64,000 bases of DNA from positions 28,339-92,338 of IMG/VR virus record IMGVR_UViG_3300045988_182914. One strand, 5' to 3'. The DNA comes from a virus. A model generated the notes under the pieces. That model saw only the letters and a program-made list of their open reading frames with translations, did no database searches and had not been told where the DNA came from. The translations under genes and the position numbers were made by a program. Positions 1 to 64,000 of the stretch are shown piece after piece (within the stretch, counting starts at the first letter, position 1; the number at the start of each line of letters is the position of its first letter).

Positions 1-16
1 GATTAAACGCTACAGA

Positions 17-40
17 TGTATCTTTGCCGGATGCTCTAAT
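17..40. repeat. 24 bp perfect direct repeat (tgtatctttgccggatgctctaat), copy 1; the second copy at 1291..1314 is the 3' coding end of gene 1281..1652
   Basis: Exact 24/24 match read directly. Copy 1 is followed by a stop and encodes a remnant LEHPAKIHL*. Confidence 0.8.
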
Positions 41-167
41 TAAGCACAAAATAAACAAAAATAACCCTCCCAAAACTCTTTAAAAGAGAAAAGGTTGGGT
101 TGTTTTTTGTCCGAGTTGTGTTACTTCTTTTATTATTAATTTTTTTAGCCAAGGGTGCGGACATTTT

Positions 168-677
168 TTATTTCCATTTTTCAGGCAATTCACCGCTTAT
201 TAAGATATATTCACCTGTCTGAAAAGCATTCCGACAAAGCCTATCATAAAAAGAGTTGTTTATTTTGGGATTGATTTCAAATACTCTACCCGTGGAACGC
301 TCTTTATATTTTACGACAAATGCATCCTCTGATAGATGCTTTAAGTATTCTTCTTTGTCAAAAGCCATCTCTGGACTTTTATTCATATTAGCATCTTTTT
401 TTGTTTTGTCATTGTTCCAGTTGTTTATTGTTGTTACCATATCTGATTTCTCAGTATGCCTTCCACATATACTGCAAATAGCAAATACATTTTCCGTTGT
501 TCCACCACAATAATATAATTTATCCTTTTCATACATCAATAAAGGTCTTTCCTTGCATCCGCAAGGGCATGGCTTCAAATTATCCCACGGATGATGACAT
601 TTACCGCTACCAGCCGAACCGATAATAATCGCATTTTTTTCTAGTGTTGAAGATTTTTTTCTTTTTTTCCAAAACAT
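168..677 (-). CDS. Hypothetical Cys-rich protein (zinc-ribbon-like CxxC/CPC motifs)
   Basis: 169 aa ORF on the minus strand with several CxxC pairs and a lysine-rich C terminus. No family recognised. Confidence 0.5.
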   Translation of the reverse strand: MFWKKRKKSSTLEKNAIIIGSAGSGKCHHPWDNLKPCPCGCKERPLLMYEKDKLYYCGGTTENVFAICSICGRHTEKSDMVTTINNWNNDKTKKDANMNKSPEMAFDKEEYLKHLSEDAFVVKYKERSTGRVFEINPKINNSFYDRLCRNAFQTGEYILISGELPEKWK

Positions 678-767
678 GTAAGCTCATCTACCTCTCTTTT
701 ATTATTTGCTCTGGATTCTGCTTCATAGCATCCATACACATCCGAAAAACTCTTTCAGCTCTTTTGT

Positions 768-1166
768 CTAGGTATCTATATTGTCGTCCTTTATAATTAT
801 TTGGATTTTCTCTTTAAACAATCCTTTTATACAGCAATCGCACACAGATTTATTCCATAGACTTTGTTTATTGGATAATTCCTGTATAGTACCTATCCAT
901 AATGGTTTCCCCAGTAATGAGGAATTTGTTTTATTAACTTTTTGCTTTCCTTCCATTATAACTAATTTTTGTGCATCCTTATAATCCATTCCTGCTTCGT
1001 GCAATAAATTCATTTTCTTAGACGCTATTCTATGTGAACGAAATCGTTTTGTATGATGATTTGCATTTATGTATGCCTTTTCTGTCCAGAGTTCACACTT
1101 TTGAAATCCGCAACTTATCAACAAATAGACTATTTGTTTTATCGTAATATTTTCATCATATAGCAT
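768..1166 (-). CDS. Hypothetical protein, possibly an HNH-like nuclease (weak)
   Basis: 132 aa with a C-x4-C ... NHH ... H ... CDCC arrangement reminiscent of zinc-binding HNH. It lies inside a segment bounded by 24 bp direct repeats. Confidence 0.35.
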   Translation of the reverse strand: MLYDENITIKQIVYLLISCGFQKCELWTEKAYINANHHTKRFRSHRIASKKMNLLHEAGMDYKDAQKLVIMEGKQKVNKTNSSLLGKPLWIGTIQELSNKQSLWNKSVCDCCIKGLFKEKIQIIIKDDNIDT

Positions 1167-1280
1167 AATTTATTATATATCCTTTTTTTCTTTCTTTATT
1201 AGTTGCTGATAATGTATACTTTTCAGTAGTCGCTTTTATTTTTTATATAGTAAAATTGCGATTTTTCTTTTATACATCTA

Positions 1281-1652
1281 TCAATCCTCCTGTATCTTTG
1301 CCGGATGCTCTAATATTTCAATAATCTGTCTGAGCTGATCCAGACTATATTTTGAATCAAGGCTGTGACTTACTTTTCTTTTAATCGAAAGAACAAGATT
1401 TTTTAATTCGATATAGTCTTTAGCTGCCTGTTCGGTCGCAAAGAGCCTCCTTGCCCAGCCACAGTTAACAACCTCTGTGAGATAATCATTTGCGCATGTC
1501 TGATATCTGCTTCCCCAGAAATCGTCTAATGTTACATATTTTCTGCCAACAGTTTTTACTGTTGCTTCAAATATCTTATTTTCTCTTGTACCGTAATCGT
1601 CTGTTACGATATATGCTTTTTGTCCTTTTTCGAAATCCTTTACTATTAACAT
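1281..1652 (-). CDS. Hypothetical protein
   Basis: 123 aa ORF. Its 3' end overlaps the direct repeat copy at 1291..1314. Confidence 0.5.
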   Translation of the reverse strand: MLIVKDFEKGQKAYIVTDDYGTRENKIFEATVKTVGRKYVTLDDFWGSRYQTCANDYLTEVVNCGWARRLFATEQAAKDYIELKNLVLSIKRKVSHSLDSKYSLDQLRQIIEILEHPAKIQED

Positions 1653-1665
1653 TGTTTTCCTCCAA

Positions 1666-1908
1666 TCATGTCAAATAATATCCTTTTTCTTTTATCATCT
1701 CAATATCACGTATATGCAGCATTTTTGTCACCTGCATTTGTTTATTCCCATAGCAGTTGTAGTCTGCAGTTACTTTGCGGCATCCATCCTCATTGGGCTC
1801 GCTGATATGAGTTATGTTTGTTACGTATTCTTCTACTAAATTCACAAAAGTCTTCTTCATTGTTTTCTTTTTAGGTACTATAAGTATGATAGATTTTGTT
1901 CTGCCCAT
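1666..1908 (-). CDS. Hypothetical small protein
   Basis: 80 aa ORF closely packed with its neighbours. Confidence 0.4.
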   Translation of the reverse strand: MGRTKSIILIVPKKKTMKKTFVNLVEEYVTNITHISEPNEDGCRKVTADYNCYGNKQMQVTKMLHIRDIEMIKEKGYYLT

Positions 1909-1954
1909 TAGCTTTCCATATAAAAACAGCCCGCATTTCTGCGGACTGCATCTT

Positions 1955-3118
1955 CTAAAACATCTCTTTTGGCCTTGTTTTTATGTCCATGGCAAGGATT
2001 TTATACTTGTCACCTGCGTCTATCTTTCCTTTAACGAAGTTAAGCGCATGCGAATCTATTGTCTCCTCAAGCACGCTTCTGACTGTTCTGGCATTGCCAA
2101 ATGTCATCAGTTTTCTCTCTTTTGCCATTCTGGTGTCAAATGCGGCATAGGCATTGTCAGCGACAGCATATCCTCTCTCTCCGGCCATTCCCATAAAAAT
2201 CTCCCTCATCTCCTGCTCGTTGTAATCCGGGAAGTCCAGATATTCCTTGACACGGGAAGCAAAGCCCGTGTTTGACCTGATAAGGTCTTTCATTTCATTC
2301 GTATATCCGGCAAGAATAAGGATAAACTTATCCCTGTTATCCTCCATTTCTTTGATAAGGGTTGCGATAGCCTGTGCTCCAAGCTCATCCTCTGCAAGGG
2401 CATACGCCTCATCTATGAACAGTACTCCGCCATAAGCCTGTCTTACTATATATCTTACCTTAATCGCCGTATTTCCTGTTGTTCCGGCTTTCAAAAAGTT
2501 GCCATCTATCTCAATGATTTTATTCTCTGAAATATATTTGTACTTATATAGAAGACCGGTGATTATTCTTGCCACAGTTGTCTTGCCTGTACCGGGACTT
2601 CCGTAAAATACCATGTGCCTGCCGCTCATCGAATTCCCGGTTTTGTCGTTTGTATCTTTTCTGCCACTTCGGTCAAATCGCATCCTTGCTTCCATTTCCT
2701 CAACCTTTTCCTTGACAGGAACGAGGCCTGTCAGCTTTTTCAGGTCGTCTTCCGGATTCTTTGAGCCCTTTTTCTTTATTTCTTTTAAAGCTGTATTCCC
2801 GATAATTCCTTCGATATTAGCTGTCTGCTGCATGTCAAGCTGCCTGCGCTCCTCCTTTGAGTAGTCGTACCGGTCCTTCCCGACACGCTGTCCGAACTCA
2901 TCATACTCACAGTCCGCCTTGTACACATTCATTATTTTCCCTGTCTTTTTAACAAAAAACAGTGGAATTGCACTGATTATTACAACTGCTGCTGTCAGCA
3001 CTGTATTCATCTTAGCAAAATATCCCATTACAAATACTACTATCAGACATACTGGAAAAGTCATTATGCAAAACATATTGACTAAAAACATAAGCCTGTA
3101 TTTCAATTTTAAACTCAT
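1955..3118 (-). CDS. AAA+ ATPase of the SpoVK/CbbX family with an N-terminal double transmembrane anchor
   Basis: Walker A FYGSPGTGKTTVAR and Walker B VLFIDEAYAL are present. Similarity to SpoVK/CbbX runs through ...LILAGYTNEMKDL... Two hydrophobic helices at the N terminus. Confidence 0.8.
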   Translation of the reverse strand: MSLKLKYRLMFLVNMFCIMTFPVCLIVVFVMGYFAKMNTVLTAAVVIISAIPLFFVKKTGKIMNVYKADCEYDEFGQRVGKDRYDYSKEERRQLDMQQTANIEGIIGNTALKEIKKKGSKNPEDDLKKLTGLVPVKEKVEEMEARMRFDRSGRKDTNDKTGNSMSGRHMVFYGSPGTGKTTVARIITGLLYKYKYISENKIIEIDGNFLKAGTTGNTAIKVRYIVRQAYGGVLFIDEAYALAEDELGAQAIATLIKEMEDNRDKFILILAGYTNEMKDLIRSNTGFASRVKEYLDFPDYNEQEMREIFMGMAGERGYAVADNAYAAFDTRMAKERKLMTFGNARTVRSVLEETIDSHALNFVKGKIDAGDKYKILAMDIKTRPKEMF

Positions 3119-3918
3119 TAATTCTCCTTTCTGAGCCTTTCCTTTAATATTCCATAAGCATCATTTATCTTCTGCGCATAATACGCCGCATCTTCATCAT
3201 CGTCCATTGTGTCCGGATGAAAAGTCTTCATAAGCTTATTCCTCTGTTTCCTGATTTCCTCCATGTCATATGTATCATCAACAAGCAGGGTTGCTTTTGC
3301 AAGAGTATATTCACGCTCATCTACAGCCCCAAAAAAGTCATCAAGGTTTCTGCTGTTGAGCGCCCTCTCCCATGCACGGTTTATAAGTGTCTCAAACATG
3401 CATAACACTTCAGGTGCCTCGTATGTGCAGCTTCCATCGTTATTCATCTGCGTAATTCTGCATACATCATCGCTTTTTATGATCCGCCTGAATTCAAGCC
3501 GCGGGCTGTGCAGGCTCATGTATATTTCAACATCCGCATGTATTCCACCCTTTGCCCACGCGGGATTTAATACTGCAAAGCTCATATCCCTGACATCCGC
3601 AAGATTAAATACATCATAGCAGCTATCTGGCAGCATGCCGCCATCAGTCAGTTTCTTTGCAAAGGCAATATACCCCATATGCTCATCAAGGACAAGCTCA
3701 CCATAACGCGCAGTCCTTTTAAATGACTTTATGATATACGGATGCCGCCTGACGTCTTTTTCTATATAAAACTTTATGTCTTCCATATCGAATTCAGAAA
3801 TTTTCTTTTTCATTTCTGATGGCAGTTTTTTACAGCAGTTCTTGCAGATTCTTTCATTTCCTTTAATGCTTCTGCTAAACAGTTTTCCGGTCTCCTGACC
3901 ACAGATGCAGCATTTCAA
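3118..3918 (-). CDS. J-domain (DnaJ-like) protein with an N-terminal zinc ribbon
   Basis: C-terminal ...YDMEEIRKQRNKLMKTFHPD... with the HPD motif typical of J domains. N-terminal CCICG...CKNCC. Its stop overlaps the start of the AAA+ gene (ATGA at 3118). Confidence 0.7.
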   Translation of the reverse strand: MKCCICGQETGKLFSRSIKGNERICKNCCKKLPSEMKKKISEFDMEDIKFYIEKDVRRHPYIIKSFKRTARYGELVLDEHMGYIAFAKKLTDGGMLPDSCYDVFNLADVRDMSFAVLNPAWAKGGIHADVEIYMSLHSPRLEFRRIIKSDDVCRITQMNNDGSCTYEAPEVLCMFETLINRAWERALNSRNLDDFFGAVDEREYTLAKATLLVDDTYDMEEIRKQRNKLMKTFHPDTMDDDEDAAYYAQKINDAYGILKERLRKEN

Positions 3919-4028
3919 AATTACATTCCTCCTACGTTCATATGCAGAGTATGTTTTTTATTTCTCTGAAAAAAGTTCAAAAAAAAGAGTTCCGGAATTC
4001 CAGAATTCTTTTTAAACGTATTTTTTTC

Positions 4029-4058
4029 GCAATGTTTTGAGAATAAGCTGTCATCTGC
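4029..4058 (-). pseudogene. 31 bp fragment identical to the C-terminal coding region of the Rpn-family transposase gene (47189..47218); likely a remnant
   Basis: Exact match cgcaatgttttgagaataagctgtcatctgc. The 61 aa ORF 3977..4162 contains MTAYSQNIA, as does Rpn. Confidence 0.35.
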
Positions 4059-4290
4059 TTTACTCCGTACCCGGCCAGTGCATAAAAAATCGGGAACGAG
4101 CGATTACCCATTCCCTGCAAAAATTTAATTTTTAATCGTGTCATTATATTAACATGATTCATTTATATCGTTAATATTTGAAACAAATTTAATATTTTTT
4201 GCGGATGGCTTATTTGTTCCCCTTTGCAAGTTATTTGCTCGTCTTTCCATATAAGCGCAAAAGAAAAAGAGAGGTTTCCCTCTCTTTTTT

Positions 4291-4641
4291 TTAGGCAACA
4301 CTTGCGCAGTATACCATGCGGTAGAACTCCGCTTTTGTAAAGGCCCCGTCTCCCGGATGGTTCTTTACATACCTGTCATATTCATTCTGACAGGCAGCGC
4401 AGTACTTAACACCTATTTTTACCACGCCGTTGTTCTTTTTTGCGTAGTCTAAAAGTGCTTCTGCATCCTCGCCGTCTATCGTGCGCAGGAATGTACCAAC
4501 GCTTCTTACCTCATCAGTCTGAAGTATAAACGCTTTGACAACATCCATTTTTATTTCGCAGAGCATTTCCTTTGAAGGCACAAACTCATCACCTTTGTAG
4601 TATTTGAGCTTTACGCGTGCCGTTTTTTCTTTCTTCTCCAT
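4291..4641 (-). CDS. Hypothetical protein
   Basis: 116 aa ORF. A bidirectional terminator lies downstream at about 4262..4290. Confidence 0.5.
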   Translation of the reverse strand: MEKKEKTARVKLKYYKGDEFVPSKEMLCEIKMDVVKAFILQTDEVRSVGTFLRTIDGEDAEALLDYAKKNNGVVKIGVKYCAACQNEYDRYVKNHPGDGAFTKAEFYRMVYCASVA

Positions 4642-4656
4642 GTTTCCTCCTATTTT

Positions 4657-4878
4657 TCATTCAATTTTTTCACACCTGTCCTCGCCGAAAACGACGCCAA
4701 GCGTACTACCATTATCCCATTTGACATGGATTGTTCCGATGTCATCAACACCAATGACATTTCCCTCTTCGCCGGGCTCAAGCCTTGAATAAGGATCATC
4801 CATGCGTATGAGTCTTACTCGTGTTCCTTCCGGATAATCATGCTTCAGTTTCTGCAGCATAGTATCTGATATACGCAT
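4657..4878 (-). CDS. DUF4314-like small protein
   Basis: 73 aa. The motif GEEGNVIGVDDIGTIHVKWDNGSTLGVVFGEDRC resembles DUF4314, which is common on Firmicutes mobile elements. Confidence 0.55.
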   Translation of the reverse strand: MRISDTMLQKLKHDYPEGTRVRLIRMDDPYSRLEPGEEGNVIGVDDIGTIHVKWDNGSTLGVVFGEDRCEKIE

Positions 4879-5687
4879 TACTGTTCCTCCTTTTCTGACT
4901 CGAGCATTATATAGCTTAAGTTTCTGTCATTATAGACAAAGTCCAAAAGATCCGGAATGCAGGCCTCAAGACTTGGATATTTATTTCTTACATATTCCTT
5001 CATATCCATCTGTCCGCCGTCGCCTTCTTCGACAGTTCCATAGTCAAGGTCGTATGTCTCATAGTAAACATAATCGACGATACCATCTTCCTCGTCTTCA
5101 GGCAGCAGGTTATCTCCCGTACCTTCGCTTATGCACAAAAGCTCATTCTTGGCCGGAACGAAGATTATAATCGGACTGTAATCTCCGTCCTTGCAGCACT
5201 CAGTCTTCTCAATTACTTCGTGGCATTGCCCCATGCGCATGCCGCCCTGAAGCAGTTTCGCCCAGTCATAAGCTGTATAACAAAATGCACAGTTAAGACA
5301 ATTTGCACTTCTGTCCGGATATTTTTCCCTGAACAGATCAAAAGCTTCCTTACGGTCTTTTGCCCTCACAATCAGGTATCCTCCCTGATATGGAAATTTT
5401 TTATCACTTCCAAAAGTGAAGAAAAACAATTCGTCCTTCGGACACTTGTCTTCCTTGACAAAATTAACTGTATCCACAACGACAGTCTCTCCGCAGCCTG
5501 TTACGTCAAGGGCATCGTAGACGAGTCCTTTGGGATTGCTGTCCTCGTTCACAAGTGTCTCTGACGATGTTCTGTTAAAGACCAGTGCCTCCCTGATTTT
5601 TCCTGTCTGTGTCTTGTAAAAGATGCGGTTTCCTGGGTACAGGTAATTGTAGGCCTCAAAAAAGGCCTCGATTTCATTGTTTGCCAT
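4878..5687 (-). CDS. Hypothetical protein
   Basis: 269 aa ORF with a conserved upstream motif at about 5700..5745. Confidence 0.55.
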   Translation of the reverse strand: MANNEIEAFFEAYNYLYPGNRIFYKTQTGKIREALVFNRTSSETLVNEDSNPKGLVYDALDVTGCGETVVVDTVNFVKEDKCPKDELFFFTFGSDKKFPYQGGYLIVRAKDRKEAFDLFREKYPDRSANCLNCAFCYTAYDWAKLLQGGMRMGQCHEVIEKTECCKDGDYSPIIIFVPAKNELLCISEGTGDNLLPEDEEDGIVDYVYYETYDLDYGTVEEGDGGQMDMKEYVRNKYPSLEACIPDLLDFVYNDRNLSYIMLESEKEEQ

Positions 5688-5762
5688 AATTTATATTTCC
5701 TCCATTTTTCTTTTTTCTATACAAAGAGTATGTTCGATTTATTAATATTCGAAAAACTATCA

Positions 5763-5800
5763 TTTTATAAATTGATAGTTATAATTTTTTGTGATATAAT
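5763..5800 (+). promoter_or_regulatory. Sigma70-like promoter TTGATA-17-TATAAT upstream of the plus-strand gene 5840..6313
   Basis: ttgatagttataattttttgtgatataat, read directly. Confidence 0.5.
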
Positions 5801-5839
5801 GAATGCAGATGGAAACATTGAGAGAAAAGGAGAAAAAAT

Positions 5840-6313
5840 ATGTCAAATGCAGAAATTGCAGCATGGGAGCTGGATAAAAAATTAGATGGCAGGTCTTTAC
5901 GTTACAAGATTGAAGACGCCCCTTATTATAAAAATCATAATGAAAAATCATTTGATACAATTCGGGAAATGTTGGAGCGCGTTGGTGTTAATCTCGAAAA
6001 AGACGATGACTGTCTTTCTATTTCAATTAATTCGCAAAAATACGCTGCCGCAGCAAGAACCTACGCCGGGCGCGGCCGCCGGTTTGCGTATCCCAAAAAT
6101 GAATATAAGGCATATACATATTCTGACATTGTATATATGCTTAACAGCATGTCTAACGATGAGGTTGCCTCTAAAATAGACATGCCGATTGCCACGTTTT
6201 ACAGGCACAAAAAAAGACTTGTAAATTCTGATTATTATAAGGCACTCGACACATCCAGACTGGATGACATCGAATACCTGAAAAGCTGCAGAGATTCCGA
6301 TATTTGCTTCTAA
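5840..6313 (+). CDS. Hypothetical protein, possible HTH-containing
   Basis: 157 aa ORF with RBS aaggagaaaaaat before the ATG. Segment SNDEVASKIDMPIATFYRHKKRL looks HTH-like. Confidence 0.55.
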   Translation: MSNAEIAAWELDKKLDGRSLRYKIEDAPYYKNHNEKSFDTIREMLERVGVNLEKDDDCLSISINSQKYAAAARTYAGRGRRFAYPKNEYKAYTYSDIVYMLNSMSNDEVASKIDMPIATFYRHKKRLVNSDYYKALDTSRLDDIEYLKSCRDSDICF

Positions 6314-6554
6314 ACAAAAAACCGCTGGATTATCCTGGCGGTTTTTCTGCATTTCTTGGCACGTACAGTATCTGCATAAAAATGTACCCAAATTGGGCAG
6401 ATAAACAAAAAGAGTACCCGTAACGGATACTCTTTTTTGTTTATTTCTTTGTAAATTCATACGGCTTCATTCTGGCATAATTGCAGTACATACCGGGATT
6501 TTCCCGTTGACTGTATATGTCAGGAACTAACGTTACTTTTTTCATGGCAGTTTC

Positions 6555-6980
6555 CTATGCAATAAAGTCAAACTTTACACCGCCGACTTTGCATTTCTGA
6601 ACTTCTGGATTAAAATTTTCAATTACCAGAAATTCATCTATACGGCATAATCCTGTTTCAAGTTCCTTGTCATTGAATGACTCTAAAAAATCTTTACAGT
6701 TGCCATCATACACCTCGTCGTATTCATCAGTTAATGGCTCTTCACTGTCACCATATATAATAACATCTTCATTATCAAGAGTTTCTTGTTTTGGATTTTT
6801 AAGCTTTATTATACAGTCACCGTTTATATCATGCTGAAGATGTTCATATGTAACAAGTATATCTGATTTGGACATATGCACTGGAAAGTCAAAGAATAAA
6901 GAATTTAATTCTGTATCATATTTCTTATACTCTGACATTACATGCTCGTACAATTCTTGTGAAGTTTTTATCGATTCCAT
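6555..6980 (-). CDS. Hypothetical highly acidic protein
   Basis: 141 aa, rich in D and E. Confidence 0.5.
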   Translation of the reverse strand: MESIKTSQELYEHVMSEYKKYDTELNSLFFDFPVHMSKSDILVTYEHLQHDINGDCIIKLKNPKQETLDNEDVIIYGDSEEPLTDEYDEVYDGNCKDFLESFNDKELETGLCRIDEFLVIENFNPEVQKCKVGGVKFDFIA

Positions 6981-7053
6981 ATTTTCTCCATTCTACCTGC
7001 CTATAAAGGGCAGGATTTTAAAAATCCATGCCCTTATTGGTCATGTTTACATG

Positions 7054-9174
7054 TTATTCTCCTATCATCTCAAGGAATTCATCCTCAGAAATGATAGGCA
7101 CGCCAAGTTCCTTAGCTTTCTTATTCTTTCCTGATGTACTTTCTACATCATTATTAATAAGATAGCTGGTTTTCTTAGTTACAGAGCCGGTTGCTTTGCC
7201 ACCCAGTTCTTCAATTTTCGTCTGCAATTCTGCACGGTTCTTGAAATGGTTAACTGAGCCGGTGATAACAAATGTCTTGCCGGAAAGAATATTTTTACTA
7301 GCAGGTACATCTGCTTCTGCTGGAACCTCGACATCAATCCATCTGAGCAAGTCATAAACTTCGGCATTGTTTGAGATTCTCCACATCTCATCCAGTAAAT
7401 TCTTCTCAAATGGAATCCATCCAAGATATCTGCTGCCCCAGTCCCAAAGACTGAGCTCAATCTTTTCTCCAATTCCGTCTATGCCTGTAAAACATTTACG
7501 ATTATAGACATCGTTGAAAAACTTCCTGACATCACCTTTGTAGGCCTTGTCAAACAATTTTGCCTGTCCTTTTCCTACCATAGGAATACCAAGCGCATGG
7601 ATAAACGGTACAAATGTTGTCTTACGGCTTCTCTGAATTGATTTCCAAATATTGTCATATGACTTCTGTCCAAAACCATCCATTGCAGCAATGTCACGCT
7701 CAAAAGTATCAAGTCTGTACAGATCTGCAAGCTGCTTAATGAAGCCCTTTTCAATAAATTTCTCAAGGGTTTTCTCTGACAGACCGATAATATCCATGCA
7801 GTCTCTCTCGCAGAAATGTACGAATTTCTTAACCTGCTTTACAGCACAGTTAGGATTTGTACACATCTCTACCTCAACGTCTCTGTCACCAGAATGTGTA
7901 ATCATTGGCGATGTTTCCATGCCACACACCGGACATGTACATGCATGAGACTCAGCGTAAGTAAGCTCATCTCCCGGTGTCATGTTTTTATCGACCTGTG
8001 GAATTATTTTATTACTTTTGAACACTGAAATCTTATCACCAACTCTCAGACGCAGTTTTTTAACGATTGATACATTATGTACGCTCGCTCTTGTAACTGT
8101 AGTTCCCTCAAGCTGTACCGGATCAAAGACTGCAACAGGATTAATACGTCCTGTTCTGCTAGGAGACCATTCAATTTCTCTCAAAGTGGTTTCAACACAC
8201 TCGTCAGCCCACTTGAAAGCAAAGCCTGTGAGCCTGTTAGGATGATGTCCTGTGACAGGAAGCGCGTCAGCAACTCTGTAATCATCCGATGCAACAACAA
8301 GTCCGTCTACAGGATAATCCAGTGTCTCTACTCTATCAGAGAAACTATTCATAACATTGATAATCTGATCCGGTAAATCTGAATCTACATCTGGATTGCT
8401 TGAATAAGCTCTTGCAAGCTCATGTTCAACAACACCAAATCCCAGTCTCTCAAGCAGTGTCAATGCACCAAAGAAAGTTTCAGGTACCTCAATTTTGTCA
8501 TCAGCAGCAGGCTCTATATGCACAAGCTTAAAAGCTTTAAACATAACCTTTCTGCCTCTAAGACCTGGTTCTTTGATTGTTATTGTTGAATTTGCAAGAT
8601 TACGAGGATTTGAATACTCCTCTTCATCCTCTTCCAGATTTGAATTAATTCTTTCAAATTCTGAATAAGTCATGAGAGCTTCACCTCTGGCCACTAATTT
8701 TCCTTTAAAACCAATGGTCATTGGAATACCTTCGATGTATGGTGCCTGATGAGTTATATCACTTCCTACCTCACCATTTCCGCGAGTAACAGACTGTACC
8801 AGACGGCCATTATTGTATTCCAGTACTATAGTACTACCGTCAAGTTTCCACATGACGTTACAGACTCCATCCCAAGACTCAGAAAAGACTTCTGGAAATT
8901 CGTTAATATCCTTTGTCTTATCAAGCGACAGTGCCGGAAACTCATGTTTGACTTTCTTAAGGCCATTTCCGCCAATCTCATCTGCACCAACTTTTTGTGT
9001 TGGGGAATCCGGCAGAATAATCCCTGTCTCTTTCTCAAGCTGTGCAAGCTCATCAAACATTGTATCCCACTCATAATTCGACATGATTTCGTCTTTGCCA
9101 TTATAGTAGGCATCTGATGCCTCATTCAGCTTGTTGATAAGTTTCTCCATGATTTTTACGTTTTCGTTGTTCAT
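7054..9174 (-). CDS. ligA: NAD+-dependent DNA ligase LigA
   Basis: 706 aa. Adenylation motif KLDGSTIV (KxDG), OB fold, Zn-finger CxxC, HhH and C-terminal BRCT, all in canonical LigA order. RBS GGAGGA sits upstream. Confidence 0.95.
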   Translation of the reverse strand: MNNENVKIMEKLINKLNEASDAYYNGKDEIMSNYEWDTMFDELAQLEKETGIILPDSPTQKVGADEIGGNGLKKVKHEFPALSLDKTKDINEFPEVFSESWDGVCNVMWKLDGSTIVLEYNNGRLVQSVTRGNGEVGSDITHQAPYIEGIPMTIGFKGKLVARGEALMTYSEFERINSNLEEDEEEYSNPRNLANSTITIKEPGLRGRKVMFKAFKLVHIEPAADDKIEVPETFFGALTLLERLGFGVVEHELARAYSSNPDVDSDLPDQIINVMNSFSDRVETLDYPVDGLVVASDDYRVADALPVTGHHPNRLTGFAFKWADECVETTLREIEWSPSRTGRINPVAVFDPVQLEGTTVTRASVHNVSIVKKLRLRVGDKISVFKSNKIIPQVDKNMTPGDELTYAESHACTCPVCGMETSPMITHSGDRDVEVEMCTNPNCAVKQVKKFVHFCERDCMDIIGLSEKTLEKFIEKGFIKQLADLYRLDTFERDIAAMDGFGQKSYDNIWKSIQRSRKTTFVPFIHALGIPMVGKGQAKLFDKAYKGDVRKFFNDVYNRKCFTGIDGIGEKIELSLWDWGSRYLGWIPFEKNLLDEMWRISNNAEVYDLLRWIDVEVPAEADVPASKNILSGKTFVITGSVNHFKNRAELQTKIEELGGKATGSVTKKTSYLINNDVESTSGKNKKAKELGVPIISEDEFLEMIGE

Positions 9175-9219
9175 ATTTTATTTCCTCCATTTTTCTTTAT
9201 ATATAACCTCAGTGACACA

Positions 9220-10186
9220 CTAATTGACTTTAATTCCAGTACATTCATAAAAAATGTCTGGATCAAAATTTGGAATACTTTTAATTATCTGTTTATCACA
9301 ATCAGATAACCCGTTCCACCACAACTGACCACATTTAGATTCATCAAGCACTTTGAGATAACCGCTTGTTGTTTCATAGGTTGGATATGCTGCTTTTTCT
9401 TCATCAGTCATATCTTCTTCAGATACCCATTCAACAACATTCTTTGGTATCTGATTCAGTAAATATTTTGCATCTGAATCCATCCATTCACGATATGTCA
9501 TATTTGATGGCTTATTAAACAGTATAATCTTCTGTTCTTCTGTGTTAAAACAACCAGTATTAAAAGACGATTTGTTCCAGTCCCCGGTGTTCCAGTCCCC
9601 GGTGTTGCAGTTTCCGGTGTTGCAGTTTCCAGTGTTCCTGTCCCCGGTGTTGTTGTTCCCAGTGTTCCAGTTTCCAGTGTTGCCGTTTTCAGTGTTGCAA
9701 ATTCCGGTGTTGCAGTCTCCGGTGTTCCAATTTCCGGTGTTGCAGTCTCCGGTGTTCCTGTTCCCAGTGTTCCTGTCCCCGGTGTTCCAGTTTCCGGTGT
9801 TGCTGTTTCCAGTGTTCCTGTTCCCGGTGTTATTATCCCCGGCGTTACAGAGACCCGTACATTTTTTTCCAATGTTGACAATCCGCAACACTTCATCCCA
9901 CGGGATTTCACGCACGATCTCTAACTTATTAGTGCATAACTCGTATCCGTCTGTCCTCACATCACCATAGGCAATGATTTCCGCTACCTTGTTTTTACTG
10001 TTGAAACTGTAATAGTTAAAACAGTCGGCAGCCGTCTGACAGAAGTGCATACCGTGATTGCAAATATCAAGCTCCCCTTCTTCCTCAAATTTTCCGGGGC
10101 AAGTGTACTGTTTCGTGTTGCCGTTAGGTGAACATGTCCAATCAGGTCTAAACACTTTAAATCCTTTTATTATCTCTTCGTTGTTC
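9220..10186 (-). CDS. Protein with about 30 tandem NTGxx pentad repeats (pentapeptide-repeat-like solenoid) between Cys-rich N- and C-terminal domains
   Basis: NTGNRNTGNSNTGNWNTGDRNTGN... is encoded by a 15-nt-periodic DNA repeat at 9570..9860. The likely true start is the MNNEEI ATG at 10186, downstream of GGAGGA. Confidence 0.7.
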
Positions 10187-10280
10187 ATTTGTTTTTCCTC
10201 CATTTTTCTTTATTTTTATATGGAAAGTATGATAGTTTTTACATTATTGGCACAAAAAAAAGAGGGAAAACCCTCTTTTT

Positions 10281-10481
10281 TTATTCAAGCTCAATCAATT
10301 CTGCTTCCTCTACATACTTTTTTGCCGCATCATATCCATTTCTATTAAGTTCGCCTTCAATGCTAAACCAAAGCGAATCTAAAAAATTTGGAACAGACGC
10401 CAAATCTTTATTCGGATATTTTTCTCTATACCGCTTATATGCTGTATTGTATAGTTCATCTACTAAATCACGTTTTAGCAT
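10281..10481 (-). CDS. Hypothetical small protein
   Basis: 66 aa ORF. Confidence 0.4.
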   Translation of the reverse strand: MLKRDLVDELYNTAYKRYREKYPNKDLASVPNFLDSLWFSIEGELNRNGYDAAKKYVEEAELIELE

Positions 10482-10519
10482 AATTGTTCCTCCAATCTTT
10501 ACAGTAAATCATCGTTTCA

Positions 10520-10886
10520 TTACCATTTATAATCATCTTCTTTTCCATATAAAGCACCACCAGGAAGAAACATTCCTAATGCCTCTATTTCATATCTTTC
10601 TAATAATTCTCCTTTTCTATTACCTTTAAGCCATATGAATCTTCTCATAACAACTTCTTCAGGTAATAAAATAGTTTTTTTGGTTGTGAGTTGTATTCCA
10701 ATACCAAGTTTTAGCATTATATCACCTGCACCACCATTTATAAGATATTGTCTTAAAACCTCTGTATATTGATTTAGATGCACGTCCGTTTGTGCAGCAC
10801 CATAAAACATTTGGTCGGTTAATCTATGATACTCAATGTAGTTACATTTCATATTATTTTCCTCCATTCTTATGTCTTCGTTGTTC
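10520..10886 (-). CDS. Hypothetical protein
   Basis: True start is probably MNNEDI after GGAGGA. Its 5' leader is near-identical to those of ligA and the NTGxx protein. Confidence 0.5.
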
Positions 10887-11007
10887 ATTTGTTTGTCCTC
10901 CATTTCTCTTTTTCTTTATTACACAAAAAGTATGATAGTTTTTACATTAATGAAATTTTGCACACAAAAATCCCGGCACATGCGTACCGGGAAATTAATT
11001 ATTATTT

Positions 11008-11274
11008 TTAGCTTTTCTGTACTTTTCTGTATTCATTCATGGTAAGCGCGATATAATCTGACACATTACTTTCGGGCTTTGGAAAAATTTCCTTGCATTT
11101 TCTTTCCAGCTCATCTGCCTGCTCATCAGATAAGCGGTATACAATCTCATGCTTTCGTCCACGGGCGTCTACATAAAAACATGTAAATGTTGGCATCATG
11201 TAAGTGTTCAAAAAACAGAGAAAGTTCTTTATACTCATTTTGTCCATTTTCTCTTTTGTCAGATGCTTTGTCAA
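11008..11274 (-). CDS. Hypothetical small protein
   Basis: 88 aa ORF. The IS element abuts its start. Confidence 0.4.
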   Translation of the reverse strand: MTKHLTKEKMDKMSIKNFLCFLNTYMMPTFTCFYVDARGRKHEIVYRLSDEQADELERKCKEIFPKPESNVSDYIALTMNEYRKVQKS

Positions 11275-11279
11275 CTACT

Positions 11280-11417
11280 CACGACCTAAAGGTCATGGGC
11301 TTGTAACTGCCCAGTCGTACTAACAGCTTACGCCTCCGACCTTTAACCCCAATAGATATCGCTATCTAAAGTGGCGTTACATCGCAGGGTGGTTGACAGC
11401 ACCCTTTGCAACAAAGT
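11280..11417 (-). ncRNA. Putative omega RNA (guide RNA scaffold) encoded at the 3' end of tnpB
   Basis: Location immediately 3' of the tnpB stop, as in characterised IS605 TnpB systems. Structure not verified. Confidence 0.4.
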
Positions 11418-12557
11418 TTACTCTGTTGCAACTGTATCAGGTACTTGGCTATCAGAAAGATAGTTTATTCCCATACGATACAGATTCATAGCTCCGATAC
11501 GGTCATCATTGGACTGATAGCCACAGTTTTTACAAGTAAACAAATGTATTTTCTTGTTACGGTTAGACTTTTCCGTATGCCCACAAACAGGACAACATTG
11601 ACTCGTATAACGAGGATCTACCTTAATTACAGAAGATTGATTCTGCTTTGCCTTGTAAATTAGTTTCTGTTCTAAACCATAGAACGACCACGACACAGAA
11701 ACATAACGGTCTTTTGTTTTGACACGCTCTGTAGCATTGCGAATACCCGACAAATCTTCTAATACAAAGAGTGTATGCTTCGGGTTATTCTCAACGAGTG
11801 CCTTCGATACACAATGGTTCACATCTTGCATCCAACGGTTTTCTCGCTGACCGATAGCTTTTAATCTTCGCCTTGAAGATGGAGTTTGTCGCATTTGGAG
11901 TTTTTTGCGAAGTTTGGAATAGTTAGCACGTTTCTGCTTGATAGCTTTTCCACTAACAAATCCAGACTTGTGATGACTGTCATAGGTTGCAACAACGAAG
12001 TTAATTCCTCTGTCAATGCCTACGACATTACAAATGTCAGAAATATTACTTTCTTTGACATCATAAGTTACTGGTATGTGAAGATAATATTTACCATGTT
12101 TGTTTGTGAGCTTGGCTGTACCAAACTTGTAAATAGAATGGTCAAAATATTTAGACATACCTTCAGCGAAATATGGCAGTTTAACACGACCATTCAGCGT
12201 ATTCACAGAAAAACAGTTTTGCGTTAAAGAATAATCTCTGTTCCAAACTAAATCATACTGAGGTTTCTTGAAGGTTGGTCGTATCCATTTATTTTGATTT
12301 TCGAGAATAGCTCTATATCGTGCAATGACCGTTTTCAAAACGGACTGAGCCATTTGCGATTTCAAACCAAATTTTTCTCTTAGAGTAGAATACAAAACTT
12401 TATTCAGTGAAAACTGCTTTAAATCATGAGTCTTGAATACATAGTCTGAAACATAATCACAGGCATCACGATAAACAGACATAGTTTCATCAAGCAAAAC
12501 TTTATCTGCATCAGTAGCGACTATTTGAACTTTTGCTGTTATAGTCATCTGTTCCAT
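11418..12557 (-). CDS. tnpB: TnpB (IS605 OrfB, RuvC-like RNA-guided nuclease)
   Basis: 379 aa. RuvC motifs GIDRG, LEDL and NDDRIGAMNL, plus zinc finger CPVCG...CKNCG. Confidence 0.9.
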   Translation of the reverse strand: MEQMTITAKVQIVATDADKVLLDETMSVYRDACDYVSDYVFKTHDLKQFSLNKVLYSTLREKFGLKSQMAQSVLKTVIARYRAILENQNKWIRPTFKKPQYDLVWNRDYSLTQNCFSVNTLNGRVKLPYFAEGMSKYFDHSIYKFGTAKLTNKHGKYYLHIPVTYDVKESNISDICNVVGIDRGINFVVATYDSHHKSGFVSGKAIKQKRANYSKLRKKLQMRQTPSSRRRLKAIGQRENRWMQDVNHCVSKALVENNPKHTLFVLEDLSGIRNATERVKTKDRYVSVSWSFYGLEQKLIYKAKQNQSSVIKVDPRYTSQCCPVCGHTEKSNRNKKIHLFTCKNCGYQSNDDRIGAMNLYRMGINYLSDSQVPDTVATE

Positions 12558-12640
12558 AGATGTACTCCCTTCATTGATATCTCACTAGATATAGTATATA
12601 ATATTAGTTAGTGAAAGTCAATAATTATCAGAGGTAGGCT

Positions 12641-13045
12641 ATGGACAATAGATATAATCGTCATAACAGACGAAAATACAGTCTAAAAGTACATATAGTT
12701 CTTGTAACTAAATATCGTAAGAAACTACTAAAAGGTTCTATTGCTGACGATGTTAAGCAAAAGATTTTTGATATAGCCAATACTCGTGGCTACGAAATAA
12801 TCGCTATGGAAGCAGACAAAGACCACATGCATTTTTTAATAAGTTATGATACGACTGATAGGGTTTGCGATATTGTTAAGATTGTAAAACAAGAAACACC
12901 ATATTACCTATGGCAAAAGTATGGCTCGTTTCTGTCTAAACAGTATTGGAAGAAAAGGATATTTTGGTCAGACGGATACTTTGCTTGCAGTATTGGAGAA
13001 GTATCGTCAGCGACTATACAAAAGTATATTGAAAGTCAGGGTTAA
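12641..13045 (+). CDS. tnpA: IS200-type TnpA (Y1 HUH transposase)
   Basis: 134 aa. Matches the IS200 family across ...HIVLVTKYRKKLL...HMHFLISY... including the HUH motif. Confidence 0.9.
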   Translation: MDNRYNRHNRRKYSLKVHIVLVTKYRKKLLKGSIADDVKQKIFDIANTRGYEIIAMEADKDHMHFLISYDTTDRVCDIVKIVKQETPYYLWQKYGSFLSKQYWKKRIFWSDGYFACSIGEVSSATIQKYIESQG

Positions 13046-13117
13046 TGGCTAAAGATTCACAAGGCTCCTCCCACCACCTGAAGGTAGTGGGTTTCCGCCT
13101 ACGGCAAACGAAAGGAT

Positions 13118-13558
13118 TTAATTTATGAAAATTGGCGCGTATATCTTACTCTTAACCCGCCAAATTATCAAATAAAGCGGTTGTCGGGCCATTAGAAACA
13201 GCTTTACCGAAAGGCAAATTGGTAGTACATCGACAATCAACTGCAGAAATGTTATACGATCTGGACCTATGTCAGCACAAAGACTGCTAACGCCAAGCAT
13301 ATCGTATTTGTAAATACAATGCGTTATATATGCTCCAGCCAGGCCTCCTGCCATAATGTACAGCATGTGCATGACAGCCTCGAAAACCACCTGTGTCTTA
13401 TACCCGCGCTGCCTGTACTTCTCCCTTGCATAGTCCGCATTTTCTGCTATTTTTGTCTCTTCAACTTTCTTTTCAATTTTTGCAAAAGTTGCTCTTTCCT
13501 CTATACTGCTTTCAATTTCTTCTTTTATGACTGAAAATATCTCTTTGATTTTTCCCAT
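13118..13558 (-). CDS. Hypothetical membrane protein; 3' end possibly altered by the IS insertion
   Basis: Start MGKIKEIF downstream of conserved motif at 13570..13605. Hydrophobic C-terminal segment. The ORF ends at the IS boundary. Confidence 0.45.
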   Translation of the reverse strand: MGKIKEIFSVIKEEIESSIEERATFAKIEKKVEETKIAENADYAREKYRQRGYKTQVVFEAVMHMLYIMAGGLAGAYITHCIYKYDMLGVSSLCADIGPDRITFLQLIVDVLPICLSVKLFLMARQPLYLIIWRVKSKIYAPIFIN

Positions 13559-13679
13559 CTGTAATTTCTGTCCTTTCGCGGATGTTCTACAAAGAGTATG
13601 ATAGATTTTTCTTATGTTTGCTTCATTTCCATCTAGGCAGCCCGCAAAAAAAAAAGCCGCGCAATGCAGCTCTCCTTTT

Positions 13680-13937
13680 TCATGCCCTTTCTTTGGCCCA
13701 TGCTTTAGGGCCTTTAAGATTTGCACAGACAGATTTATATATCATGTCTGTCAGTTCCCTGCCGTACACGCACTTTATTGCGTCCACAAGACTCGCCTGC
13801 ACGTCCTGACCGTCATCAATCTCCTCAATGGCTGACATCAGCGAATCCTCTCTTTCGTACTTGTCAGGCTTAATTCCAAGCCTGTCTAAAAGTGCGTCAT
13901 GAAGCTTAATAATTTCATTTCTCCTGTTTGTTTCCAT
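13680..13937 (-). CDS. Hypothetical protein
   Basis: 85 aa. The RBS aaggagga lies within the tandem duplication. Confidence 0.45.
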   Translation of the reverse strand: METNRRNEIIKLHDALLDRLGIKPDKYEREDSLMSAIEEIDDGQDVQASLVDAIKCVYGRELTDMIYKSVCANLKGPKAWAKERA

Positions 13938-14161
13938 TTTTGTTCCTCCTTAATCCCAGTCTTCCTTTTGTTCCTCCTTAATCCCAGTCTTCCATTGCAG
14001 CGACTGCTTCTTTTATGTCTTCTTTGCTTCTCCAGATACGGCACGCGTCGCATATCTTTATATTTTTTTTGTATGCGCACACCATCTCTCTTACCGCGCA
14101 CCTTAACCAACGCAATGTGCGCTGAATTTCCTGATGCACCGCAGAAATAGCATTCGTTCAT
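13886..14161 (-). CDS. Hypothetical Cys-containing basic protein
   Basis: 91 aa. Start MNECYFCG directly downstream of conserved motif at 14165..14212. Confidence 0.4.
   Translation of the reverse strand: MNECYFCGASGNSAHIALVKVRGKRDGVRIQKKYKDMRRVPYLEKQRRHKRSSRCNGRLGLRRNKRKTGIKEEQKWKQTGEMKLLSFMTHF
13942..13997. repeat. 28 bp tandem duplication (2 copies) duplicating the RBS region upstream of 13680..13937
   Basis: gttcctccttaatcccagtcttcc[ttt/att]t occurs twice in direct tandem. Confidence 0.8.
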
Positions 14162-14164
14162 GTT

Positions 14165-14212
14165 TTATCTCCACCTTTCTTTTTTATATAGAAAGTATGT
14201 TAGATTTTGTAA
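14165..14212 (-). promoter_or_regulatory. Example of the recurrent conserved promoter/5'UTR element (gene orientation AAAATCTAACATACTTTCTATATAAAAAAGAAAGGTGGAG)
   Basis: One of about 30 near-identical copies, each placed immediately upstream of an ATG. Confidence 0.6.
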
Positions 14213-14272
14213 AAGCCGGTGTCGCCTTTCCACATAAATATCCCCAGCACTTATGCACCGGGGATATGGTTT

Positions 14273-16741
14273 TTACACGCCGACTGATTCTTCAGCTTCG
14301 GCTTTCTTTGCATGATTTTTCTGTTTTGCAGCTTCACGCTCTGCGATTATCTCTTCCTGACGGTGTTTCATTGCCTCAAGGTTGAGTTTTGTACCACTAA
14401 ACACACCATCTATGTCTATTTTTGCAAGCAAATCGTTCGGAATTGAAACTTCTTCCAGATTTTTACAGTCTGCAAATGTCTTATTCAGATAGTTTACACT
14501 CTCTGGGATTTCAACTCTTCTTATATTTTCACATGCTCTGAATGCCGCTTCCCCAACATGTTTTACCCCGCCAGGAATCTTTATCACTCCGTCTTCAAGT
14601 TCATTGCGTTTTCCCATGTTTTTTATTAATGAACCTTCAAAAGATGCTCTGCCGATTTCTGTGAGGCTACTATTCTCCGCAATTACAACTGCGTTAAAAT
14701 CATGTTTGTTATAATAAAACACGGCATCCCCTATTTTCTCTGTGTTTTCAGATAAAACCACATTGTTGCGGTCTTTACTTAAAATATCCCCCTGATAACG
14801 GCCGGAGACTTCCTCTGAATAACGATATTTGCCAATATATGTCGAATGCTCTTCAAAGCTTTTTTCTTTATCAATCTGATCGCTTATTTCATTTCTGACT
14901 TTTGTGTAGTCAAATGCTGTAAGGAGCAGATGTCCATCTCTGCCGTTTTGTACATTTTTTACAATCATCGGCTCAAGGCCATTGACTTTTTCAAGATTAA
15001 CACAGCCTACAAAAGCATTATATTTGATACTCCTTATGTTCTCTGGAAGTGTGATGCTTCTGATTTTTTCATTAAGCATATATTCCGTGCCAATTTCTTC
15101 TGTTCCATCAGGAACTACAATATCCACCATTTCTTCGTTAGCATTAAGTTTACGGTTTTCACGGTCAATATCATTTTTCTCCGCGAGCTTTATAAAATCA
15201 TTTTCTTTTCTCATATATCGTTCAGCAGCTCTGCTAAAATCCTTTATTGAGTTGCTGTCTTTCATGAGTTCTTTTATTTCTTTCATTGAAAGATCTGTTA
15301 AATTCTTATAGTGACTGTCGTAATTTGGCGCTGCATACGCATAGTCAATTGACATTTCTTTGTCCAATACTGTATTTATTTCATTGCTGTATTTTTCAAG
15401 TTCTTTTTCGTCTGTATTTAACATAAAAGCTTTAAACTGTTCAAAATCATCTATTTGGATTTGTTCGTAAGGTTTATTAAAATACATTCCATAATTGTCG
15501 CACATAATACAATTGTTCGTAATCATGCCTGTGTTTGTTAAATCAGGAGTCTCATGTGCCACGACTTCTTTTAAAGCATTTATATATTCTTTTTGATTAT
15601 CTTCCTGATAACAAAAATCGGAAAATGCGTCTTCTATATTAATATTTCTAAGCGTATCTTTTGATATGATAATACCATCAGTTCTTGAAAAAGCTCCTTT
15701 TCCAACTTCCCTTACGCTGTCTGGAACTTTTATGACTGCAGGGCAGCCAGAAAAAGCATAGTTTCCTATCTTCTCAAGATTCTTACAGTACAAAAAGCTT
15801 ATATCAACGATTTCATTGCAATTCATAAATGCGCAATCGCCTATTTCTTTAACATTGTAAGGAATGTGTATAAAATTAAGACCTTTACAACCATGAAAAG
15901 CATAATTACCGATTTTTTCAAGTTCCTGTGGCAACTTTAAGCGGTCAAGACTTACATCATTTTCAAACACTCCTTCTGGCAGTTCCTTAAGCTGTTCCGA
16001 CAGATGAATGCGTGTCAATCTGTCACACTCTGCAAACGCATATTTTCCTATTTTTGCACCATTATTATCTGCTATATAAACTTCCGCAATATGTCCCTGT
16101 CCGGCAAAAGCATAGTCTCCGATGTCTTTTGCATTTGGCATATAAAGAACATTTCCACACACCGGAAGCTTTCTTGAATGCGCTTTCTCCCTCTCATCAT
16201 AAAAGTCATCATAATAACTTTTTTTATTCTGATTTTTATCATCTAAATCTTTTACATAATCACTGTCAAAAGTTTTGAAATTTTTATTATCAACAGCATC
16301 TCCAAACTCATCTTCCTGTACCATGTTAAGAACCTCATTATCGGCGTATTGATGAGATTCTACTTTTTCATCAGTAAGCGTAAATTCATTATGAAGATTG
16401 TCCTTAAAATAATTGTCAATGCTGGTATATCCATGTTCTTTAAAGTATTCTTTATTTTTTTCTGTTGCAAATTTTTCAATTATTTCCTTTGATTTCTCCT
16501 GATTCTTTTCATAATTAAAGAATTCTTCCTTTGTCATGTCGGTTGCATTATTATGCTGATAGTCTGGATAAAAGAATCCATCTTCTGATTCTTTCAATTC
16601 TTCAGAATCCTCAATGAAAACTGCCCCCGCTGTCTTACTTTCATTAAATATCTGCGGAAAATTGTATATGTTTGCCCATTTCTTATAATCTTCCTTGTCT
16701 ACTGGGCTTCCATCAGGCCCCTTGTATTCGAATTCACTCAT
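14273..16741 (-). CDS. BspA-type leucine-rich-repeat (LRR_5) protein with an acidic N-terminal region
   Basis: 822 aa. Repeated IGxxAFxxCxxLxxIxIP units typical of BspA-like LRR proteins. Confidence 0.8.
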   Translation of the reverse strand: MSEFEYKGPDGSPVDKEDYKKWANIYNFPQIFNESKTAGAVFIEDSEELKESEDGFFYPDYQHNNATDMTKEEFFNYEKNQEKSKEIIEKFATEKNKEYFKEHGYTSIDNYFKDNLHNEFTLTDEKVESHQYADNEVLNMVQEDEFGDAVDNKNFKTFDSDYVKDLDDKNQNKKSYYDDFYDEREKAHSRKLPVCGNVLYMPNAKDIGDYAFAGQGHIAEVYIADNNGAKIGKYAFAECDRLTRIHLSEQLKELPEGVFENDVSLDRLKLPQELEKIGNYAFHGCKGLNFIHIPYNVKEIGDCAFMNCNEIVDISFLYCKNLEKIGNYAFSGCPAVIKVPDSVREVGKGAFSRTDGIIISKDTLRNINIEDAFSDFCYQEDNQKEYINALKEVVAHETPDLTNTGMITNNCIMCDNYGMYFNKPYEQIQIDDFEQFKAFMLNTDEKELEKYSNEINTVLDKEMSIDYAYAAPNYDSHYKNLTDLSMKEIKELMKDSNSIKDFSRAAERYMRKENDFIKLAEKNDIDRENRKLNANEEMVDIVVPDGTEEIGTEYMLNEKIRSITLPENIRSIKYNAFVGCVNLEKVNGLEPMIVKNVQNGRDGHLLLTAFDYTKVRNEISDQIDKEKSFEEHSTYIGKYRYSEEVSGRYQGDILSKDRNNVVLSENTEKIGDAVFYYNKHDFNAVVIAENSSLTEIGRASFEGSLIKNMGKRNELEDGVIKIPGGVKHVGEAAFRACENIRRVEIPESVNYLNKTFADCKNLEEVSIPNDLLAKIDIDGVFSGTKLNLEAMKHRQEEIIAEREAAKQKNHAKKAEAEESVGV

Positions 16742-16966
16742 TTTCTTTACCTCCCAGATTTGAATTCCGATTAATGCTTACATATAAAGTATGATAGAAA
16801 CAAAAAAAATAACGGTTTTAATGAATTTACTGCGCAAAAAATCTCCTGACAACGTCAGGAGATGAATGCGCTGGATTTATATAGAAGCACATATCAGTAT
16901 GGATAAAAAATCATACTTATATCAGAAAGGCCAGCCTTATAAAACAAACCAGAGGAGGTGAATTCC

Positions 16967-18232
16967 ATGAGACAGATGAATCAGATGCCGTACATTATCG
17001 GCGCGGTAATACGCATATATCCTAGCAATAAACAGAAGCGCATTATCGCCAAAAATGACGGCGCCGCGCGTTTCATATATAACAGGCTTGTTGCCCGCGA
17101 CAGGGAGCTTCACGCCCTTGGAAGGGTCAAAAGATATTGTGAGCCTGTAGCTGCACGCATCTCATATCTTAAATCTCTTGGAACAAACCTCTCGGATTTG
17201 AAGGCTGTATATCCGTTCCTTGAGGATAAGGAAATTGATTCCCTTGCTGTCTGCAATGCAAAACAGAATTACCAGACCGCATGGAACAATTTCATGAAGG
17301 TCCCGGGCACGTCGATACCAACATTCCATAAAAAGGGATATTCAAAATCATACCAGACGAACTGCCAGTATCCTTCGGGATGCACCGACATCAAAAAGGG
17401 GAGTGTACACATGCTTGACCGTAAACATGTTCAGGTTCCAAAGCTGGGTTCTGTCAAGTTTAAGGATTCCGGCATGCTGCGGCGTATTTTTGCCAGAACA
17501 TCCGAAACACGCATAGGCTCAGTAAAAGTTGCAATGGATAACTGCGGCGACTACTGGATCTCCATGCAGGTCGGTTCGGTAGGTCCGCTCCACAATGCAA
17601 TGCCCGCAGTCGGACATGGTGTCGGAATAGATGTAAATGTCAAAAACCTTTACACGGACTCAGACGGAAATGAGGCTGAAAATCCAAAATTCTACACAAA
17701 AACAGAAAAGAAACTTGCCAAGGCACAGCGAAAGCTCTCAAGACGCATGGAGCGTGCCAAAAAAGACGGCAGGTCTTTATATGATGCAAAAAACTACCAG
17801 AAGCAGAGGCTTAAAACTGCAAAAATAAGCAGGTCAGTATCCCGCAGGCGCAAGGATTACCTTAATGTCCAGAGTAAGCGTTTAGTCGAAAGCCAAGACT
17901 TTATATTTACTGAGAACTTAAGCTCCAAAGCCATGATGAAAGATAATGACTATGCCAAATACATAGCTGATGTCGCATGGAGTAAATTCATCACAATGAT
18001 AAAATATAAATGCGGATTCTACGGCCGCATATTCGGCATGGTTCCGGCCAAAAACACCACGCAGATGTGTCATGTGTGCGGATTTATACTTACCGGTGAC
18101 AGTAAGCTCTCATTCAACGACCGTTCGTGGACATGTCCTAACTGCGGCACCTTCCATATGAGGGACCACAACTCTGCCATAAACATAAAAAACAGCGGAA
18201 CCCGGTTGTATTTACCAGATCCCGCTTTATAA
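16967..18232 (+). CDS. tnpB: TnpB (IS1341-type, no adjacent tnpA)
   Basis: RuvC-I GIDVNVKN, E in FTENLSS, RuvC-III RDHNSAINI, zinc finger CHVCG...CPNCG. GGAGG RBS before the ATG at 16967. Confidence 0.9.
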   Translation: MRQMNQMPYIIGAVIRIYPSNKQKRIIAKNDGAARFIYNRLVARDRELHALGRVKRYCEPVAARISYLKSLGTNLSDLKAVYPFLEDKEIDSLAVCNAKQNYQTAWNNFMKVPGTSIPTFHKKGYSKSYQTNCQYPSGCTDIKKGSVHMLDRKHVQVPKLGSVKFKDSGMLRRIFARTSETRIGSVKVAMDNCGDYWISMQVGSVGPLHNAMPAVGHGVGIDVNVKNLYTDSDGNEAENPKFYTKTEKKLAKAQRKLSRRMERAKKDGRSLYDAKNYQKQRLKTAKISRSVSRRRKDYLNVQSKRLVESQDFIFTENLSSKAMMKDNDYAKYIADVAWSKFITMIKYKCGFYGRIFGMVPAKNTTQMCHVCGFILTGDSKLSFNDRSWTCPNCGTFHMRDHNSAINIKNSGTRLYLPDPAL

Positions 18233-18425
18233 GACAATGAACACGCGTAGTTTGACAACTCACTACGTAACCGCTCCTTTACTGGTGTGCCACTGGCTGT
18301 CACTTCTGCGGAAGGACTTTCAAGCACGCTTTATCCGAGTAAGCTGTCTTCACAGACACGGATGTTTACACAAACTTCCGGTTTACAGACAGGTTTCCGA
18401 CAACGTCGGGAGTAGTTGACTTCTG
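18233..18425 (+). ncRNA. Putative omega RNA 3' of the solo tnpB
   Basis: Position only. Region contains stems such as ccggtttacagacaggtttccgacaacgtcgg. Not verified. Confidence 0.35.
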
Positions 18426-18502
18426 CCATATTATGATGTCCTCCTAAATCATTCAGTACTTATGCCAAAAGTATTATAGAAAATTAAAAACCAGCAGCTC
18501 TT

Positions 18503-18662
18503 TATATGGAAAGCCATTTTTCAAAATCATTTCTGACATACTATATGTGTAAAACAGGAATACAGATAAGCCTGTTAACATACAACTCCATTTTTCTTTT
18601 TAGATATGAGTCGGGGACGAAAGCCTCCGGCTATACGTTTGTCCAAAATTCCAAAAACAAAG
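18503..18662 (+). repeat. Structured repeat element, copy 1 (also at 53518..53662 and split at 61729..61812 + 62391..62445)
   Basis: About 85-90% identity among copies. Contains a conserved hairpin with a GAAA loop that shows compensatory changes between copies. Confidence 0.75.
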
Positions 18663-18943
18663 GCCATATACCCACAAAAGAGCACATGACCTCTGCTGCT
18701 GAACAGCACGGCGCAGCCGCTTCGCGAAATGCTTTTGCGCCATGGATGCTTTATAGCTTTGCTGTCGTTCATGCACCATTAAGTGGCTGTGCACAGGCCG
18801 ACAGTAGACAGGCCAGCCAAAGCCTGCCCGGCATCAACGGGCATCCCTTTCGTTTCTGCTGCTGCCTCTTGGGCCCTTCGACCCGGGAAATTCATGCAGC
18901 ATTCATTTCCTTCATTAAGTATGATTTATTTTTTCGCAAAAAA

Positions 18944-18976
18944 GAAGCCGGGCGATCAGAACCCGGCTTCGAAAAG
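18944..18976 (-). terminator. Rho-independent terminator hairpin (aagccgggcgatcagaacccggctt + T-run on minus strand)
   Basis: Perfect 9 bp stem followed by cttttttgcg on the minus strand. Confidence 0.6.
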
Positions 18977-19417
18977 TTGAGGAAATAGCATGATGACATC
19001 CAAATAATGTCTTCCCTGCTTAATATAAGTATGATAGATTTTTCTACCAATTTTCAAGCTTTTGTATTTGAAAAACAGAAACCTAGACAGTATACACCAT
19101 CCCGGCTTCCGCTTTTCAAAGATTTTTTTTGGAGGAATCGCCTTGATTACATCTTTTTTAGATGTCTTCCGCGTTCACTATAAGTATGATAAATTTTTCT
19201 GCGTGATATGTGTTTCTATATAAGTTTTAAACTAATTTACAAAAATATAGCATTCTTTCATCCCACGGCTGAAGCGTATAGCTTTCAGAATGCTATATTA
19301 CTGTAAATATTTCCTTTCTTCCTTTTCCTATAGTATGATTTTTCTTTCTCCTGAAATAAGCGCAGATTTTAAAAATAAACAGCAAAAACTTATATAGAAA
19401 GCCATAACTCGGCATAA

Positions 19418-19448
19418 TTTCTAACATACTTATGATATACAGAGAGAA
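19418..19448 (+). promoter_or_regulatory. Forward-oriented copy of the conserved promoter/5'UTR element upstream of cas12a
   Basis: tctaacatacttatgatatac about 30 nt before the cas12a RBS. Confidence 0.55.
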
Positions 19449-19475
19449 TTTTAAGCGAAAAAAGGAGAAATTGAG

Positions 19476-22400
19476 ATGAATACAGGTTTTAACGATTTCA
19501 CGAATCTTTCATCTGTTACAAAAACATTATGCAACAGACTGATTCCAACAGAAATCACGGCAAAATATATAAAAGAACACGGCGTTATTGAAGCCGATCA
19601 GGAAAGAAACATGATGAGTCAGGAGCTTAAGAATATCTTAAACGACTTTTACAGAAGTTTCTTAAATGAGAACCTTGTAAAAGTTCATGAACTCGATTTT
19701 AAGCCGCTCTTTACAGAAATGAAAAAGTATCTGGAGACAAAGGATAATAAGGAAGCTCTTGAAAAGGCACAGGATGATATGAGAAAAGCCATTCATGATA
19801 TTTTTGAGAGTGATGACAGATACAAAAAGATGTTCAAAGCAGAAATTACTGCTTCCGTCCTGCCGGAGTTTATCCTGCACAACGGAGCCTACTCCGCTGA
19901 GGAAAAAGAGGAGAAAATGCAGGTTGTCAAGATGTTCAACGGCTTTATGACATCATTTTCAGCATTCTTTACGAACAGGGAAAACTGCTTTTCAAAGGAA
20001 AAGATTTCATCATCTGCATGCTACAGAATTGTTGATGACAATGCAAAAATTCATTTTGACAACATCCGCATATACAAAAACATTGCAAACAAATTTGATT
20101 ACGAGCCTGAAATGATTGAGAAGATTGAGGAAGCTGCTGGTGGAGCTGATATTAGGAATATCTTTTCGTACAACTTCAATCATTTTGCCTTCAATCATTT
20201 TGTGTCGCAGGATGATATTTCTTCCTACAACTATGTCGTAAGCGGGATCAACAAGTTTATGAACCTTTACTGTCAGGCTTCAAAGGAGAAGTTTAGCCCG
20301 TACAGGTTAAGACGTCTTCACAAGCAGATACTCTGCATTGAGGAGTCTTTATATGATGTACCTGCAAAGTTCAATTCCGACGAGGATGTATATGCTGCGG
20401 TTAATGATTTTCTTAACAACGTCAGAGCCAAGTCTGTTATTGAAAGACTGCAGATGCTCGGCAAGAATGCTGATAGCTATGACCTTGATAAGATATACAT
20501 TTCAAAGAAGCACTTTACAAATATATCCCAGACACTGTACAGGGATTTCAGTGTAATCAATACTGCTCTTACCATGAGTTACATTGACACTCTCCCGGGC
20601 AAAGGCAAGACCAAAGAGAAAAAGGCTGCATCCATGACTAAAAACACTGAATTAATAAGCCTTGGTGAAATTGATAAACTTGTTGATAAGTATAACTTAT
20701 GTCCGGACAAAGCTGCAAGCACAAGGTCGCTTATAAGAAGCATTTCAGATATTGTCGCTGATTACAAAGCAAATCCGTTAACTATGAATTCCGGCATTCC
20801 GCTCGCAGAAAATGAGACTGAAATCGCTGTTCTTAAGGAAGCAATTGAACCGTTTATGGACATCTTTCGCTGGTGTGCAAAGTTCAAGACAGATGAGCCT
20901 GTTGACAAGGATACGGATTTTTACACAGAACTTGAGGATATAAACGATGAGATCCATTCTATTGTATCCTTATACAACCGTACAAGAAATTACGTAACCA
21001 AGAAACCGTACAACACAGACAAGTTCGGATTGTATTTTGGCACGTCTTCATTTGCATCAGGTTGGAGTGAAAGCAAGGAATTCACCAACAATGCCATTCT
21101 TCTTGCAAAAGATGACAAATTTTATCTTGGAGTGTTCAATGCCAAAAACAAACCTGCAAAAAGTATTATCAAAGGACATGATACGATGCAGGACGGTGAT
21201 TACAAGAAAATGGTCTACTCTCTTTTAACCGGACCTAACAAGATGCTGCCTCACATGTTTATAAGCTCAAGCAAGGCTGTACCGGTTTACGGACTGACAG
21301 ATGAGCTGCTTTCTGATTACAAGAAAGGCAGACATCTTAAGACGTCAAAAAACTTTGACATAGACTACTGTCACAAACTGATTGATTACTTTAAGCACTG
21401 TCTCGCACTGTATACTGACTGGGACTGCTTTAATTTTAAGTTCTCAGATACCGAAAGTTACAATGACATTGGTGAGTTCTACAAGGAAGTTGCCGAACAG
21501 GGATATTACATGAACTGGACATACATTGGAAGCGATGATATTGACAGTCTGCAGGAAAATGGCCAGCTGTATCTGTTTCAGATATACAATAAAGACTTTT
21601 CAGAAAAGAGCTTCGGAAAACCAAGTAAGCACACTGCTATTCTACGCAGTTTATTCAGTGATGAAAATGTTGCAGATCCTGTTATCAAGTTATGCGGCGG
21701 CACAGAAGCATTCTTCAGGCCAAAGAGCATAAAAACTCCTGTCGTTCACAAGAAAGGTTCTGTTCTTGTCAGCAAGACCTACAACGCACAGGAAATGGAT
21801 GAAAATGGAAACATTATTACTGTCAGAAAATGCGTGCCTGATGATGTTTACATGGAGCTTTACGGCTACTACAACAATTCAGGAACACCTCTTTCAGCAG
21901 AGGCGCTTAAGTACAAGGATATTGTAGACCACCGCACTGCCCCTTATGACATTATAAAAGACCACAGATATACAGAGGATGAGTTCTTTATCAACATGCC
22001 GGTGTCACTAAACTACAAGGCGGAAAACAGACGTGTAAATGTAAACGAAATGGCTCTTAAGTATATTGCTCAGACAAAGGACACTTACATCATTGGAATT
22101 GACCGTGGGGAGAGAAATTTGCTGTATGTATCAGTAATTGATACTGACGGAAACATTGTTGAGCAGAAATCCCTTAACATCATTAACAATGTGGACTATC
22201 AGGCAAAGCTCAAGCAGGTTGAAATCATGAGAAAACTGGCAAGGCAGAACTGGAAACAGGGTGTAAAAATAGCTGACTTAAAGAAAGGCTATTTGTCACA
22301 GGCAGTTCATGAAGTTGCCGAGCTTGTAATAAAATACAATGGTATTGTTGTCATGGAAGACTTAAACAGCAGGTTTAAGGAAAAGCGTTCAAAGATTGAG

Positions 22401-23267
22401 CGCGGGGTTTACCAGCAGTTTGAGACAAGCCTCATTAAGACTCTCAACTATCTGACATTCAAGGACAGAAAACCTCTGGAAGCAGGCGGAATTGCCAATG
22501 GTTATCAGCTTACATACATTCCGGAAAGCCTTAAAAATGTCGGAAGCCAGTGTGGATGCATTCTCTATGTGCCAGCCGCATATACATCAAGGGTTGATCC
22601 GACAACAGGATTTGTATCCTTATTCAAGTTCAGAGACATATCGTCTGAAAAAGTCAAGACGGATTTCATTGGCAGATTTGACTGCATCAGATATGATGCC
22701 GAGAAAGATTTGTTTGCATTTGAGTTTGATTACGATAATTTTGAGACATACGAGACCTGTGCAAAAACAAAATGGCGTGCATACACTTACGGCACCAGAG
22801 TTAAAAAGACGTTTCGAAACAGAAAGTTCGTTAGCGAAGTCATTATCGACATAACAGAGGAAATCAAGAAAACTCTTACTACCACAGACATAAACTGGAC
22901 AGATGGTCATGACATCAAACAGGAAATTATTGACTATGCACTCTCCTCTCACATATTTGAGATGTTCAAACTCACAGTGCAGATGAGAAACAGCTTATGT
23001 GAGTCGAAAGACAGAGAATATGATAAGTTTGTGTCTCCGATATTAAACGCGTCAGGAAAGTTCTTTGACACGGACGCTGCTGACAAATCGCTTCCTATCG
23101 AAGCAGATGCTAATGACGCATATGGTATCGCAATGAAAGGCTTATACAATGTACTTCAGGTGAAGAACAATTGGACCGAGGGCGAGAAATTTAAGTTTAG
23201 CAGACTCAGCAATGAAGACTGGTTTAGTTTCATGCAAAACCGTGCAGAAAAGACAGTAAACAAATAG
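19476..23267 (+). CDS. cas12a: Cas12a (Cpf1), type V-A effector, apparently catalytically intact
   Basis: 1263 aa. N terminus FTNLSSVTKTLCNRLIP. RuvC-I IGIDRGERNLLYVSVID, RuvC-II VVMEDLN, RuvC-III ADANDAYGIAMKG, Nuc QMRNS...SPILNASGKFFDTD. Confidence 0.97.
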   Translation: MNTGFNDFTNLSSVTKTLCNRLIPTEITAKYIKEHGVIEADQERNMMSQELKNILNDFYRSFLNENLVKVHELDFKPLFTEMKKYLETKDNKEALEKAQDDMRKAIHDIFESDDRYKKMFKAEITASVLPEFILHNGAYSAEEKEEKMQVVKMFNGFMTSFSAFFTNRENCFSKEKISSSACYRIVDDNAKIHFDNIRIYKNIANKFDYEPEMIEKIEEAAGGADIRNIFSYNFNHFAFNHFVSQDDISSYNYVVSGINKFMNLYCQASKEKFSPYRLRRLHKQILCIEESLYDVPAKFNSDEDVYAAVNDFLNNVRAKSVIERLQMLGKNADSYDLDKIYISKKHFTNISQTLYRDFSVINTALTMSYIDTLPGKGKTKEKKAASMTKNTELISLGEIDKLVDKYNLCPDKAASTRSLIRSISDIVADYKANPLTMNSGIPLAENETEIAVLKEAIEPFMDIFRWCAKFKTDEPVDKDTDFYTELEDINDEIHSIVSLYNRTRNYVTKKPYNTDKFGLYFGTSSFASGWSESKEFTNNAILLAKDDKFYLGVFNAKNKPAKSIIKGHDTMQDGDYKKMVYSLLTGPNKMLPHMFISSSKAVPVYGLTDELLSDYKKGRHLKTSKNFDIDYCHKLIDYFKHCLALYTDWDCFNFKFSDTESYNDIGEFYKEVAEQGYYMNWTYIGSDDIDSLQENGQLYLFQIYNKDFSEKSFGKPSKHTAILRSLFSDENVADPVIKLCGGTEAFFRPKSIKTPVVHKKGSVLVSKTYNAQEMDENGNIITVRKCVPDDVYMELYGYYNNSGTPLSAEALKYKDIVDHRTAPYDIIKDHRYTEDEFFINMPVSLNYKAENRRVNVNEMALKYIAQTKDTYIIGIDRGERNLLYVSVIDTDGNIVEQKSLNIINNVDYQAKLKQVEIMRKLARQNWKQGVKIADLKKGYLSQAVHEVAELVIKYNGIVVMEDLNSRFKEKRSKIERGVYQQFETSLIKTLNYLTFKDRKPLEAGGIANGYQLTYIPESLKNVGSQCGCILYVPAAYTSRVDPTTGFVSLFKFRDISSEKVKTDFIGRFDCIRYDAEKDLFAFEFDYDNFETYETCAKTKWRAYTYGTRVKKTFRNRKFVSEVIIDITEEIKKTLTTTDINWTDGHDIKQEIIDYALSSHIFEMFKLTVQMRNSLCESKDREYDKFVSPILNASGKFFDTDAADKSLPIEADANDAYGIAMKGLYNVLQVKNNWTEGEKFKFSRLSNEDWFSFMQNRAEKTVNK

Positions 23268-23398
23268 CTAGTGCAGACCGCAACTTGAATAAAAGGAAAT
23301 GCTTACAGTTCAATGGTACAAGGTAACAAATTAAGGACATAATGCATAAAAAGCTTACAGTTCAACCGTAAAATGTTGTGCAAGTGCACAATGTTAGG

Positions 23399-24095
23399 GT
23401 TGATACTGTGAGCGAAATGTCTACTAAGGTAGATTTCATCTATGTACTCGATTGCATACTTTGTTGATACTGTGAGCGAAATGTCTACTAAGGTAGATCA
23501 TGCGTTAACACACATATCAATTACGGTTGAAACTGTAAGCGGAATGTCTACTGGGGTAGATCTGCAATGGGTGAAAAAACATCCTCTAGTCGAAACTGTA
23601 AGCGAAATGTCTACTAGGGTAGATGATAGTCAAGATGATATCACAGTCATTGTTGAAACTGTAAGCGGAATATCTACTAGGGTAGATACAAAAAATATCT
23701 TTAATTTCTTCATCAGGTTGAAACTGTAAGCGGAATGTCTACTAGGGTAGATATATACTCTATAAGCTTATCTGATCCACGTTGAAACTGTAAGCGGAAT
23801 ATCTACTAGGGTAGATTTGATGATGCCACTATGGTTGAAAATGTTGAAACTGTAAGCGGAATGTCTACTTGGGTAGATACTATGATAATCATATGGACAC
23901 TGTGAGTTGAAACTATAAAGGAAATGTCTACTGAGGTAGATTTTCTCTTATTTTTTTAATTTGAATAAAGCTGAAACTGTAGGCAAAATGTCTACTGATG
24001 TAGATTATTCCCAGCATACCAAATAAAATATTTACTGATATAGATATATAGATAACTCAATTGAAGCTGTTAGCGAAATATCTATTAAAACAGAT
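23399..24095 (+). CRISPR. CRISPR array 1 (type V-A repeats, about 10 good plus 2 degenerate repeats, 26-29 nt spacers), leader at about 23340..23398
   Basis: 36 nt repeats ending AATGTCTAC-NNNN-GTAGAT (the Cas12a 3' handle hairpin). The array degenerates toward its 3' end. Confidence 0.95.
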
Positions 24096-24171
24096 CAGAT
24101 CAACAGTATAAGATGATGATAAAAAGCCTACAGCTCAGCCGTGAAATGTTGTACAAGTGCGTAATGTTAGG

Positions 24172-24986
24172 ATTGATACTGTGAGCAGAATGTCTACTAA
24201 GGTAGATCCTTTGACCATCTATTCTTCATGTTTGGTTGATACTGTAAGCGGAATGTCTACTTGTGCAGATGAGTTGCAGACGAATGGTTCTTTGCGTGTT
24301 GAAGCTGTAAGGAAAATGTCTACTGGTGTAGATATCATTTTGAATATCTTCCTTTCCTATGTTAAAACTGTAAGCGGAATGTCTACTGAAGTAGATCCTC
24401 TACCTTTTATCATTCGTTTTAATGTTGAAACTGTAACTATCCTTATCGGTCTGTAAATTCAATGTTGAAACTGTAAAGAAAATGTCTACTAGGGTAGATT
24501 GTACATCACTTGTAAAAGATGTAGGTTGAAACTGTAAGCAGAATGTCTACTAAGGTAGATATGAAATATTGTCCAGTGCTGTCTTCATTGGAACTGTTGG
24601 CGAAATGTCTACTAAGGTAGATCAGCTGAATTAATGGTTCCGTATTATCGCTGAGATTGTAAAGTGAAATGTCTACTGGTGTAGATTGATTATTACATCT
24701 CATAACCGTTCTGGTTGGGACTGTGAGCCAAATGTCTACTGGTGTAGATTATGTAGATGAGCAAAGAAACTCTCAGAAGGGCAGCGTTGATACTGTGAGC
24801 GGAATGTCTACTGGTGTAGATTCATTTTTTCATACGCATAATCAGAAAAGGTGAGTTGTGAGCAAAATGTCTACTGAGGTAGATTTCACAGAGAGTATGA
24901 TTTTTATTTGTTGAAACTGTAAAGAAAATGTCTACTGAGGTAGACGTGTAGATCACGGGTAGCAATATTTACTTGAAACTGTAAGG
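24172..24986 (+). CRISPR. CRISPR array 2 (about 13 repeats, one internally truncated at 24424..24437, last one truncated), own leader copy at 24121..24171
   Basis: Same repeat family. Leader about 85% identical to the array 1 leader. Confidence 0.9.
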
Positions 24987-24999
24987 AGGTAAATAAGGT

Positions 25000-25734
25000 A
25001 TGAATAAACTTAAAAACATGAATAAGAAAAAATCGTTTTGGAGTACATTAGTTAATGAATTCCTTGGAACTATTTTAATAACTTCTATTATAATTTATAT
25101 GATTGTGTTTATATTATTAGGAAGAGCTGGAATATTTAATTTTATGGGAGGTAGCAGTGATATAATAAACGGATTAGTTGCAGCAGCAGCCTTCCCAATT
25201 GTATTGGTCCTTGCATTATGTACAATAGTATTAATTATAAATATAGTAGCGTTTATTCCGCTTACTATACATAAAATTAAGGCCGTATATAATTACACCT
25301 ATCTTCCGCTTACCGCGGACGAGATTAAATATGCTTTGGATAAAAATATTATATCTTCTAAAGAAGATTATATTAAATTAATTTTGGATAATCTGCGTTA
25401 TGGAGTTACTAATAAACCATCTTTGTTTGAGTTTTTCTTTTCCACATGTTACATAACGTTCTCTCAAGAAGAGTTATATTCATTATGCAAAGCTTTTGAG
25501 AAAGTGTTTGATAGTCCGATTATAATTGATGATGATATGCTTTCATATCTTAATAAGTATGATACCAATTGTTCTCCTTTTGATGTAGCAAAATATAAAG
25601 ATGAAGTTTCGCTTACAACTATAAGGGAAGAATATGAAAATGGGAAAGATGCTACATTTGCGTTATACACGGATGGAGATAAATATAAAGAAATATTAGA
25701 AACAGTTGATTTCCCATTATATGTGGGCAAATAA
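25000..25734 (+). CDS. Hypothetical membrane protein (2 TM helices plus soluble domain) embedded between CRISPR arrays 2 and 3
   Basis: 244 aa, AT-rich. Its RBS aaggagg begins within the truncated terminal repeat of array 2. Confidence 0.6.
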   Translation: MNKLKNMNKKKSFWSTLVNEFLGTILITSIIIYMIVFILLGRAGIFNFMGGSSDIINGLVAAAAFPIVLVLALCTIVLIINIVAFIPLTIHKIKAVYNYTYLPLTADEIKYALDKNIISSKEDYIKLILDNLRYGVTNKPSLFEFFFSTCYITFSQEELYSLCKAFEKVFDSPIIIDDDMLSYLNKYDTNCSPFDVAKYKDEVSLTTIREEYENGKDATFALYTDGDKYKEILETVDFPLYVGK

Positions 25735-25865
25735 TTTCATTTTTCAAAAAACAGGTCCTATCCGTAATTAATACTGTAGAGAAAAATATTTTTTGAAGTA
25801 GAACGCAATATATAAAAAACATTACAGTTAAACCGTGAAACATTGTGCAGGTGCACAATGTTAGG

Positions 25866-26956
25866 GTTAAAACTGTAAGGGAAACGTCTACTGATGTAAA
25901 TGAAACCAAAGCTCCAGACTTAATGCATGTTAAAGTTGCGAACAGAATGTCTACTGGTGTAGATGAGTTGCAGACGAATGGTTCTTTGCATGTTGAAGCT
26001 GTAATAGAAATGTCTACCTAGGCAGATGCAGTCCCTGGAGATGTGAAGAAAGCGGTTAAATCCGTGAATAAAATGTCTACTGGTGTAGATAGTATTGTTG
26101 TTTTAATCATTTAGAGTTGAACCTGTAAGGAAAATGTCTACTGAGGTAGATATCATTGGGAATATCCCCTCCTTCTTTCGTTGAAACTGTAAAGAAAATG
26201 TTTACTGATGTAGATACCAGAAGTTTTATTATTGATTTAAATGTTGATACTGTGAGCGGAATGTCTACTGGTGTAGATTCATTTTTTCATACGCATGATT
26301 AGAAAAGTTGAGTTGTGAGCAAAATGTCTACTAAGGTAGATTCTGATAGTTTATATAGCGCAAGTGCGGTTGAAACTGTAAAGAAAACGTCTACTAGGGT
26401 AGATATGAAATATTGTCCAGCGCTGTCTTCATTGGAACTGTTGGCGAAATGTCTACTGGGGTAGATGCAATGAGTTTCTCCGGTAATTCATTCCAGATTA
26501 AAATTGCTAAAAAATGTCTACTTGTGTAGATTCATAGAGAGTGTGTTTTTATTTCTGGCTGAAGCTGTGAGCGAAATATCTACTGGGGTAGATGCCTGTC
26601 TCGTTAATCATGTTGGCTATAGTTGAAGCTGTAAATCAAAATGTAGATGAAAAACACTCAGAGAAAATCCGGAAAGATTGAGACTCTAAAAATATCTGCG
26701 AGTGCAGATTTCAGAACCGCAAGAACCGCCAAACAAAACTGTGGCCGAAATGTCTACTGGTGTAGATACAAAAGTCGCGGGGGTTCCCAAGGAGTTAAGG
26801 TTGTAAGCGAAATGTCTACTGAGGTAGATTTAATCTAGAATCAGATATTGAAAAACATTGAAGTCGCAGGTGAAATGTCTACTAGCGTAGATTTAATGAC
26901 AGATATGCATGTTGAAACTGTGAGCGGAATGTCTACTGAAACATACTAATGTAGAT
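25866..26956 (+). CRISPR. CRISPR array 3 (about 18 repeats, many degenerate), third leader copy at 25812..25865
   Basis: Same repeat family. Shares at least 3 spacers in the same order with array 2. Terminal repeat has a 10 nt insertion in the handle loop. Confidence 0.9.
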
Positions 26957-27075
26957 ACAAATATCAGTGTTGCTACATGCGCAAATCATTCGCTTTTCAA
27001 CATACAAACCATCGCTTAGACGCAAAAAAAAGAGCCGCATCATGCAGCTCTTCTTTTTTACTTATATTTTTGTTC

Positions 27076-27312
27076 CTATGCCACCTTCTCAAGCGCATAC
27101 ATGAAAGCCGCTGCCTCCCTGTCGCTCGAAATAAAGTCACCCCTGAATCTTACAAATTCGCTGATAAAATCCTTGTGCTTCTTGGCAAAATTATCAAATG
27201 CCCATGCAGCAAATCTTACTCCATTATCGGTACAGTCGTTTTCATACAGAGTGTCGCATTCCTTCTGAAACTGCTCTGCGAACTGACTTATATTGATGTT
27301 CTTAATCTCTGC
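27076..27312 (-). CDS. Hypothetical small protein
   Basis: Start MAEIKNIN after GGAGGA. Bidirectional terminator downstream at 27035..27060. Confidence 0.45.
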   Translation of the reverse strand, partial: AEIKNINISQFAEQFQKECDTLYENDCTDNGVRFAAWAFDNFAKKHKDFISEFVRFRGDFISSDREAAAFMYALEKVA

Positions 27313-27646
27313 CATCGTCTTTTCCTCCATTTTCCAAAATCTGCTCCACAAGCTTATGCACATCTTTATCATTGAAATACGGCATCTGCGGGTTTCCATT
27401 CTTGTCATACAGCGTAGCAGAATACCTGTCGTTTTCTTCCTCGTATATGACATCGAACGACACATTATCCGTACCTATGAATGCATAAGGCTCGTTATAC
27501 GCATTCTTGCAGCCCTGCAGGAACTGCAGCTCAATTTCCAGACAACACTCTTCTACCTCGTTTTCGTATTCCTCATTGGCAAGTGTTGCCTCTATCTCTG
27601 CTATTCTTAACAGTTGTTTGCCAAGTTCAGTCAAAACATATTCCAT
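27302..27646 (-). CDS. Hypothetical acidic protein
   Basis: 114 aa, D/E-rich. Confidence 0.45.
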   Translation of the reverse strand: MEYVLTELGKQLLRIAEIEATLANEEYENEVEECCLEIELQFLQGCKNAYNEPYAFIGTDNVSFDVIYEEENDRYSATLYDKNGNPQMPYFNDKDVHKLVEQILENGGKDDGRD

Positions 27647-27724
27647 TTTTGTTCTTCCATTCTCTTATTCTTCTCTTTCAAACATCAGGACCATCCCGTC
27701 GTTATTTTGCTCATATAAATATTT

Positions 27725-28363
27725 TTATCTATTAATCAAATCCAAGTGTGTATTCAGTTCGGTATAAAGCATAGGATTGTCATATAAAAAGTCTTTCACT
27801 GTGTAGCCGATTTCAATCAGTTTTTTGGAATTAGACCTTCTAAATCTTTTATAAGCACATGATACAGCTCCTAAAATATCCTCATAACGTTCTCTTAAAG
27901 AACCATTATATCCATGAATGGATGGATGGTCATAATCAGATATATCCACTACATAGAATGGTATATCTCCTAATTTAACATTTTTACCATATTCTCTAAT
28001 GTACTTAATAGCTGAGTGTAAATTATCTATCCAAACAATAGGTGTATCGCAAAAATCATATTTGCAAATTACAACTCTGATTGCAGGATTATATCCATCC
28101 CTTTCCATCTGCACGATAGAATTGATGTGATATTGAATATCACTGGCATGTCCTACATGTAATCCCCAATTGCATACTTTATAACCAAGTTTGCAAGATT
28201 CTATGTATAATTTACCTGCTTTAATCTGTATACCATCAGGATTACGTCTAATAACGTGTTTGCAAAACATATCCGTTAGGTTCATACTCAGTAAATCTTC
28301 TGAAATATTATCATTGATTTTAATATTCAAATCATCCATATTTTTTACCCTTTCTTTAGTCAA
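27725..28363 (-). CDS. Hypothetical protein (AT-rich)
   Basis: 212 aa ORF. No family recognised. Confidence 0.5.
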   Translation of the reverse strand: MTKERVKNMDDLNIKINDNISEDLLSMNLTDMFCKHVIRRNPDGIQIKAGKLYIESCKLGYKVCNWGLHVGHASDIQYHINSIVQMERDGYNPAIRVVICKYDFCDTPIVWIDNLHSAIKYIREYGKNVKLGDIPFYVVDISDYDHPSIHGYNGSLRERYEDILGAVSCAYKRFRRSNSKKLIEIGYTVKDFLYDNPMLYTELNTHLDLINR

Positions 28364-28543
28364 TAAAATTGATATTGTTATAAAATCAGTGGCGAAAAAC
28401 CCACAGGCTTGCCTGTGGGATGAAAGCCACTAAATTGCTAGTTTCCATCCATTTGTATGAACGGATCTTTTAATTTTTGATATAGGAAAATGATTTTGTA
28501 ATGCTATTCGCTTTCCTTTATCCTGAACACTTTTACTGCACAT

Positions 28544-28792
28544 TTACCCGTCTATGTCTTCAGGACGCTCTAAGGTATAATGGTTTTCATTATACACATA
28601 ATCATCGCCCCAGTCGGCATTTTCAGCCCACTGGTCGAAGCTGTCCAAGATATCCTCTGCCTCATCTCTTGAAAGATAATCACAGATTACATATCCGTGA
28701 AGGTCATCTTCCAGTCTGCCGTGCAGCTCTCCAATAAGTTCCTCTTTTAAATTGTCATTAATTTCTTTAATTGCTATAATTTTTTCCGCCAA
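28544..28792 (-). CDS. Hypothetical acidic small protein
   Basis: 82 aa, D/E-rich. Confidence 0.45.
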   Translation of the reverse strand: MAEKIIAIKEINDNLKEELIGELHGRLEDDLHGYVICDYLSRDEAEDILDSFDQWAENADWGDDYVYNENHYTLERPEDIDG

Positions 28793-28795
28793 TCT

Positions 28796-29107
28796 TTAGC
28801 ATGACATTAACATGCCATATTCATTTTCTGTAAGATAAATCTGTTTTCCGCTTTCTGATGTGCCAACTGTGTATACGGTCCCACTCTCCGTGGTTTTCCA
28901 CCCGCCAAACTCCAGCAGTTCGCCATCTCTTATCAGCAGGCTGTCAGCATCGTCATCCCTGCACAAAGCGTAACTATCGACATTATTTTCTTTTGTATGC
29001 CTGATGCGTCCTCCAAATTTAAGGCGGCAGAGCCCTTTGTTGAACATTTGCCTTAAATCGACATGACATCCTGCAGCTTTGTTCCTCCTTGTTTCTTCAA
29101 TATTCAT
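28796..29107 (-). CDS. Hypothetical protein
   Basis: 103 aa. Conserved motif at 29125..29160 immediately upstream. Confidence 0.5.
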   Translation of the reverse strand: MNIEETRRNKAAGCHVDLRQMFNKGLCRLKFGGRIRHTKENNVDSYALCRDDDADSLLIRDGELLEFGGWKTTESGTVYTVGTSESGKQIYLTENEYGMLMSC

Positions 29108-29370
29108 TTTTTATTGCTCTCCTTTCTTCTTTTTATATGGAAAGTATGTCAGAATTTAACAAAATGAATGATTTTTCCATATGAAAAAAGCTGCATGCAA
29201 GCAGCCCCTTTTCCTGTACAACAAAACAGAACCGGCGCTCCTTCCGGTCCTGTTCCGCGAAAACAAATTTTTAACAAAGTGTACAAGCTGCATAAGCTTG
29301 AAAGGTCTGTTCGGTATTCCCGGACATTATAAGTATGATAGATTTATCTGTTGAATATTGCTTTCCATAT

Positions 29371-29402
29371 AAAAAGAGCCCGGAAAACCGGGCTCATGCT
29401 TT
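29371..29402 (-). terminator. Rho-independent terminator (gagcccgg-aaaa-ccgggctc + T-run)
   Basis: Perfect 8 bp stem. Downstream of gene 29604..30005 on the minus strand. Confidence 0.6.
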
Positions 29403-29603
29403 GTAAAAATTCAGCTATAATACAACTCCTAATATGGACAATAAGATAGAAAAAATTATCCAAAAAACACATTGTGATACTTCTGATGCAGGAATTATGT
29501 CAAAAGGATCGTTCTTGTTGACATATATATCTACCTCTTTATTTAATTTAGGTCTTTTATTGTCGCTAAATTTTTGCTCTGTCGTTTTATATTCTTTACC
29601 GTT

Positions 29604-30005
29604 TTATAACCATATAGGGAAAACAAAAAAAAACGAAGCAATTATTTCTAAAATCATTAAGTGAACATATCGTTTATAATTCGGTTCTGGTTCAATATGG
29701 CTATAGTCCTTTTTATCAACATACAAAGTTATTTCTTTTCCTTTTTTAGGACGTTTCATCTCTTGATAATTTTTTGTGGTTGAAACATATTCTTTTCCAT
29801 CAATGAAATATTTGTAAGTTCCATTATATGATAACAATTTTGTTACACCCGCACTTCCGTCATAACTGATGCATACTCCTTTAGTAGCAAAACATTCATT
29901 TTTGACGAATTTGATTTTTTTTACACATATAATAATGCATGGAATCGTTATGAATAAAACAAAAATGTTGTCAGCGTCAAATCCTATGCTCATATTTCCC
30001 TCCAA
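29604..30005 (-). CDS. Hypothetical membrane protein
   Basis: 133 aa with two hydrophobic segments. Motif at 30015..30043 upstream. Confidence 0.5.
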   Translation of the reverse strand: MEGNMSIGFDADNIFVLFITIPCIIICVKKIKFVKNECFATKGVCISYDGSAGVTKLLSYNGTYKYFIDGKEYVSTTKNYQEMKRPKKGKEITLYVDKKDYSHIEPEPNYKRYVHLMILEIIASFFFVFPIWL

Positions 30006-30043
30006 ATAATTATGGTTTATATAGAGTATGATTTTTTTATTAA

Positions 30044-33000
30044 CTATTTTATTACAAACTTAACATTGTTTGAAGTTCTCAAGCTTAACAGGCTGATAAT
30101 CTCAGCAATTCCAGATAATTGAGAATTAATATTACTTTTAATTTTATCAAGATTTATAATCGCATTCATCACGCCAGATGTCCAGCCATCATACTTTTCC
30201 CATTCGTAAAACTTAGTCTCACCAAGTACCCGAATTTGAGATAAATTTGTTAGATACCTAATATAACCCAAATCATCATACTTAATTATATAATTATTAT
30301 TGTTATTATCGCTTATTTGCATCTCAAACAAATCTATATATGCATTTGATAGCTCATGATAACATATAATTTCATACATTTGTTTGGTGTCTGTACTAAT
30401 TGAAAATAGTGTATCAAAGATATCGCGAACTGCAACAACTGCTTTGACATATACAAAATGTTCTGTGAGCACTTTTAAACCTATATCTAAAACAGCTTCT
30501 AATACATCAGCTCCTATATCTGAAATATTTTTATAATATTCACCAGCAAGCACGTTTCTAATTGATAAAGCAGCCTTTTTCGCATGATTATCCTTGCTGT
30601 TATTAATTAAGTAAGTTAAGGCATCCAAATTCGCTTCAAATATTTCATTATTTGTATTGATAGTTGATAAACTATCAATAGTGTCTAAAATATCCATACC
30701 ATATCCGGCATATGTTATTCCATCTGATATTTTATCAACAATTTTCATTCCTTTCCCAACTTTATCCTTTATTTCAGAAACGTCTTTTAGTTTTTTGGTA
30801 TATGACATACCATTTGTGGTCATTCTCATATATGTTGCTTCTTCACTCGCATTATGTATTTTAGTAAATAACTTTGAAAAGTCTTCCGCTACTGCTTTTT
30901 CTACTGCATCATTGCTTGTAGCGCCGTTTATTACTTCTTTAACAGTTAATATATCTTTTGGGAAGTTATATTCATCTAAAGAATATTTTTTTACAGATTC
31001 TAACAATGAGTTTAAGATTTCAACGGCACTCTTCTTTTTCTGCTTCATCTCCTCCTGTTCAAAAGTTTCTTCTGTATCATAGTTCTTATAGTAATCTATG
31101 ATCAAATCTCTGTATATTTCATTTGTGTTCCATACACCAAATATAGCAGCACTTATTACCATAGTAGATTTTGATAACAGGTCATTTTGGAAATTATTTG
31201 CGGAATTCTCATAATAATAGTAATCATTATTTGTTAATGAATCTACATTATTAGCTGAAATAGCAACATCATTTTGTAATGGATCTGTACCATTTTTGAC
31301 TTCAGTATAATCATCTATTCCATCTCCATCACTATGAGTAAGAAATGGATTAGATTTCATTACTACATATACATATTTCCCGGTAGTCTGGACTTCGATT
31401 TCTTCTCCATTCTTTAAGCCATCTCCATCCCAGTCATCATTTTCGTTATAGTCTATATCCAAACCTGAAAGTTCTGTAGAGCCGTTGCTAAGGGTTAATG
31501 TTCCGTCTTTTATGAGGTTTGTATAATAATCACAAATGCCATCATTATTGCTGTCAGTCGTATAATCAATTGTTTCGTTTGAGATATTTTCATATATATT
31601 GGACAAATCTTCAGCTTTTTCTGCGAAATAATATTTTCCCTCTGTTTCATCTGCTAATTTCTTTAATAATGTTACATTGGCACTTCCTAATCCAATACTT
31701 AATATTTTTATTCCATTATCCTTTGCTGTAGCAATTAAATCATCATAGGAATATGACACAGTTGTATCTTCACCATCAGTCATAAAAATAATATATCTCT
31801 GGTTTCCAGATGCATCCGCTTTTAACTGGTCGATTGCGGCATGTATTCCGGCTGAGCCATTAGTTCCAGAATCCCATCCCCAGCCTGAATCGTTATATAT
31901 ACTATCTACTGCATCAATTAATTCCTGCTTATCATTTGTCAGCTCTGTCTTTATTTCTTCACAAGCGATAAACGAAATAACGCTTCCTTGATCTTTATTA
32001 AAGTCCATTTTATTAACGAAATCTTTCGTTAGCTGCTTTCTTATATCACCTGGATCATTGTCGTCCATACTTGCAGATCTGTCTATAACAAAAGCAATTG
32101 ACAGTCCGCTATTTTGACCATTTTCGTCTGGTTTTTTAATATCTGAATCCCATACGGTATCAACCATATATTTATTAAGAAGAATATATGTAGAAAAATG
32201 CGTTACCGTAGCTGTAATTTTTCCTTCTTGCACTGTCTGATTTTCTAATTCTTCAAACATCTTTGTAGATTCATTAAAATAATATATTCTTGGTTGGAAT
32301 GTATCAGATAATTGTCCAAGCGATTTATCATACTTAAATGTCATTTCAGCAGAATTAAATTTCCCGTCAACGCTAAAATTATACGCTTCTCCCAGATAGC
32401 CAGCAACCGATGGATTTATATATGGATTGTCATAAGAGCTTACAGGATCAATATTCAACGAATCTATATTTCCATCTACTAAATCAAGTTTTACTGACGG
32501 TACAACAGGGTTCTCCTTGGTAACTTCAGGATACCTTTCATAGCTTATTGTAAATGATTCATTGTACACAAGAGGATTATATCCATTACTGATTTCCCAT
32601 AAATCGTCAGCTCCATCACCATCCGTATCTTTATTGGTAGGACTTGTATTGTATCCAGTCAATTCCTCATTATCTAGCAAACCATCAGAATCACTATCAT
32701 TATTTGTCGGATCCGTTCCGATTTCATATTCTTTGCCATTTGAAATACCATCATTATCAGCATCTTCATTATAATCTGATATACCGTTGTCATCAGTATC
32801 CACCTTAAGTGGATCTGTCCCAAGTTCTACAACTTCTTGATAGTCAGTTAATCCATCTCCGTCCGTATCAGCTTTGTTTATATCTGTGCCGATATATTCC
32901 TCAATTACATCATAAATTCCATCATTATCAGAGTCTGTATTCGCACCAATAGTTTTATCGTAATTAAGACCAATAGAATCATATAGATAGACTGTTGTAC

Positions 33001-33970
33001 TTAACTCTTTTTCATCACCTGTTGCTGTTACAATAATTTCATTTTTCCCAGGGAAAAGGCCTATATTTGTTATTTTCCAGTTATCGGCCGACGGCGTATT
33101 TCCTTCAAATACCAGCTTGTCTTTATCATTGTAAACTTTAACATTTATATTATTGTATTTGTTGCTATTTTCTAACGTGCCGCTTAAACCATCAAGTTTT
33201 GATGATGTAAGATAATAATTGTTTACAGTATCGTATCCAAAGGTATCGGTATTAACTGTCAGTTTTCCCATATCTTCGGCGCGATCGTAATTTGTGATAA
33301 AATCAATATTTATTTCTTTATTATCAATTTTTATTTTGTGGGTGGTTGAAAAACTGCACTTCTCTAAATCATCCGCATATACACTTAATAACGACATATT
33401 TGATACTATAGCCACAACTAATACCAAAGAAATAATCTTATTTATCTTTTTCTTCTTGATTGCATATGCTAACAAACAAAGTCCAAAAAATAATAACATT
33501 ATGTAGCATACTATATTGTAATCATCATTTGTGTTGATCTTTTTTTCATTAGTTGCTACATTATTTTTTGCTGACAAATTATCTTTTGACTTTATTTCTT
33601 TGCTCTTATCAGGAGTTTTCGTCTCCGTATCCGTTTTTTTACTAGCTGAAACATTTTTTATCATTGCTGTAATATCATATTTTATAGAATCTCCAGCTTT
33701 GAGCGTTCCTATATCTTTTTGTAAATCACCTTTAGCAAACTCAATACTATCAGGTGAATTTATTTGTAGGTTAATACCTGTTACATCATATGAATTTGTA
33801 TTTTTTAATTCATATGTAAACTTCACCTTATCGCCTTCCTTATAAGTTCCCTTTTCCTCCGTTACGTTTACTTCCACTCCGTTTTGAACACTGCTGCTTG
33901 CATAAACTGAGTCTTTGCTTACAGCCAGCAGAATGATACCCATGAGTAGAATTCTTAAAAATTTCCTCAT
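30044..33970 (-). CDS. Large secreted/surface protein: signal peptide, TM segment, thrombospondin type 3 (DxDxDG) calcium-binding repeats, von Willebrand factor A domain (MIDAS DRSAS), about 500 aa helical C-terminal region
   Basis: 1308 aa. N terminus MRKFLRILLMGIILLAVS. TSP3-like repeats DTDGDGLTDYQE, DADNDGISNGKE, DSDSDGLLDNEE. VWA region IAFVIDRSASMDD...IIFMTDGED. About 30% GC, lower than its surroundings. Confidence 0.85.
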   Translation of the reverse strand: MRKFLRILLMGIILLAVSKDSVYASSSVQNGVEVNVTEEKGTYKEGDKVKFTYELKNTNSYDVTGINLQINSPDSIEFAKGDLQKDIGTLKAGDSIKYDITAMIKNVSASKKTDTETKTPDKSKEIKSKDNLSAKNNVATNEKKINTNDDYNIVCYIMLLFFGLCLLAYAIKKKKINKIISLVLVVAIVSNMSLLSVYADDLEKCSFSTTHKIKIDNKEINIDFITNYDRAEDMGKLTVNTDTFGYDTVNNYYLTSSKLDGLSGTLENSNKYNNINVKVYNDKDKLVFEGNTPSADNWKITNIGLFPGKNEIIVTATGDEKELSTTVYLYDSIGLNYDKTIGANTDSDNDGIYDVIEEYIGTDINKADTDGDGLTDYQEVVELGTDPLKVDTDDNGISDYNEDADNDGISNGKEYEIGTDPTNNDSDSDGLLDNEELTGYNTSPTNKDTDGDGADDLWEISNGYNPLVYNESFTISYERYPEVTKENPVVPSVKLDLVDGNIDSLNIDPVSSYDNPYINPSVAGYLGEAYNFSVDGKFNSAEMTFKYDKSLGQLSDTFQPRIYYFNESTKMFEELENQTVQEGKITATVTHFSTYILLNKYMVDTVWDSDIKKPDENGQNSGLSIAFVIDRSASMDDNDPGDIRKQLTKDFVNKMDFNKDQGSVISFIACEEIKTELTNDKQELIDAVDSIYNDSGWGWDSGTNGSAGIHAAIDQLKADASGNQRYIIFMTDGEDTTVSYSYDDLIATAKDNGIKILSIGLGSANVTLLKKLADETEGKYYFAEKAEDLSNIYENISNETIDYTTDSNNDGICDYYTNLIKDGTLTLSNGSTELSGLDIDYNENDDWDGDGLKNGEEIEVQTTGKYVYVVMKSNPFLTHSDGDGIDDYTEVKNGTDPLQNDVAISANNVDSLTNNDYYYYENSANNFQNDLLSKSTMVISAAIFGVWNTNEIYRDLIIDYYKNYDTEETFEQEEMKQKKKSAVEILNSLLESVKKYSLDEYNFPKDILTVKEVINGATSNDAVEKAVAEDFSKLFTKIHNASEEATYMRMTTNGMSYTKKLKDVSEIKDKVGKGMKIVDKISDGITYAGYGMDILDTIDSLSTINTNNEIFEANLDALTYLINNSKDNHAKKAALSIRNVLAGEYYKNISDIGADVLEAVLDIGLKVLTEHFVYVKAVVAVRDIFDTLFSISTDTKQMYEIICYHELSNAYIDLFEMQISDNNNNNYIIKYDDLGYIRYLTNLSQIRVLGETKFYEWEKYDGWTSGVMNAIINLDKIKSNINSQLSGIAEIISLLSLRTSNNVKFVIK

Positions 33971-34673
33971 CTTGTTCCTCCTGTTTATATAATTTTTATA
34001 ATTTTAATATCATCATAACATTTTCTTTTGTACAATCCCCAAAAAAAGGACATAGCTCATTCCTACTTGATATAAGCTTGCATTATACGGAATCAACTTT
34101 ATTATGCAGAAAGAGGCATATTCAAGTCAGACAAGTCCGCTTATGAACACTGTCTGCAAGCAGAATGCTAACAAAAAGAATAGAGTTGAAAGAGGTCTTT
34201 ATATTGATGGTAGTTACAATTGGAATGCTGACAGTGTTGGCGCATTTAACATACTGCGCTTATACTTTCAGGCACAAAAAATAGATACCAGACTTGATCC
34301 GATATCTATTTCATCACCTGAAGTAACAAAAGTAGCTGCGTAAAAAAACAGTATTGGTGTTATGGACGCACCTTGGATCCATAGACTTTTAAGTCTGTGC
34401 CCAGATGCTCGGTAATTCAATTACTGAGTAGTTCACAGTCAATACTTCAAACACTATACCTTATTAAAGTCCGGTGAAGGTAAAAAAAAGACTCCCCGAG
34501 AAATTTCAGGAAGCCTTTACATTACTGTATTGGTTACGATTTTTGCCGTTTTGCAACTTATTTAATTTTTTCAGGGGGCGTTGCCGATTCGTATCACAGA
34601 TTTAAGGAAGCACTGCATATATCATACTCCTTTTGATCACGTCCGAACGGCATCATTTTCGTCCACCATATTC

Positions 34674-35057
34674 TCATGCCATAAGTATCCTAATCTGAAG
34701 CATAGGCCTCTTCTCAGCCGTAAATCTCTCATTAACTGCAACCGTCTGATACAGCCTATTTCGGTACGCAATCGTGCGCTTACATACAGCATAATCTTCC
34801 CATTCTGCATCCATTCCCATTATCTTTCTCGCAGACTCTCTTACAAAGTCATCACTGTCCATTGATTTGAAAACATCCTTCGTGCGTCTTTCGTCTCTAT
34901 TTCCGGATGCAGTTTTAAAGCGGATTTTTCCTGCATAAATCATTATGCATCCTGTATTCTTCTCGCCGGAAACCTCATCAAGAAGCTTAAAAAGCGCGAT
35001 CTTTCCTTTCTCAAATATATCGTCTAATCTCATATCCTCTGTTCTTTCATTGCTCAT
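34674..35057 (-). CDS. Hypothetical protein
   Basis: 127 aa ORF. Confidence 0.4.
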   Translation of the reverse strand: MSNERTEDMRLDDIFEKGKIALFKLLDEVSGEKNTGCIMIYAGKIRFKTASGNRDERRTKDVFKSMDSDDFVRESARKIMGMDAEWEDYAVCKRTIAYRNRLYQTVAVNERFTAEKRPMLQIRILMA

Positions 35058-35129
35058 ATATAATGTCTCCTTTCTCGTGTGTCCTATTCCTGCTCATCTG
35101 CAAACATTGCAAGGCATCCTTCTCTTCTC

Positions 35130-35723
35130 CTAAAAGACGTCCATGCTCTCAAAATCTATTCTCAAGTCAACTATTTTCTGACAGTACGGCTCGCATCCTC
35201 GAAGTCCTGATGCACTCCTATGCGTATCCTTGTCTACATCTGTGCATCTTCTGCATAAATCTGCTTCCGCCAGCTCCTGTCTCGCAAGTTCTGCTGCAAT
35301 CGCTGTCGCTTTTGTATATACCTGCATGATGATTGCCGCAAGTGCCGGAGAATACGTTACAAGTCGGTTCCAGTTGAGCTGCCGCCCGAAGTTTTGCCAT
35401 AATCCGCTGTCTTCATAAAAAGCCAGGCGCCTCGACGCCCACTCTAACGCTCTCTTTTCATCCTGCGTTATGAACCGCGCGGCATTTTCAAGCATGGAAC
35501 AAAGCTTCTTGACAGCCGTATTTTCCGCCGCAATCGCGACCACATCTCTCAGACTGTCCCTGTCGGGCTCATCATCTGCTTTAAAATTTAATTTTTCTTT
35601 TGCGTATCCGATGGAATCAATAACACAGTTTCTGTCCACATCTGTCAGATGCATGTTTTGACACTGCATTTCTTTTATCAGATCCGGACTGATTACAGCC
35701 CACGCATACTCGCTTTCGTATAT
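35130..35723 (-). CDS. Hypothetical protein
   Basis: Start MIYESEY just downstream of conserved motif at 35735..35765. Confidence 0.5.
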   Translation of the reverse strand: MYESEYAWAVISPDLIKEMQCQNMHLTDVDRNCVIDSIGYAKEKLNFKADDEPDRDSLRDVVAIAAENTAVKKLCSMLENAARFITQDEKRALEWASRRLAFYEDSGLWQNFGRQLNWNRLVTYSPALAAIIMQVYTKATAIAAELARQELAEADLCRRCTDVDKDTHRSASGLRGCEPYCQKIVDLRIDFESMDVF

Positions 35724-35970
35724 CATGTTGCTTCCTCCTGTATAAAGTATGTCAGAATGCATTTTAAGCTATATCTTTCCATATAAATAAGCTGGTTTTC
35801 CTGTATTAACTTTTTCTTTCCACATCCCACACCCTGCCTGCGTATATAATAAACATCGTCAGCCAGCCTATGGCATATCCCCAGTCAATATCTCTTATTA
35901 ATCCTATTACTTCCTTCAAATTGTGTATCTTATGCCCTGATGGCGCTCTTCTCCTTATTTTTGTATCTTC

Positions 35971-36345
35971 TTATTTTATAATCTTGAACCTTTCTTTCCT
36001 GATCCGGTCGTTTTCCTCTTTGACCTGTCTTAAATGCTTCGACATGACTTCCTTATGTCTTTTGCCATGAGCGCAGTTGTTGCACAGTCCGTAGTTGACA
36101 TGCCCCTTGCCGCCATACGATGCAAAATACTCCCTTTCGTCTATCGCGCCGCATTCGCTACATTTTACGAATCTGTTGCCCTCAATGCTTACAACAGGCT
36201 TTTCTCCGGCCGATTCGATTATTTCATCAAGATGGCTTATAAGGTAGTAGAATGCTCCGAGCTGTTCTGCCGACCCACCCTTTGTCATCTCATGGTATTT
36301 TTCGAGTGTGTTTTTCTCGTTTTCCAAAAAACCACGTCCTTTCAT
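35971..36345 (-). CDS. Hypothetical zinc-ribbon protein
   Basis: 124 aa with CSECG...CNNCAHG. Confidence 0.5.
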   Translation of the reverse strand: MKGRGFLENEKNTLEKYHEMTKGGSAEQLGAFYYLISHLDEIIESAGEKPVVSIEGNRFVKCSECGAIDEREYFASYGGKGHVNYGLCNNCAHGKRHKEVMSKHLRQVKEENDRIRKERFKIIK

Positions 36346-36348
36346 ATA

Positions 36349-36564
36349 TTAATGCGCATTCTCAAGCTTATCCCGTATCAGGGCAAAAACTCTCTGTCTT
36401 GCGCATTCCCTGCCGACACCGTTTTCTGCCATGTCCTTTTCGATAAGCTTTCCGACTGCCCTGGCAATGTCTTTAAGCTCGCCTATATTCTTGGCTCCTG
36501 TCGCTTCTTTGTATACCTTTATTGTCTCTATCCTTGGATCCTTTGAATTTTCTGTCTCCTTCAT
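36349..36564 (-). CDS. Hypothetical small protein
   Basis: 71 aa. Motif at 36595..36640 upstream. Confidence 0.4.
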   Translation of the reverse strand: MKETENSKDPRIETIKVYKEATGAKNIGELKDIARAVGKLIEKDMAENGVGRECARQRVFALIRDKLENAH

Positions 36565-36656
36565 TTTGCTTTCTGTGCCTCCTTATCCTATTCTTTCTCC
36601 CTATATTAAGTATGTCAGATGGATGTTTTGCGAATGTCCTTCCATATAAGTTTCTG

Positions 36657-36902
36657 CTAGATCTGCGTATTTTTCAGATACGCAAGTATCATAATCACCG
36701 CCCTGTATTTTCTCGGATGGCTCATGATATCCTCAATTTCTGCTTCAAGGCCTGCCACGTCAGTTTCCATGCTGCTCTTGCTGAAAGCAAATCCGTCAAG
36801 CCCCGGCTTATTCTGTCTTTTGTACTCTTCTGCCGTCAGACTTCTTAACGCATCCGCCACATCTTTTGCACCTTTTCTTCTTAATATATTTCTGCTGTCC
36901 AT
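36657..36902 (-). CDS. Hypothetical small protein
   Basis: 81 aa. Confidence 0.4.
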   Translation of the reverse strand: MDSRNILRRKGAKDVADALRSLTAEEYKRQNKPGLDGFAFSKSSMETDVAGLEAEIEDIMSHPRKYRAVIMILAYLKNTQI

Positions 36903-36911
36903 AATTCCCTC

Positions 36912-37157
36912 CTAACTGACATGCACAGTCCATCTGTCGGTATACAGATATGATTCCTGCACACAGATATGCACCTTCTCTGCCTGCCTGTATTCCTCAA
37001 CACACGTCCTTGACCTTGTCCAGCCATCCTGAAGCACGCAGATGTCAGCCTCGCTCATATCTTCCACTATTACGGCATTCTCATCCATCTCGAAGATGCC
37101 TCTTATTATATTCCTGTTAATCTTCCGCCTTTTCGGCCTGATTATATAATAGTGCAT
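36912..37157 (-). CDS. Hypothetical small protein
   Basis: 81 aa. Confidence 0.4.
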   Translation of the reverse strand: MHYYIIRPKRRKINRNIIRGIFEMDENAVIVEDMSEADICVLQDGWTRSRTCVEEYRQAEKVHICVQESYLYTDRWTVHVS

Positions 37158-37417
37158 TATTTTTCCTCCCTCGGCATATATCTGCCATTCTCCAGCATTT
37201 CAATGCTTATCTGCCCAGGAATATCCTCTTCCTGCTTCAAAAATCCGCTGTATTCAAGGCTTCTCTCAAGGAAGCTCTGGTAAGTCTCATACAAACTGCA
37301 GCTGTCACACAAGCTGCCGGACGCCGCCTTCCTGTCGAATATCTGCACACATCGCAGGTCTTTTCTTCCCGAAACGGCATTTAGTATGGTGCATGTTTTT
37401 CTTTCCTCATACTTCAA
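37157..37417 (-). CDS. Hypothetical small protein
   Basis: 86 aa. Motif at 37440..37480 upstream. Confidence 0.4.
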   Translation of the reverse strand: MKYEERKTCTILNAVSGRKDLRCVQIFDRKAASGSLCDSCSLYETYQSFLERSLEYSGFLKQEEDIPGQISIEMLENGRYMPREEK

Positions 37418-38049
37418 TTTTTAAGCCTCCAAGCATTTTTCTTCCTTATATGGAAAGTATGATATTTTTTATCAGTGCTAATGGCTTTCCATATAAGAAC
37501 AGCTGCTTTTAGCCAGAAATCTGCAATGAAAATAAAAGTAATGTCAACAGAAAAAGTCCTGTGCCCATACAAGTACACAGAACTCTCAAACCCTTGATTT
37601 TACTGCATTTTTAGCGCAGGAAATATTACCGGAGTTTTATTTTGCTGAAAAATTTCTACAAAATTTCTGCAGTTTTTTTGTTTCTCTATCATATTCATAA
37701 CAATAGAAAATAAAAAAAATATCGTTTTTCAAATTCTACCAGCAGGATAATGACAAGATACAGAAATTGTGCTATAGTATGTATATCAAAGGAAAACAGT
37801 TATCTGCAAAAACGCAGGAGAAAGGAAAAAGATATGCTTACAGCAATTAAGTTTTGTAAAAGTTCATACAGTTGTAAACATAGTTCTTACTTTAAAAAGA
37901 ACTCTATTTTGATGCGCTTTTATATGAACGAAAATTCTGTCTGAAAAACATATTTACTGCATAAATATTTTTCTTTCATGTCGTTTATCTTAGGGCGCAT
38001 CCCGGATGAACGATTTTTTTATTGCTTAAAATGAAAGGAAATAATTATT

Positions 38050-38274
38050 ATGCCAGTAATAAACATGGAACAGACAGGAAAGCAGATTGCAGAATTAAGA
38101 AAGAACGCAAATCTCACTGTAAACGATATAAAGGAAGCACTCGCACTTACAACTGTAAATGCCGTATACAAGTGGCAGCGTGGACAAACGCTTCCAACGC
38201 TTGACAATCTTGTTGCGCTTGCAGCACTCTTCGGCTGCACAATAAATGATATTGTCATAACTGAGACAATATAA
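38050..38274 (+). CDS. XRE-family helix-turn-helix transcriptional regulator
   Basis: 74 aa. QIAELRKNANLTVNDIKEALALTTVNAVYKWQRGQTLP is the classic Cro/CI-type HTH. Confidence 0.75.
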   Translation: MPVINMEQTGKQIAELRKNANLTVNDIKEALALTTVNAVYKWQRGQTLPTLDNLVALAALFGCTINDIVITETI

Positions 38275-38283
38275 GAAACACAT

Positions 38284-38356
38284 GTATCATTAGCTCAGCT
38301 GGCAGAGCACTCGACTTTTAATCGAGCTGTCCGGGGTTCAAGTCCCCGATGGTACA
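38284..38356 (+). tRNA. tRNA-Lys (anticodon TTT)
   Basis: Manual cloverleaf fold. Acceptor GTATCAT/ATGGTAC, anticodon loop CTTTTAA, T-arm CGGGG-TTCAAGT-CCCCG. Confidence 0.8.
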
Positions 38357-38377
38357 TTACCGGCGGGTATAACATGA

Positions 38378-38458
38378 GGATAGGTATGCAAGTGGTTAAA
38401 TCGGGCAGACTGTAAATCTGTTGCTTCGGCTTCGTTGGTTCGAATCCAACCCTATCCA
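38378..38458 (+). tRNA. tRNA-Tyr (anticodon GTA), long variable arm
   Basis: Acceptor GGATAGG/CCTATCC, anticodon loop CTGTAAA, T-arm GTTGG-TTCGAAT-CCAAC. Confidence 0.8.
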
Positions 38459-38559
38459 CTAAGAAATTTCTTTTATTCAAGTCCTGCCCCGCCGACTTAA
38501 TTTTAAAACAAAGGAGATGATTTATAAATGATTGCAGACTTTAAAACTAATTTCATCAG

Positions 38560-38631
38560 GCTCTCGTAGCTCAGAGGTAGAGTACTTGGTTGAAGCCCAA
38601 GGGGTCGAAAGCTCAAAACTTTCCGGGAGCA
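38560..38631 (+). tRNA. Atypical tRNA-like gene, possibly tRNA-Phe (GAA), with non-canonical T-loop CTCAAAA
   Basis: Acceptor GCTCTCG/CGGGAGC (one G-U), anticodon loop TTGAAGC. The T-loop lacks the TTC motif, so it could be a pseudo-tRNA. Confidence 0.4.
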
Positions 38632-38635
38632 TTAT

Positions 38636-38719
38636 GGAGTGTTGGCTCAATTGGTACAGCAACTGTCTTGAAAACAGTCATTCCGAAAGGATATCTGAGT
38701 TCGAATCTCAGGCACTCCG
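38636..38719 (+). tRNA. tRNA-Ser (anticodon TGA), class II
   Basis: Anticodon arm ACTGT-CTTGAAA-ACAGT, long variable arm, T-arm CTGAG-TTCGAAT-CTCAG. Confidence 0.8.
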
Positions 38720-38748
38720 CTATATTAAAAAAACAATTTATATATTAT

Positions 38749-38834
38749 GCAGTGTTGGCAGAGTAGGTAATGCGCCGGATTGCTAATCCGAGGTCATCTT
38801 AACGGATGCAGGGGTTCGAGTCCCTTACGCTGCG
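38749..38834 (+). tRNA. tRNA-Ser (anticodon GCT), class II
   Basis: Anticodon loop TTGCTAA, long variable arm, T-loop TTCGAGT, acceptor GCAGTGT/ACGCTGC. Confidence 0.7.
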
Positions 38835-38898
38835 CTGTGTTAGTAGCTTAGGAGGTTTAATATCGTCAAATCCCGTCTAGCACCTTATATCTTATAAT

Positions 38899-38970
38899 GA
38901 TGATGTAGCCAAGAGGAAAAGGCATTAGTCTGCAAAACTAATATCGTGGGTTCAAATCCCATCATCATCT
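38899..38970 (+). tRNA. tRNA-Cys (anticodon GCA)
   Basis: Acceptor GATGATG/CATCATC, anticodon arm TTAGT-CTGCAAA-ACTAA, T-arm GTGGG-TTCAAAT-CCCAT. Confidence 0.75.
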
Positions 38971-39004
38971 CTCGAATATAATTCTCTTATTTACCACACT
39001 ATAT

Positions 39005-39036
39005 AAAAAATGTACGAATATATTTCGCACATTTTT
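39005..39036. promoter_or_regulatory. 32 bp imperfect palindrome AAAAATGTACGAATAT|ATTTCGCACATTTTT (candidate operator or origin site)
   Basis: Read directly. Shares the TGTACGA core with the second palindrome. Confidence 0.5.
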
Positions 39037-39051
39037 ATAAATTTAGAGCTA

Positions 39052-39079
39052 AATCGTACATTTTTAAATATGTACGATT
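39052..39079. promoter_or_regulatory. Perfect inverted repeat AATCGTACAT-N8-ATGTACGATT
   Basis: 10 bp perfect arms, read directly. Confidence 0.55.
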
Positions 39080-39379
39080 AGCCTTACAGCCCCGTATTTT
39101 GCGCGTATTCTCTGTTTTTATAAAAATCATATTTTTTAGTTATCCCCCACTGTAACCAAAAAACAAAAAAACTCTTTTTCGTACATTTTCATCTTATATG
39201 GAAAGCCAGAGGTGGTGTCCGAAGGCTGAAAAGCGGACGTCTGGTTCCGTTTAAAGCATGTGTAAAGCACCGTAAGTGTATGACTAAGAGCACAATTAAG
39301 CCTGCAGAAATACTGCAGCTGTATGGCTAGAAAAACTGCAGCAAAAAAGAGACCGCAATTCGAAGTCTCTTTTTTTTGC

Positions 39380-39832
39380 TCATTCTTCCAACTTGGCATT
39401 ATCAGCAAATGCTCTTGCCTCCTGCTCAGACGCAAATTCCTTAATATACCCGCCATATCTGAAATACTTCTTAGCATTTCTCTGCCTTTCAGTGATATGG
39501 TCAGTTACTTTAACATCAGCACCCACAATCTTTGGATAACTCTTCGTTCCGCCCCATTCAGCTGAAACCAGTACATACCACTTATCCTCTTTTGGCTTTT
39601 CCTTTTTGATTATGGGGAAATCCTTTGGATTCAGTTCTTTAAAGTCGGCCGGATCGTAAAAGTCCGTCTCGCCGTAGAACTTTCCGGTATGATGCCATTC
39701 AGCTTTCATGACGGCTCCGGCTTCAACTGCTCTTTTCTGCCATGCCTTAAGCTTCGACTTTGGAAGCAGTCCGTCTTCATAGGCAGCAACGGCATTGTTG
39801 CTCATACATTTCTCTCTGTTATATCCGCTCAT
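39380..39832 (-). CDS. Hypothetical protein
   Basis: 150 aa. Conserved motif at 39840..39890 upstream. Confidence 0.5.
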   Translation of the reverse strand: MSGYNREKCMSNNAVAAYEDGLLPKSKLKAWQKRAVEAGAVMKAEWHHTGKFYGETDFYDPADFKELNPKDFPIIKKEKPKEDKWYVLVSAEWGGTKSYPKIVGADVKVTDHITERQRNAKKYFRYGGYIKEFASEQEARAFADNAKLEE

Positions 39833-39983
39833 TTCTTATCCTCCATTTTTCTTTTTTTTGTAAAAAGAGTATGTAAGATTTTATATAGGCGGATGAGCTT
39901 CCATATAAAATGGCAGTATGCACAAAAAAGAACGCCTGAAAAACTTTTGTTTCTCAAGCGTCCTAAAATTTTGTCAAACAATA

Positions 39984-40733
39984 TTATATTTCGCAAATGC
40001 CGGGCTCGTACTTTGCAACCGGATTCAGCTTAAATTCATTGGCCAGATGTTTCTGCTTAATCACCTCGTCAATTTCTTTATCTTCGCAGGTCTCATTGCG
40101 AATAAAGGTATCCAGCTGCTCATACGTAAATCCAAAATTGTCTTCATCTGTCTTTCCACATAAACCGTCTGACGGTGTTTTGTCAACATACTTAGACGGC
40201 AGGCCAAGACAATGTCCAATGGCACAGACTTCAGACTTTGTCAAATATCCTAAAGGAGCCACATCCCCATCACCATCGCCGCCTATCGTAAAATAGCCGA
40301 CATAATCTTCAGAATAATTACATGTGTTAATCATTCTGCCATTATTACACTGACAGACTGCTCTTATCATCTTTGTACGTTCTCTTGGCGCAATATTCTG
40401 CCTGCACTGCTTCGTAATCTCGATTCCACAGTCCTGCAGCTGCTTGAAACTGGCCTCAAGTGCTGATCTTATGTTAATAGTATAGTTTCTGATACCCAAG
40501 AGCCTGCATACTTCAATAGAATCATTAATGTCTGACTGTTCTCCATCCGGCAGCATTACGCCGATGACCCTGTCTGCTCCGAGGGCCTTTACGCACAATG
40601 CCGCTGCTATTGTACTGTCCTTGCCGCCTGAAATGCCCAGTACGGCATTACAGCCTTTCCCATTTTCATCAAACCAGTCCTTAATCCATTTGATAAGATT
40701 TTCTGTCTGCTGTGCTGCATTGAAATTATACAT
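39984..40733 (-). CDS. nadE: NH3-dependent NAD+ synthetase NadE
   Basis: 249 aa. PP-loop GISGGKDS. Overall similarity to the NadE family. Confidence 0.88.
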   Translation of the reverse strand: MYNFNAAQQTENLIKWIKDWFDENGKGCNAVLGISGGKDSTIAAALCVKALGADRVIGVMLPDGEQSDINDSIEVCRLLGIRNYTINIRSALEASFKQLQDCGIEITKQCRQNIAPRERTKMIRAVCQCNNGRMINTCNYSEDYVGYFTIGGDGDGDVAPLGYLTKSEVCAIGHCLGLPSKYVDKTPSDGLCGKTDEDNFGFTYEQLDTFIRNETCEDKEIDEVIKQKHLANEFKLNPVAKYEPGICEI

Positions 40734-40734
40734 A

Positions 40735-41952
40735 CTATTTTTCCTCCTTAATCCTCCAGTCTATACATCTCTGAAGATAATCCACGTAATCCGGGTTTTT
40801 GCACATGCCTTTGCCTGGTGTGTCAGAAATCTTGGCTACGTCCATTCCGTTGCATCTTGTAGTTTTCATGACAATGTTGAGTGCAGGAACATCTGTATCA
40901 TTGCTTAAGTATGTGCCGATACCAAAAGCTACATTTGTTTCCTTGCAGAAATGTCTGTAGAGCTTGTCAGCACGCTCAAAGTCAAGACTGTCGCTGAATA
41001 AAAGTGTCTTTGTTTTAGGGTCAATTCCAAGGCTCCTGTAATGAGCAATCATCTTTTCACCCCACTCATACGGGTCTCCGCTGTCATGACGCACTCCTGA
41101 GAAAAGTGTCGCATAGGTAAGCTGGAAATCACGCAGGAAACAGTCTGTTGTGATTGTGTCAGTAAGCGCAATACCGTTTAATACTCCATACTCCTTAATC
41201 CATGCATCAAGAGCATACCAGTTTGAATATGCCGGATTGTGTTTGTGATTGCCCTGTCCTGTACACATAATCCACTCATGAGCCATAGTGCCTACAGGTG
41301 TAAGCCCATACTTCTTTGCAAGATACACATTTGATGTGCCGACAAACTTTGATGAACTGTGCAGGGTGTCGTTTAAATGTGCGAACTTCTGCACTGCAAG
41401 TTCCTGTGCTTCAGCAGAAAGTCTTCTTCTGAGACCAAACTCTGAGAATGTACCTGCGTACCAGTGTCCGTTCTTTAAATTCTCATACTTCGCATCCAGA
41501 CGCTTCTTAAAGCTGTCAAGCAGCTTATCATAGTCATATGTCATTCTGAAATACACTTCATTTACAATGGCAAGTGTCGGAATCTCATACATTGATGTGT
41601 TAAGCCATGTTCCTTTTGCCTCGATAGACAAGCCGCAAGGTGCATCTGTTCCTATCTCAAAATCCTCAAAACGTGGCTGCCAGAGACGAAGAAAATCAAC
41701 GTAAGAGCCTTTAATCCACTTGATATTGTCTAAATATGCAAGTTCATCTTCCGCAAACCGAAGCTTGCAGAATGCCTTAATCTGTTCTGTTATCTCCTGT
41801 ACCATTTCCGGTGTAAAATGCACATCCGTATTTCTGCACTTGAATGTCCATGTGGTCTTGTAATCCGTAAACTGATGGAATATTGTCTGACCCATCGAAA
41901 ATTTATACATGTCTGTCTCTAAAAGACTTGTGATTATCTGGTTTAATTTCAT
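40735..41952 (-). CDS. pncB: Nicotinate phosphoribosyltransferase PncB (E. coli-type, about 400 aa)
   Basis: 405 aa. SLLETDMYKFSMGQ, FVGTSNVYLAKKYGLTPVGTMAHEW, GVRHDSGDPYEWGEKMIAHYRSLGIDPKTKTLLFSDSLD and ISDTPGKGMC align closely with E. coli PncB. Confidence 0.92.
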   Translation of the reverse strand: MKLNQIITSLLETDMYKFSMGQTIFHQFTDYKTTWTFKCRNTDVHFTPEMVQEITEQIKAFCKLRFAEDELAYLDNIKWIKGSYVDFLRLWQPRFEDFEIGTDAPCGLSIEAKGTWLNTSMYEIPTLAIVNEVYFRMTYDYDKLLDSFKKRLDAKYENLKNGHWYAGTFSEFGLRRRLSAEAQELAVQKFAHLNDTLHSSSKFVGTSNVYLAKKYGLTPVGTMAHEWIMCTGQGNHKHNPAYSNWYALDAWIKEYGVLNGIALTDTITTDCFLRDFQLTYATLFSGVRHDSGDPYEWGEKMIAHYRSLGIDPKTKTLLFSDSLDFERADKLYRHFCKETNVAFGIGTYLSNDTDVPALNIVMKTTRCNGMDVAKISDTPGKGMCKNPDYVDYLQRCIDWRIKEEK

Positions 41953-42013
41953 GTATTCTCCTCCTTATTCTTACGTTATCAGTATGTCAGAAACCTTTTT
42001 GATAAATGGCTTT

Positions 42014-42556
42014 CTATATAATATTTACCTGAATCATCTTCATTGCTTCTATTGCTGTCTTATGACTTTCAGGCGTTACGCAGGCACAGGCATTTTCTAT
42101 CACGAACACCTCTGCATCTTTACAGAACGTCTTTGCAATCGCTACGTTGCTGATTACACATATTCCTGTGCAGAATCCGCAGAAATAAATCTCTGTATCG
42201 CTGTTGTCATATCCCGCAAGCAGTTCGCCAAGCTCTTTGCTGCCAAACGTCGGCTTGTCAATATAAGTAATATCGTCACAATTAACTCCACGCTCCTTCA
42301 TTGCATCTTTAAGACGAGCGTCTACTTCCCATCCGTTTGTCCCTTTAATACAGTGCACTACCGGAAGTTTCTTTCCTTCCTGAGTATTCAGATAGTTTTC
42401 ATCATGCGTATCCCTTGTGAATATCACGTCATCATATTTTCCTGACCTGATTTCATCTGCAATAACATTTGTCGCCACGTTACACTCCTTGTTTCCAAGA
42501 ACTCCTGTAATAAAATCATTCTGCGCATCCACTACTACTAAAATTTTCTTTGCCAT
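42014..42556 (-). CDS. pncA: Isochorismatase-family hydrolase, most likely nicotinamidase PncA
   Basis: 180 aa. VVVDAQNDF (Asp), conserved Lys in YIDKPTFG, Cys in FCGFCTGICV. Assignment as nicotinamidase is supported by operon context. Confidence 0.75.
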   Translation of the reverse strand: MAKKILVVVDAQNDFITGVLGNKECNVATNVIADEIRSGKYDDVIFTRDTHDENYLNTQEGKKLPVVHCIKGTNGWEVDARLKDAMKERGVNCDDITYIDKPTFGSKELGELLAGYDNSDTEIYFCGFCTGICVISNVAIAKTFCKDAEVFVIENACACVTPESHKTAIEAMKMIQVNII

Positions 42557-42568
42557 AATTATTTCCTC

Positions 42569-44023
42569 CTACATCATATAATCATCATTTGTTGCAGCCA
42601 TAAGGATTTTTCTAAGCTGCTTTAAATCTTTCCACATCCATCGTGGAACCAGATCCCTGACTTTGTCATAATCTTTCTTACACAGCAAATCTCTGATCAT
42701 TGTACTCGAAATTTCAATATCGCTTCTGCCAAGATTTCTGATGGTCACATTCTTTAAAATATCATCTGTAAACCAGTTTTCCGCAATCTTCGGATCGTCG
42801 TTGTAATAAAATGTAAAGCTTTTCTCTCCAATTTCATTAGCTATGTTGTAATAGAAGAAAGAACCCCATTCTTTTACATACTGGGCTGCATCCTCCATGC
42901 TCCAGTCTGATAAAGTCATAACCTTTACATCTGCACCGCTTAAATCCTCTTCCTGCAGTACGTTTTCAACAAGTCTTTTTCTGTATTCGATTGGAAACGG
43001 ATTTCTCTTTGTATAGCTTTTGTTTGCACTGCCTATCACAACAAGCAGATTTTCGCACTCCGATGCGGCCTGTTTTATCATGTTCAGGTGTCCGTTATGG
43101 AATGGCTGTGCCCTTGTGAGTATCACACCGTTTTTATATTTCTTCTGCACTTTAACCAGTTTACGTTCATCCATGTTAAGGTCAACATATCTGTACACAG
43201 CAGCCGGTTTTCTTCCGACAATAGGCCTCTGCGACCTGTCAAGTGAAACAAGCTGTCCTGCAATCTTCTCACGGAACACCTTTGGATGAACTTCCTTTCC
43301 TGAAAGAACCTCAAACACCTTAAGCAGATCCGGAATGGTAAACTCACGCGGCACAAGGTTAAACATAATGCCTGTATACTCAGCCTTATTCCTTATCCTC
43401 ATAAGTCCTTCCAGCATAATCTGGTCATGGTCAAAAGCAAGCTTTTCGTCTGATACACTGACCGGAATAAAATTTTCCACTGTAATTACACCGTTTTTAA
43501 ATTTCTCAGACTTGAGGGAGTATTCAATTTTAATCAAGTCGTTTGCGAACTCAAGTTTTTTATCTGCAAATTTCACATCGAACCATCTGGCATCCTTTGC
43601 GTCATCTCCTGCAACAGCAGCCTGCTCATATCCATATGGAAGCAGTGCAATGTATGCAATATCAATAATTCTCATACGAGGGTCCCTGTCCGGCTGGCTC
43701 ATGGTATAGAGCTGCTCAAGATAAATGTCTGTAAGACCTGTTTCCTCTTTAAGCTCCCTGCACGCTGCTTCATATGCGGATTCCTTTATATTAATAAATC
43801 CGCCCGGAAGCGCCCACTTGTCTATCTCCGGATGAGCCTTTCTCTTTATCAAAAGCACCTGCATACAGCTTAAGTCTTCCTTCATACGAAGCACCATCAT
43901 GTCAACTGTAACCGATGGCCTGTCATAATCACCCGGTTTATATTCTGCTAAAAATTCCTGTTCTGTTAATCCATTTACATCTACTTTATTCATGTGTTTA
44001 ACTCCTATAATTACTTTCTGCAT
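42569..44023 (-). CDS. Three-domain fusion: N-terminal Nudix hydrolase (ADP-ribose pyrophosphatase-like), central NrtR-like winged-helix segment, C-terminal NadM-type NMN/NaMN adenylyltransferase
   Basis: Nudix box GGFINIKESAYEAACRELKEETG. Central PREFTIPDLLKVFEVLSGKEV...FREKI resembles the NrtR wHTH. C-terminal LTRAQPFHNGH and LVVIGSANK are the (H/T)xGH nucleotidyltransferase signatures. Confidence 0.85.
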   Translation of the reverse strand: MQKVIIGVKHMNKVDVNGLTEQEFLAEYKPGDYDRPSVTVDMMVLRMKEDLSCMQVLLIKRKAHPEIDKWALPGGFINIKESAYEAACRELKEETGLTDIYLEQLYTMSQPDRDPRMRIIDIAYIALLPYGYEQAAVAGDDAKDARWFDVKFADKKLEFANDLIKIEYSLKSEKFKNGVITVENFIPVSVSDEKLAFDHDQIMLEGLMRIRNKAEYTGIMFNLVPREFTIPDLLKVFEVLSGKEVHPKVFREKIAGQLVSLDRSQRPIVGRKPAAVYRYVDLNMDERKLVKVQKKYKNGVILTRAQPFHNGHLNMIKQAASECENLLVVIGSANKSYTKRNPFPIEYRKRLVENVLQEEDLSGADVKVMTLSDWSMEDAAQYVKEWGSFFYYNIANEIGEKSFTFYYNDDPKIAENWFTDDILKNVTIRNLGRSDIEISSTMIRDLLCKKDYDKVRDLVPRWMWKDLKQLRKILMAATNDDYMM

Positions 44024-44047
44024 TTTTTATATTTACTTTATGTACTT

Positions 44048-44076
44048 ATTATAGTAGCTCTTAGTAACTATGTCAA
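44048..44076 (-). promoter_or_regulatory. Consensus sigma70 promoter TTGACA-17-TATAAT driving the NAD salvage operon
   Basis: Minus-strand ttgacatagttactaagagctactataat. Flanked by AAGTACTT/AAGTAC inverted elements that could be an operator. Confidence 0.7.
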
Positions 44077-44147
44077 GTACTTTATAGAATTAATTGTATT
44101 TTTTCGAATTTAGTGTGCTTCCACAGTCTATCCGTGGGAGACGCCAA

Positions 44148-44186
44148 TATATGAACTCAAAAAAAAGAGGTACATTTCTGTACCTC
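44148..44186 (-). terminator. Rho-independent terminator downstream of the flotillin gene
   Basis: Hairpin agaggtaca-tttc-tgtacctct with a T-run on the minus strand. Confidence 0.7.
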
Positions 44187-44197
44187 TTCTGCCTTTT

Positions 44198-45706
44198 CTA
44201 CATGTTCTCGTAGTCGAAGCATTCATCTTTTGAATCAGATGGAATCTTATTCTTATGCATTTCTGCTGTGGTTTCTTTTACCGCATTTTCAGTGATTTTC
44301 TCGCCAAAATCTGTTGCTACGTTAATATTGTTGTTAACTTTGGCGTCATATGTATTAGCTTTCATGACCTCGGTAAGGTCAAATCCGGTTGTCTCTTTTA
44401 CAGACTCGATGGTTTTAGCAAGCACCTGCGGAACATTGTCGCTTATAGCAGACATTCCACTGTCTCCTGCACCACCGATAATAGAAACCTTATCAATGCT
44501 CTCAAGTGGCTTAGCAATAGCCTCTGCCATCTGTGGAAGAACCTTGATAATCATCTCGGTCATTGCTGCCTTGCCGTATTTAGCCATAGCATCAGCTTTC
44601 TTTTCCATAGCCTCTGCCTCTGCAAGACCTTTTGCTCTGATACCTTCTGCTTCTGCCTCATACTGTGCCCTTGTTGCCTCGGCAGCCTGAAGCTTTGTAA
44701 ACTTCTCTGCTTCTGCTCTCTTTTCCTGCTCATACTTCTCAGCATCAGCTTTCTGCATACGGGCGTATTTCTCAGCATCCGCCTGTTTCTTTACTTCAGC
44801 ATCGAGTGACTTCTCGCGGACTGCAATCTCTTTCTCCTTGATTTCAGCCTCTTTTTCCTGCTTGGCAATGTTTGCGTCAGCAGTTGCGATCTCAATGGTT
44901 TTCCTCTGCTCCTGTTCCTGAATCTCATAAGCTGCATCAGCTTCAGCCTTTTTGATGTCTGACTGTTTCTTAAGCTCCTGCTTCTTGATTTCCAGTGCAT
45001 TGTTCTGCTCCGCAATAGCTGTCTCAGCTTCTACTCTTGCATCATTGGCCTGCTTGTCTGCGGCTGCCTTTGCAACAGCAATATCTCTTAAGCTTTCAGC
45101 CTTTGAAATCTGTGCTGATTTAGAAATACTTACAATTCTATCAATACCTAAATTCTCAATGACATCGGCCTTATCAGTAACATTCTGTACATTAAAGGAC
45201 ACAATATCTAAGCCCATCTTAGCCATATCCGGAGCTGCATTCTCCTGAACCTTATCAGCAAACTTCTTACGGTCCTGTACAATTTCCTCAAGCTTCATCT
45301 GACCAATAATTTCTCGGACATTACCCTGCAATACATCCACAACAGAAGTCCTGATGTAATCTTCATTCTTGTTAAGGAAGTTGCTTGCGGCAAGCTTCAT
45401 CTTCTCTGGATCCATGCTAACCTTGACTTTTACAGCCGAATCAATATTGACATTAATATAATCATTGGTTGGAACTGACTCCTCAGTTTTTACATCCACT
45501 GAAATCATCTTCAAAGTAAGTCTGTCAGTTCTCTGTAAGAACGGAATCTTGATCGATGACCGCCCGATTACATACTTTGGCTCCTTCTTAAGTCCACTGA
45601 TGATTACTGCCGTATCTGTTGGTGCCTTGACATATCCTGTAATAAGGATAAGAACAATGACTACCACAATGGCTGCTGCTACAAATATTAAGTTGTCCAT
45701 GTGCAT
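44198..45706 (-). CDS. Flotillin-like SPFH/band-7 protein (FloT/YuaG-like)
   Basis: 502 aa. N-terminal TM, SPFH domain, long Ala/Glu/Lys-rich coiled-coil repeats (EAEIKEKEIAVREK...). Confidence 0.85.
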   Translation of the reverse strand: MHMDNLIFVAAAIVVVIVLILITGYVKAPTDTAVIISGLKKEPKYVIGRSSIKIPFLQRTDRLTLKMISVDVKTEESVPTNDYINVNIDSAVKVKVSMDPEKMKLAASNFLNKNEDYIRTSVVDVLQGNVREIIGQMKLEEIVQDRKKFADKVQENAAPDMAKMGLDIVSFNVQNVTDKADVIENLGIDRIVSISKSAQISKAESLRDIAVAKAAADKQANDARVEAETAIAEQNNALEIKKQELKKQSDIKKAEADAAYEIQEQEQRKTIEIATADANIAKQEKEAEIKEKEIAVREKSLDAEVKKQADAEKYARMQKADAEKYEQEKRAEAEKFTKLQAAEATRAQYEAEAEGIRAKGLAEAEAMEKKADAMAKYGKAAMTEMIIKVLPQMAEAIAKPLESIDKVSIIGGAGDSGMSAISDNVPQVLAKTIESVKETTGFDLTEVMKANTYDAKVNNNINVATDFGEKITENAVKETTAEMHKNKIPSDSKDECFDYENM

Positions 45707-45777
45707 TTTTCTCCTTTTTTATAATGGATTTTTTTATATAATATTCCTTATTTGAACTTTGTCCAAAAAAGGAAATA

Positions 45778-46077
45778 TTAATCTGTTATCATAATAATGT
45801 CAGTGTATTCATAATCACTGATGTCGGCATATCCATACTTAAGCAGCTCTTCAACAATATCATTGCAGTTGAATCTGCTTATACCGACAAACATCAAACC
45901 TGCATTATGCGGCATGTCCTGCTGCGATACCAATAATCCGCATCTGTAAGTGTTTCCAAATTCATCCACCTCATCGTCAGGCTTATTATCAAACACCTTA
46001 ACCTTATGCTTGCAGTAATGTACATTTGTTACGGCAATGACCACGTCGGTACTACCCTGTTTAAATTTTAGTCGCAC
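45778..46077 (-). CDS. Hypothetical protein
   Basis: 99 aa ORF. Confidence 0.4.
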   Translation of the reverse strand: MRLKFKQGSTDVVIAVTNVHYCKHKVKVFDNKPDDEVDEFGNTYRCGLLVSQQDMPHNAGLMFVGISRFNCNDIVEELLKYGYADISDYEYTDIIMITD

Positions 46078-46100
46078 GCTTTTTTCTCCTCTCTAAATTT

Positions 46101-46397
46101 TCATCCAAATATCTTCTCAAATCTGCCTTTTGTGTAGTTGTATTTTTCGATGATTTTTTCTTCATACTTTACAACATACGTTTCAAGTTTCATTTTTAAA
46201 GCCGTATCTATCATGTTTTTGGTGCCTCTGCTGTCAGCTCTTAAAAATGCTATCAGCACACCGTTACAGCCCTTCTTCATGGCATATCTTGCCATTTCAC
46301 CGTTCCTTCTTGGTCCGGCCATTTTTCCGTAACGGCTCCAGTCAGCTGGAAATCTAGCAACAGCCATTCCTTCTTCTCTTGCATATTCCTCGCCCAT
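46101..46397 (-). CDS. DUF2493 / SLOG-family protein. The ORF continues upstream to about 46545 with no in-frame ATG (alternative start, 5' truncation or intervening element)
   Basis: ISGTCRGTDKMGEEYAREEGMAVARFPADWSRYGKMAGPRRNGEM matches the DUF2493 core. Upstream in-frame translation RIPVSGTTIISG continues the family N-terminal region. Confidence 0.6.
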   Translation of the reverse strand: MGEEYAREEGMAVARFPADWSRYGKMAGPRRNGEMARYAMKKGCNGVLIAFLRADSRGTKNMIDTALKMKLETYVVKYEEKIIEKYNYTKGRFEKIFG

Positions 46398-46551
46398 CTT
46401 ATCAGTTCCACGGCAGGTGCCGCTGATTATGGTTGTACCGCTTACTGGAATTCGCGCAGTCTTGAATATCCACCTGCAAACCTTATTTAATCTGGTCTGG
46501 TCTGGTCCGTGAATTCTCTGCTTCCTGCTATTATTACTCTGTTTTCAGGCA

Positions 46552-46805
46552 TCATATGACATCAGCTTCCTTTCTAAGACACACGCACGCCCCGGGTGGA
46601 GCATGCGCACGCTGCTGAAATTCTTTCGGATATGTCGGCATCCCGCTGTCGAGACCGGATACCGTCCAGGGAACTACTTCAGCTAAACCCGCGTGCATCC
46701 GGAAGGATTCGAACCTTAGCTGCCTGCCAAAACCAGACATCCGAATGCGATGATAAGCGGCGAACCGCCTGGCAGACATGACTGCATGCACACGGCATTG
46801 AAGAC
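46552..46805 (-). other. GC-rich (about 57%) structured non-coding element containing a tRNA-like minihelix (acceptor stem plus T-arm GGTTCGAATCC, lacking D and anticodon arms)
   Basis: Minus-strand GCATTCGG-23nt-TAAGG-TTCGAAT-CCTT-CCGGATGC. Further nested hairpins (GGCGGTTCGCCGC, CATCGCATTCGGATG). Lies between conserved motif 46820..46850 and the DUF2493 ORF. Confidence 0.45.
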
Positions 46806-46900
46806 ATACAGCTTCATGTCTGTCATTATAAGTATGATAGATTTTATACCCGTTTATAGGTTTCTATATAAATTTTCCATATTTTTCAGCTCGCAGTGCA

Positions 46901-46975
46901 ACGCACATATAATACTATAAGGTCTGAATTTTTGGTGCACCCTTGTTATCCTCTTTTGGACACAAAAAAAAGAAC
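46901..46975. repeat. About 70 bp direct repeat, copy A (copy B at 48205..48274), bracketing the Rpn transposase gene
   Basis: acgcacatataatactataaggtctgaatttttggtgcaccctt.ttat.ctcttttgg.cacaaaaaa at about 93% identity. Confidence 0.8.
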
Positions 46976-47016
46976 TTCGGCAAAACACCGAAGCCCTTTT
47001 ATAAAACAACTTCTTA

Positions 47017-48030
47017 TTATTTTATTCCTATTGCAAGCAAGATAGTATGCTCATCATATCCCTGCCTTGCCAGTTCCTCTTTTGTTACACCATTTCTCAA
47101 TTTTTGGACGGCTTCGGCCAGAAGATTCTGCCCTTCAACTCTGCCTTTAAGTATGCCCTGACTAATGCCTTTAGCCATATTTTTCTCCGCAATGTTTTGA
47201 GAATAAGCTGTCATCTGCCTTACCTCCTCTTCTATTGTTTTTGTTATCTTCACGCCGTGCCCAGCAAGCGAATCGAGTTTTTCCTGTTTCGACATCTCGT
47301 CGTTAACAAGATCCGTCAGAAAGCCTATCAGTTCCCCACTGGACTGCGTATAAGTATGATTTTTACTCAGTCTTATTATCTTCAGATACATTATATCATA
47401 CCGGTCTTCGATTGTCGAGCTGCTTACAACCATTCCATTTTTTTCAACTTCTTTTTGAAGGCTTATGGTTTCGATTGTTCCTGCACGTTTTTCAGGTGTC
47501 TCGGGGCATATCCAAATGGAATACACTTTTTTCAAACCGCCGTACTTGACAGGGTCGTCTTTTGAAAGAGTAAATTCTTTTCCACACTGTCTTGAAATCT
47601 CCCTGCACATGTAGAATATGCCTCTTTCTGATATATCATACCCCGGACGTTCCGCTTTCTGCCCTTCGATATTAATGTAAAGCTTAACGAAATCCGTTTT
47701 GCTGTCTGACAACTTGACAGGAGCCATAATCCACGACAGAATATCAAATTTGACAAGCTCTTCGCCTGCGACATAATCCTCCTGCGCAAGTTCTCCCGAC
47801 AGGACAGCATTCTCAAGCCCGGGCTCCACAGGTATGCGCATGAATTCCACATCGCCAAGAAGCGCTGTAATCTGTTCGTATGACAGATTTTTGCATTCAT
47901 CCACGCAGCCTTTGACGATTCGTGCCATGAACTGTTCATTCGACAGAAGCTTCTTAATACAGTTGTCTAACAGTATGTCTTCAGGTTCAAGCGCGACAAT
48001 GGTTTTTGCTGCTGATGTTAACTCTTCCAT
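47017..48030 (-). CDS. Rpn/YhgA-like PD-(D/E)xK family transposase (Transposase_31)
   Basis: 337 aa. C-terminal MTAYSQNIAEKNMAKGISQGILKGRVEGQ helix-repeat tail typical of the Rpn family. Confidence 0.75.
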   Translation of the reverse strand: MEELTSAAKTIVALEPEDILLDNCIKKLLSNEQFMARIVKGCVDECKNLSYEQITALLGDVEFMRIPVEPGLENAVLSGELAQEDYVAGEELVKFDILSWIMAPVKLSDSKTDFVKLYINIEGQKAERPGYDISERGIFYMCREISRQCGKEFTLSKDDPVKYGGLKKVYSIWICPETPEKRAGTIETISLQKEVEKNGMVVSSSTIEDRYDIMYLKIIRLSKNHTYTQSSGELIGFLTDLVNDEMSKQEKLDSLAGHGVKITKTIEEEVRQMTAYSQNIAEKNMAKGISQGILKGRVEGQNLLAEAVQKLRNGVTKEELARQGYDEHTILLAIGIK

Positions 48031-48204
48031 TTTTTGGTTTCTCCTTTCCTTTGTACTTTGTCTGTAAGTTACAAAAAGCCCGCAGGAAAGATACTTCCCG
48101 CAGACTGTGCGGGATAGTTCCCGTTAATAAGAAATTATGTTATTGCCTCCTTCTGTCATTTCTTATATGGAAAGTATGTAAGAAAATTTTCAGCCCACCG
48201 TGCT

Positions 48205-48274
48205 ACGCACATATAATACTATAAGGTCTGAATTTTTGGTGCACCCTTATTATTCTCTTTTGGGCACAAAAAAG
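48205..48274. repeat. About 70 bp direct repeat, copy B
   Basis: See copy A. Confidence 0.8.
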
Positions 48275-48355
48275 AGGCGCATCAGATGCATCTCTTCATT
48301 ACTGACATAATAAAAAGCCCCAGACATTATCCGAGACTTTGTTTTAAAAAAGAGT

Positions 48356-48652
48356 TTACCACGATTTTGCCATTTCTATGACGCGATTGAAATCGCGCTC
48401 AAATGCACGGCTATAAAAGTCCTTGATATTCTGCGGCGCATCTTCCGAGCAGCTCAGACCTATTGTTTTAGTTCTATAGTGTTCTCTCAACGTTTCTTTG
48501 TTGTAAATACAAATGATTCCCTGACATCCTCCAATGATTCTTGCTGATACAATCCAGTTGCCGACATCTTCCCTTTTTACCGAGTCTTCATCGGTAAAAA
48601 GATATTCCGTCTGCAACACCTTTTTATATCCTTCTGCCCATGCATCATACAT
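48356..48652 (-). CDS. Hypothetical protein
   Basis: 98 aa ORF. Confidence 0.45.
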   Translation of the reverse strand: MYDAWAEGYKKVLQTEYLFTDEDSVKREDVGNWIVSARIIGGCQGIICIYNKETLREHYRTKTIGLSCSEDAPQNIKDFYSRAFERDFNRVIEMAKSW

Positions 48653-48666
48653 TGACTATTGCCTCC

Positions 48667-49053
48667 TTACACTTCCTCATACTGATGTCCATATCGCTTC
48701 ATATATCCCTCGTATGAAGAATACAATGTTGCCTTATATATACGAGCAAGGCGTCTGCCTTCCTCTACACATTCATCGAATTCTTTCTTTGAAAAGTGTT
48801 TATAAAGCTGATCTTTGGAAGCTAAAATTTTACAGCCTGAGCCTGATGCAGTACTTGGTACATACTCAAAGCATGGATCGTACCCCATATCTCCGAATTC
48901 ACTGAAGAATACACCAATGACAGACACACCATCTGTGACTAACCCATACACACTTGTAGGGTTTTTCTTATTAATGAATGCTCTAAGCCCCTGTTTCTTA
49001 CAAACCTTAAGGTCTGCCAATAATTTTTCTCTTCTTTCTTCTGTTAAACTCAT
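48667..49053 (-). CDS. Hypothetical protein
   Basis: Start MSLTEERREK after GGGAGGAAAAAAT. Motif at 49065..49110. Confidence 0.5.
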   Translation of the reverse strand: MSLTEERREKLLADLKVCKKQGLRAFINKKNPTSVYGLVTDGVSVIGVFFSEFGDMGYDPCFEYVPSTASGSGCKILASKDQLYKHFSKKEFDECVEEGRRLARIYKATLYSSYEGYMKRYGHQYEEV

Positions 49054-49245
49054 ATTTTTTCCTCCCATTTTCTTTTTTATATAGAAAGTATGTAAGAAAT
49101 TAGAAAACTGAAAATTTTTATAGCTGCATGCACGGTCGCCAGAATTTTAGGTACACTGCTTCATTTGATTTTTTGCGCAGGATTTTTCAAAAACAAAAAA
49201 CATACTAATGATATACAAAAAATTGACTATGAAAGGAATTTTTAT

Positions 49246-50421
49246 ATGGAAAACAACAGCTCTTATTATAATCTGCCCGAAGCTTGTGCAACACTTGTTG
49301 TCGGCGCTTCTGGTTCAGGAAAAACACAAAATTTTGCAAAGCCTGCAGTTTTAAACCGTGGTCTGTCGCTGCATGAGCAGTCATTTGTCATTACCGACAA
49401 AAATGGCGAGATACTCAAAACATGTGCTCCTGTGTTAAAAGCAGATGGATATGATGTCATGTATCTTAATCTCACAAAATCATCGCTTGATGGCATTGAT
49501 GCAAGGGCGTGCCATTATAATCCATTCGCACACATTCAAACCAACTACGGATTAAGTTTCGCCGTAGATGCATTTTATAATGTAATTACAGATGAAAATG
49601 AAAAACATTCCTTTTGGACAGACGTTGAAAAACATCTTCTAACTGCACTGCTTGAAGCAATGCGTATTATGAACCTTGCTGACTGGAATTCTGCCGGAAA
49701 TCTCTTTCTGCAGGTGGCTGAATTTTTGAAAGCCGCACCGGAGCATGCTGAAAACAAGCTTGCAGAAATTGACAGCCTGTTTGAGAAAATCGGTGAGATT
49801 AATTTTTCGTGCACTGCAAAAAAAGAATATAATATTTTTTCAGATTCGACCCCGGCACATGTAAAAGACACCATTCTTCTCTCCCTGAGCAGCAGGCTAT
49901 CTGTCTTTGAATCTGATTTCTGCAAAAACCTTATGTCAGACGACAACATTGATTTTTCGGCGCTTAACAATGGAAAAACAGCATTTTTCATCATAATATC
50001 TCCTGACAGCAGATACACTTTTTTTACCCCAATGCTTCTGCATCAGCTTTTTATGTTTTTCCTTAAATCCCCGAGTCCAGAACATCCTGCACGCTTCATT
50101 TTGGATAATTTTGCCGACATAGGGTATATATCAGGTCTCTTTACATGCATGGGGATTTCCGAGCGTTTTAAGATAGACATTCTGGCGCAGTCTGTCAGCC
50201 AGATATGCACATTATATGGAAGGAGTATTTCTGAACTTAGAAAATATTTCGATACCGGCGTCTGTTTTAGCTCATGTTTTAAAGAAGATGCCCAATACTT
50301 TGAGAGTCTGTCTAAGGTTAACATTTCTTCAATGCCAAAAGACAAATGCCTGGTCTGCATGAACAACTCAAAACGCTTTTCAAAGAAGTCTTTTCTTGCT
50401 GAAAAAATATCCGCGCAATAA
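49246..50421 (+). CDS. VirD4/TraG-like type IV coupling protein ATPase domain (no N-terminal TM region; Walker B appears as DN instead of DE)
   Basis: P-loop LVVGASGSGKTQNF, SFVITDKNGE, RFILDNFADIGY and LAQSVSQICTLYG resemble TraG/VirD4 motifs. Likely start MENNSSYY. Confidence 0.65.
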   Translation: MENNSSYYNLPEACATLVVGASGSGKTQNFAKPAVLNRGLSLHEQSFVITDKNGEILKTCAPVLKADGYDVMYLNLTKSSLDGIDARACHYNPFAHIQTNYGLSFAVDAFYNVITDENEKHSFWTDVEKHLLTALLEAMRIMNLADWNSAGNLFLQVAEFLKAAPEHAENKLAEIDSLFEKIGEINFSCTAKKEYNIFSDSTPAHVKDTILLSLSSRLSVFESDFCKNLMSDDNIDFSALNNGKTAFFIIISPDSRYTFFTPMLLHQLFMFFLKSPSPEHPARFILDNFADIGYISGLFTCMGISERFKIDILAQSVSQICTLYGRSISELRKYFDTGVCFSSCFKEDAQYFESLSKVNISSMPKDKCLVCMNNSKRFSKKSFLAEKISAQ

Positions 50422-50467
50422 TTAGCCACACAAAAAAGGAGAACAGAAACTTCTGCTCTCCTCTTTT

Positions 50468-50623
50468 TTATGGCATCATTCTTTTTTGTTCCCTGATTCT
50501 GGCCATTACTCTCTTGGCCACATCTTCAGCTTCGTGGCATTCGTATCTGCCGGTATCAGGATTGTATCTGTTGTGCCTGCATTTTGCACAGGCACTCTCT
50601 GGTTCTTTACAGTATATGCTCAT
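50468..50623 (-). CDS. Small Cys-rich protein (51 aa), paralogous to a frameshifted copy at 58354..58495
   Basis: MSIYCKEPESACAKCRHNRYNPDTGRYECHEAED... with RBS ggaaaggaag. Not in the ORF track (under 60 aa). Confidence 0.4.
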   Translation of the reverse strand: MSIYCKEPESACAKCRHNRYNPDTGRYECHEAEDVAKRVMARIREQKRMMP

Positions 50624-50624
50624 A

Positions 50625-51095
50625 TCAGTCTTCCTTTCCAACCTCGATAATCAGCGCATGATCATGTATGGTCATGTATCTGATTTCGCAGTCATAAAAT
50701 GATTCGATCGGAATCTTGTTATCCTTATCGCATAATTTTGTATCATACGCCGGAGCATCAAGGTCGTTCCATGTGACGTCTTTGCTGCATTCGTATATTG
50801 CAAAATTAGCATTGAAGTCGAATTCCTGATTGTTTAATATGTCTCCAACCGTCAAATGCTTCTTTTCCCTGCATGCTTCTTTAAAAACATCGTCCACTGT
50901 GACGGTTCCTTTTTCCTGTCTGCTGTACCATCTGCACAGCCTGCCATCGCCGTCATCTTTAATGCTTATGACAATGTCATCCAGCATTGGAAGATCTATG
51001 TTGCCGCCTCTCATTTTGGCAATAAACATATCCTTATCTTTCCATATGCAGGTTATATAATCCTTATTACAGTTCTCCATCATTAATATCAACAT
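50625..51095 (-). CDS. Hypothetical protein
   Basis: 156 aa ORF in an operon-like string with overlapping stops and starts. Confidence 0.5.
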   Translation of the reverse strand: MLILMMENCNKDYITCIWKDKDMFIAKMRGGNIDLPMLDDIVISIKDDGDGRLCRWYSRQEKGTVTVDDVFKEACREKKHLTVGDILNNQEFDFNANFAIYECSKDVTWNDLDAPAYDTKLCDKDNKIPIESFYDCEIRYMTIHDHALIIEVGKED

Positions 51096-51427
51096 GCTTT
51101 TGTTTCTCCTCTTCTCTCAATGCATGATGCACATTGACATTCTTCTGCTGCCAGTACATCGTATGGATTTTCTTCATCCACAACAAATGTGTTGATGTTG
51201 TAGATAAATCCATGACTTCTTACAGTCCTGTCTTCCTTGCCCCAGTACCCAACAAGGGCTTTCATTCCTCTTACTGAACCTGTTGCATCAATGTATGTTG
51301 CATCAATGTTTGCGTGACAGCTGTGACTTAATCCTGTCGAGCCGTCCTTAATCCATGCAATTCCGCTCTTTCTGTCCCTGTGCAGTTCAGCACATGGACC
51401 TACATTTCTAACATACGTGTTTTTCAT
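51089..51427 (-). CDS. Hypothetical protein
   Basis: 112 aa. Confidence 0.5.
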   Translation of the reverse strand: MKNTYVRNVGPCAELHRDRKSGIAWIKDGSTGLSHSCHANIDATYIDATGSVRGMKALVGYWGKEDRTVRSHGFIYNINTFVVDEENPYDVLAAEECQCASCIERRGETKAC

Positions 51428-51939
51428 TTTGTATCTTCCTCCTGATATACGTAAATTCTGACCGGATAATCCTCGTTGCCATATGTTGTATCAACCATTA
51501 TCCTGTAGCAGTCTGACATAAAAGGCTTTATGAAATATCTCTCATTTGCTCCTTCGTATGTGGAAGCCATATGCTCCCTCATTGCCCAGCCGCAGCCTCG
51601 CGGGAAGCTCCTGTCAAGTTCGCTGATAATGTTTGTAACACCGCATATATCCTTTTCTGACACATGGCATCCTTTATCAACAAACCATCTTCCATGCCAG
51701 CCATTCTTGAAATACAACCGGAAATAGCCAATGCACTTTCTGCCATCAATGCCGCCGTTTTTTGTATCATCGTTTTCAAAGCCAAGCACGCATCTGTTGT
51801 CATTGACATACCCTCTAAGGTCAACATCATCAAGCTCACGCGGGCATCTGAACAGTTCCTGATACTCACCGCTGAACTGTCCATATACGATGCTGCATAC
51901 AGCTGTCTGGATCAGCTGTGTCTTATCTGCTTTACTCAT
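51424..51939 (-). CDS. Hypothetical protein
   Basis: 171 aa. Start overlaps the upstream stop. Confidence 0.5.
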   Translation of the reverse strand: MSKADKTQLIQTAVCSIVYGQFSGEYQELFRCPRELDDVDLRGYVNDNRCVLGFENDDTKNGGIDGRKCIGYFRLYFKNGWHGRWFVDKGCHVSEKDICGVTNIISELDRSFPRGCGWAMREHMASTYEGANERYFIKPFMSDCYRIMVDTTYGNEDYPVRIYVYQEEDTK

Positions 51940-52586
51940 TGCTGTTCCTCCTTATTACCATCAACAATTTCTCCTGCACCAAGGTCACGAAGCCACTTGA
52001 CGAGGTCCGCATCCGATACAGTGAAATCTTCTGCTGAGTATGGATACCTATTATAGGTATCGTTTTTTACGACTTCCGGTGAAAAGTTCTGGACACCTGC
52101 ATATTCCACCAGTTCCTTTGCAAGAAGCATTGGACTGTGCTTTTTTACAAGTTCCTCAACCGGCAGTCTGACTTCCTCATACAGTCCGATGCACTTAAGC
52201 ATATCGACCCATGGAAGCCACGAGTCGTCGAGGTCAACATAACAAAGAGCTGCAAAGTTCTCGTCACCGTTTTCTCCAAACTCTGTGTTCAGGTAGAACA
52301 CATCAAACGTATTCTCAAGGGACTCGTGGTCCTTAAGCTCCTCCTCGCTGAAATGAGGCTTCACAAGACAGCCGCCATAAGCAAGAAAATTAATATCTCC
52401 CATATTTGTCCATTCCGTTTTACTCATTGTCTGTTTCTCCTTTCTTCTCAACAGCTTCAATACATTCTGATAAATACCTGCTAAAGCTTCTGCCGGTAAG
52501 AACCTCAAAAAGCTCGCTGACTGATTTTTGGTCCACGGAATTTTCGTATATATCAAAAATCTCCCCGGACACTCCCGTTCTTTCAA
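51936..52586 (-). CDS. Hypothetical protein
   Basis: 216 aa. Confidence 0.5.
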   Translation of the reverse strand: MKERECPGRFLIYTKIPWTKNQSASFLRFLPAEALAGIYQNVLKLLRRKEKQTMSKTEWTNMGDINFLAYGGCLVKPHFSEEELKDHESLENTFDVFYLNTEFGENGDENFAALCYVDLDDSWLPWVDMLKCIGLYEEVRLPVEELVKKHSPMLLAKELVEYAGVQNFSPEVVKNDTYNRYPYSAEDFTVSDADLVKWLRDLGAGEIVDGNKEEQQ

Positions 52587-52734
52587 GAAGATGATTTTTT
52601 ATGCTTTCGTTCATAATGCCCGAAAGAACAGTATCGCAGTCCAGCACAAACGGTCCGCACTGCATCATCTTCTTTATTTTTTCAATTTTTTCATACGCTG
52701 TATAAATAGCGCTCTCCTTTTCTGCCATATTCAA
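52420..52734 (-). CDS. Hypothetical protein
   Basis: 104 aa. Motif at 52745..52790 upstream. Overlaps the 3' end of the next ORF in another frame. Confidence 0.4.
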   Translation of the reverse strand: MNMAEKESAIYTAYEKIEKIKKMMQCGPFVLDCDTVLSGIMNESIKNHLLERTGVSGEIFDIYENSVDQKSVSELFEVLTGRSFSRYLSECIEAVEKKGETDNE

Positions 52735-52901
52735 TTTCCTCCATTTCTCTTTTTCTGATATAAAGAGTATGTTTGAAAGAACAAAAATGGCATCAAAAAA
52801 AGTCCCGGTGAAATCCAGAACCTTTTGTTATTGAGAAAACCAAACATTTCCATATAAAATAAAAAATCATACTTTTTTTAAATAATCGCAAAAAAAAGGA
52901 A

Positions 52902-53495
52902 GTGAAAATATTGATTAACTATGAAACAGCCAAAGCTGAAGCCGGTGAATCTACCATAAAATGCAACAGAGTAACTTTTGTATGCGACAGCGCGCATTTT
53001 AATCAATGCATGGCAAAGAACAAGAAGAGGTGCCGAAATTTAAGCATTCTTACATGCATTTCTTCATTTGTATTCGTTGCACTTACAATTGCATCGCTTG
53101 TAACACTGGCTGCTTCTGCAGGATTTAAGATTCCGCCGGAAGCGGCTATACCATTTCTTGCAGTATTCGGGCTTTCATTTTCCGCCGAGAACAGACAACG
53201 GCCATATGCAGAAAAGCTTATTGCAGCTGACTATATTTTGAAGAATGACAGTGACTATATAATTCGTAGGAAAGACGAGCACACATGCCTTATGACAACT
53301 TTAAGAATGAGTGCGCAGGCAACCCATGCGGCAAAAGCCGGGCATACAGTGAATTTTGATTCACTCTATATTTCTGTCAGGGATAATACAGACAAATTGT
53401 CAGCGTTTTTAACCAGCAGCGAATTGAAAATATCTCTGATTCTTCGCACCGGAAGCCGAGATGTCTGGTTTGAAGTTCAGAATGAGCCGGAATAA
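52902..53495 (+). CDS. Hypothetical membrane protein (2 TM)
   Basis: 197 aa plus-strand ORF. Hydrophobic FVFVALTIASLVTLAASAGF and AAIPFLAVFGLSF. Confidence 0.45.
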   Translation: MKILINYETAKAEAGESTIKCNRVTFVCDSAHFNQCMAKNKKRCRNLSILTCISSFVFVALTIASLVTLAASAGFKIPPEAAIPFLAVFGLSFSAENRQRPYAEKLIAADYILKNDSDYIIRRKDEHTCLMTTLRMSAQATHAAKAGHTVNFDSLYISVRDNTDKLSAFLTSSELKISLILRTGSRDVWFEVQNEPE

Positions 53496-53517
53496 TAAAT
53501 AAAAAGTCAGCCAGACT

Positions 53518-53662
53518 TATATGGAAGGCCATTTCTCAAAATCATTTCTGACATACTATATGTGTAAGACAGAGGAAATCTGTTAATACACAACTCCAAT
53601 TTTCTTTTTAAATATGGGCCGGGCGCGAAAGTGTCCGGCCATACGTGTGTCCAAAAACGCAA
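53518..53662 (+). repeat. Structured repeat element, copy 2
   Basis: See copy 1. Hairpin GGCCGG-GCGC-GAAA-GTGT-CCGGCC at about 53608..53633. Confidence 0.75.
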
Positions 53663-53802
53663 AAACAGGAGCTGGAAAATATCCAGCCCCTGTTTTTGAT
53701 ATTTATTAAACAAATCATAAAGGAGTGTATACGCAGGGACTATTCTTCCCTGCAATATAAGTATGATATATTTTTCTTTCGATTTTCAGCTCTTCAGAAA
53801 AA

Positions 53803-54243
53803 TCATATCTCGTATTCTTCCTCTTCCTCGCGGGTTCTGCTTCTCCCCGCACGTCGCTGTCTTGACTCATCTGCTTCAATCTCATCTCTGTCTCCTTTAA
53901 GTTCATGGAGCGCTTCAAGGTCAAGCCTTGTTGATCCAAACACAGCGTCAATGTCGATGTTGTCAATGAACACATTTGTCAAATCCGCAAACTCCATATT
54001 CACGAACCTGTCAAAAACTCCATTGTCCGCTTTAATCGTCATATTGTAGTCATCGTTTTCATTCCCAAGACTGAGCCCGCAGATGTATGGCTCAAATCCT
54101 TTAATTGCATCAAACATGCCGTTTTTTATACACTTGCACTCTTTTGATATAATGAGGACAAGGTTCTCATCCACGGTATACAGCGTCTCTCCGCCTTCCT
54201 CAAGCCTTTCCCTAATTCTTCTTGCGATTTCTTCCTTACTCAT
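53803..54243 (-). CDS. Hypothetical acidic protein
   Basis: 146 aa with a C-terminal EEEEYEI tail. Confidence 0.45.
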   Translation of the reverse strand: MSKEEIARRIRERLEEGGETLYTVDENLVLIISKECKCIKNGMFDAIKGFEPYICGLSLGNENDDYNMTIKADNGVFDRFVNMEFADLTNVFIDNIDIDAVFGSTRLDLEALHELKGDRDEIEADESRQRRAGRSRTREEEEEYEI

Positions 54244-54374
54244 TTTTATCCTTCCTTTCTGATAATGATGTCTGTTAATGTTAATTAGCTACACAATATA
54301 TATGGATTTTGCAGAATTAACACAAAAAAGAGACTGTTTCCAGTCTCCCTTTTTCTATATGAAATTTTCTTTTC

Positions 54375-54836
54375 TTATCCGTAATATTCCTGAGCAAGGA
54401 AGTCCGGTTCGTTGTCTATCCCCAGCTCATTCATATATGTCTTGCAGATTTCTGTCAGTTTTTCTGCCGTGAGGTCTCTTTCCACCTCATTCATCTGCCA
54501 CGGATAACTTTCGCTGTAAAGAACTGCTGCAGATGTATTGCAATCGCCGTCAGGCGGACAGTAGTCAAACCTGACTCCGGTTTCCCTGGACATTATATTT
54601 GCAATGACTGCGCCAAGCCCTTGACATCCACTGCTGTCGCAGTCATAATCGCAGAAGACATCATCCAGATCAAACTGGTTTTTAGGAGAATAAGTAAGTA
54701 TTTCTTTATACACGTCTCTCTCCCGTTCTGTTCTGCAGAATGCCTCTTTATGTTTTTTTATGAACTGAACAAGAATCGAATCCTCAGCATCGCATTCAAA
54801 TCCAAATCCATAAACCATCATTGTGCTACTGCTCAT
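54375..54836 (-). CDS. Hypothetical protein
   Basis: 153 aa. Confidence 0.45.
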   Translation of the reverse strand: MSSSTMMVYGFGFECDAEDSILVQFIKKHKEAFCRTERERDVYKEILTYSPKNQFDLDDVFCDYDCDSSGCQGLGAVIANIMSRETGVRFDYCPPDGDCNTSAAVLYSESYPWQMNEVERDLTAEKLTEICKTYMNELGIDNEPDFLAQEYYG

Positions 54837-55042
54837 ATCTGTTCCTCCATTCTAAAGCATAATTTCGGCATAATCTTCTCTGCTTATGCCTGTTACATCG
54901 CAAACCTTGTCGATAAACTCCATATCGTCAAGACCGTGATACTCCGTAAGGCTGTTATCGTACCAGCCAATTATCGCGTTTTCCAGCGCTGTCTTAAGCG
55001 CTGTTGTGTCATATAATATACTGCTCATTTTGTTCTTCCTTC

Positions 55043-55609
55043 TTATGCTACATAGTCTAAATCAGCAACATTATCCACTGTTGCCTCATAGACTGCCTCA
55101 ATTTTTCCCGGCACATGACTGCCGATTTTAAGTGCATTTGCCAGTGTCAGGGCATCATCCCTGTTTACAGCGGCGACAAATGCCCGTCTGCCGCCTGTGA
55201 ATTCAACGATATAATACTTATACCGTTTCACCCTGTCAGCAATCTGTTTTGCCTTATTGATGTATAAAAACAGTTTTTCACGCTCATCTATCTCGTATCT
55301 GAGAAGATCCTCGTTACTCTTGTTTCTATAATACCAGTAAGTTTTTTCTCTTGCAGTCTGATAGCTGCAATTGTACTGCTTCATAAACTGGCGCACATTC
55401 GCATGCCATCTGCCCTTACTGATGTTGTTCATCAGCTCATTGTTTGAAAACAGGTCATCAACGGTCACATCATGCACAAGCGCGTATTTTTTTAAAAAAT
55501 CCATCGCCTCATACATATCAGTGCGGTCATCTATTGTGACCTGTTTCAGCTTTTCAGTGTCGGTTATTAACTTCCTTATCGCCTCCACTTCTTTTTCACT
55601 TAATTTCAT
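55043..55609 (-). CDS. Hypothetical protein
   Basis: Likely start MKLSEKEV after GGAGGAAAAAAT. Motif at 55620..55660. Confidence 0.5.
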   Translation of the reverse strand: MKLSEKEVEAIRKLITDTEKLKQVTIDDRTDMYEAMDFLKKYALVHDVTVDDLFSNNELMNNISKGRWHANVRQFMKQYNCSYQTAREKTYWYYRNKSNEDLLRYEIDEREKLFLYINKAKQIADRVKRYKYYIVEFTGGRRAFVAAVNRDDALTLANALKIGSHVPGKIEAVYEATVDNVADLDYVA

Positions 55610-55882
55610 ATTTTTTCCTCCATTCTTCTTTTTTATATGGAGAGTATGATATAAATTGAAAAAATGAAGTCTTCCGGCGACAACACCGAGCCCTGGCAAT
55701 GACGATATTTTCAAAATATCGTCAAACGGATATCTTTTCTGTATGTCCAAAAAGCCAGCAAATACAAGGCTTTCAGCCACTTTGCAGTATGGTGTCAAAA
55801 GAATCCGGACAAATTCCAAATAATATGACACCAAAAAAAAAGAGCCGCATCTCTGCAGCCCTTTGTTTATCATATCACTTTC

Positions 55883-56101
55883 TTATTCGCCGATTTCATA
55901 GACGACAAGAACGCTGTTAAGTCCCGCAACAGGCGTAACCGACACCACCCTTGCATTCTTTTCTTCCAGCGCATAGTTAATTTCATCCTCGGCGTCAGAG
56001 GCGGAATACATTTTTGCCACCTGTTTAGGCTTCGGTTTGTTGAGCAGATATTTCAAACAGCCGACCAGCTCGACTCCCGCCCTTGTTTCCCATACGTTCA
56101 T
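55883..56101 (-). CDS. Hypothetical small protein
   Basis: Start MNVWETRAG after GGAGGAAACTATC. Motif at 56110..56150. Confidence 0.45.
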   Translation of the reverse strand: MNVWETRAGVELVGCLKYLLNKPKPKQVAKMYSASDAEDEINYALEEKNARVVSVTPVAGLNSVLVVYEIGE

Positions 56102-56237
56102 GATAGTTTCCTCCATTCTTCTTTTTTTATATGGAAAGTATGTTAGATTTTGCATAAACCGGTATATGGTTTTCCATATAAGTATGCAAAAAAAGAGCCG
56201 CATTTCTGCAGCCCTTTATTGACCCAAGAGTAACTCC

Positions 56238-57962
56238 TTATTCAATCTTGTCCCATATGAGCTTGTACTGTTTATACAGATGTTCCGGGATATCCAGCTC
56301 TTTAATTTTTGTGTCGGCAAAAGCCGTTTCTGATATTTGTGCACGGATATTCTTATCGAAAATCAGATGACAGATATCTGCCCTGCTGAAAGCGTGTTCG
56401 TCGATTCTTACAGAGCCCGCTATCTTAACCTCATTGATATGAGTCAGTGAAAGACAGTCTCTGCCAAACCACTCAATACAATCCGGCAGGATGACTCTGG
56501 CTTTTATTCCTCCAAACACTCCATAAGGCAGATGCTTAAGACTGCTTTCCGACAGGTCAGCTTCTTTAATGTCTACACAGCCAGCAAAAGCGCGTTGTCC
56601 AAGTCCGTCCGATGTAAGGCTTTTAAGCACTACTTCTGTAAGTCCGGCATTTAAGAAAGCGCATTCGCCTATGCTTACAACATTCGACAAATCAAATGTC
56701 TTAAGCTTCATGCACATGTAAAATGCGTCAGCCTCAATTACAGATATATCTTCAATGTTTTTGACATTTTCAAGGTTCTCGCAGCTGCAAAATGTTCCCT
56801 GCTTAATGCGGTCACATCCTTTTGGCAGTATCACCTCGCAAATGCCTGTACATTCTCTGAAGCACTCAGCTCCAATTTCTGCATCATCAGGAATTTCCAC
56901 ACTGCCTGAAAGATTTCTGCATCTTGCGAACGCTTTGTCTCCTATATAAGTTACACTGCGCGGAATAACTATACTCTTAAGCATCGAGCCTAAGAAAGCA
57001 CCGTTTCCTATTATCCTTAGTCTTTCCGGAAGTTCAATACTTTCAATGCCTGCATCAACAAAAGCACCACGGTCTATTTTTACAATCAGCTTTGTACTGC
57101 CTGTGAACTTCACGTCTGCAAGCGCTCTGCATTGTGCAAAAGTTCTTTCTGGAATTTTTACAATTTCTTTGCCGCATACGTTGACAACAACGCTTTTCAA
57201 TTCATTGCAAAGCTCAAAAGCGCTTTTTTCTTTCAGAACATTTGCATTTTCTATAAAAAGCTCACGAATACCGCTTCCATAGAAAGCGTGTGATTCTATG
57301 CTCTTTATATTTTCCAACAGTGTCACAGACTTAAGACTCTTGCATTTTAAAAATGCGCCATATCCGATACTGCTTATATTTTCAAAGTTTATCTTTTTGA
57401 GATGTACGCATTCTGAAAAGCAGTTATTGGGAATAGCAACATTTTTATCTTCAAATATTACCTCTTCAAGCCTGCTGTTTGCAAACATCCCTTCGCGCAG
57501 TTTAAAGCCTTCAGGAATGACTACCTTTGTCAGATTTGTCATTGCAAAGACTTTCTGACCGGCACTTTTCAGGATTTTCGGAAGAACGACTTCTTTTATG
57601 CACGCGTTATTAAACGCGTCAGCACCTATATAATCCATAGTTTCCGGAAGCATTGCTTCTTCAAGCTTTGTATCTTCAAACGCAGATCGTCCAATGCGTT
57701 TCACTGATTCAGGAATTGTCACTCTTTTAAGATTCTTGCATGAATAAAAAGCTCCATCCCCAATTTCAACAACACCTTCAGGAATCACGACTTCTTCCAG
57801 CATGTACCGGTTCGCAAAAGTACGCGGACTTATTGTTATTACGCCTTCCGGTATGACCACTTTCCCTGTTTCTATGTGGCATGACTCCAGGACTCCGTTT
57901 TTTATGACAAACCCATTATTCTGAATATTTATTTTGTTTGTTTTGATCACGTTTACTTTCAT
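56238..57962 (-). CDS. BspA-type leucine-rich-repeat (LRR_5) protein
   Basis: 574 aa with repeated IPEGV..IG..AF..C..L units. Confidence 0.8.
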   Translation of the reverse strand: MKVNVIKTNKINIQNNGFVIKNGVLESCHIETGKVVIPEGVITISPRTFANRYMLEEVVIPEGVVEIGDGAFYSCKNLKRVTIPESVKRIGRSAFEDTKLEEAMLPETMDYIGADAFNNACIKEVVLPKILKSAGQKVFAMTNLTKVVIPEGFKLREGMFANSRLEEVIFEDKNVAIPNNCFSECVHLKKINFENISSIGYGAFLKCKSLKSVTLLENIKSIESHAFYGSGIRELFIENANVLKEKSAFELCNELKSVVVNVCGKEIVKIPERTFAQCRALADVKFTGSTKLIVKIDRGAFVDAGIESIELPERLRIIGNGAFLGSMLKSIVIPRSVTYIGDKAFARCRNLSGSVEIPDDAEIGAECFRECTGICEVILPKGCDRIKQGTFCSCENLENVKNIEDISVIEADAFYMCMKLKTFDLSNVVSIGECAFLNAGLTEVVLKSLTSDGLGQRAFAGCVDIKEADLSESSLKHLPYGVFGGIKARVILPDCIEWFGRDCLSLTHINEVKIAGSVRIDEHAFSRADICHLIFDKNIRAQISETAFADTKIKELDIPEHLYKQYKLIWDKIE

Positions 57963-58031
57963 TATTGTTCCTCCGTTTTATTTGTTTTTGCACAAAAAGA
58001 GCCGCATTGTGCAGCCCTTTTTTAAATAACT

Positions 58032-58340
58032 TTATTCCATGTTTATCGGAACACCATCCACTCCTGCGGATCCGTTTGAATCCGTCGGCGTGTAGTGGTC
58101 GCCCGGCATTGGAAAGAGTATTCTAAGGAGCAGATAATTGATTGCATCCTCCAGATACTCCGTATTTTTTGTTCTGTTGAATTTTATAAGGCATTTATCA
58201 AGCGAACCTAACGCATCAACTCTTCCGCCTCCAAAATTCTTGTTAGCCGGACCATATTTGTAATATGATATATCCAGCTTCTGTTTACAGCGCACGATTG
58301 TATCATCAATTGTGCGCTCCTTAATTGTCCTGTCTTCCAT
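58032..58340 (-). CDS. Hypothetical protein
   Basis: 102 aa. Confidence 0.4.
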   Translation of the reverse strand: MEDRTIKERTIDDTIVRCKQKLDISYYKYGPANKNFGGGRVDALGSLDKCLIKFNRTKNTEYLEDAINYLLLRILFPMPGDHYTPTDSNGSAGVDGVPINME

Positions 58341-58353
58341 CTTTTTTTCCTTT

Positions 58354-58495
58354 CTTATTTTTCTTCCCAGTCTTCGCAGCTGTCGTTATAGTCGATTGGA
58401 AGACCGTAATTGTCAGAGCACTCATTGCTGCAGGTGAACTCTCCTGCGTCCCTGTCATACCTGTTATACAGGCAGTTTCCACATCTTTCGTCCAT
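58354..58495 (-). pseudogene. Frameshifted paralog of the small Cys-rich protein at 50468..50623
   Basis: Frame A gives MDERCGNCLYNRYDRDAGGVHLQQ*. Frame B continues ...EEFTCSNECSDNYGLPIDYNDSCEDWEEK*. A single-base indel near gcaggaGgagttc would restore a 46 aa ORF sharing the C-x2-C-x2-NRY-x2-D-x-G-x-[YF]-x-C pattern. Confidence 0.4.
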
Positions 58496-58783
58496 CTACT
58501 TTTTCTCCTTTGTATTTTCTGTTTCCATGTCCATAAGCTCGATGCCGTTTTCATACAGCATCCCTGATATAGCACACGCCATCTTAAGCGGCACCTCCAT
58601 GCCAAGCATGTTCTGCAAATGCTGCCACTCATCCCATGTCATGATGCTGTCTTTTTCTGCCCTTGCAATTTCAAGAAGCTGTCCCTTCTTAAACTCCTCA
58701 AATGGCTCGTCAACATCTGACAATGCTCCCACATGAACAAGCCATGTGTTAATTTCTTCTTTCTCTTTCTTTGTGTAACCCAT
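58496..58783 (-). CDS. Hypothetical protein
   Basis: 95 aa. Confidence 0.45.
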   Translation of the reverse strand: MGYTKKEKEEINTWLVHVGALSDVDEPFEEFKKGQLLEIARAEKDSIMTWDEWQHLQNMLGMEVPLKMACAISGMLYENGIELMDMETENTKEKK

Positions 58784-58815
58784 ATGTCCCTCCTTTTCCT
58801 TACCATAGAAATGCC

Positions 58816-59028
58816 TTAAACAGAGACTCTGCCGTATCTTATGTGCATTTCTTTTAAAGCAATAACAGCCTTTTGAAGCGCGTCATTAAGTAAAGCCTCT
58901 GCATACAGCTTTCTGTCTCTTTCATCAGCATCTGGAAACTTTTCATCCACAATAGGATAAAGTGCTTCCAGTTTATAATCCGAAAATACATATTCGGTTA
59001 TAATTTTTTCTGCTTCTGTTTCAGTCAT
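58816..59028 (-). CDS. Hypothetical small protein
   Basis: 70 aa. Confidence 0.4.
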   Translation of the reverse strand: MTETEAEKIITEYVFSDYKLEALYPIVDEKFPDADERDRKLYAEALLNDALQKAVIALKEMHIRYGRVSV

Positions 59029-59062
59029 ATGTTCCTCCTTTTCCGCAAATATATAATCTCTG

Positions 59063-59530
59063 CTAAATCAATTTTCCTGCACGAAAAGAGTAATAGCCGT
59101 CTGTTCCAACTATGATATGGTCACAGAGCTCGATTTTCATCAGCTTTCCCGCTTCCATAACCTCTTTTGTTGTGTTTATATCATATTTTGACGGCGACAC
59201 ATCACCTGTAGGATGATTGTGGACCATAACAAACTGTGATGCTCCGCACAGCATAAGACGTATAAAAATTTCTCTGGTGCCTACAATCGAAGCGCTGACG
59301 TTGCCATGGGAAATCTCAAAGACGCCAAGCGGTCTGCACTTGACATTCATGGCAATAACCCATACGTGTTCCTCTGCCAGATATGAAGCATTAAAGACAT
59401 CATCCATGACCTTTTTGATCTTTTCCGGTGATGTCATTTTGTCCACATCCGGACAGTTCTTTGATTCCTCCTTAACTAAATAAGGATGCTGCTCCTCATT
59501 GAGCAGCATGTCATACTTTGTCACTCTCAT
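59063..59530 (-). CDS. RadC-like JAB/MPN-domain protein
   Basis: Start MRVTKYDM after GGAGGAAACAAA. Metal-binding signature HNHPTGDVSPSKYD (HNHPSG...PS..D). Confidence 0.8.
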   Translation of the reverse strand: MRVTKYDMLLNEEQHPYLVKEESKNCPDVDKMTSPEKIKKVMDDVFNASYLAEEHVWVIAMNVKCRPLGVFEISHGNVSASIVGTREIFIRLMLCGASQFVMVHNHPTGDVSPSKYDINTTKEVMEAGKLMKIELCDHIIVGTDGYYSFRAGKLI

Positions 59531-59820
59531 TTTGTTTCCTCCATTTTTCTTTTTATATGAAAAGTATGATAGAAAATAAAATACTGGACGCGAAAAACCG
59601 GCATCATTTCTGACGCCGGTTCCTCTTAGATGTCCGTAACTTTTTTGCGGTCGGATGTTCAGCTCTGACTGCACCATAAGTATGATAGATTTATTTTTCG
59701 TTTATTGCTTTCTATATAAGTTTTTGCATTAATATTCGCGAAAATGACCAAATCTCATTTTTCCTTTTTCTGACATACTTTCTGCAGATATTTTTTTTCA
59801 GAGAGGAGGAATAACAAACA

Positions 59821-60114
59821 GTGGCAGTTAACTACTACGAAATATTATGCGGCCAGAGCTCTTCGTGCAGGTCGATACAGCACAATCGTCTCATGCGCGG
59901 ATTGTCTGCCCAGAAAACCAAAACGTTCATTGTAAAATCCGATCATTATCCCGACATGACCGAGCTGACTGTACATTTCAGAAGCAAGCTCCGAGAACTA
60001 AGATGCGACGGCATATACGGAGTGAGATACATTTCCAAGGAAAACATTAACGAACTGTATTCGGAAAAAGAGCAGGAAAAGTTCCTCTCTTTTCCAGACA
60101 TGCAGGCATCATAA
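59821..60114 (+). CDS. Hypothetical protein (plus strand)
   Basis: 97 aa, possibly starting at GTG. Forward motif copy at 59765..59790 upstream. Confidence 0.35.
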   Translation: MAVNYYEILCGQSSSCRSIQHNRLMRGLSAQKTKTFIVKSDHYPDMTELTVHFRSKLRELRCDGIYGVRYISKENINELYSEKEQEKFLSFPDMQAS

Positions 60115-60178
60115 AACACTCATTGGCACGAAAAAAGCACCGGAATTCTCCGATGCTTCTTTTTTTTAAAAACAGTTC

Positions 60179-60670
60179 TTAAATGATATGAATGAAGTCT
60201 TTAAGTTCTGTATAGAGCGTTGTAAGGCCTTCCTTTTCCATATCTTTTCTGACCTCTTCAATCGGCCAGTTATTAGGATACTGAACACATGTGCCCCTGT
60301 CGTTTCTTGCAAGGCACTTATATCCTTTTTTCTCTCCCTTTTTAAAGAGCTTCTCATCTTCTACAAGATTGATAAGCTCTTCAGCAAGGAAGCTGAAGTC
60401 AATAATTCTTGGATCCGTTTCAAACAGAGCCTTAACTGCCTTGTCAGTGCTCTTGGCTGTCCACTCTGCTATGAGGCTGTCAACTCTTTTTTCAGCCTCC
60501 ACTGTATCAAATACAGGGTATCCTCCGCTTCCATCTGCGAAATCATTATACACCCCGACTTTTTTGTTATTCAGGTATATATTGGCGATAAAGCCCTCGC
60601 CTTCCATTCCGTATGTTTTCTTGACACTTTTGAACTGGAGATTATCTCCAGCAATTATCAATGCCGCCAT
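60179..60670 (-). CDS. Hypothetical protein
   Basis: 163 aa. Confidence 0.5.
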   Translation of the reverse strand: MAALIIAGDNLQFKSVKKTYGMEGEGFIANIYLNNKKVGVYNDFADGSGGYPVFDTVEAEKRVDSLIAEWTAKSTDKAVKALFETDPRIIDFSFLAEELINLVEDEKLFKKGEKKGYKCLARNDRGTCVQYPNNWPIEEVRKDMEKEGLTTLYTELKDFIHII

Positions 60671-60682
60671 CTTTGTTCCTCC

Positions 60683-60967
60683 TTATCTGCTTCTTTTTAT
60701 TTCATCAATATCTTTGACTCTAACTGCCACATAGTCGTTATGGTAAGAACTAAATACCGAATAGGCATTTAGTGTATTTCCTTCTTCTTCTATCTCGTCA
60801 ATGCTTTCGGTTCCGTATTCAAAATCGTCGGTATCTCCGTCTTCGTTATTGCGGTCATCATCAACCATGGCCATTAAAAGCCTTTTAACCTCGTCTTTTG
60901 TTCCTGTAAATTTGCTTACACAAGGCCCGTATTCTGTCGACCCTTCGATAATTATCCATTCCTCCAT
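60683..60967 (-). CDS. Hypothetical acidic protein
   Basis: Start MEEWIIIEG after GGAGGAAAAACATA. Rich in D and E. Confidence 0.45.
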   Translation of the reverse strand: MEEWIIIEGSTEYGPCVSKFTGTKDEVKRLLMAMVDDDRNNEDGDTDDFEYGTESIDEIEEEGNTLNAYSVFSSYHNDYVAVRVKDIDEIKRSR

Positions 60968-61649
60968 TATGTTTTTCCTCCTGTTTTCTATACTCAATCG
61001 AAAAACTTTCGATAGTGCCGATGAAACCGTTTAAGTTTTCCAGCCAGAGTTTTACACTTTTGTATGCATCCTCCATCCTGCCGTTATTAATATAGTGGTC
61101 AACAAATTCCTGCGGAATTTCTGTTTCCGATGGCAGAACTGACAGATATTTTTCTGTATAGTCCTTGCCGGTCATTACATCAATGACACTCCACTTGATG
61201 TCCGCAGCATACCACTTCCTGGCGCAGATAACTGTGCCATCATCTTCCACAGCATAGCCTGGAAGAATCATTAACGCGCTTAAGGTTATAATCTTCTCAT
61301 CTGCAGAAAAGGCCTTAAACTTTGCTGAGTCTATAATTGCTTTTGTATTTCTGCCCATTTCTACGACAAGCCCATGCAAGCTCTGCCAAAACTCAGGTGT
61401 TGCCTCCATGTCAATGAACCTGCCTGTCTCAGGCGCCTCTTTTCCGAAAAGCATTTCCTGACAATTTGGGCAGTAGCCTGTCTTTATGAACTCTCGCTCA
61501 AAGGCATCGAAGTCTGTAAGCTCGTCTTGTATCCTGCCACCATACATTGCATAGTGGCGATGCTCCGCTGCCATCGTCTCATCTTCTTTGAGTCCTATAA
61601 CCCTGCCGCACATCGGGCAGGTTCTCTTGATAAGTTCTGTTGTCTTCAT
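60885..61649 (-). CDS. Hypothetical protein with N-terminal zinc ribbon
   Basis: 254 aa with CPMCG...CPNCQ. Its 3' end overlaps the next gene by about 80 nt. Motif at 61660..61700. Confidence 0.5.
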   Translation of the reverse strand: MKTTELIKRTCPMCGRVIGLKEDETMAAEHRHYAMYGGRIQDELTDFDAFEREFIKTGYCPNCQEMLFGKEAPETGRFIDMEATPEFWQSLHGLVVEMGRNTKAIIDSAKFKAFSADEKIITLSALMILPGYAVEDDGTVICARKWYAADIKWSVIDVMTGKDYTEKYLSVLPSETEIPQEFVDHYINNGRMEDAYKSVKLWLENLNGFIGTIESFSIEYRKQEEKHNGGMDNYRRVDRIRALCKQIYRNKRRG

Positions 61650-61858
61650 TCTTTATATCCTCCATTTTTCTTTTTTTATATAAAGAGTATGATTGAAAGT
61701 AGAAAAACGAAAGGCTGTATGTGTTTTTATATGGAAAGCCATTTCTCAAAATCATTTCTAACATACTATATGTGTAAGACAGAGGAAATCTGTTAATACA
61801 CAACTCCAATTTGTTGAAATGACGGAAAGGAAAAATATGAAATATTTATTTTTTTTTA

Positions 61859-62131
61859 TTGTATGTAATAGTGGTAGGAGAGTTTTTGTTCAGCAGTCCA
61901 ATAAAAATTAAGAAAAACAGTGGTAATCCACGAGGACGGTATTTTTATAAACTGAGTGGTATTATTAACGTTATTTTTGGTAGTAGTGGCATAATTGCTA
62001 TAAATATATTGTTGATGAATAAGAATATTGTTCCACAAATGTACGTGTGGATAGGTATTATTGGTTTTATGCTCATTGAAGTATATGGAATGTTCTGTAT
62101 AGTAAAAATGATGTTATCGGTTGAACCTTAA
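61859..62131 (+). CDS. Small hydrophobic membrane protein (cargo of the insertion)
   Basis: 90 aa, 2 TM segments, very AT-rich. Confidence 0.4.
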   Translation: MYVIVVGEFLFSSPIKIKKNSGNPRGRYFYKLSGIINVIFGSSGIIAINILLMNKNIVPQMYVWIGIIGFMLIEVYGMFCIVKMMLSVEP

Positions 62132-62165
62132 CATCCCGATAAATTATGATTTGTGAGGTGATTAT

Positions 62166-62372
62166 ATGAAATGTCCTAAATATATTAAAGAAGCTCTTGA
62201 TAAGAGATTAAAGGCTGCACAACAATTTAACCATTACGATTTGATTGTTAGTGAATACATAGATAAGCATGATTTAGACGTAGATTCCTGTCATTATCAT
62301 GGTGGTTGCGAAAGTATTGTATTTCCCGAATCTTCTTATCACACAATCTTAGAAGCAATCAAAGAAAAATAG
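62166..62372 (+). CDS. Small soluble protein (cargo of the insertion)
   Basis: 68 aa. RBS gtgaggtgattat before the ATG. Confidence 0.4.
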   Translation: MKCPKYIKEALDKRLKAAQQFNHYDLIVSEYIDKHDLDVDSCHYHGGCESIVFPESSYHTILEAIKEK

Positions 62373-62490
62373 ACAGTTAAACTGAAATTTTCTTTTTAAA
62401 TATGGGCCGGGGGCGAAAGTCTCCGGCCATACGTGTGTATAAAAAGAAAAGAGAGGGAAAAATCCTCTCTAATCTTTTTGTTTTGACAAA

Positions 62491-63339
62491 TTAAAGGATT
62501 ACAAGCTGCCCTGTTGCTGCATTACACAGGTATGCATTGTTGGAAAGCTGCTCCTCTTCGGCCACCTCTGAGCCATTTACCTCTTTTACGAGGTCACTCA
62601 GATTGCTACCGAACGACATGTACGCTGGCAAAGCCAGTATTTCGTGGACAGACGACGGAATCAGCACGAGGTTTGTTTCCCCAAGCATCTGACTGATGCG
62701 CTTCACGACACGTCTGCTTGTGATTACGCCTGCACCAAACGATGTTGCTGCATTTGTTACAACAAGCATTGGAACTGGGTCTTCAATCTCCATATCTGCA
62801 GGAAGAAGTCCCTTTTCCTTTAACACGTCCATGATAGACATGATATTCACGTCTGCTGCGACATTTGCTTCCGCCGCCAGCCATGCCTCTTCCAAAGTCA
62901 CTCCAGTCACCTTGCAGACAGCATCTGCGAGCACGAAGCTGCTGTCTTCCTGTACACAGGAGGCATCTACACGGATGTATTTTTCAATACCCTGTGCAAA
63001 TGGCTTTACGACATCTGTTTCTTTGCCGCTGCCAGCCCTGCGTAAGCAGACCTTTGCAGTCTTAAGGATATTATCCCTTGTTACGGGATTTGCCTTTGAG
63101 GCTACATTGTACTGCGCCCTCATGTCAGCAGCAACCTCAGCGAGAGCGACATACACATCTTCGTTCTTGCATGCATTGACATGGTTTGCAATGTCATCAG
63201 TAACATTAAAGGACGGCCTTACGCTCTCCTTGCCAATGATGACAGATGGCTGGCCGTCTTTTTCTCCAACCATTGCCATTCCAGCCTCTAAACCGTTAAT
63301 TGTTTCTGCCACCATTGTGGCAATTTCCTTCTTTGTCAT
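62491..63339 (-). CDS. Hypothetical protein (about 282 aa)
   Basis: Start MTKKEIATMV after GGAGGAATTTAAC. Motif at 63345..63390. Confidence 0.5.
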   Translation of the reverse strand: MTKKEIATMVAETINGLEAGMAMVGEKDGQPSVIIGKESVRPSFNVTDDIANHVNACKNEDVYVALAEVAADMRAQYNVASKANPVTRDNILKTAKVCLRRAGSGKETDVVKPFAQGIEKYIRVDASCVQEDSSFVLADAVCKVTGVTLEEAWLAAEANVAADVNIMSIMDVLKEKGLLPADMEIEDPVPMLVVTNAATSFGAGVITSRRVVKRISQMLGETNLVLIPSSVHEILALPAYMSFGSNLSDLVKEVNGSEVAEEEQLSNNAYLCNAATGQLVIL

Positions 63340-63438
63340 GTTAAATTCCTCCATTTTTCTTTTTTGATATAACAAGTATGTTAGAATTAATAAAAATGAA
63401 AAAAGCCTGCAGGAATTATCCCACAGACTCTTTTTTGA

Positions 63439-63669
63439 CTAATAAAACGTTATCTCCGGTTTCATACCGGCGGCCAGCGCAGCCTTGTACACCGCCTGAC
63501 CTTTGTCATATCCGTGATCTTCGGCCCATTCCTCAATGGAACTGTACACGGGTTTCATTCCCGGAAAACAGAGATACTGCCCTCTGATTTCCTTTTCAAA
63601 ATATTTTTCTGCCCATTCTTTTGACACGCGAAAACTGTAATCGCGTGTCTGGATCTCTATTGTTTCCAT
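63439..63669 (-). CDS. Hypothetical small protein
   Basis: 76 aa ORF with RBS aggagaaaaac. Confidence 0.45.
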   Translation of the reverse strand: METIEIQTRDYSFRVSKEWAEKYFEKEIRGQYLCFPGMKPVYSSIEEWAEDHGYDKGQAVYKAALAAGMKPEITFY

Positions 63670-64000
63670 GTTTTTCTCCTTATGAAATAATTATTATTTG
63701 TGTTTAAATGTAGACAAATGTGTCTAGCTTACATTATCTAACCAGTAAATCTTAGAATATTTCCAAAGTACTTTACATTTTCTTGCGTTAACTTTCTTAC
63801 AATGTTTTGTTGGACTTTTGTTGGCGTTAATTGTTTATTATTAGCATCCAATACAAAAGCATAAATTTGTCATTTCTGACGCCTTCCTTTCGGAGAATTT
63901 TTCTTCGTGCCAATATCGAGTAGAGGACATGTGTTTCCCTGTTATCAATGCAGGACATTAGCATTGTTTCTTGGTTTGCACTCACAGAGCTTCAGACTGA

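Follow-up and report, generated by a model that had tools for sequence, protein, structure and literature searches.

SigN (ZpdN) of the Bacillus subtilis plasmid pBS32 is the precedent for a plasmid-encoded sigma factor (PMC6751061): it is a very divergent member of the σ70 family, its gene has a self-dependent promoter, its regulon, which includes replication and nucleotide-metabolism genes, does not extend beyond the plasmid, and entry is controlled by a repressor. The element analyzed here appears to resemble it in each respect, the candidate repressor being an Xre-type gene divergent from its sigma operon. We studied a 64,000-nt stretch of this element (the window), which is part of a 315-kb scaffold and belongs to an element family very common in the human gut. 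An initial annotation had described about 30 copies of a ~45-bp promoter/5′UTR element preceding small cargo genes in the window. We conclude that a ~300-kb conjugative plasmid-like element most likely uses the motif as its standard promoter, in many cases together with a standard ribosome-binding leader. With moderate confidence, we further propose that this general promoter is read by the element's own divergent sigma factor, that it comes in two flavors (classes A and B), and that a small RNA tunes class B.

A conserved core precedes genes throughout the window

The repeated motif proved to be real and in need of re-description, its invariant part being a 15-nt core, aaaTCTAwCATACT, present in about 40 copies in the window. 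A position weight matrix built from the copies, a check that the initial annotation had proposed (17 nt, threshold of at least 14 bits), matched the window 37 times against 0.55 expected from Markov shuffles, and the 16-mer AAAGAAAAATGGAGGA was found 14 times with at most two mismatches (0.23 expected). All 30 positions listed by that annotation hold a WCATACT core in the orientation given there, and further copies were found on the plus strand (16911, 18536, 49200, 52867, 53551 and 61761) and on the minus strand (1889, 3954 and 18924). The repetition therefore stands, but its length does not, because only 15 copies lie within 11 edits of the 42-mer and continuous conservation over ~45 bp is true of only one third of the copies. 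In the other ~25 copies the core is the only common part, and the downstream sequence varies. Among 62 dereplicated sites, T-C-T at −4 to −2 relative to W and the hexamer CATACT were both nearly invariant, and in 61 of them position +12 was a pyrimidine and +13 a purine.

Core copies are oriented as their genes, lie 26 to 56 nt (median, 43) from start codons preceded by Shine-Dalgarno sequences, and fall inside genes in only three to four cases. Intrinsic terminators are enriched (41 versus 11.9 expected) and positioned just upstream of motif copies, and the same promoters are found in diverged relatives. The orientation, the tight spacing, the upstream terminators and the independent conservation of the boxes in those relatives fit the promoter and 5′UTR reading put forward initially. 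Matches to σ70-type promoters were not enriched in the window (47 versus 42.1 expected), and the canonical TTGACA/TATAAT type is restricted to imported or exceptional genes, namely the nad operon, the IS200/605 tnpA and a gene for a 157-aa HTH-like protein. A perfect TTGACA-17-TATAAT heads the nad operon (44048–44076, minus strand), and TTGATA-17-(TGTGa)TATAAT precedes the 157-aa gene (5772–5800, plus strand). The σ70-like promoters previously assigned to the nad operon and to the gene at 5840 were thus recovered; within the nad operon there is in addition a CATACT promoter at 41987, one of the copies listed initially.

The core has the geometry of an extended −10 promoter

The earlier observation that CATACT-10-TATAAA does not form a −35/−10 pair is correct. 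The better reading would take CATACT as the −10 hexamer (−12 to −7) and TCTA (−17 to −14) as an extended −10 element, a geometry that fits a promoter of the σ70 family. In σ70-family promoters, A−11 and T−7 are the flipped bases; CATACT keeps both, a pyrimidine/purine step follows 7 nt downstream, and TCTA-N-CATACT has the same layout as TRTG-N-TATAAT. The predicted transcription start is the purine 7 nt 3′ of CATACT.

About 15 copies outside class B form class A, in which a partly palindromic upstream box, TTATATGGAAAGCCAT, lies at a fixed distance from the core and a TATAAT-like hexamer follows CATACT immediately. The bipartite pattern, with the box TTATATGGAAAG(CCAT) at a fixed offset from the core, had escaped the initial annotation; it gave 12 exact matches (0 expected), and the offset was constant at −33 in 30 class A sites with varying spacer sequences. 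Compared with a normal −35 element, the box is displaced upstream by ~6 bp, and class B copies have it shifted by another 3 to 4 bp, which is poorly suited to a simple region-4 contact; at −47 to −31 in class A, the box might serve as a long −35-type contact or as the site of an element-encoded activator. On the minus strand, class A copies are found at 1876–1923 (box TTATATGGAAAG, 23 nt, CATACT + TATAGT), 35739–35786 (before a 198-aa gene), 36602–36649, 41974–42021 (within the nad operon, CATACT at 41987, between pncA and the NAPRTase gene) and 46824–46871 (CATACT + TATAAT + G); on the plus strand, they precede tnpB (16877–16924; gene at 16967–18232) and cas12a (19390–19437; gene at 19476–23267). 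Several minus-strand copies had been called gene-less. Three of these belong to class A: 19176–19223, which appears to drive a short structured RNA with a AUUCCUCC stretch; 29325–29372 (CATACT + TATAAT + G); and 59672–59719, which lies 5′ of the class B copy at 59569. Two others carry a TATATT discriminator and no upstream box: the copy at 19021–19068 would drive an RNA of ~85 nt ending at a terminator near 18938, and that at 53753–53800 an RNA of ~100 nt, which converges on the small RNA at 53564 and probably ends at a bidirectional terminator common to both.

The core also precedes genes encoding 146-aa (13556–13609), 822-aa BspA-LRR (16749–16802) and 129-aa (29986–30039) proteins, all on the minus strand. 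Core-only copies lie directly 3′ of a terminator (18911–18932, minus), divergent from the cas12a promoter (19325–19346, minus; weak), and before genes for a VirD4-like 391-aa protein (49192–49213), a 194-aa protein (52859–52880) and a 97-aa protein (59765–59786), the last three on the plus strand.

Class B consists of the core followed by TTCCATATAAAAAAGAAAAATGGAGGA and ATG, with about 28 nt of continuous conservation; its 15 copies, the only ones with the full 42-nt element, are all on the minus strand. An ungapped 33-mer search allowing three mismatches found only two matches because the length of the A-run varies. Most class B copies have no upstream box and lie directly downstream of terminators. 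They occupy 5688–5741 (core TCGAACATACT plus CTTTGTATAGAAAAAAGAAAAATGGAGGA, then the ATG of a 269-aa gene), 10187–10240 (before a DUF7666/pentapeptide gene, MNNEE start), 10890–10943 (MNNED start), 14155–14208 (upstream box at a shifted offset), 29104–29157, 37417–37470 and 39829–39882 (upstream box also present in both), 48134–48187 (divergent leader), 49048–49101, 52727–52780, 55604–55657, 56098–56151 (nearest the consensus, with 2 edits, and an upstream box that is the perfect palindrome TATATGGaaaaCCATATA), 59524–59577 (before radC), 61647–61700 (divergent from the small-RNA promoter at 61761) and 63336–63389 (before a DUF5688 gene, immediately 3′ of a terminator). Also on the minus strand, a core with a partial class B tail precedes a DnaJ-domain gene (3909–3962), and the leader (TTATATATAAAGAAAAATGGAGGAAATAAAAT, then ATG) precedes ligA (9177–9205). 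The inclusion of ligA among the copies is right as to its leader and MNNE start and wrong as to the CATACT core, which is absent; MNNE starts were confirmed in three genes, with identity extending 12 nt into the coding regions. In class B the upstream box would be dispensable, the core running into a standardized start region and an A-rich leader with a strong Shine-Dalgarno sequence (TTCCATATAAAAAAGAAAAATGGAGGA), so that each small cargo gene may form a self-contained terminator-promoter-leader-gene cassette.

An unlikely explanation is that these are host σA promoters whose unusual −10 hexamer is offset by an element-encoded activator at the box or by AT-rich context, the plasmid sigma factor doing something else. 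CATACT matches TATAAT at four of six positions, so that host σA could read it weakly; A−11 and T−7 are kept, the start spacing is canonical, and class A offers the TATAAT-like hexamer directly 3′. The palindromic box would suit a dimeric HTH activator, the σA-driven gene for the 157-aa HTH-like protein adjoins a class B copy, and a newly transferred plasmid needs promoters that its host can read. However, canonical TTGACA-17-TATAAT promoters in the same DNA show that the host consensus is ordinary, and C is invariant at −12 and −8 in more than 60 independent sites, where σA would select against both. Moreover, TTGACA is absent 16 to 18 nt from either hexamer, and most class B copies stand immediately after terminators without the box that such an activator would bind.

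A small RNA is complementary to the class B leader

Five variants were found of a structured small RNA that is present in several copies and preceded by a promoter of the same type. Copy 1 (18502–18640, plus strand) follows a class A′ promoter (18502–18549) and is predicted to fold into a 5′ hairpin, a single-stranded ACAACUCCAUUUUUCUUUUUAGAUAUG stretch and a second hairpin. The seed ACAACUCCAUUUUUCUUUUUAGAUAUG is perfectly complementary over 16 nt to the class B leader AAAAAGAAAAAUGGAG, the complementarity covering the leader and its Shine-Dalgarno sequence. Copy 2 with its class A′ promoter (53517–53700, plus strand) extends to the bidirectional terminator at 53660–53698, and copy 3 (61727–61815, plus strand), also behind a class A′ promoter, has a truncated seed (CUCCAAUUUG). 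A possible 24-codon hydrophobic ORF lies downstream of copy 3. The consensus fold has 15 pairs, three of them with compensatory changes, and the seed is unpaired and conserved. Transcribed from promoters of class A type, the small RNA probably adjusts the translation of all class B genes together. The pairing is A/U-rich, with duplex energies only about 2 to 4 standard deviations beyond those of shuffled small RNAs and overlapping those obtained with non-class-B leaders, and an inverted duplication of the element could be a simple cause of the similarity.

These features bear on an alternative that we consider improbable, namely that the 42-nt element serves chiefly as a dispersed recombination repeat or as a shared translational leader and looks like a promoter only secondarily. 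On contig L053, ligA, the 157-aa gene and the 5733 promoter, all homologous to the window, are joined directly to a MoxR-VWA-Xre-sigma module with the rearrangement junction exactly inside the element, and the identity within the three MNNE coding regions points the same way. The core-less leader of ligA and the complementary small RNA lend some support to the shared translational operator that the initial annotation had considered. Yet it is the core and not the leader that is invariant; cores followed by unrelated sequence serve as promoters of cas12a, tnpB, small RNAs and backbone genes; orientation and start-codon distance are strict; and recombination is an expected by-product of repeats.

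The element family encodes a divergent sigma factor

The related record MT835474.1, which has the same promoters, encodes a type IV secretion system, an actin-like partition protein and a highly divergent σ70-family protein. The sigma gene was located on related contigs only, which match the window's scaffold in family and size (220 to 300 kb), and contig L053 links DNA homologous to the window directly to the module that contains it. Sigma-carrying contigs of 86 to 297 kb encode SSB and Pol III alpha as well. In the backbone, a core stands in front of almost all genes, among them those for MoxR, SSB and Pol III alpha and the sigma operon. In 185,579 species genomes, the strict bipartite pattern gave plausible matches only at four Eubacterium/Agathobacter loci (L018, L020, L021 and L023). 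Context was examined for two: L023 lies in a mobile-element region, and L020, on an Agathobacter isolate contig, is a copy of the nad operon in which the internal class A promoter is conserved and whose flanks look chromosomal. The element was deposited as "Bacteriophage sp." at about 300 kb, and no phage structural genes were seen among its annotated proteins. It is probably a ~300-kb conjugative megaplasmid-like element of human-gut Lachnospiraceae with an Agathobacter host.

The sigma factor is a three-domain, 311-aa protein that matches TIGR02937 (E = 1e-9; a 51%-identical relative passes the cutoff) and PHROG 351 (sigma factor). Sigma70_r2 of Pfam is matched by 7 of 15 family members, and r3 or r4 by others. 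Its AlphaFold model has a pLDDT of 73.8, and all PDB matches listed for it are sigma factors, aligned over 235 to 315 columns. A search of 1.84 billion representatives found only 18 relatives. In relatives whose sigma factor is 64% and 51% identical, CATACT occupies the same place before the leader-ORF and sigma operon. The alternative sigma factor suggested initially thus has a candidate, whose own operon carries the motif. We infer that the 311-aa protein would direct host core RNA polymerase to the motif promoters; with a divergent sigma factor encoded by the element itself, the majority of its genes would seem to be under a private transcription code. As the sigma operon has the same promoter, the factor would feed back positively on itself. 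If every gene including sigma depended on it, expression after transfer would require a host-read start; upstream of the sigma operon there is only a weak σA-like match.

In B. subtilis the −10 consensus is CATACTA for σG and CATACAnT for σE, both close to CATACT, and the plasmid sigma factor is weakly similar to the SigB/F/G and FliA families. It is nevertheless very unlikely that a host sporulation-type factor (σG, σF, σE or σK class, with a −10 starting CATA) confines expression to a developmental compartment: the known −35 elements (GnATA, ATA) are absent at 14 to 18 nt and the conserved box lies elsewhere, a motif that also stands before replication, partition and SSB genes is difficult to reconcile with expression during sporulation alone, a sigma factor is encoded by the element itself, and none of the four reference-genome loci was shown to be a native chromosomal gene.

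T7 and SP6 promoters contain CACTATAG, which the class A′ sequence ACATACTATATG faintly resembles. No single-subunit or phage-type RNA polymerase was found by Pfam searches of about 40 window ORFs and 10 MT835474.1 ORFs or in precomputed Pfam annotation of the flanking and sigma-region loci, which together covered about half of the element. Despite this resemblance, the continuous conservation in class B and the deposition as a large phage, promoters of an element-encoded single-subunit or phage-type multisubunit polymerase (T7, N4, phiKZ or AR9 style) are the least probable explanation, as no such polymerase is among the annotated proteins, the sequence between core and start varies by class where T7-type promoters are most constrained, and there is a σ70-family gene whose own operon carries the motif. 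The T4-late type also proposed is not supported: class A has no TATAAA, and TATAAA stands at another distance from the invariant core.

Comparison with known systems

Like the "Hodor" conjugative megaplasmids of human-gut Bacillota, the element is conjugative, around 300 kb in size (Hodors, 211–389 kb), recovered from metagenomes of the human gut, wrongly classed with huge phages or viral contigs, and a carrier of TnpB insertion sequences (PMC12934698). Hodors have 44.6–47.1% GC, Rep_3, ParA/ParB, sortases and a type I-C CRISPR, whereas here we find about 39% GC (window), Cas12a, an actin-like partition protein and an own Pol III alpha; the words sigma and promoter are absent from the Hodor paper. 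As with trans-acting antisense RNAs that mask Shine-Dalgarno sequences, a group that includes plasmid antisense RNAs such as FinP and CopA, the small RNA is short and structured, with a single-stranded seed between a 5′ and a 3′ hairpin/terminator that is complementary to the ribosome-binding site of its targets. Here, however, the presumed target is not a single cognate mRNA but the standard leader of at least 12 unrelated genes, several copies of the small-RNA gene lie in trans, and the regulation is putative.

Like SPO1 gp28 and gp33/34 and T4 gp55 (late TATAAATA), the element would redirect host core RNA polymerase to a consensus unused by host σA, and its several promoter classes suggest a programme. 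It differs in having conjugation and partition genes, in a motif other than TATAAATA whose −10 keeps the extended −10 layout, and in class membership without obvious early/late gene order. That layout is identical to that of Firmicutes extended −10 promoters (TRTGnTATAAT; 4 nt, 1 nt, hexamer, 6 nt, purine start), in which the −35 element is likewise dispensable, as in class B; the differences are TCTA for TRTG, C for T at −12, C for A at −8, and in class A the extra box centered near −39. With respect to SigN of pBS32, no LexA or cell-death link is known for this element, and its three-domain, 311-aa sigma factor appears unrelated to SigN in sequence, insofar as SigN is absent from the list of its 18 relatives. 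The consensus here is TCTA-N-CATACT with a palindromic upstream box, and, whereas SigN serves a damage-induced subset of genes (PMC6751061), the promoter described here appears to serve nearly the whole ~300-kb replicon, in its cargo as in its backbone.

A conserved core precedes genes throughout the window

The initial annotation had described about 30 copies of a conserved element of ~45 bp in front of small genes. We extracted the sequence at each of its sites and listed every WCATACT in the window (W, the base immediately 5′ of CATACT); all of the sites contained the WCATACT core in the orientation that had been assigned. The repetition was therefore real, with ~40 copies of a ~15-nt core, whereas the proposed length was not general, the 42–45-nt form being one subclass. 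Alignment of 40 intergenic sites on the core gave the consensus aAaaTCTAaCATACTttt.aTAtAaaaaa, in which CATACT was invariant. When the window was scanned with a position weight matrix, a check suggested by the initial annotation, a 17-nt core matrix gave 37 matches at ≥14 bits, against 0.55 in Markov shuffles. The leader 16-mer AAAGAAAAATGGAGGA, allowing ≤2 mismatches, matched 14 times against 0.23 expected. The full 42-nt element was present in just 15 window copies within 11 edits, all on the minus strand. An ungapped 33-mer with ≤3 mismatches recovered only 2 window copies because the length of the A-run varies, and after this search a core-anchored analysis was adopted.

The core was found 26–56 nt (median 43) upstream of start codons with a Shine-Dalgarno sequence, in gene orientation, and only 3–4 strong matches lay inside genes. 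In the 46–64 kb sub-region, we counted 41 intrinsic-terminator-like hairpins, compared to 11.9 in shuffles. Many of these were located directly upstream of a copy, so that many small genes look like self-contained terminator–promoter–leader–gene units.

Two classes of putative promoter share the core

Class B, with 15 window copies and 4 partial ones, corresponds to the 42-nt element as originally drawn: the core is followed by TTCCATATAAAAAAGAAAAATGGAGGA, and an ATG lies 5–10 nt further on. Class A, represented by about 12 box-bearing window sites, carries an upstream box, cTTATATGGAAAGCCAT, and, downstream of CATACT, a TATAAT-like hexamer followed by G. The strict class A pattern TTATATRGAAR-N19-TCTNWCATACT occurred 12 times in the window and 0 times in shuffles. 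Pooling all fetched loci and removing near-duplicates yielded 107 WCATACT sites, among which 47 had the box, 30 had the class B half-site and 15 had both. At 30 sites the class A box started exactly 33 nt before W, and the spacer sequences differed. In class B copies that bear a box, the box lies 3–4 nt farther from the core and its palindromic form is more evident (TATATGGAAAGCCATATG). Read on the opposite strand, the class B tail CTTTCCATATAA matches the left half of the box exactly. A further form, class A′ (plus strand, 18536, 53551 and 61761), consists of class A plus a conserved non-coding unit. The element had also been assigned to ligA, where we found the leader TTATATATAAAGAAAAATGGAGGA but no CATACT core, ligA being an internal gene; the leader is therefore kept independently of the promoter.

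Promoter geometry and candidate readers of the core

Base counts over 62 dereplicated sites showed that T-C-T at −4 to −2 relative to W is nearly invariant and is followed by CATACT, and 61 of the 62 have a pyrimidine and then a purine six nt past CATACT. If this purine is +1, CATACT would occupy −12 to −7 and TCTA −17 to −14. Given this inferred start, CATACT has the arrangement of a sigma-70-family −10 element, which carries A−11 and T−7 and lies 6–8 nt upstream of a purine start; A−11 and T−7 are the bases flipped out by sigma-70-family factors on opening. The Firmicute extended −10 promoter is TRTGnTATAAT, whose layout is that of TCTA-N-CATACT but whose letters differ. No −35 element was found at the usual 16–18 nt from the −10: the conserved box, TATATGGAAAG, stops 23 nt short of CATACT, the normal −35 position holds only a weak CCAT, and class B copies mostly have no upstream element. 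This architecture would be compatible with an extended −10 or an activator-dependent promoter.

The strongest rival to a dedicated factor, although an unlikely one, is that host sigma-A reads CATACT as an odd −10. No TTGACA-like hexamer was found 16–18 nt from CATACT or from the TATAAT that follows it, a match to both hexamers of TTGACA-17-TATAAT was absent, and sigma-70-type matches in the 46–64 kb sub-region were not enriched (47 versus 42.1 in shuffles). Hexamer matches confirmed that, as initially annotated, canonical promoters serve the nad operon and the plus-strand gene at 5840. The promoter at the head of the nad operon (minus strand) is TTGACA-17-TATAAT, a 12/12 match; that of the 157-aa gene (5840–6313, plus strand) is TTGATA-17-TGTGaTATAAT, a textbook sigma-A extended −10; and that of the IS200/605 tnpA is TTGATA-17-TATAAT. 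Since canonical promoters occur at these few special genes, the host consensus is ordinary and the CATACT set forms a distinct class.

We give little credence to the idea that the motif is a recombination repeat or purely a translational leader. The leader retained at ligA and the junction described below would suit it; weighing on the other side are the strict placement of the core in front of genes and its occurrence with unrelated downstream sequence. Reading by a host sporulation sigma factor is very improbable. In its favor, the −10 elements of sigma-G and sigma-E resemble CATACT. Among 185,579 species, each represented by one genome, plausible matches to the strict bipartite pattern were limited to four loci, only in Eubacterium/Agathobacter assemblies, and none of the four was demonstrated as a native chromosomal gene. 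In IMG/VR, the bipartite pattern matched 3 contigs and the class B 20-mer none.

A phage-type polymerase, which the initial annotation had considered in T7-like and N4-like forms, is very unlikely: T7/SP6 promoters are conserved continuously over ~23 nt through −1/+1 and come with a polymerase gene, whereas here the −6 to −1 region varies between classes and no single-subunit polymerase gene was found among the annotated proteins of the window, its flanks, the sigma-region loci and ten open reading frames (ORFs) of the relative MT835474.1. The T4 late type, with TATAAATA at −10 as sole element, fared no better, as TATAAA is present only in class B, 5 nt farther from the invariant core than the class A TATAAT. 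We also rejected a Frpo-type single-strand promoter, which would need the −35 and −10 elements to be rebuilt in the stem of a long imperfect hairpin; the sole inverted repeat here (box plus downstream half-site, up to 15 nt) flanks the core, leaving it in the loop, and is found in a minority of copies.

A divergent sigma factor is encoded by relatives of the element

The initial annotation had proposed looking for a sigma factor or RNA polymerase gene in the full element. Neither was found within the window; a sigma gene was present in related contigs, and no polymerase gene was seen among annotated proteins. The 311-aa product matched Pfam only weakly (Sigma70_r4_2, E 0.004) and NCBIfam TIGR02937 just below the cutoff (E 1e-9, 38 bits), while a 51%-identical relative (P0006) passed that cutoff and also matched RpoS, FliA and SigB/F/G models. 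The protein matched PHROG 351, a sigma-factor family, and one source names a cluster member as a sigma-70-family factor. Its relatives are few (18 at E ≤ 1e-3 among 1.84 billion representative proteins); among 15 aligned family members, 7 matched Pfam Sigma70_r2 and others r3 or r4. The AlphaFold model (pLDDT 73.8) retrieved sigma factors only among the 50 PDB matches listed, namely SigB, SigD, sigma-S, sigma-32, sigma-A, sigma-28 and WhiG, over 235–315 aligned columns. The region 2, 3 and 4 domains of the sigma-70 family are present in the protein (P0001/P0007).

The gene lies on contigs of 220–300 kb belonging to the same element family (P0007, cluster member). Its neighbors, on contigs of up to 297 kb, include an Xre gene, MoxR/vWA, an exonuclease, SSB and a 1,376-aa Pol III alpha. 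A metagenome scan with the sigma factor gave 6 loci, all on contigs other than the scaffold of the window. Since the gene was placed on related contigs only, its link to the window rests on two records. In contig L053, DNA 85–90% identical to window 5680–9193 (ligA, the 157-aa gene and the 5733 promoter) is joined directly to a MoxR-vWA-Xre-sigma module, and in MT835474.1 the sigma gene is accompanied by sequence that matches the end of the window at 97.8% identity. The 157-aa protein, which adjoins the sigma module in L053 and is indexed in 1,112 blocks of a public assembly collection, had no family match; its C-terminus looks like a helix-turn-helix (ASKIDMPIATFYRHKKRL). It is a candidate early regulator or box-binding protein.

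In a backbone locus (L046), the core precedes almost every gene, including the MoxR operon, the sigma operon, SSB, Pol III alpha and six others, and several of these copies have the box. In front of the sigma operon itself stands aaaaaaaTCATACT in the main lineage, tatCATACT in the lineage with a 64%-identical sigma factor and tagCATACT in that with a 51%-identical one; on the contig with the latter, a neighboring divergent gene also has CATACT. Upstream of the sigma operon, the best sigma-A promoter candidate had 9/12 matches, no better than shuffles. Co-occurrence in three diverged lineages is circumstantial evidence that the sigma factor may bind core RNA polymerase and direct initiation at CATACT. 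In all three lineages, a conserved ORF of 41–46 codons (MTFSEAIAFQKAEEKVNSNPLLKEAKK...) overlaps the sigma start (positions 47379–47504 of the GenBank relative L002; homologues in L056 and L057); its product may be a leader peptide, coupled to translation of the operon, or else a partner protein, for example an anti-sigma factor.

We propose that host core polymerase carrying the sigma factor of the element would recognize TCTA-N-CATACT. Class A promoters would in addition use the box, at −47 to −31, either as a region-4 contact at an unusual distance or as a binding site for a dimeric regulator encoded by the element, the latter suggested by its palindromic form. Class B promoters would work without the box and carry the standard leader, and they might be repressed by the same regulator acting through the half-site over the start point and the upstream palindrome in its shifted position. 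The sigma factor would feed back on its own operon, and its Xre neighbor and a host-read promoter would set the entry point.

Predicted small RNAs complementary to the class B leader

The three class A′ promoters precede, and would drive, a conserved non-coding unit of which five variants were found across loci. From the predicted start, the unit forms a hairpin of 6 bp whose loops vary, continues unpaired for ~32 nt and then forms an 8–9 bp hairpin, which in copy 2 is followed by a bidirectional terminator. RNAalifold, on five sequences only, gave 15 pairs, 3 with compensatory changes. The single-stranded part is ACAACUCCAUUUUUCUUUUUAGAUAUG, and 16 nt of it are perfectly complementary to AAAAAGAAAAAUGGAG, that is, to the class B leader including its Shine-Dalgarno sequence; the likeness to the class B reverse complement extends to ATATG(G). 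At the level of Rfam 15, only tRNAs reached the gathering score in the window, and nothing in 18400–19460 matched at E ≤ 1. RNAduplex energies between the small RNA and leaders were ~2–4 sd above those of shuffled small RNAs and overlapped those of non-class-B leaders, a weak discrimination due to the A/U-rich pairing; the match was judged instead by contiguous complementarity and structure. It could be a relic of an inverted duplication. Because of this and the weak energy margin, we regard collective translational control of class B genes by the small RNA as a supported hypothesis with a slightly less than even chance of being correct.

Three copies that had seemed gene-less (19189, 19034 and 53766) precede predicted short RNAs on the minus strand (19176–19066, 19021–18938 and 53753–53655), each expected to fold into a 5′ hairpin, to leave UUCCUC(C) or CUCCUUU unpaired and to end at a terminator. 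They are convergent with the anti-leader small-RNA genes, and the same pairing is found in MT835533.1 (L003; 20884/21951 versus 22449/22967). These RNAs may form a second, anti-Shine-Dalgarno set. A type I toxin at these copies was considered and rejected, as none of the opposite-strand small ORFs was conserved between copies. Small-RNA copy 3 is followed (~61830–61905, plus strand) by a possible ORF of 24 codons, MKYLFFFIVCNSGRRVFVQQSNKN, which AAAGGAAAAATATG precedes; its predicted product resembles a type I toxin. The stretch 18600–18900, which separates the small-RNA gene from the minus-strand promoters, is GC-rich and has overlapping ORFs on the two strands; it is conserved between window copy 1 and the 21951 copy of MT835533.1, and gene callers place there a 160-aa ORF that starts upstream of the −10 of the promoter.

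A junction within the element and the Cas12a array

Comparison of L053 (3063–3110) with window 5680–5741 and L046 (5244) revealed a rearrangement junction exactly within a class B promoter-leader: upstream, the sequence is window-like, with the 5733 promoter, and downstream it leads into the MoxR gene that belongs to the sigma module. As had been noted initially, the first four codons (MNNE) are common to three genes. Based on this junction and the shared codons, the repeats appear to act as recombination points.

The window also contains a very long Cas12a CRISPR array (23388–26940, plus strand), with 34 copies in the largest repeat family returned by a repeat finder. The repeats are unusually degenerate (GTTGAAACTGTAAGCGGAATGTCTACTnnnGTAGAT varies at many positions), a 244-aa ORF (25000–25734) interrupts the array, and several spacer-repeat blocks are duplicated between its halves. 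One spacer (24885–24909, minus strand, AAATAAAAATCATACTCTCTGTGAA) is core-promoter-like, with a weight-matrix score of 16.6 bits, and is similar to the 3954 copy; its target may be a rival element or the very element that carries it. Spacers delimited with a pattern catching 6 repeats matched only the same arrays in sister contigs.

Nature and host of the element

The window corresponds to bases 212,544–276,543 of ENA scaffold BRIT16-1_SAMN02334043_METAG-scaffold_9 (ERZ28573326; 315,257 bp). Its proteins recur on many human-gut metagenome contigs of 285–320 kb, one of them, of 169 aa, being indexed in 1,808 blocks of the public assembly collection. Most genes are small and have no function assigned by annotation. 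Those recognized encode LigA, DnaJ, an AAA ATPase, BspA-type LRR proteins, a giant vWA protein, flotillin, RadC, DUF5688, a ProQ-like protein (1281–1652) and NAD salvage enzymes, along with two TnpB, Cas12a with its array and six tRNAs. There are two small helix-turn-helix proteins, one Xre-type (74 aa, 38050–38274, plus strand) and the other the 157-aa protein at 5840. The tRNA cluster (Lys, Tyr, Phe, Ser, Ser, Cys; 38283–38971, plus strand) directly follows the Xre-type gene and runs counter to most genes. No CATACT promoter could be identified for it; a candidate for the cluster and the Xre gene, a box-like TTATATGAA with CATATT, had the wrong spacing and was not counted.

Relatives with the same promoters (MT835474.1, MT835533.1 and MT835946.1) are unannotated faecal-virome GenBank records filed as 'UNVERIFIED: Bacteriophage sp.'. 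Of these, MT835474.1 is the one with type IV secretion, partition and sigma genes: it encodes a VirD4 coupling protein, a VirB4/TraC-like ATPase, a RecD2-like helicase, an actin-like partition protein, MoxR and vWA proteins and an Xre repressor divergent from the sigma-like gene. Judged by this gene content, the element is conjugative megaplasmid-like and not a phage; the label is probably wrong, or else the DNA was co-purified with or packaged in particles. Against a plasmid database, an IS605 tnpB was the only match of the window. The IS200/605 unit (11270–13045; tnpB and Y1 tnpA) is 92% identical to copies on Finegoldia magna plasmids. A second tnpB (16967–18232) has a class A CATACT promoter, in contrast to the canonical sigma-A promoter at tnpA.

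The NAD-salvage operon (39984–44076, minus strand) encodes an NrtR-NUDIX-NMNAT fusion, PncA, NAPRTase and NadE. It also has an internal class A promoter at 41987 and is 95% identical, this promoter included, to a contig (L020; NZ_JBQKGQ010000006.1) of the isolate Agathobacter sp. LCP21S3_B2. Because of its perfect host-type promoter, the operon is probably host-derived cargo and a clue to the host. Together with the restriction of the bipartite matches to Eubacterium/Agathobacter, this identity makes Agathobacter or a close relative the likely host. The flanks of the isolate locus look chromosomal, so that the nad genes could have been transferred in either direction.

Significance and comparison with known systems

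Taken at its fullest, a reading that we consider possible but on balance doubtful, these data would describe the closed expression system of a very common gut megaplasmid: its own sigma factor and one promoter over essentially the whole 300 kb, dozens of unrelated cargo genes in a standard promoter-leader cassette, multi-copy small RNAs that pair with the leader and its Shine-Dalgarno sequence and gate translation collectively, and repeats that serve as cargo-swapping recombination points between elements. The promoter code offers a simple rule for finding the transcription units of the element and a way to tell native from imported genes. For Lachnospiraceae, in which genetic tools are scarce, it also supplies a defined sigma/promoter pair that can be tested; an orthogonal sigma factor, a promoter of 15 nt and a leader both standard and strong would serve well as engineering parts in these bacteria. 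If the small-RNA link is true, a single regulator would, unusually, address many unrelated genes via a shared cassette-borne leader, and the junction within the element suggests a route of cargo shuffling between megaplasmids. The element is widespread, with many contigs of 285–320 kb and relatives filed as unannotated phage records.

The Hodors, conjugative megaplasmids of human-gut Bacillota, are apparently a different family, and the words sigma and promoter are absent from the paper describing them (PMC12934698). Their GC content is 44.6–47.1%, versus about 39% in the window, and they carry type I-C CRISPR, versus Cas12a here; Rep_3, ParA/ParB, sortases and type I-C CRISPR were not seen in the roughly half of the present element that was examined. 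That an element may encode a sigma factor with promoters of its own is known, and SigN of the B. subtilis plasmid pBS32 is the closest precedent: a plasmid sigma factor with a sigma-A entry promoter, a self-dependent promoter and a plasmid-confined regulon that includes replication genes (PMC6751061). A comparable regulon may exist here: the sigma gene is on 220–300 kb contigs of one family, with the motif in front of its own operon, and in reference genomes the bipartite motif was found in only four Eubacterium/Agathobacter loci. New relative to such systems are the consensus itself, the two-class architecture with a palindromic box, the standard leader with its matching multi-copy small RNA, and the apparent reach of this promoter over an entire replicon of ~300 kb, one found very commonly in the human gut.

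Follow-up and report, generated by a model that had tools for sequence, protein, structure and literature searches.

The repeat that occurs three times in the window (the whole 64,000-nucleotide stretch of DNA analyzed here) may well specify a multicopy, trans-acting antisense small RNA (sRNA) whose copies also recombine and whose third copy has been disrupted; we give this reading a probability of roughly 0.45. The host element is a huge phage or megaplasmid of the gut. Our case is built on features that we computed here, namely, the promoter motif and where it lies, the covarying fold, its strand, the complementarity to gene leaders, and the recombinant and empty alleles.

BLAST and probe matches place the three copies at the positions given in an initial annotation of this DNA. 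With copy 2 as the query, BLAST aligned 156 nt of copy 1 at 82% identity (E 3e-39). Copy 3 was recovered in two pieces, its left half (86 nt, 98%) and its right half (66 nt, 91%). Two probes of 20 to 22 nt matched solely at the three copies, with 0.04 and 0.00 matches expected. Each related contig carries 3 to 5 or more copies, and about 60 copies from related gut contigs, retrieved as loci with the repeat in them, gave an alignment of 28 distinct variants. The copies in the window and their parts are as follows.

18502-18641, + strand: copy 1, uninterrupted
18502..18513, + strand: upstream promoter box of copy 1, TTATATGGAAAG
18532..18542, + strand: downstream promoter block of copy 1, TCTGACATACT, 18 nt past the box
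18547..18583, + strand: stem-loop P1 of copy 1, with a GUGU/AUAC base, an ACAGG/CCUGU top, and a 12-nt loop
18584..18604, + strand: unpaired linker of copy 1, AACTCCATTTTTCTTTTTAGA, 16 nt of which are perfectly complementary to the leader AAAAAGAAAAATGGAG
18605..18641, + strand: P2 of copy 1, a GNRA (GAAA) hairpin, with the conserved tail CGTTTG
53517-53649, + strand: copy 2, uninterrupted
53517..53528, + strand: upstream box of copy 2, TTATATGGAAGG
53547..53557, + strand: downstream block of copy 2, TCTGACATACT
53562..53591, + strand: P1 stem-loop of copy 2
53592..53612, + strand: anti-leader linker of copy 2, AACTCCAATTTTCTTTTTAAA, with an unpaired probability of about 1
53613..53649, + strand: P2 GNRA hairpin of copy 2 with the tail CGTGTG
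53660..53698, both strands: bidirectional intrinsic terminator directly after copy 2
61727-61812 and 62391-62437, + strand: copy 3, its halves 578 bp apart
61727..61767, + strand: promoter of copy 3 (box at 61727-61738; TCTAACATACT at 61757-61767)
61772..61812, + strand: left part of copy 3, made up of P1 (61772-61801) and the linker's first 11 nt, AACTCCAATTT
62391..62437, + strand: right part of copy 3, with the remaining linker TCTTTTTAAA, P2 (62401-62431), and the tail
62450..62470: bidirectional terminator past copy 3, which ends the minus-strand DUF5688 gene 62491-63375

The repeat had been described as a ~150-bp family. The three copies stand, but their first ~45 nt also occur without the rest and make up the general bipartite promoter of the host element, TTATATGGAAAG-N18-TCTNWCATACT, which is found at 10 or more further window sites ahead of ordinary genes. 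The upstream box, TTATATRGAAR, occurs 31 times in the window against 0.40 expected, and the downstream block, TCTNWCATACT, occurs 23 times against 0.24 expected. Among the listed matches to the promoter profile, most are followed by a ribosome-binding site and an ATG on the same strand, and in most of them the 18-nt spacing is fixed. A scan for the sigma-70 consensus found no match inside the copies. The same promoter would also drive many protein genes, cas12a included.

The ~95 nt that come after the promoter have a fold confined to the promoter strand, consisting of P1, a 21-nt U-rich unpaired stretch (the linker), and P2, a GC hairpin capped by a GNRA loop. The P2 differences reported earlier for the three copies are correct, compensatory change included: copy 1 has AGTCGGGGAC-GAAA-GCCTCCGGCT, copy 2 has GGCCGGGCGC-GAAA-GTGTCCGGCC, and copy 3 has GGCCGGGGGC-GAAA-GTCTCCGGCC, with a C-G pair of copy 2 turned into G-C. 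This covariation is upheld in the larger, 28-variant alignment, and P1 covaries too. In that alignment, 98.0% of the 644 pair cells are paired, compared with 20 to 50% for slid partners. Three pairs have double compensatory changes, namely, 68-94 (GC 15 / AU 11), 77-86 (GC 15 / CG 11), and 16-29; the observed covariation score is reached in 0 of 500 shuffles, and RNAalifold independently predicts identical helices. It counts against an sRNA that double changes are found at three pairs only, and that the sequences compared are closely related and also swap segments with each other.

The + strand is singled out by its G·U pairs, by loops that are GAAA or GCAA only, and by a promoter at a fixed distance upstream. 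About 60 cells of the alignment are G·U; read on the minus strand, each would become an A·C mismatch. The folding energies are −34.3 kcal/mol for the + strand (z −4.25, with 0 of 200 shuffles as good) and −22.2 kcal/mol for the minus strand (z −1.68). A functional RNA, one of the options raised in the initial annotation, is the best reading of the repeat, as both helices covary and the strand signals agree with the upstream promoter. A distant homologue (L003:10146-10219 and L011:5008-5081) keeps the promoter, a 5′ hairpin, and a U-rich CUCU linker, along with a second hairpin, GAGCCGG...CCGGCUC, in which three pairs are G·U when read on the promoter strand. Beyond copy 1, the segment 18640-18912 was considered as a long structured RNA, and its z-scores were weak on both strands.

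The linker connects the repeat to the genes of its host element. It is unpaired both in the minimum free energy structure and in the ensemble and, leaving aside sites that the search pattern fixes, it varies least of all parts of the repeat: it has 0.046 differences per site, whereas the P1 loop has 0.565 and the P2 arms have 0.13-0.155. Its sequence is the reverse complement of a leader, CCATATAAAAAAAGAAAAATGGAGG, that extends from the transcript start to the Shine-Dalgarno sequence and is common to 14 window genes, about one fifth of the genes there. The motif AAAAAGAAAANTGGAG has 17 matches in the window against 0.71 expected, all on the minus strand, at 14 gene starts and the 3 copies. Across 331 kb, leader motifs number 0 on the strand of the repeat and 42 on the other. 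When translation-initiation regions were scored with RNAduplex, 15 of 73 reached −15 kcal/mol or lower and 10 of 73 reached −18 or lower; shuffled linkers gave means of 1.4 and 0.13 and maxima of 9 and 2, respectively. In the distant relative MT835474, the homologue's linker gave a count of 24 against gene starts, which is not significant given a shuffle mean of 18. The predicted target leaders in the window are listed here.

5700..5715, minus strand: AAAAAGAAAAATGGAG, leader of gene 4878-5687
9185..9200, minus strand: leader of the NAD-dependent DNA ligase gene 7054-9174
10198..10213, minus strand: leader of gene 9220-10188
10898..10913, minus strand: leader of gene 10520-10888
14169..14184, minus strand: leader of gene 13886-14161
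29119..29134, minus strand: leader of gene 28796-29107
39841..39856, minus strand: leader of gene 39380-39832
49062..49077, minus strand: leader of gene 48667-49053
52739..52754, minus strand: leader of gene 52420-52734
55618..55633, minus strand: leader of gene 55043-55609
56111..56126, minus strand: leader of gene 55883-56101, the best predicted duplex (−22.6 kcal/mol)
59539..59554, minus strand: leader of the RadC-like gene 59063-59530
61660..61675, minus strand: leader of gene 60885-61649, which adjoins copy 3
63349..63364, minus strand: leader of the DUF5688 gene 62491-63339

Each copy would then be a small autonomous transcription unit within a very large, Cas12a-encoding mobile element of the gut. 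Transcription would yield a + strand RNA of about 95 nt, or of about 145 nt if it continued to the neighbor's bidirectional terminator, with P1 at its 5′ end, then 21 nt that are U-rich, unpaired, and include CUCC, and then a GC-rich P2 of 10-13 bp with a GNRA loop. We infer that such an RNA is made and that, by pairing with the shared leaders, it would mask the ribosome-binding site and so lower the translation or stability of the leader-class genes. Past P2 the sequence reads AUACGUGUG on the + strand and CAUAUUUAAAAAG on the minus strand; P2 has no U-tract on either strand, and therefore the repeat unit is without its own terminator. For copy 2, the terminator at 53660..53698 is the likely 3′ end of the transcript. 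That terminator also serves the minus-strand gene 53803-54243. Counting against an sRNA, the downstream hairpin in some locus types (D, G, and E) terminates well for the opposite strand only.

Without any trans-acting RNA, the repeat might be a regulatory and recombination cassette similar to the PeSLs of T4-type phages, a reading that we regard as doubtful. On this account, P2 on the minus strand would serve the upstream gene as a second or substitute terminator, convergent transcription from the opposing promoter would insulate neighboring units, and the lasting effect would be portable homology for cassette shuffling. The leader-like stretch would be the relic of an inverted promoter-leader module; the complementarity could indeed be what is left of a leader that has lost its promoter and start codon, since the minus strand of the repeat resembles an ordinary promoter-proximal leader, matching such leaders from CCATAT to TGGAG. 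The location of the copies agrees with this account. Every copy lies directly past the 3′ end of a minus-strand gene, and at locus type E, P2 comes directly after the stop codon of a 351-aa gene, with no other terminator there. All copies are antisense to the local genes, which would fit a cis role too. Still, the G·U pairs, the GNRA loop, and the fold energy favor the promoter strand over the gene strand, and P2, besides lacking a U-tract, was not called by the terminator scan. The linker also counts against a relic, because a relic would be expected to decay; it is the best-conserved part, and it is leader-like even in the homologue whose P1 has completely diverged.

Recombination between copies is common to this account and to the sRNA reading. 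PeSL copies recombine so that small ORFs are deleted or inserted and a chimeric copy is left (PMC2839356, PMC4122927), and here the single copy of contig L027 is a chimera of a tandem pair in L028, its 5′ part matching the copy at L028:2735 and its 3′ part the copy at L028:3189, with the 454-nt interval gone. In addition, one upstream flank is joined to at least five different downstream flanks, and P1 and P2 occur in 22 combinations. These recombinant alleles and mosaic flanks mirror the PeSL-mediated ORFan loss documented for RB49/phi1 (PMC2839356). Being dispersed direct repeats of about 140 bp, the copies recombine, and this deletes, inserts, or swaps DNA between and beside them. The earlier proposal that the element captures gene cassettes survives in this altered form, homologous recombination gaining or losing the intervening DNA, and not as an insertion hotspot.

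As in PeSLs, then, a conserved composite (~100 bp in the phages) joins a promoter to a GC-rich stem-loop and is repeated in plastic regions. There are also differences. PeSLs have sigma-70-type promoters, unlike the repeat, and they end in the Shine-Dalgarno sequence and ATG of the gene that they drive, whereas no conserved ORF follows the repeat; the ordinary promoter modules of the host element, unlike the repeat, do end in a Shine-Dalgarno sequence and start codon. The repeat also points against its neighbors and conserves about 95 nt of transcribed, structured sequence.

Copy 3 bears on two further alternatives. As first reported, it is split exactly between ...CAACTCCAATTT (ending at 61812) and TCTTTTTAAATATGGG (starting at 62391). 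The reported insert length of 578 bp is right, and its GC content measures 30% rather than 28%. The insert contains the following features.

61813..62390, + strand: imported cassette, 578 bp, 30% GC
ATG 61819 or 61837 to 62131, + strand: ORF1, a membrane protein, frameshifted by an extra T near 61850
62166-62372, + strand: ORF2, 68 aa

The 68-aa ORF2 agrees with the initial annotation, and the 90-aa ORF given there (61859-62131, with a TTG start) is a truncated reading of ORF1. In relatives, ORF1 starts at ATG 61837 (97 aa) or 61819 (103 aa); its frame is shifted here because a T-run is T9 in the window and T8 in relatives. A homologue of ORF2, 81% identical, is encoded in an unrelated siphovirus-like contig. 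Toxin or immunity functions had been suggested for this cargo, for which Pfam, PHROGs, PADLOC, and NCBIfam gave no matches.

Comparison of filled and empty sites establishes the 578 bp as a true insertion polymorphism, with precise empty sites at the same locus in three relatives (L010, L017, and L009). AATTT is present at both junctions, as reported, but it is not a target-site duplication. Aligned with an unrelated phage contig (L051), the cargo is homologous as far as the end of ...AAACT-AAATT and no further; the homology takes in AAATT, and therefore the right-hand AATTT was imported with the cargo and the junction is one of microhomology. No terminal repeats and no transposase were found in the cargo. 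Nor is an insertion hotspot supported: all seven filled copies have the identical junction pair, which indicates one insertion event, and the remaining ~55 copies are unsplit. Illegitimate recombination at the AATTT microhomology would have joined a low-GC block of small foreign genes into the unpaired stretch of copy 3, leaving this copy disrupted and its cargo positioned for expression from the promoter.

Could the repeat instead be an expression slot for accessory genes, the promoter and P1 acting as a stabilizing 5′ UTR, P2 as a 3′ stabilizer, and uninterrupted copies being vacated or unfilled slots? The cargo genes of copy 3 all read in the direction of the promoter and lie between P1 and P2, and the cargo varies (577, 578, 793, 845, and 1909 bp) with constant junctions. 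We nevertheless find a slot improbable, as a single locus type is filled through that one event, about 55 other copies at seven or more locus types are uninterrupted, and the strongest conservation lies in the uninterrupted 21-nt linker, which an empty slot would not need.

A small non-autonomous mobile element (a MITE, as in the initial annotation, or an IS200/IS605-type PATE) or an integron-like folded-ssDNA recombination site, inserting itself or capturing cassettes through site-specific recombination, is very improbable: it would account for dispersed ~140-bp copies with sharp borders, for the two tnpB genes of the window, and for AATTT at both junctions, and G·T-pair hairpins also fit single-stranded DNA, but no terminal inverted repeat joins the ends, the flanks of ~60 copies have no common duplication or motif, the left border is the promoter box that ordinary genes also have, the tnpB segment stops at about 18420 in the start of another gene and is missing from relatives in which copy 1 is retained, the AATTT on the right came with the cargo, the window ORFs scanned, about 45, included no tyrosine, serine, or Y1 recombinase, and the repeat was not found in 185,579 species genomes (4 chance matches). 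As to an integron attC site in particular, the ORFs scanned included no integrase gene, and no copies of the repeat lie between the cargo genes.

Several other candidates were discarded. A coding role is contradicted by frames that open at the ATG of the box, end at different points among the copies, and have no ribosome-binding site; the 160-aa ORF at 18506-18988 is an artefact of copy 1. A TnpB or omega-RNA guide link fails on the tnpB boundary just given. A CRISPR link was dismissed because the copies have no repeat-like hairpin; the window's spacers match arrays of relatives, and beyond these there is a single weak match (22/24). The GNRA hairpin prompted a consideration of group II intron domain 5, diversity-generating retroelements, and retrons, for which there was no Rfam match and no reverse transcriptase was seen.

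At the gathering score, Rfam 15 returned six tRNAs only, with no csRNA or c4 match. A relaxed search of 17800-19600 (E up to 10) gave nothing credible, the best being NmsRb at 19 bits against a 52-bit threshold. In IMG/VR, two exact patterns had 0 matches, the promoter pattern matched 1 locus, and a loose promoter-linker-GCCGG pattern matched 39 loci, of which 0 fit the covariance model. PLSDB plasmids had no match to 25 kb of the window. Among phage records, the only relatives are two unannotated “Bacteriophage sp.” scaffolds from a human fecal study.

The predicted sRNA invites comparison with characterized systems. In csRNAs, two stem-loops flank an unpaired, most conserved stretch complementary to the Shine-Dalgarno region (PMC3091779). 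The prediction made here is alike in its two stem-loops, its unpaired anti-Shine-Dalgarno stretch, and its three window copies, each with its own strong promoter of one common type; the cia-dependent csRNAs of streptococci and the multicopy anti-Shine-Dalgarno sRNAs of Firmicutes likewise come in several highly similar copies in one genome. The repeat has no similarity to them in sequence or in Rfam, however, and its promoter is different and is not a CiaR site. The repeat also differs in being encoded by a mobile element whose own genes are the predicted targets, in being complementary to the whole ~23-nt leader, beyond the Shine-Dalgarno sequence and AUG, and in having a P2 that is not a terminator hairpin. 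The phage antisense RNAs c4 (P1 and P7) and sar (P22) block a ribosome-binding site of the phage's own mRNA via exposed complementary stretches (review, PMC12197685). With c4 the repeat would share a structured antisense RNA directed against a ribosome-binding site of its own mobile element. Yet c4 is single-copy, processed from a longer transcript, and has one target operon, whereas the repeat is multicopy, has a predicted regulon of many leaders, and has no Rfam match. The insert of copy 3 resembles phage morons or accessory islands, consisting of small, low-GC orphan genes with homologues in unrelated phages and varying in content among close relatives; unlike morons, it has no promoter or terminator of its own and uses those of the unit it interrupts.

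Post-transcriptional control is nearly unexplored in huge phages and gut megaplasmids. The promoter motif described here is a concrete one for an uncultivated, Cas12a-encoding element and aids the annotation of its transcription units, that of cas12a included. Promoter, leader, and RNA are short parts that are usable for tests in Firmicutes reporters. It is a tentative proposal that such an element runs a class of its own genes with a multicopy anti-leader sRNA, the copies of which double as homology arms for cassette exchange between relatives. If this is true, one multicopy small RNA would tune about one fifth of the element's genes via a common leader, a clean and testable arrangement, and the idea from T4 that repeated regulatory cassettes lead to modular gene shuffling would extend to another lineage and another kind of repeat.

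Searching copy 2 of the repeat against the window with BLAST recovered both other copies proposed in the initial annotation (E 3e-39 to 2e-21), and two short probes each matched these three places only (expected 0.04 and 0.00). The hairpin differences between the copies were as described there.

18502-18641, plus strand: copy 1
53517-53649, plus strand: copy 2
61727-61812 and 62391-62437, plus strand: copy 3, halves exactly 578 bp apart

Among the 45 loci found by an exact-pattern scan of metagenome contigs, 44 were real, all from human-gut assemblies; these contain about 60 copies, spread over at least seven distinct locus types. In related contigs, conservation begins at the promoter, extends through ...CCGGCYATACGTKTG and ends sharply there. 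The roughly 60 copies in related contigs gave a covariance model that found no further full copy in the window and a distant homologue in the related record MT835474 and in contig L011. The family is a true, structured, non-coding repeat, with no support for reading it as a MITE.

The window is part of a large human-gut mobile element, a huge phage or megaplasmid, with related contigs of up to 228 and 301 kb. In the phage collection, its only related records are two human-faecal scaffolds, both unannotated and entered as 'Bacteriophage sp.'; PLSDB plasmids gave no match, and the element was absent from 185,579 species genomes. The minus strand holds almost all genes of the window. Among the features of the window are six tRNAs, two tnpB genes, cas12a with about 40 CRISPR repeats, an NAD-dependent ligase, NAD salvage genes, RadC, a type IV coupling-protein-like gene, and BspA-type LRR proteins.

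49165-50421, plus strand: T4SS-DNA_transf-family gene (type IV secretion coupling protein), E 5.5e-26
38283-38971, plus strand: cluster of six tRNAs (Lys-UUU, Tyr, Phe, Ser-UGA, Ser-GCU, Cys)
39984-44023 and 7054-9174, minus strand: NAD-related gene set
16958-18232, plus strand: first tnpB (IS605 OrfB / Cas12f-like)
11418-12557, minus strand: second tnpB (IS605 OrfB / Cas12f-like)
19476-23267, plus strand: complete cas12a (Cpf1) gene
23399-24950 and 25866-26700, downstream of cas12a: two long CRISPR arrays, about 40 repeats in total
18640-18912: stretch of about 270 nt with higher GC and few ORFs, located between copy 1 and cas12a and conserved among relatives
52902-53495, plus (minority) strand: 197-aa membrane-protein ORF directly upstream of copy 2

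The coupling-protein match speaks more for a conjugative plasmid than for a phage, and the element may be either. The tRNA cluster runs opposite to most window genes. The NAD-related set consists of NAD synthase, nicotinate phosphoribosyltransferase, a Nudix-NrtR-cytidylyltransferase fusion, and the NAD-dependent DNA ligase; such sets are known in large phages, where they counter NAD-depleting defences. A 15-nt tandem repeat (18 units, 9513-9887) lies within a pentapeptide-repeat gene (9220-10203), and a perfect 28-nt tandem duplication, TTTTGTTCCTCCTTAATCCCAGTCTTCC, occupies 13938-13993.

Copy 1 is flanked by the first tnpB and cas12a. This tnpB and a BspA LRR gene share a 4.2-kb block (14218-18420), in place of which the related record MT835533 has another repeat copy and a gene of about 820 nt; the comparison puts the end of the block at about 18420 and shows that it has no relation to the repeat, and a link between tnpB and the repeat was rejected. 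The CRISPR repeats are unusually heterogeneous outside their 3' stem (..AATGTCTACTNNGGTAGAT), and the ORF between the arrays (25000-25734) had no Pfam match. A spacer of the window's own array, at 24500, matches 22 of 24 nt of three related contigs (L014:989-1012, L048:1962-1985, and L031:2834-2857) at a site that lies between two repeat copies there, in a segment missing from the window; the match is weak (E 0.002) and may mean that a competing relative is targeted. A promoter block on the minus strand, ATCATACTTA (about 18925), points into the stretch at 18640-18912, which folds with z-scores of -2.5 (minus strand) and -1.3 (plus strand). The ORF upstream of copy 2 has its own sigma-70-like promoter match (52831-52860) and no family matches, and relatives carry different DNA in its place.

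A profile search was prompted by partial BLAST matches at the 5' end of the repeat, and by its result the first 45 nt are predicted to be a general promoter of the mobile element, so that only the roughly 95 nt 3' of it are peculiar to the repeat family.

1926 (minus), 19387 (plus, before cas12a), 29375 (minus), 35789 (minus), 36652 (minus): promoter motif sites
37499, 39911, 42024, 56184, 59722 (all minus): further promoter motif sites
56127-56181, 37446-37496, 29133-29143, 10216-10226: examples of promoters with an inverted box
19038-18940, 59689-59590, 29342-29250, minus strand: promoter motif with about 80-100 ORF-free nt after it

The motif is also present in related scaffolds, and most sites have a Shine-Dalgarno sequence and start codon 20-60 nt downstream on the same strand; the one before cas12a spans 19387-19430. 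Its upstream block, TTATATRGAAR, occurs 31 times in the window (0.40 expected) and its downstream block, TCTNWCATACT, 23 times (0.24 expected), with a fixed spacing of 18 nt in most sites, which looks like a sigma-type bipartite promoter. Since the motif does not fit the sigma-70 consensus, an element-encoded factor likely reads it. The upstream box TTATATGGAAAG of many ordinary promoters recurs inverted just after CATACT (CTTTCCATATAA) and, with the first transcribed bases, forms a 12-nt inverted repeat around the promoter core, to which a dimeric regulator may bind. A clear terminator closes two of the three ORF-less sites (for example, AACCGGCGTCAGAAATGATGCCGGTT-TTT near 59600), and all three are additional small-RNA candidates that are not related to the repeat in sequence.

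For the 95 nt beyond the promoter, RNAalifold and a hand-drawn model agreed on three helices in an alignment of 28 distinct variants.

P1a: GUGU/ACAC
P1b: (A/G)ACAGA/UCUGUU, with a freely variable loop of 4-14 nt
P2: 10 bp, to which three A-U pairs can be added across a bulged G

Standard pairs fill 98.0% of 644 pair cells, against 20-50% with slid partners, and none of 500 shuffles reached the observed covariation score. The hairpin covariation goes beyond the three copies in which it was first noticed, with support that is modest because double changes fall at three pairs only (68-94, GC 15 and AU 11; 77-86, GC 15 and CG 11; and 16-29) and the sequences are closely related. About 60 cells are G·U on the plus strand and would be A·C on the opposite strand; loop variation is limited to the N of GNRA (GAAA or GCAA); the folding energy is -34.3 kcal/mol for the plus strand (z -4.25, equalled by 0 of 200 shuffles) and -22.2 kcal/mol for the minus strand (z -1.68); and the promoter strand of the distant homologue carries three G·U pairs in a row. 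Together with the promoter at a fixed distance, these features point to a predicted plus-strand RNA starting at or just before the P1 stem. P2 has no U-tract; a bidirectional terminator lies within 10-20 nt 3' of it in copies 2 and 3, and some locus types have a minus-strand terminator only, or none. The RNA belongs to no known family in Rfam.

The linker between P1 and P2 (21 nt, AACUCCAAUUUUCUUUUUAAA) is unpaired in both the MFE structure and the ensemble. It is the least variable part of the RNA not fixed by the search pattern, with 0.046 differences per site (P2 arms, 0.13-0.155; P1 loop, 0.565), and its reverse complement is the leader of many element genes. AAAAAGAAAANTGGAG occurs 17 times in the window, always on the minus strand (0.71 expected); 14 sites lie directly between a CATACT promoter and a start codon, and the other three are the repeat copies. 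There, the match runs from the leader start (CCATAT) to TGGAG and then ends, with no start codon following. The copy 1 linker is a perfect 16-nt complement of the leader. According to RNAduplex, the linker binds 15 of 73 translation-initiation regions at -15 kcal/mol or better and 10 at -18 or better, whereas 200 dinucleotide shuffles gave means of 1.4 and 0.13 and maxima of 9 and 2. All top 14 predicted targets are promoter-proximal leaders, among them those of the ligase, RadC, and DUF5688 genes and of the gene adjoining copy 3. The linker of the MT835474 homologue is still leader-like (AAAAAAGAAAAATAGAGA) and binds gene starts no better than its shuffles do.

The main rival to a trans-acting RNA is a purely cis-acting regulatory and recombination cassette, to which we give a lower probability. 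All copies point against the local genes (leader motifs, 0 on the element's strand versus 42 opposite, over 331 kb), and this uniform antisense orientation could reflect a role in cis; it is also expected if inverted copies are selected against and the unit borrows its neighbour's bidirectional terminator. Linker complementarity could also be a by-product of origin; the minus-strand reading of the repeat resembles an ordinary promoter-leader module with the promoter core replaced by P2.

The insert in copy 3 has a GC content of 30%, rather than the 28% given initially. Its first gene, annotated as 90 aa, encodes a membrane protein of 97 or 103 aa in relatives, which have eight T where the window has nine (61846-61854); this frameshift may stem from a sequencing error, mark a pseudogene, or act as a slippage switch. 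Seven contigs share the two insert junctions, with cargo of 577, 578, 793, 845, or 1909 bp, all reading in the promoter's direction: the first gene is constant, and the small, often Cys-rich genes that follow vary. None of the cargo matched Pfam, PHROGs, PADLOC, or NCBIfam. ORF1 was found only in this lineage, and ORF2 has relatives in 16 protein clusters, including an 81% identical homologue beside terminase and portal genes in an unrelated siphovirus-like contig (L051). DNA homology to L051 extends from the ORF2 RBS through the stop codon to AAACT-AAATT and ends there. AATTT is indeed present at both junctions; its right-hand occurrence therefore belongs to imported DNA, not to a target-site duplication, and the junction is 4-5 nt of microhomology rather than a transposase-made duplication. 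Nor is the repeat supported as an insertion hotspot, since no other copy is split. Comparison of filled sites with a precise empty site in three contigs (flanks 85-94% identical over about 0.9-1 kb on both sides) showed that filled and empty alleles intermix when ordered by flank divergence; repeated movement or removal of the cassette is therefore probable, with the half-copies as homology arms.

Mosaic borders coincide with repeat copies, and one upstream flank is joined to at least five different downstream flanks. At the copy 1 locus, contigs carry three different P1 loops, and P1 and P2 variants occur in 22 combinations; crossovers therefore fall in the linker. Four contigs (L028, L029, L032, and L039) have two copies 450-640 nt apart with a small minus-strand ORF between them, L040 and L026 have longer intervals, and L027 has a single copy, in which the 5' part comes from the first member of such a pair and the 3' part from the second.

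This recombination pattern is the same as that between PeSLs of T4-type phages (PMC2839356, PMC4122927); unlike PeSLs, the repeat has a promoter of another type and no gene of its own to drive. Its architecture is that of multicopy anti-Shine-Dalgarno sRNAs of Firmicutes, for example csRNAs (PMC3091779), and its logic that of phage antisense RNAs, for example c4 (PMC12197685). Our best explanation, to which we give a probability of about 45%, is that the copies are promoter-driven small RNA genes: the exposed segment of the predicted RNA would be antisense to the leader common to a large gene set of the element, and the copies, as repeats, would also mediate cassette shuffling.

Follow-up and report, generated by a model that had tools for sequence, protein, structure and literature searches.

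How can a CRISPR-Cas locus made up of an effector and arrays, with no adaptation genes beside it, work and gain spacers on a mobile element? The question is raised by a cas12a locus within a 64 kb stretch of DNA (hereafter the window). The explanation that we favour, and consider reasonably probable on present sequence data, is that the locus works as a type V-A interference module without adaptation genes of its own, that the ~315 kb gut element carrying it is likely a conjugative Lachnospiraceae megaplasmid, and that its adaptation is provided in trans.

An intact effector and its upstream region

The cas12a gene (19476..23267, + strand) encodes a protein of 1263 aa and has no internal stop codons. 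All five Cas12a Pfam domains (REC1, REC2, PI, RuvC_1 and NUC) score above their cut-offs, and comparison with solved Cas12a structures in the PDB gives E-values of 1e-169 to 1e-228. Alignment with FnCas12a, whose numbering is used here, shows that the RuvC residues D876, E961 and D1211, the Nuc residue R1171, and the residues H758, K767 and K828 of the pre-crRNA RNase site are all kept. Both the DNase and the RNase sites are intact, as the initial annotation had claimed for the effector, and this closer alignment disclosed no inactivating mutation at these residues. The gene is under strong purifying selection, with a dN/dS of 0.05-0.11 against relatives at 92-96% identity and no stop codon in any of five diverged alleles; in strain L140 the 5' part of the gene has possibly been lost. 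The closest chromosomal Cas12a, annotated as Agathobacter rectalis, is 52% identical.

A promoter-like motif, TAGAAAGCCAT...CATACTTATGATATAC, was located by PWM scan at 19395..19440 (+), ending 36 nt 5' of the cas12a ATG and containing a -10-like TATGAT at 19431-19436. Its score of 44-46 is among the best in the window, which holds 17 such sites (15 on re-scan) against none in 20 shuffles, and a sigma-70 scan also selects 19409-19436, inside the motif. The motif is specific to the element: it is found in related element DNA too, and has no copy in 616 kb of DNA that is either unrelated or of A. rectalis type. We infer that it acts as the promoter driving cas12a transcription. The proposal that the system carries the element's own promoter motif therefore holds upstream of cas12a but not for the arrays, since none of the three array leaders has a site; transcription of the arrays may instead start in their leaders or read through from cas12a.

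The upstream neighbour is of the IS1341 type, as first annotated: a TnpB-only insertion sequence (16817..18422, +) that has subterminal hairpins and whose tnpB gene (16958-18232) has TnpB domains by Pfam. This 1,606-bp unit occupies other positions in the relatives L015 and L144, and relatives with the same cas12a clade have different genes where the window has tnpB. It is thus an independent, mobile insertion, and provides context for the system rather than belonging to it.

Heterogeneous arrays with variable leader ends

Three CRISPR arrays follow cas12a directly on the same strand, in agreement with the initial annotation, and together contain 37 good repeats of 36 nt separated by spacers of ~27 nt. 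The handle GTCTACTnnnGTAGAT occurs 34 times (with up to 3 mismatches) between 23419 and 26892, always on the + strand, where 0.14 occurrences are expected by chance. Array 1 (23399..24095, +) has 10 good repeats and then 2 degenerate terminal ones. Array 2 (24172..24990, +; core 24172-24945) has 12 repeats plus one that is truncated (at ~24424), and ends in a degenerate 5' half of a repeat (24973-24990). Array 3 (25866..26956, +) has ~16 repeats, with a decayed stretch at 26594-26731 and an expanded-loop terminal repeat at 26911-26956. The half repeat that ends array 2 provides an AAGGAGG ribosome-binding site for an ORF of 244 aa (25000..25734, +) lying between arrays 2 and 3. The product has no Pfam match, and its hydropathy profile predicts 2-3 transmembrane helices, with a C-terminal part that is soluble. 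The ORF is kept on many contigs of the element, and the L008 locus lacks it in its array region; it is regarded as a candidate member of the system, with its membership uncertain.

The repeats are unusually heterogeneous, with 34 distinct 36-mers among the 37, whereas chromosomal V-A arrays are uniform (44/44, 7/7 and 13/14 identical repeats, the one change being in a terminal repeat). The variation is unevenly distributed: conservation falls from 92-100% at handle positions to 59-92% in the 5' half and 54-59% in the loop, and all five pairs of the crRNA handle stem are kept in 34 of the 37 repeats. Arrays 2 and 3 have diverged repeat-spacer units in common, and the content of array 3 differs in the relative L001. 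A likely course of events is rare acquisition that lets old units persist, drift at all positions outside the handle stem, and become reshuffled and copied among the three arrays.

Each array is preceded by its own homologous leader of ~50 nt. Leader 1 (23268..23398, +) has a conserved core at ~23349-23398 that includes the motif TTGTGCAAGTGCACA at 23376-23390; leader 2 (24096..24171, +) and leader 3 (25790..25865, +) are its paralogues, with the motif at 24149-24163 and 25843-25857, respectively. The three leaders align with one another and with those of relatives, and in all leaders of the element the motif TTGTGCAAnnnCACA occupies positions -23 to -9 relative to the first repeat. L147 and L003, two chromosomal V-A loci of A. 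rectalis type, have it at -23 to -9 as well, and unrelated V-A arrays lack it.

At the leader ends the first 2-3 repeats have exactly the same sequence (in array 1, repeats 1 and 2 are identical), and near-identical strains differ by leader-end units, forming the series sp2, sp1-sp2 and NEW-sp1-sp2. The same pattern is seen in a second array context, L139 compared with L140. The fetched arrays of the clade contain 118 distinct spacers, few of which are common to lineages at 92-96% Cas12a identity. Identical leader-end repeats combined with strain-variable leader-end spacers point to polarised acquisition of the Cas1-Cas2 type. Deletion between identical repeats can also yield presence or absence of leader-end spacers, and lineages clearly exchange arrays, with L005 sharing a 219-nt array segment at 100% identity while its cas12a is 92.5% identical. 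For these two reasons the direction and timing of single leader-end events cannot be fixed.

A probable source of adaptation in trans

Pfam scans of the ~47 ORFs of the window gave no match to Cas1, Cas2 or Cas4, and the best window E-value in a six-frame tblastn search with Cas4, Cas1 and Cas2 of the nearest complete V-A locus was 0.28, bearing out the view that the 64 kb contains no cas4, cas1 or cas2. Nor are they present in the precomputed Pfam annotation for ~20 kb of flanking DNA, or in any cas12a context taken from independent assemblies. The same search of 416 kb (redundant) of element and related DNA found nothing at E <= 0.01 while recovering the positive controls at E-values of 1e-46 to 0. 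As a check of the whole element, this absence applies to the window, its flanks and related pieces, that is, to at most ~2/3 of the ~315 kb.

The earlier suggestion that the host's adaptation machinery is used is supported by the perfect leader-end repeat duplicates and by the leader motif common to host-type V-A loci, and the system is probably adapted in trans via host genes. New spacers would be inserted at the leader-repeat junction by Cas4-Cas1-Cas2. The likeliest supplier would be the chromosomal V-A adaptation module of some A. rectalis-type hosts, because their leaders have the same junction-proximal motif. Locus L003 possesses cas4-cas1-cas2. The A. rectalis-type locus L147 has lost cas4 and cas1, so not every host would be able to supply adaptation. 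With the required residues present, Cas12a is predicted to process pre-crRNA at the 3' handle AAUGUCUACU-NNN-GUAGAU, which is conserved, and then to cleave spacer-matching DNA beside a 5'-TTTV PAM, of which one instance, TTTG, is observed.

Adaptation could alternatively be in cis, if the element has its own cas4-cas1-cas2 or another Cas1-Cas2 pair outside the window, the V-A system then being split but complete. The leader-end duplications do show that some integrase works on these arrays, and the replicon has been viewed in part, through the window, its flanks and related pieces. Nevertheless, this arrangement is unlikely, given a search of 416 kb (redundant) that recovered its controls and nothing else at E <= 0.01, independent cas12a contexts free of adaptation genes, and heterogeneous repeats that favour infrequent rather than resident adaptation. 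The heterogeneity could also be read as decay, with adaptation lost, arrays degenerating and interference gone. The 34 differing repeats, the truncated and expanded ones, the decayed stretch in array 3, the possible truncation of cas12a in L140 and the gene losses at the related chromosomal locus L147 would all fit such a relic. Yet relics are not expected to show low dN/dS, five stop-free diverged alleles and a full set of catalytic residues, nor variation that spares the handle stem, perfect leader-end repeat duplicates and a spacer 1 that still matches its target at 28/28 beside a correct PAM; we regard decay as highly improbable.

A further alternative bypasses the element's Cas12a, the arrays serving mainly as decoys (RNA anti-CRISPRs) or as extra guides for a host Cas12a. 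Mobile elements are known to encode repeat-derived RNA inhibitors (PMC11656645), and the element handle AAUGUCUACU is one base apart from the A. rectalis-type AAUUUCUACU, which makes cross-loading into a host Cas12a plausible. Such a role seems very doubtful for arrays whose element maintains a full-length cas12a under strong purifying selection, and whose spacers are of normal length, one with a PAM-flanked target, features that decoys do not need. Interference by the element's own Cas12a, with adaptation in trans, remains the preferred explanation.

The carrier, its target and related systems

That the carrier is a large mobile element is confirmed by the recurrence of window proteins on contigs, the longest of which cluster at 296-328 kb. 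These define an element of about 315 kb, with a GC content of 38.8%, that recurs in many human gut metagenomes, and the cas12a locus sits in a variable cargo region of it. The window encodes a VirD4-like protein. The record MT835474, tied to the window's replicon through the element's 46-nt motif and a common dataset only (a search for overlap found none), encodes a VirB4 CD1110-family ATPase, a full coupling protein and a 1386-aa NlpC/P60 protein. A conjugative megaplasmid of Lachnospiraceae is the most likely carrier, and A. rectalis or a close relative its probable host. A huge phage, whose system would act during infection against the host or rival phages, is a less probable carrier, though not a negligible one. 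Syntenic contigs from human faecal samples have been deposited as 'Bacteriophage sp.', the window contains six clustered tRNA genes, and the window or its relatives contain HNH, YopX and Phage_ProQ_C_like genes, an NAD+ salvage set and many small ORFs in long runs, without known relatives. The name of the scaffold is also similar to names used in a huge-phage collection. Weighing against a phage, capsid, portal and terminase genes were not found in the pieces scanned (part of the ORFs), cas12a and seven clade spacer sequences have no match in IMG/VR, genes for a coupling protein, VirB4 and NlpC/P60 are found together on a contig with the element's motif, and conjugative megaplasmids are known within that same huge-phage collection (PMC12934698). 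A single 'terminase' PHROG match proved to be a VirB4-like conjugation ATPase.

A target was identified for one of the 118 spacers. Spacer 1 of array 1 (23435-23462, +) matches, at 28/28 positions, a protospacer in five gut metagenome contigs, and the PAM check from its flank gave TTTG on the 5' side (one protospacer). The target is an accessory region of A. rectalis chromosomes: genes near the protospacer encode exact A. rectalis chromosomal proteins, whilst those adjoining it are rarer and accessory, and include DUF262/GmrSD_N and PDDEXK_9 proteins. The seven clade spacers searched in IMG/VR gave no match, and the arrays have no credible match among GenBank phages or in PLSDB. Targeting of competing elements, as initially proposed, is upheld insofar as there is a PAM-flanked protospacer, but this lies in a chromosomal accessory region and not in a recognisable phage or plasmid. 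At least one guide appears to be aimed at the A. rectalis chromosome.

Canonical chromosomal V-A loci (L003, L147, Lachnospiraceae, Francisella) have the gene order cas12a-cas4-cas1-cas2-array. The element's locus shares with them its effector domain architecture and catalytic residues, the lack of an anti-repeat or tracrRNA, the 36 nt repeat with a 3' stem-loop handle and the 5'-TTTV PAM, and with L003 and L147 the leader motif TTGTGCAAnnnCACA at an equal offset. It differs in having no adjoining cas4, cas1 and cas2, three arrays with a leader copy each, repeats that are almost all unique rather than uniform, a Cas12a only 51-52% identical to its nearest chromosomal relatives, and a location on a ~315 kb mobile element. 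It resembles the adaptation-less CRISPR-Cas systems known from jumbo phages and large plasmids (PMC11656645), which also combine effector and arrays on elements >200 kb, and which share a presumed dependence on host adaptation and a presumed role in conflict between elements or between element and host. Compared with those, the system here is type V-A, with a full-size, catalytically intact Cas12a, a chromosomal target and apparent traces of adaptation in trans (identical leader-end repeats and a host-type leader motif).

The carrier itself is reminiscent of the 'Hodor' conjugative megaplasmids, which are Bacillota-associated human gut elements of >300 kb from 'huge phages' collections, and which have VirB4 and VirD4, TnpB insertion sequences and CRISPR-Cas with a degraded-looking array (preprint PMC12934698). 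Our element is likewise a human-gut element of >300 kb with VirB4/VirD4, a TnpB insertion sequence and a degraded-looking array; however, Hodors have a GC content of 44.6-47.1%, an average size of 357 kb and type I-C systems (PMC12934698), as against 38.8%, ~315 kb and V-A here. The Vibrio phage ICP1 offers another parallel, its type I-F system targeting the host PLE island: in both cases a mobile-element CRISPR has a spacer matching a host-type accessory island. ICP1 differs in being a lytic phage with its own adaptation module and an experimentally proven anti-island function, compared with one spacer match by sequence here. The guides would act on DNA encountered by the element inside its hosts, and cleavage of the A. 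rectalis accessory gene cluster would exclude or counter-select strains or islands bearing that cluster.

The Cas12a locus and its surroundings

The cas12a gene (19476-23267, + strand) encodes a 1263-residue protein in which all five Cas12a Pfam domains (REC1, REC2, PI, RuvC_1 and NUC) score well above their curated cut-offs. Against solved structures it gives E values of 1e-169 to 1e-228, with a reconstructed ancestral Cas12a ranked first and LbCas12a, FnCas12a and AsCas12a next. The initial annotation described the effector as intact with RuvC and Nuc motifs, and this holds at the level of single residues. The RuvC triad D876, E961 and D1211 and the Nuc residue R1171, checked on the translation, align with D917, E1006, D1255 and R1218, the catalytic positions of FnCas12a. 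The WED-domain H/K/K residues of the pre-crRNA RNase (H758, K767 and K828) are also kept, as expected of a protein that would process its own pre-crRNA without a tracrRNA, and no reverse-strand copy of the repeat handle is present anywhere in the window.

No internal stop interrupts any of five clade alleles, which are 92-99% identical in protein sequence, and their dN/dS against the window allele is 0.05-0.11. Outside this clade the closest Cas12a proteins are at 51-52% identity, the large cluster at 52% being annotated as Cas12a of Agathobacter rectalis; what is gained here is a diverged orthologue of that enzyme. No close Cas12a relative was found in IMG/VR or among the GTDB species representatives. 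In megablast searches the locus matched nothing in PLSDB, and its sole match among GenBank phages was a syntenic fragment, MT835946. The idea that one relative (L015) lacks cas12a was dropped, as its tail matches the upstream region of the type seen in the relative L004 and the contig simply ends there. In another relative, L140 (4021-5613 and 7971-11446), homology to cas12a starts at window position 22075 and then jumps to the LigA region; either this strain has lost the 5' part of cas12a and kept the arrays, or the assembly is chimeric.

An adjacent cas4-cas1-cas2 cluster, which is typical of type V-A though not required for the effector family, is present in the closest complete V-A locus, an A. 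rectalis-type chromosomal one (L003), and is missing here. The earlier statement that the 64-kb window has none of these genes withstood both kinds of search: Cas1, Cas2 and Cas4 had no Pfam match in about 47 window ORFs, and six-frame tblastn with the three L003 proteins gave a best E in the window of 0.28. Its extension to the whole element stands for the DNA covered, which is part of a replicon of about 315 kb: the window, 10 kb on either side, where precomputed Pfam annotation lists no Cas1, Cas2 or Cas4, and 416 kb (redundant) from the element and its relatives, where the same tblastn queries found nothing at E <= 0.01 with positive controls recovered. Judged by its sequence, this is a true type V-A interference module, maintained by selection and lacking adaptation genes close by.

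The upstream neighbour is indeed an IS1341-type tnpB, as first proposed. The gene (16958-18232; HTH_OrfB, OrfB_IS605 and TNB domains) lies in a 1,606-bp TnpB-only unit (16817-18422) that has no tnpA and carries subterminal hairpins at both ends; the unit occupies other sites in two relatives (L015 and L144) and is therefore an independent insertion. In other strains, different cargo of 2.5-4.6 kb occupies the interval from ~19140 to ~19310, with either YopX and HNH genes or helicase, FRG and SEC-C genes, and in more distant lineages an HD-domain gene precedes cas12a. Since these upstream genes vary between strains, the cargo region that holds cas12a and its arrays is a variable one. Another IS200/IS605 element, a complete one, lies at 11418-13045, with tnpB at 11418-12557 (- strand) and a Y1 tnpA at 12641-13045 (+ strand). 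This element is missing from a syntenic strain (L143), and its TnpB belongs to a cluster of >20,000 members, one of them from Catenibacterium. The 15/30/60-nt tandem repeat at 9573-9850 lies inside a pentapeptide-repeat/DUF7666 gene (9220-10203) and is coding repeat structure rather than a regulatory array.

The cas12a gene was also said to carry the promoter motif of the surrounding cargo genes, and for the gene itself this is correct, the motif being a putative promoter. The 46-nt motif, T[AG]GAAAGCCAT-N-AATCTnnCATACT followed by a TATAAT-like hexamer, has 17 copies in the window (15 on re-scanning) and none in 20 shuffles, and usually lies 25-45 nt upstream of a start codon on the strand of the gene. 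The copy before cas12a (19395-19440, + strand, 36 nt before the ATG) is among the best scoring. The claim does not extend to the array leaders, which are without the motif; a generic sigma-70 scan gave no enrichment and no clear leader promoter, and is uninformative here. The motif recurs in syntenic relatives, in the record MT835474 and in the window flanks (15 matches in 84 kb, redundant); 55 kb of A. rectalis-type chromosomal DNA and 561 kb of unrelated genomes contain no copy.

Some motif copies have further structure downstream. Three near-identical copies on the + strand (18507-18552, 53522-53567 and 61732-61777), compared with about 60-130 nt downstream, are each followed by a shared ~55-nt leader containing a hairpin, and two of the three also share a further GAAA-loop hairpin. 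The 18507 region is ended by a strong bidirectional terminator hairpin (18944-18970), and the 160-aa ORF at 18506-18988, which starts inside the motif, is unlikely to be a true gene. Two copies on the - strand (19018-19063 and 19173-19218), located between the tnpB unit and cas12a, are each followed by a short hairpin, GGAAGACAT...ATGTC, and could give rise to small RNAs antisense to the 18.5-19.0 kb region.

Arrays, repeats and leaders

The three arrays follow cas12a directly, as the initial annotation had them, starting 131 nt past the stop codon and all on the + strand (23399-24095, 24172-24945 and 25866-26956 from the parsed repeats). They contain 37 good repeats of 36 nt, with most spacers 25-29 nt long. 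The repeat ends in the UCUAC-loop-GUAGAU handle characteristic of V-A systems, on the same strand as cas12a; the crRNA handle is AAUGUCUACU, and GTCTACTnnnGTAGAT occurs in 34 copies (<=3 mismatches), all on the + strand between 23419 and 26892, where 0.14 would be expected by chance. Short ORFs overlapping the arrays are artefacts of translating them. A conserved 244-aa ORF between arrays 2 and 3 (25000-25734, + strand) encodes a protein with 2-3 predicted transmembrane helices and no Pfam match; its ribosome-binding site is made from a degenerate repeat half, and it is found on hundreds of element contigs and is missing from the array region of one relative (L008).

Chromosomal V-A arrays that have, or recently had, adaptation genes have uniform repeats (44/44, 7/7, and 13/14 with one change in the terminal repeat), whereas the 37 repeats of the window comprise 34 distinct 36-mers. 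Their divergence is uneven: over the 5' 17 nt the mean pairwise identity is 0.65, over the 3' 19 nt it is 0.88. Conservation is 92-100% at the handle positions, as against 54-59% in the loop; 34 of the repeats keep all five stem pairs, and three have a broken stem. Such handle-sparing drift is expected of selection for Cas12a processing and loading once the homogenising effect of frequent acquisition is absent. Taken together, they form a natural mutational scan of the demands that Cas12a makes on its repeat, with the stem kept and the loop and 5' half varying, and this series should be useful in the design of multiplexed Cas12a arrays. Diverged repeat-spacer units of array 2 recur in array 3 with their order partly shuffled, which indicates segmental duplication between arrays.

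A different arrangement of handles was met on a 280,209-bp contig from a buffalo-rumen 'Lachnospiraceae' MAG (JAFZRZ010000071.1), which is unrelated to the window by tblastx. Cas12a-type handles, (A)AATGTCTACTATTGTAGAT, occur singly and scattered over seven stretches of this contig (L040, L042, L050, L056, L059, L060 and L093), at least 20 of them, on one strand and at irregular spacing. Most directly follow an AT-rich, TATA-like sequence, and their appearance is that of independent promoter-handle-guide units, not of an array.

At the leader end of array 1 in the window, the first two repeats are identical. Among strains with identical or near-identical Cas12a, four arrangements of the first repeat (R1) and the leader-end spacers (sp1 and sp2) were found: leader-R1-sp2 in L004 and L005, leader-R1-sp1-R1-sp2 in the window, L009 and L141, leader-R1-NEW-R1-sp1-R1-sp2 in L011-L014, and leader-R1-NEW-R1-sp2 in L010. 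The duplication of R1 is perfect in every variant. The same is seen in a second array context, where L140 equals its relative L139 plus one leader-end unit, again with a perfectly duplicated first repeat; L139 has sp1 twice. Where leader-proximal repeats are identical and the older ones behind them have diverged, the pattern has the form of a footprint left by integration of the Cas1-Cas2 type at the junction of leader and repeat. It is also clear that identical repeats recombine with loss of the units between them and that lineages exchange arrays: the cas12a of L005, for instance, is 92.5% identical to that of the window, yet 219 nt of its array are 100% identical. Individual spacer gains and losses can therefore not be polarised. 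Acquisition by a system with no adaptation genes of its own may be reflected in the identical leader-end repeats, the strain-variable leader-end units and a shared leader motif, with the proviso that deletions could give the same polymorphism and that the scan covered part of the replicon. The fetched arrays hold 118 distinct spacers, and lineages at 92-96% Cas12a identity have only a few old ones in common. In one relative at 92% identity (L002), a 21-nt spacer (12129-12149) is the exact reverse complement of positions 7-27 of sp2 (window 23505-23525), and would represent one protospacer stored in opposite orientation.

The leaders suggest where an integrase might come from. Each array lies behind its own paralogous ~50-nt leader, and TTGTGCAAnnnCACA is placed exactly at -23 to -9 from the first repeat in all element leaders and in those of two A. 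rectalis-type chromosomal V-A loci, L003 and L147; it is not present in unrelated V-A arrays. The GTT(G/A)A start of the repeat and the handle are also common to the element and these two loci. The sharing of these features is consistent with recognition of the element leaders by a host V-A integrase. L003 has cas4-cas1-cas2, and L147 has an in-frame cas4'-'cas2 fusion arising from deletion of cas4 and cas1. In this second locus, a 90-aa fusion downstream of cas12a (6473-6745) joins the first 9 Cas4 residues to Cas2, and an array of 14 repeats is kept, 13 of them identical and the terminal one with a single change. Occasional growth of the element arrays would most likely depend on a host V-A adaptation module acting in trans.

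A spacer target in Agathobacter rectalis

The spacer search that had been proposed as a check gave one target. A metagenome scan with sp1 found ten stretches, five of them element arrays and five copies of one foreign locus, the array contigs and the target contigs coming from different assemblies. The five target stretches share 99% identity and show no relationship to the window, and in all five contigs the protospacer matches at 28/28 positions and is preceded by 5' TTTG. TTTG is a canonical Cas12a PAM, and its presence is consistent with the T-rich (TTTV) PAM of V-A systems, in so far as a single spacer, and not a PAM profile, can be. The products of the flanking genes match A. rectalis chromosomal proteins exactly, among them ACR74923.1, which occurs on contigs as long as 3.46 Mb, whilst the genes beside the protospacer are much rarer accessory ones (DUF262/GmrSD_N, PDDEXK_9, HTH and 385-aa A. 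rectalis hypothetical proteins), the target cluster adjoining a GmrSD-like restriction gene. The combination of exact flanks and rare adjacent genes identifies the target as an accessory region of A. rectalis chromosomes rather than a recognisable phage. PHROG matches had raised the possibility that the target contig was a phage; this was rejected, as exact-protein look-ups place it in A. rectalis chromosomal context and similarity to known phages is negligible.

No target was identified for any other spacer tested. The whole array region gave chance-level matches only against phages and plasmids (blastn at E up to 10, best E 0.03), seven spacers scanned in IMG/VR had no match, and there are no self-targets in the window or in related loci. 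The guides of the element would be expected to act against DNA encountered in hosts of the A. rectalis type.

The carrier element and its significance

The exact Cas12a is found on a 315,257-bp ENA scaffold (ERZ28573326 scaffold_9) that fits the window, and LigA, NadE, PncB, flotillin, the TnpBs and other window proteins recur in many samples on contigs whose greatest lengths cluster at 296-328 kb. This suggests a complete replicon of about 315 kb that is common in human gut metagenomes. The window has a GC content of 38.8% and encodes a VirD4-like protein, RadC, DUF5688, two BspA-type LRR proteins, a 1308-aa VWA/TSP3 protein, an NAD-dependent ligase, a complete NAD+ salvage set and many ORFs without known relatives. 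A cluster of six tRNA genes (Lys, Tyr, Phe, Ser, Ser and Cys), the only Rfam matches in the window at the gathering threshold, lies beside the NAD+ salvage set (together 39984-44023 and 38283-38971), which consists of NadE, PncB (NAPRTase), a PncA-like isochorismatase and a Nudix-NrtR-NMNAT fusion.

Carriage on a large mobile element, as originally proposed, is borne out by the recurrent 296-328 kb contigs, the VirD4-like protein, the T4SS genes on the motif-sharing record MT835474 and the absence of close relatives from the GTDB species representatives; neither circularity nor replication genes were seen in the DNA covered. The syntenic fragments in GenBank are unverified entries labelled 'Bacteriophage sp.' from human faeces, and the scanned ORFs include no capsid, portal or terminase gene. 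MT835474, an 83-kb record from the same dataset with 12 motif copies, encodes a VirB4 CD1110-family ATPase, a 913-aa coupling protein and a 1386-aa NlpC/P60 protein; its PHROG match to a terminase large subunit is spurious, the protein being the VirB4-like conjugation ATPase. Extension of the window by 10 kb on each side does not reach MT835474, and its tie to the window's replicon is the shared motif. A conjugative megaplasmid appears the better reading, and the carrier is probably a large conjugative element of gut Lachnospiraceae. It is like the recently described Hodor megaplasmids in having been recovered from a huge-phage collection but differs from them in GC content, size and CRISPR type (PMC12934698).

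That large phages and plasmids carry CRISPR-Cas systems without adaptation modules is established (PMC11656645). A literature search found no paper on this element or on plasmid-borne, adaptation-less Cas12a. The results point to an apparently undescribed family of ~315-kb elements in human gut Lachnospiraceae with its own promoter-like motif, and what lifts the case above the routine is the sequence traces of adaptation in trans, the natural series of repeat variants and the very common carrier. For trans-adaptation the results provide a concrete case that can be tested: a class 2 system, carried by a gut mobile element that is very common, for which the leader motif and the first repeat are defined and both a candidate donor machinery and one target, together with its PAM, are known. 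A bolder reading, which we regard as rather unlikely, is that the megaplasmid re-arms a stripped-down Cas12a by way of the host V-A Cas4-Cas1-Cas2, through a mimicked leader, and aims it at accessory or defence islands of the host. If true, this would also account for the free drift of the repeats outside the Cas12a handle, and would make the element a plasmid counterpart of the counter-defence of ICP1 against PLE.
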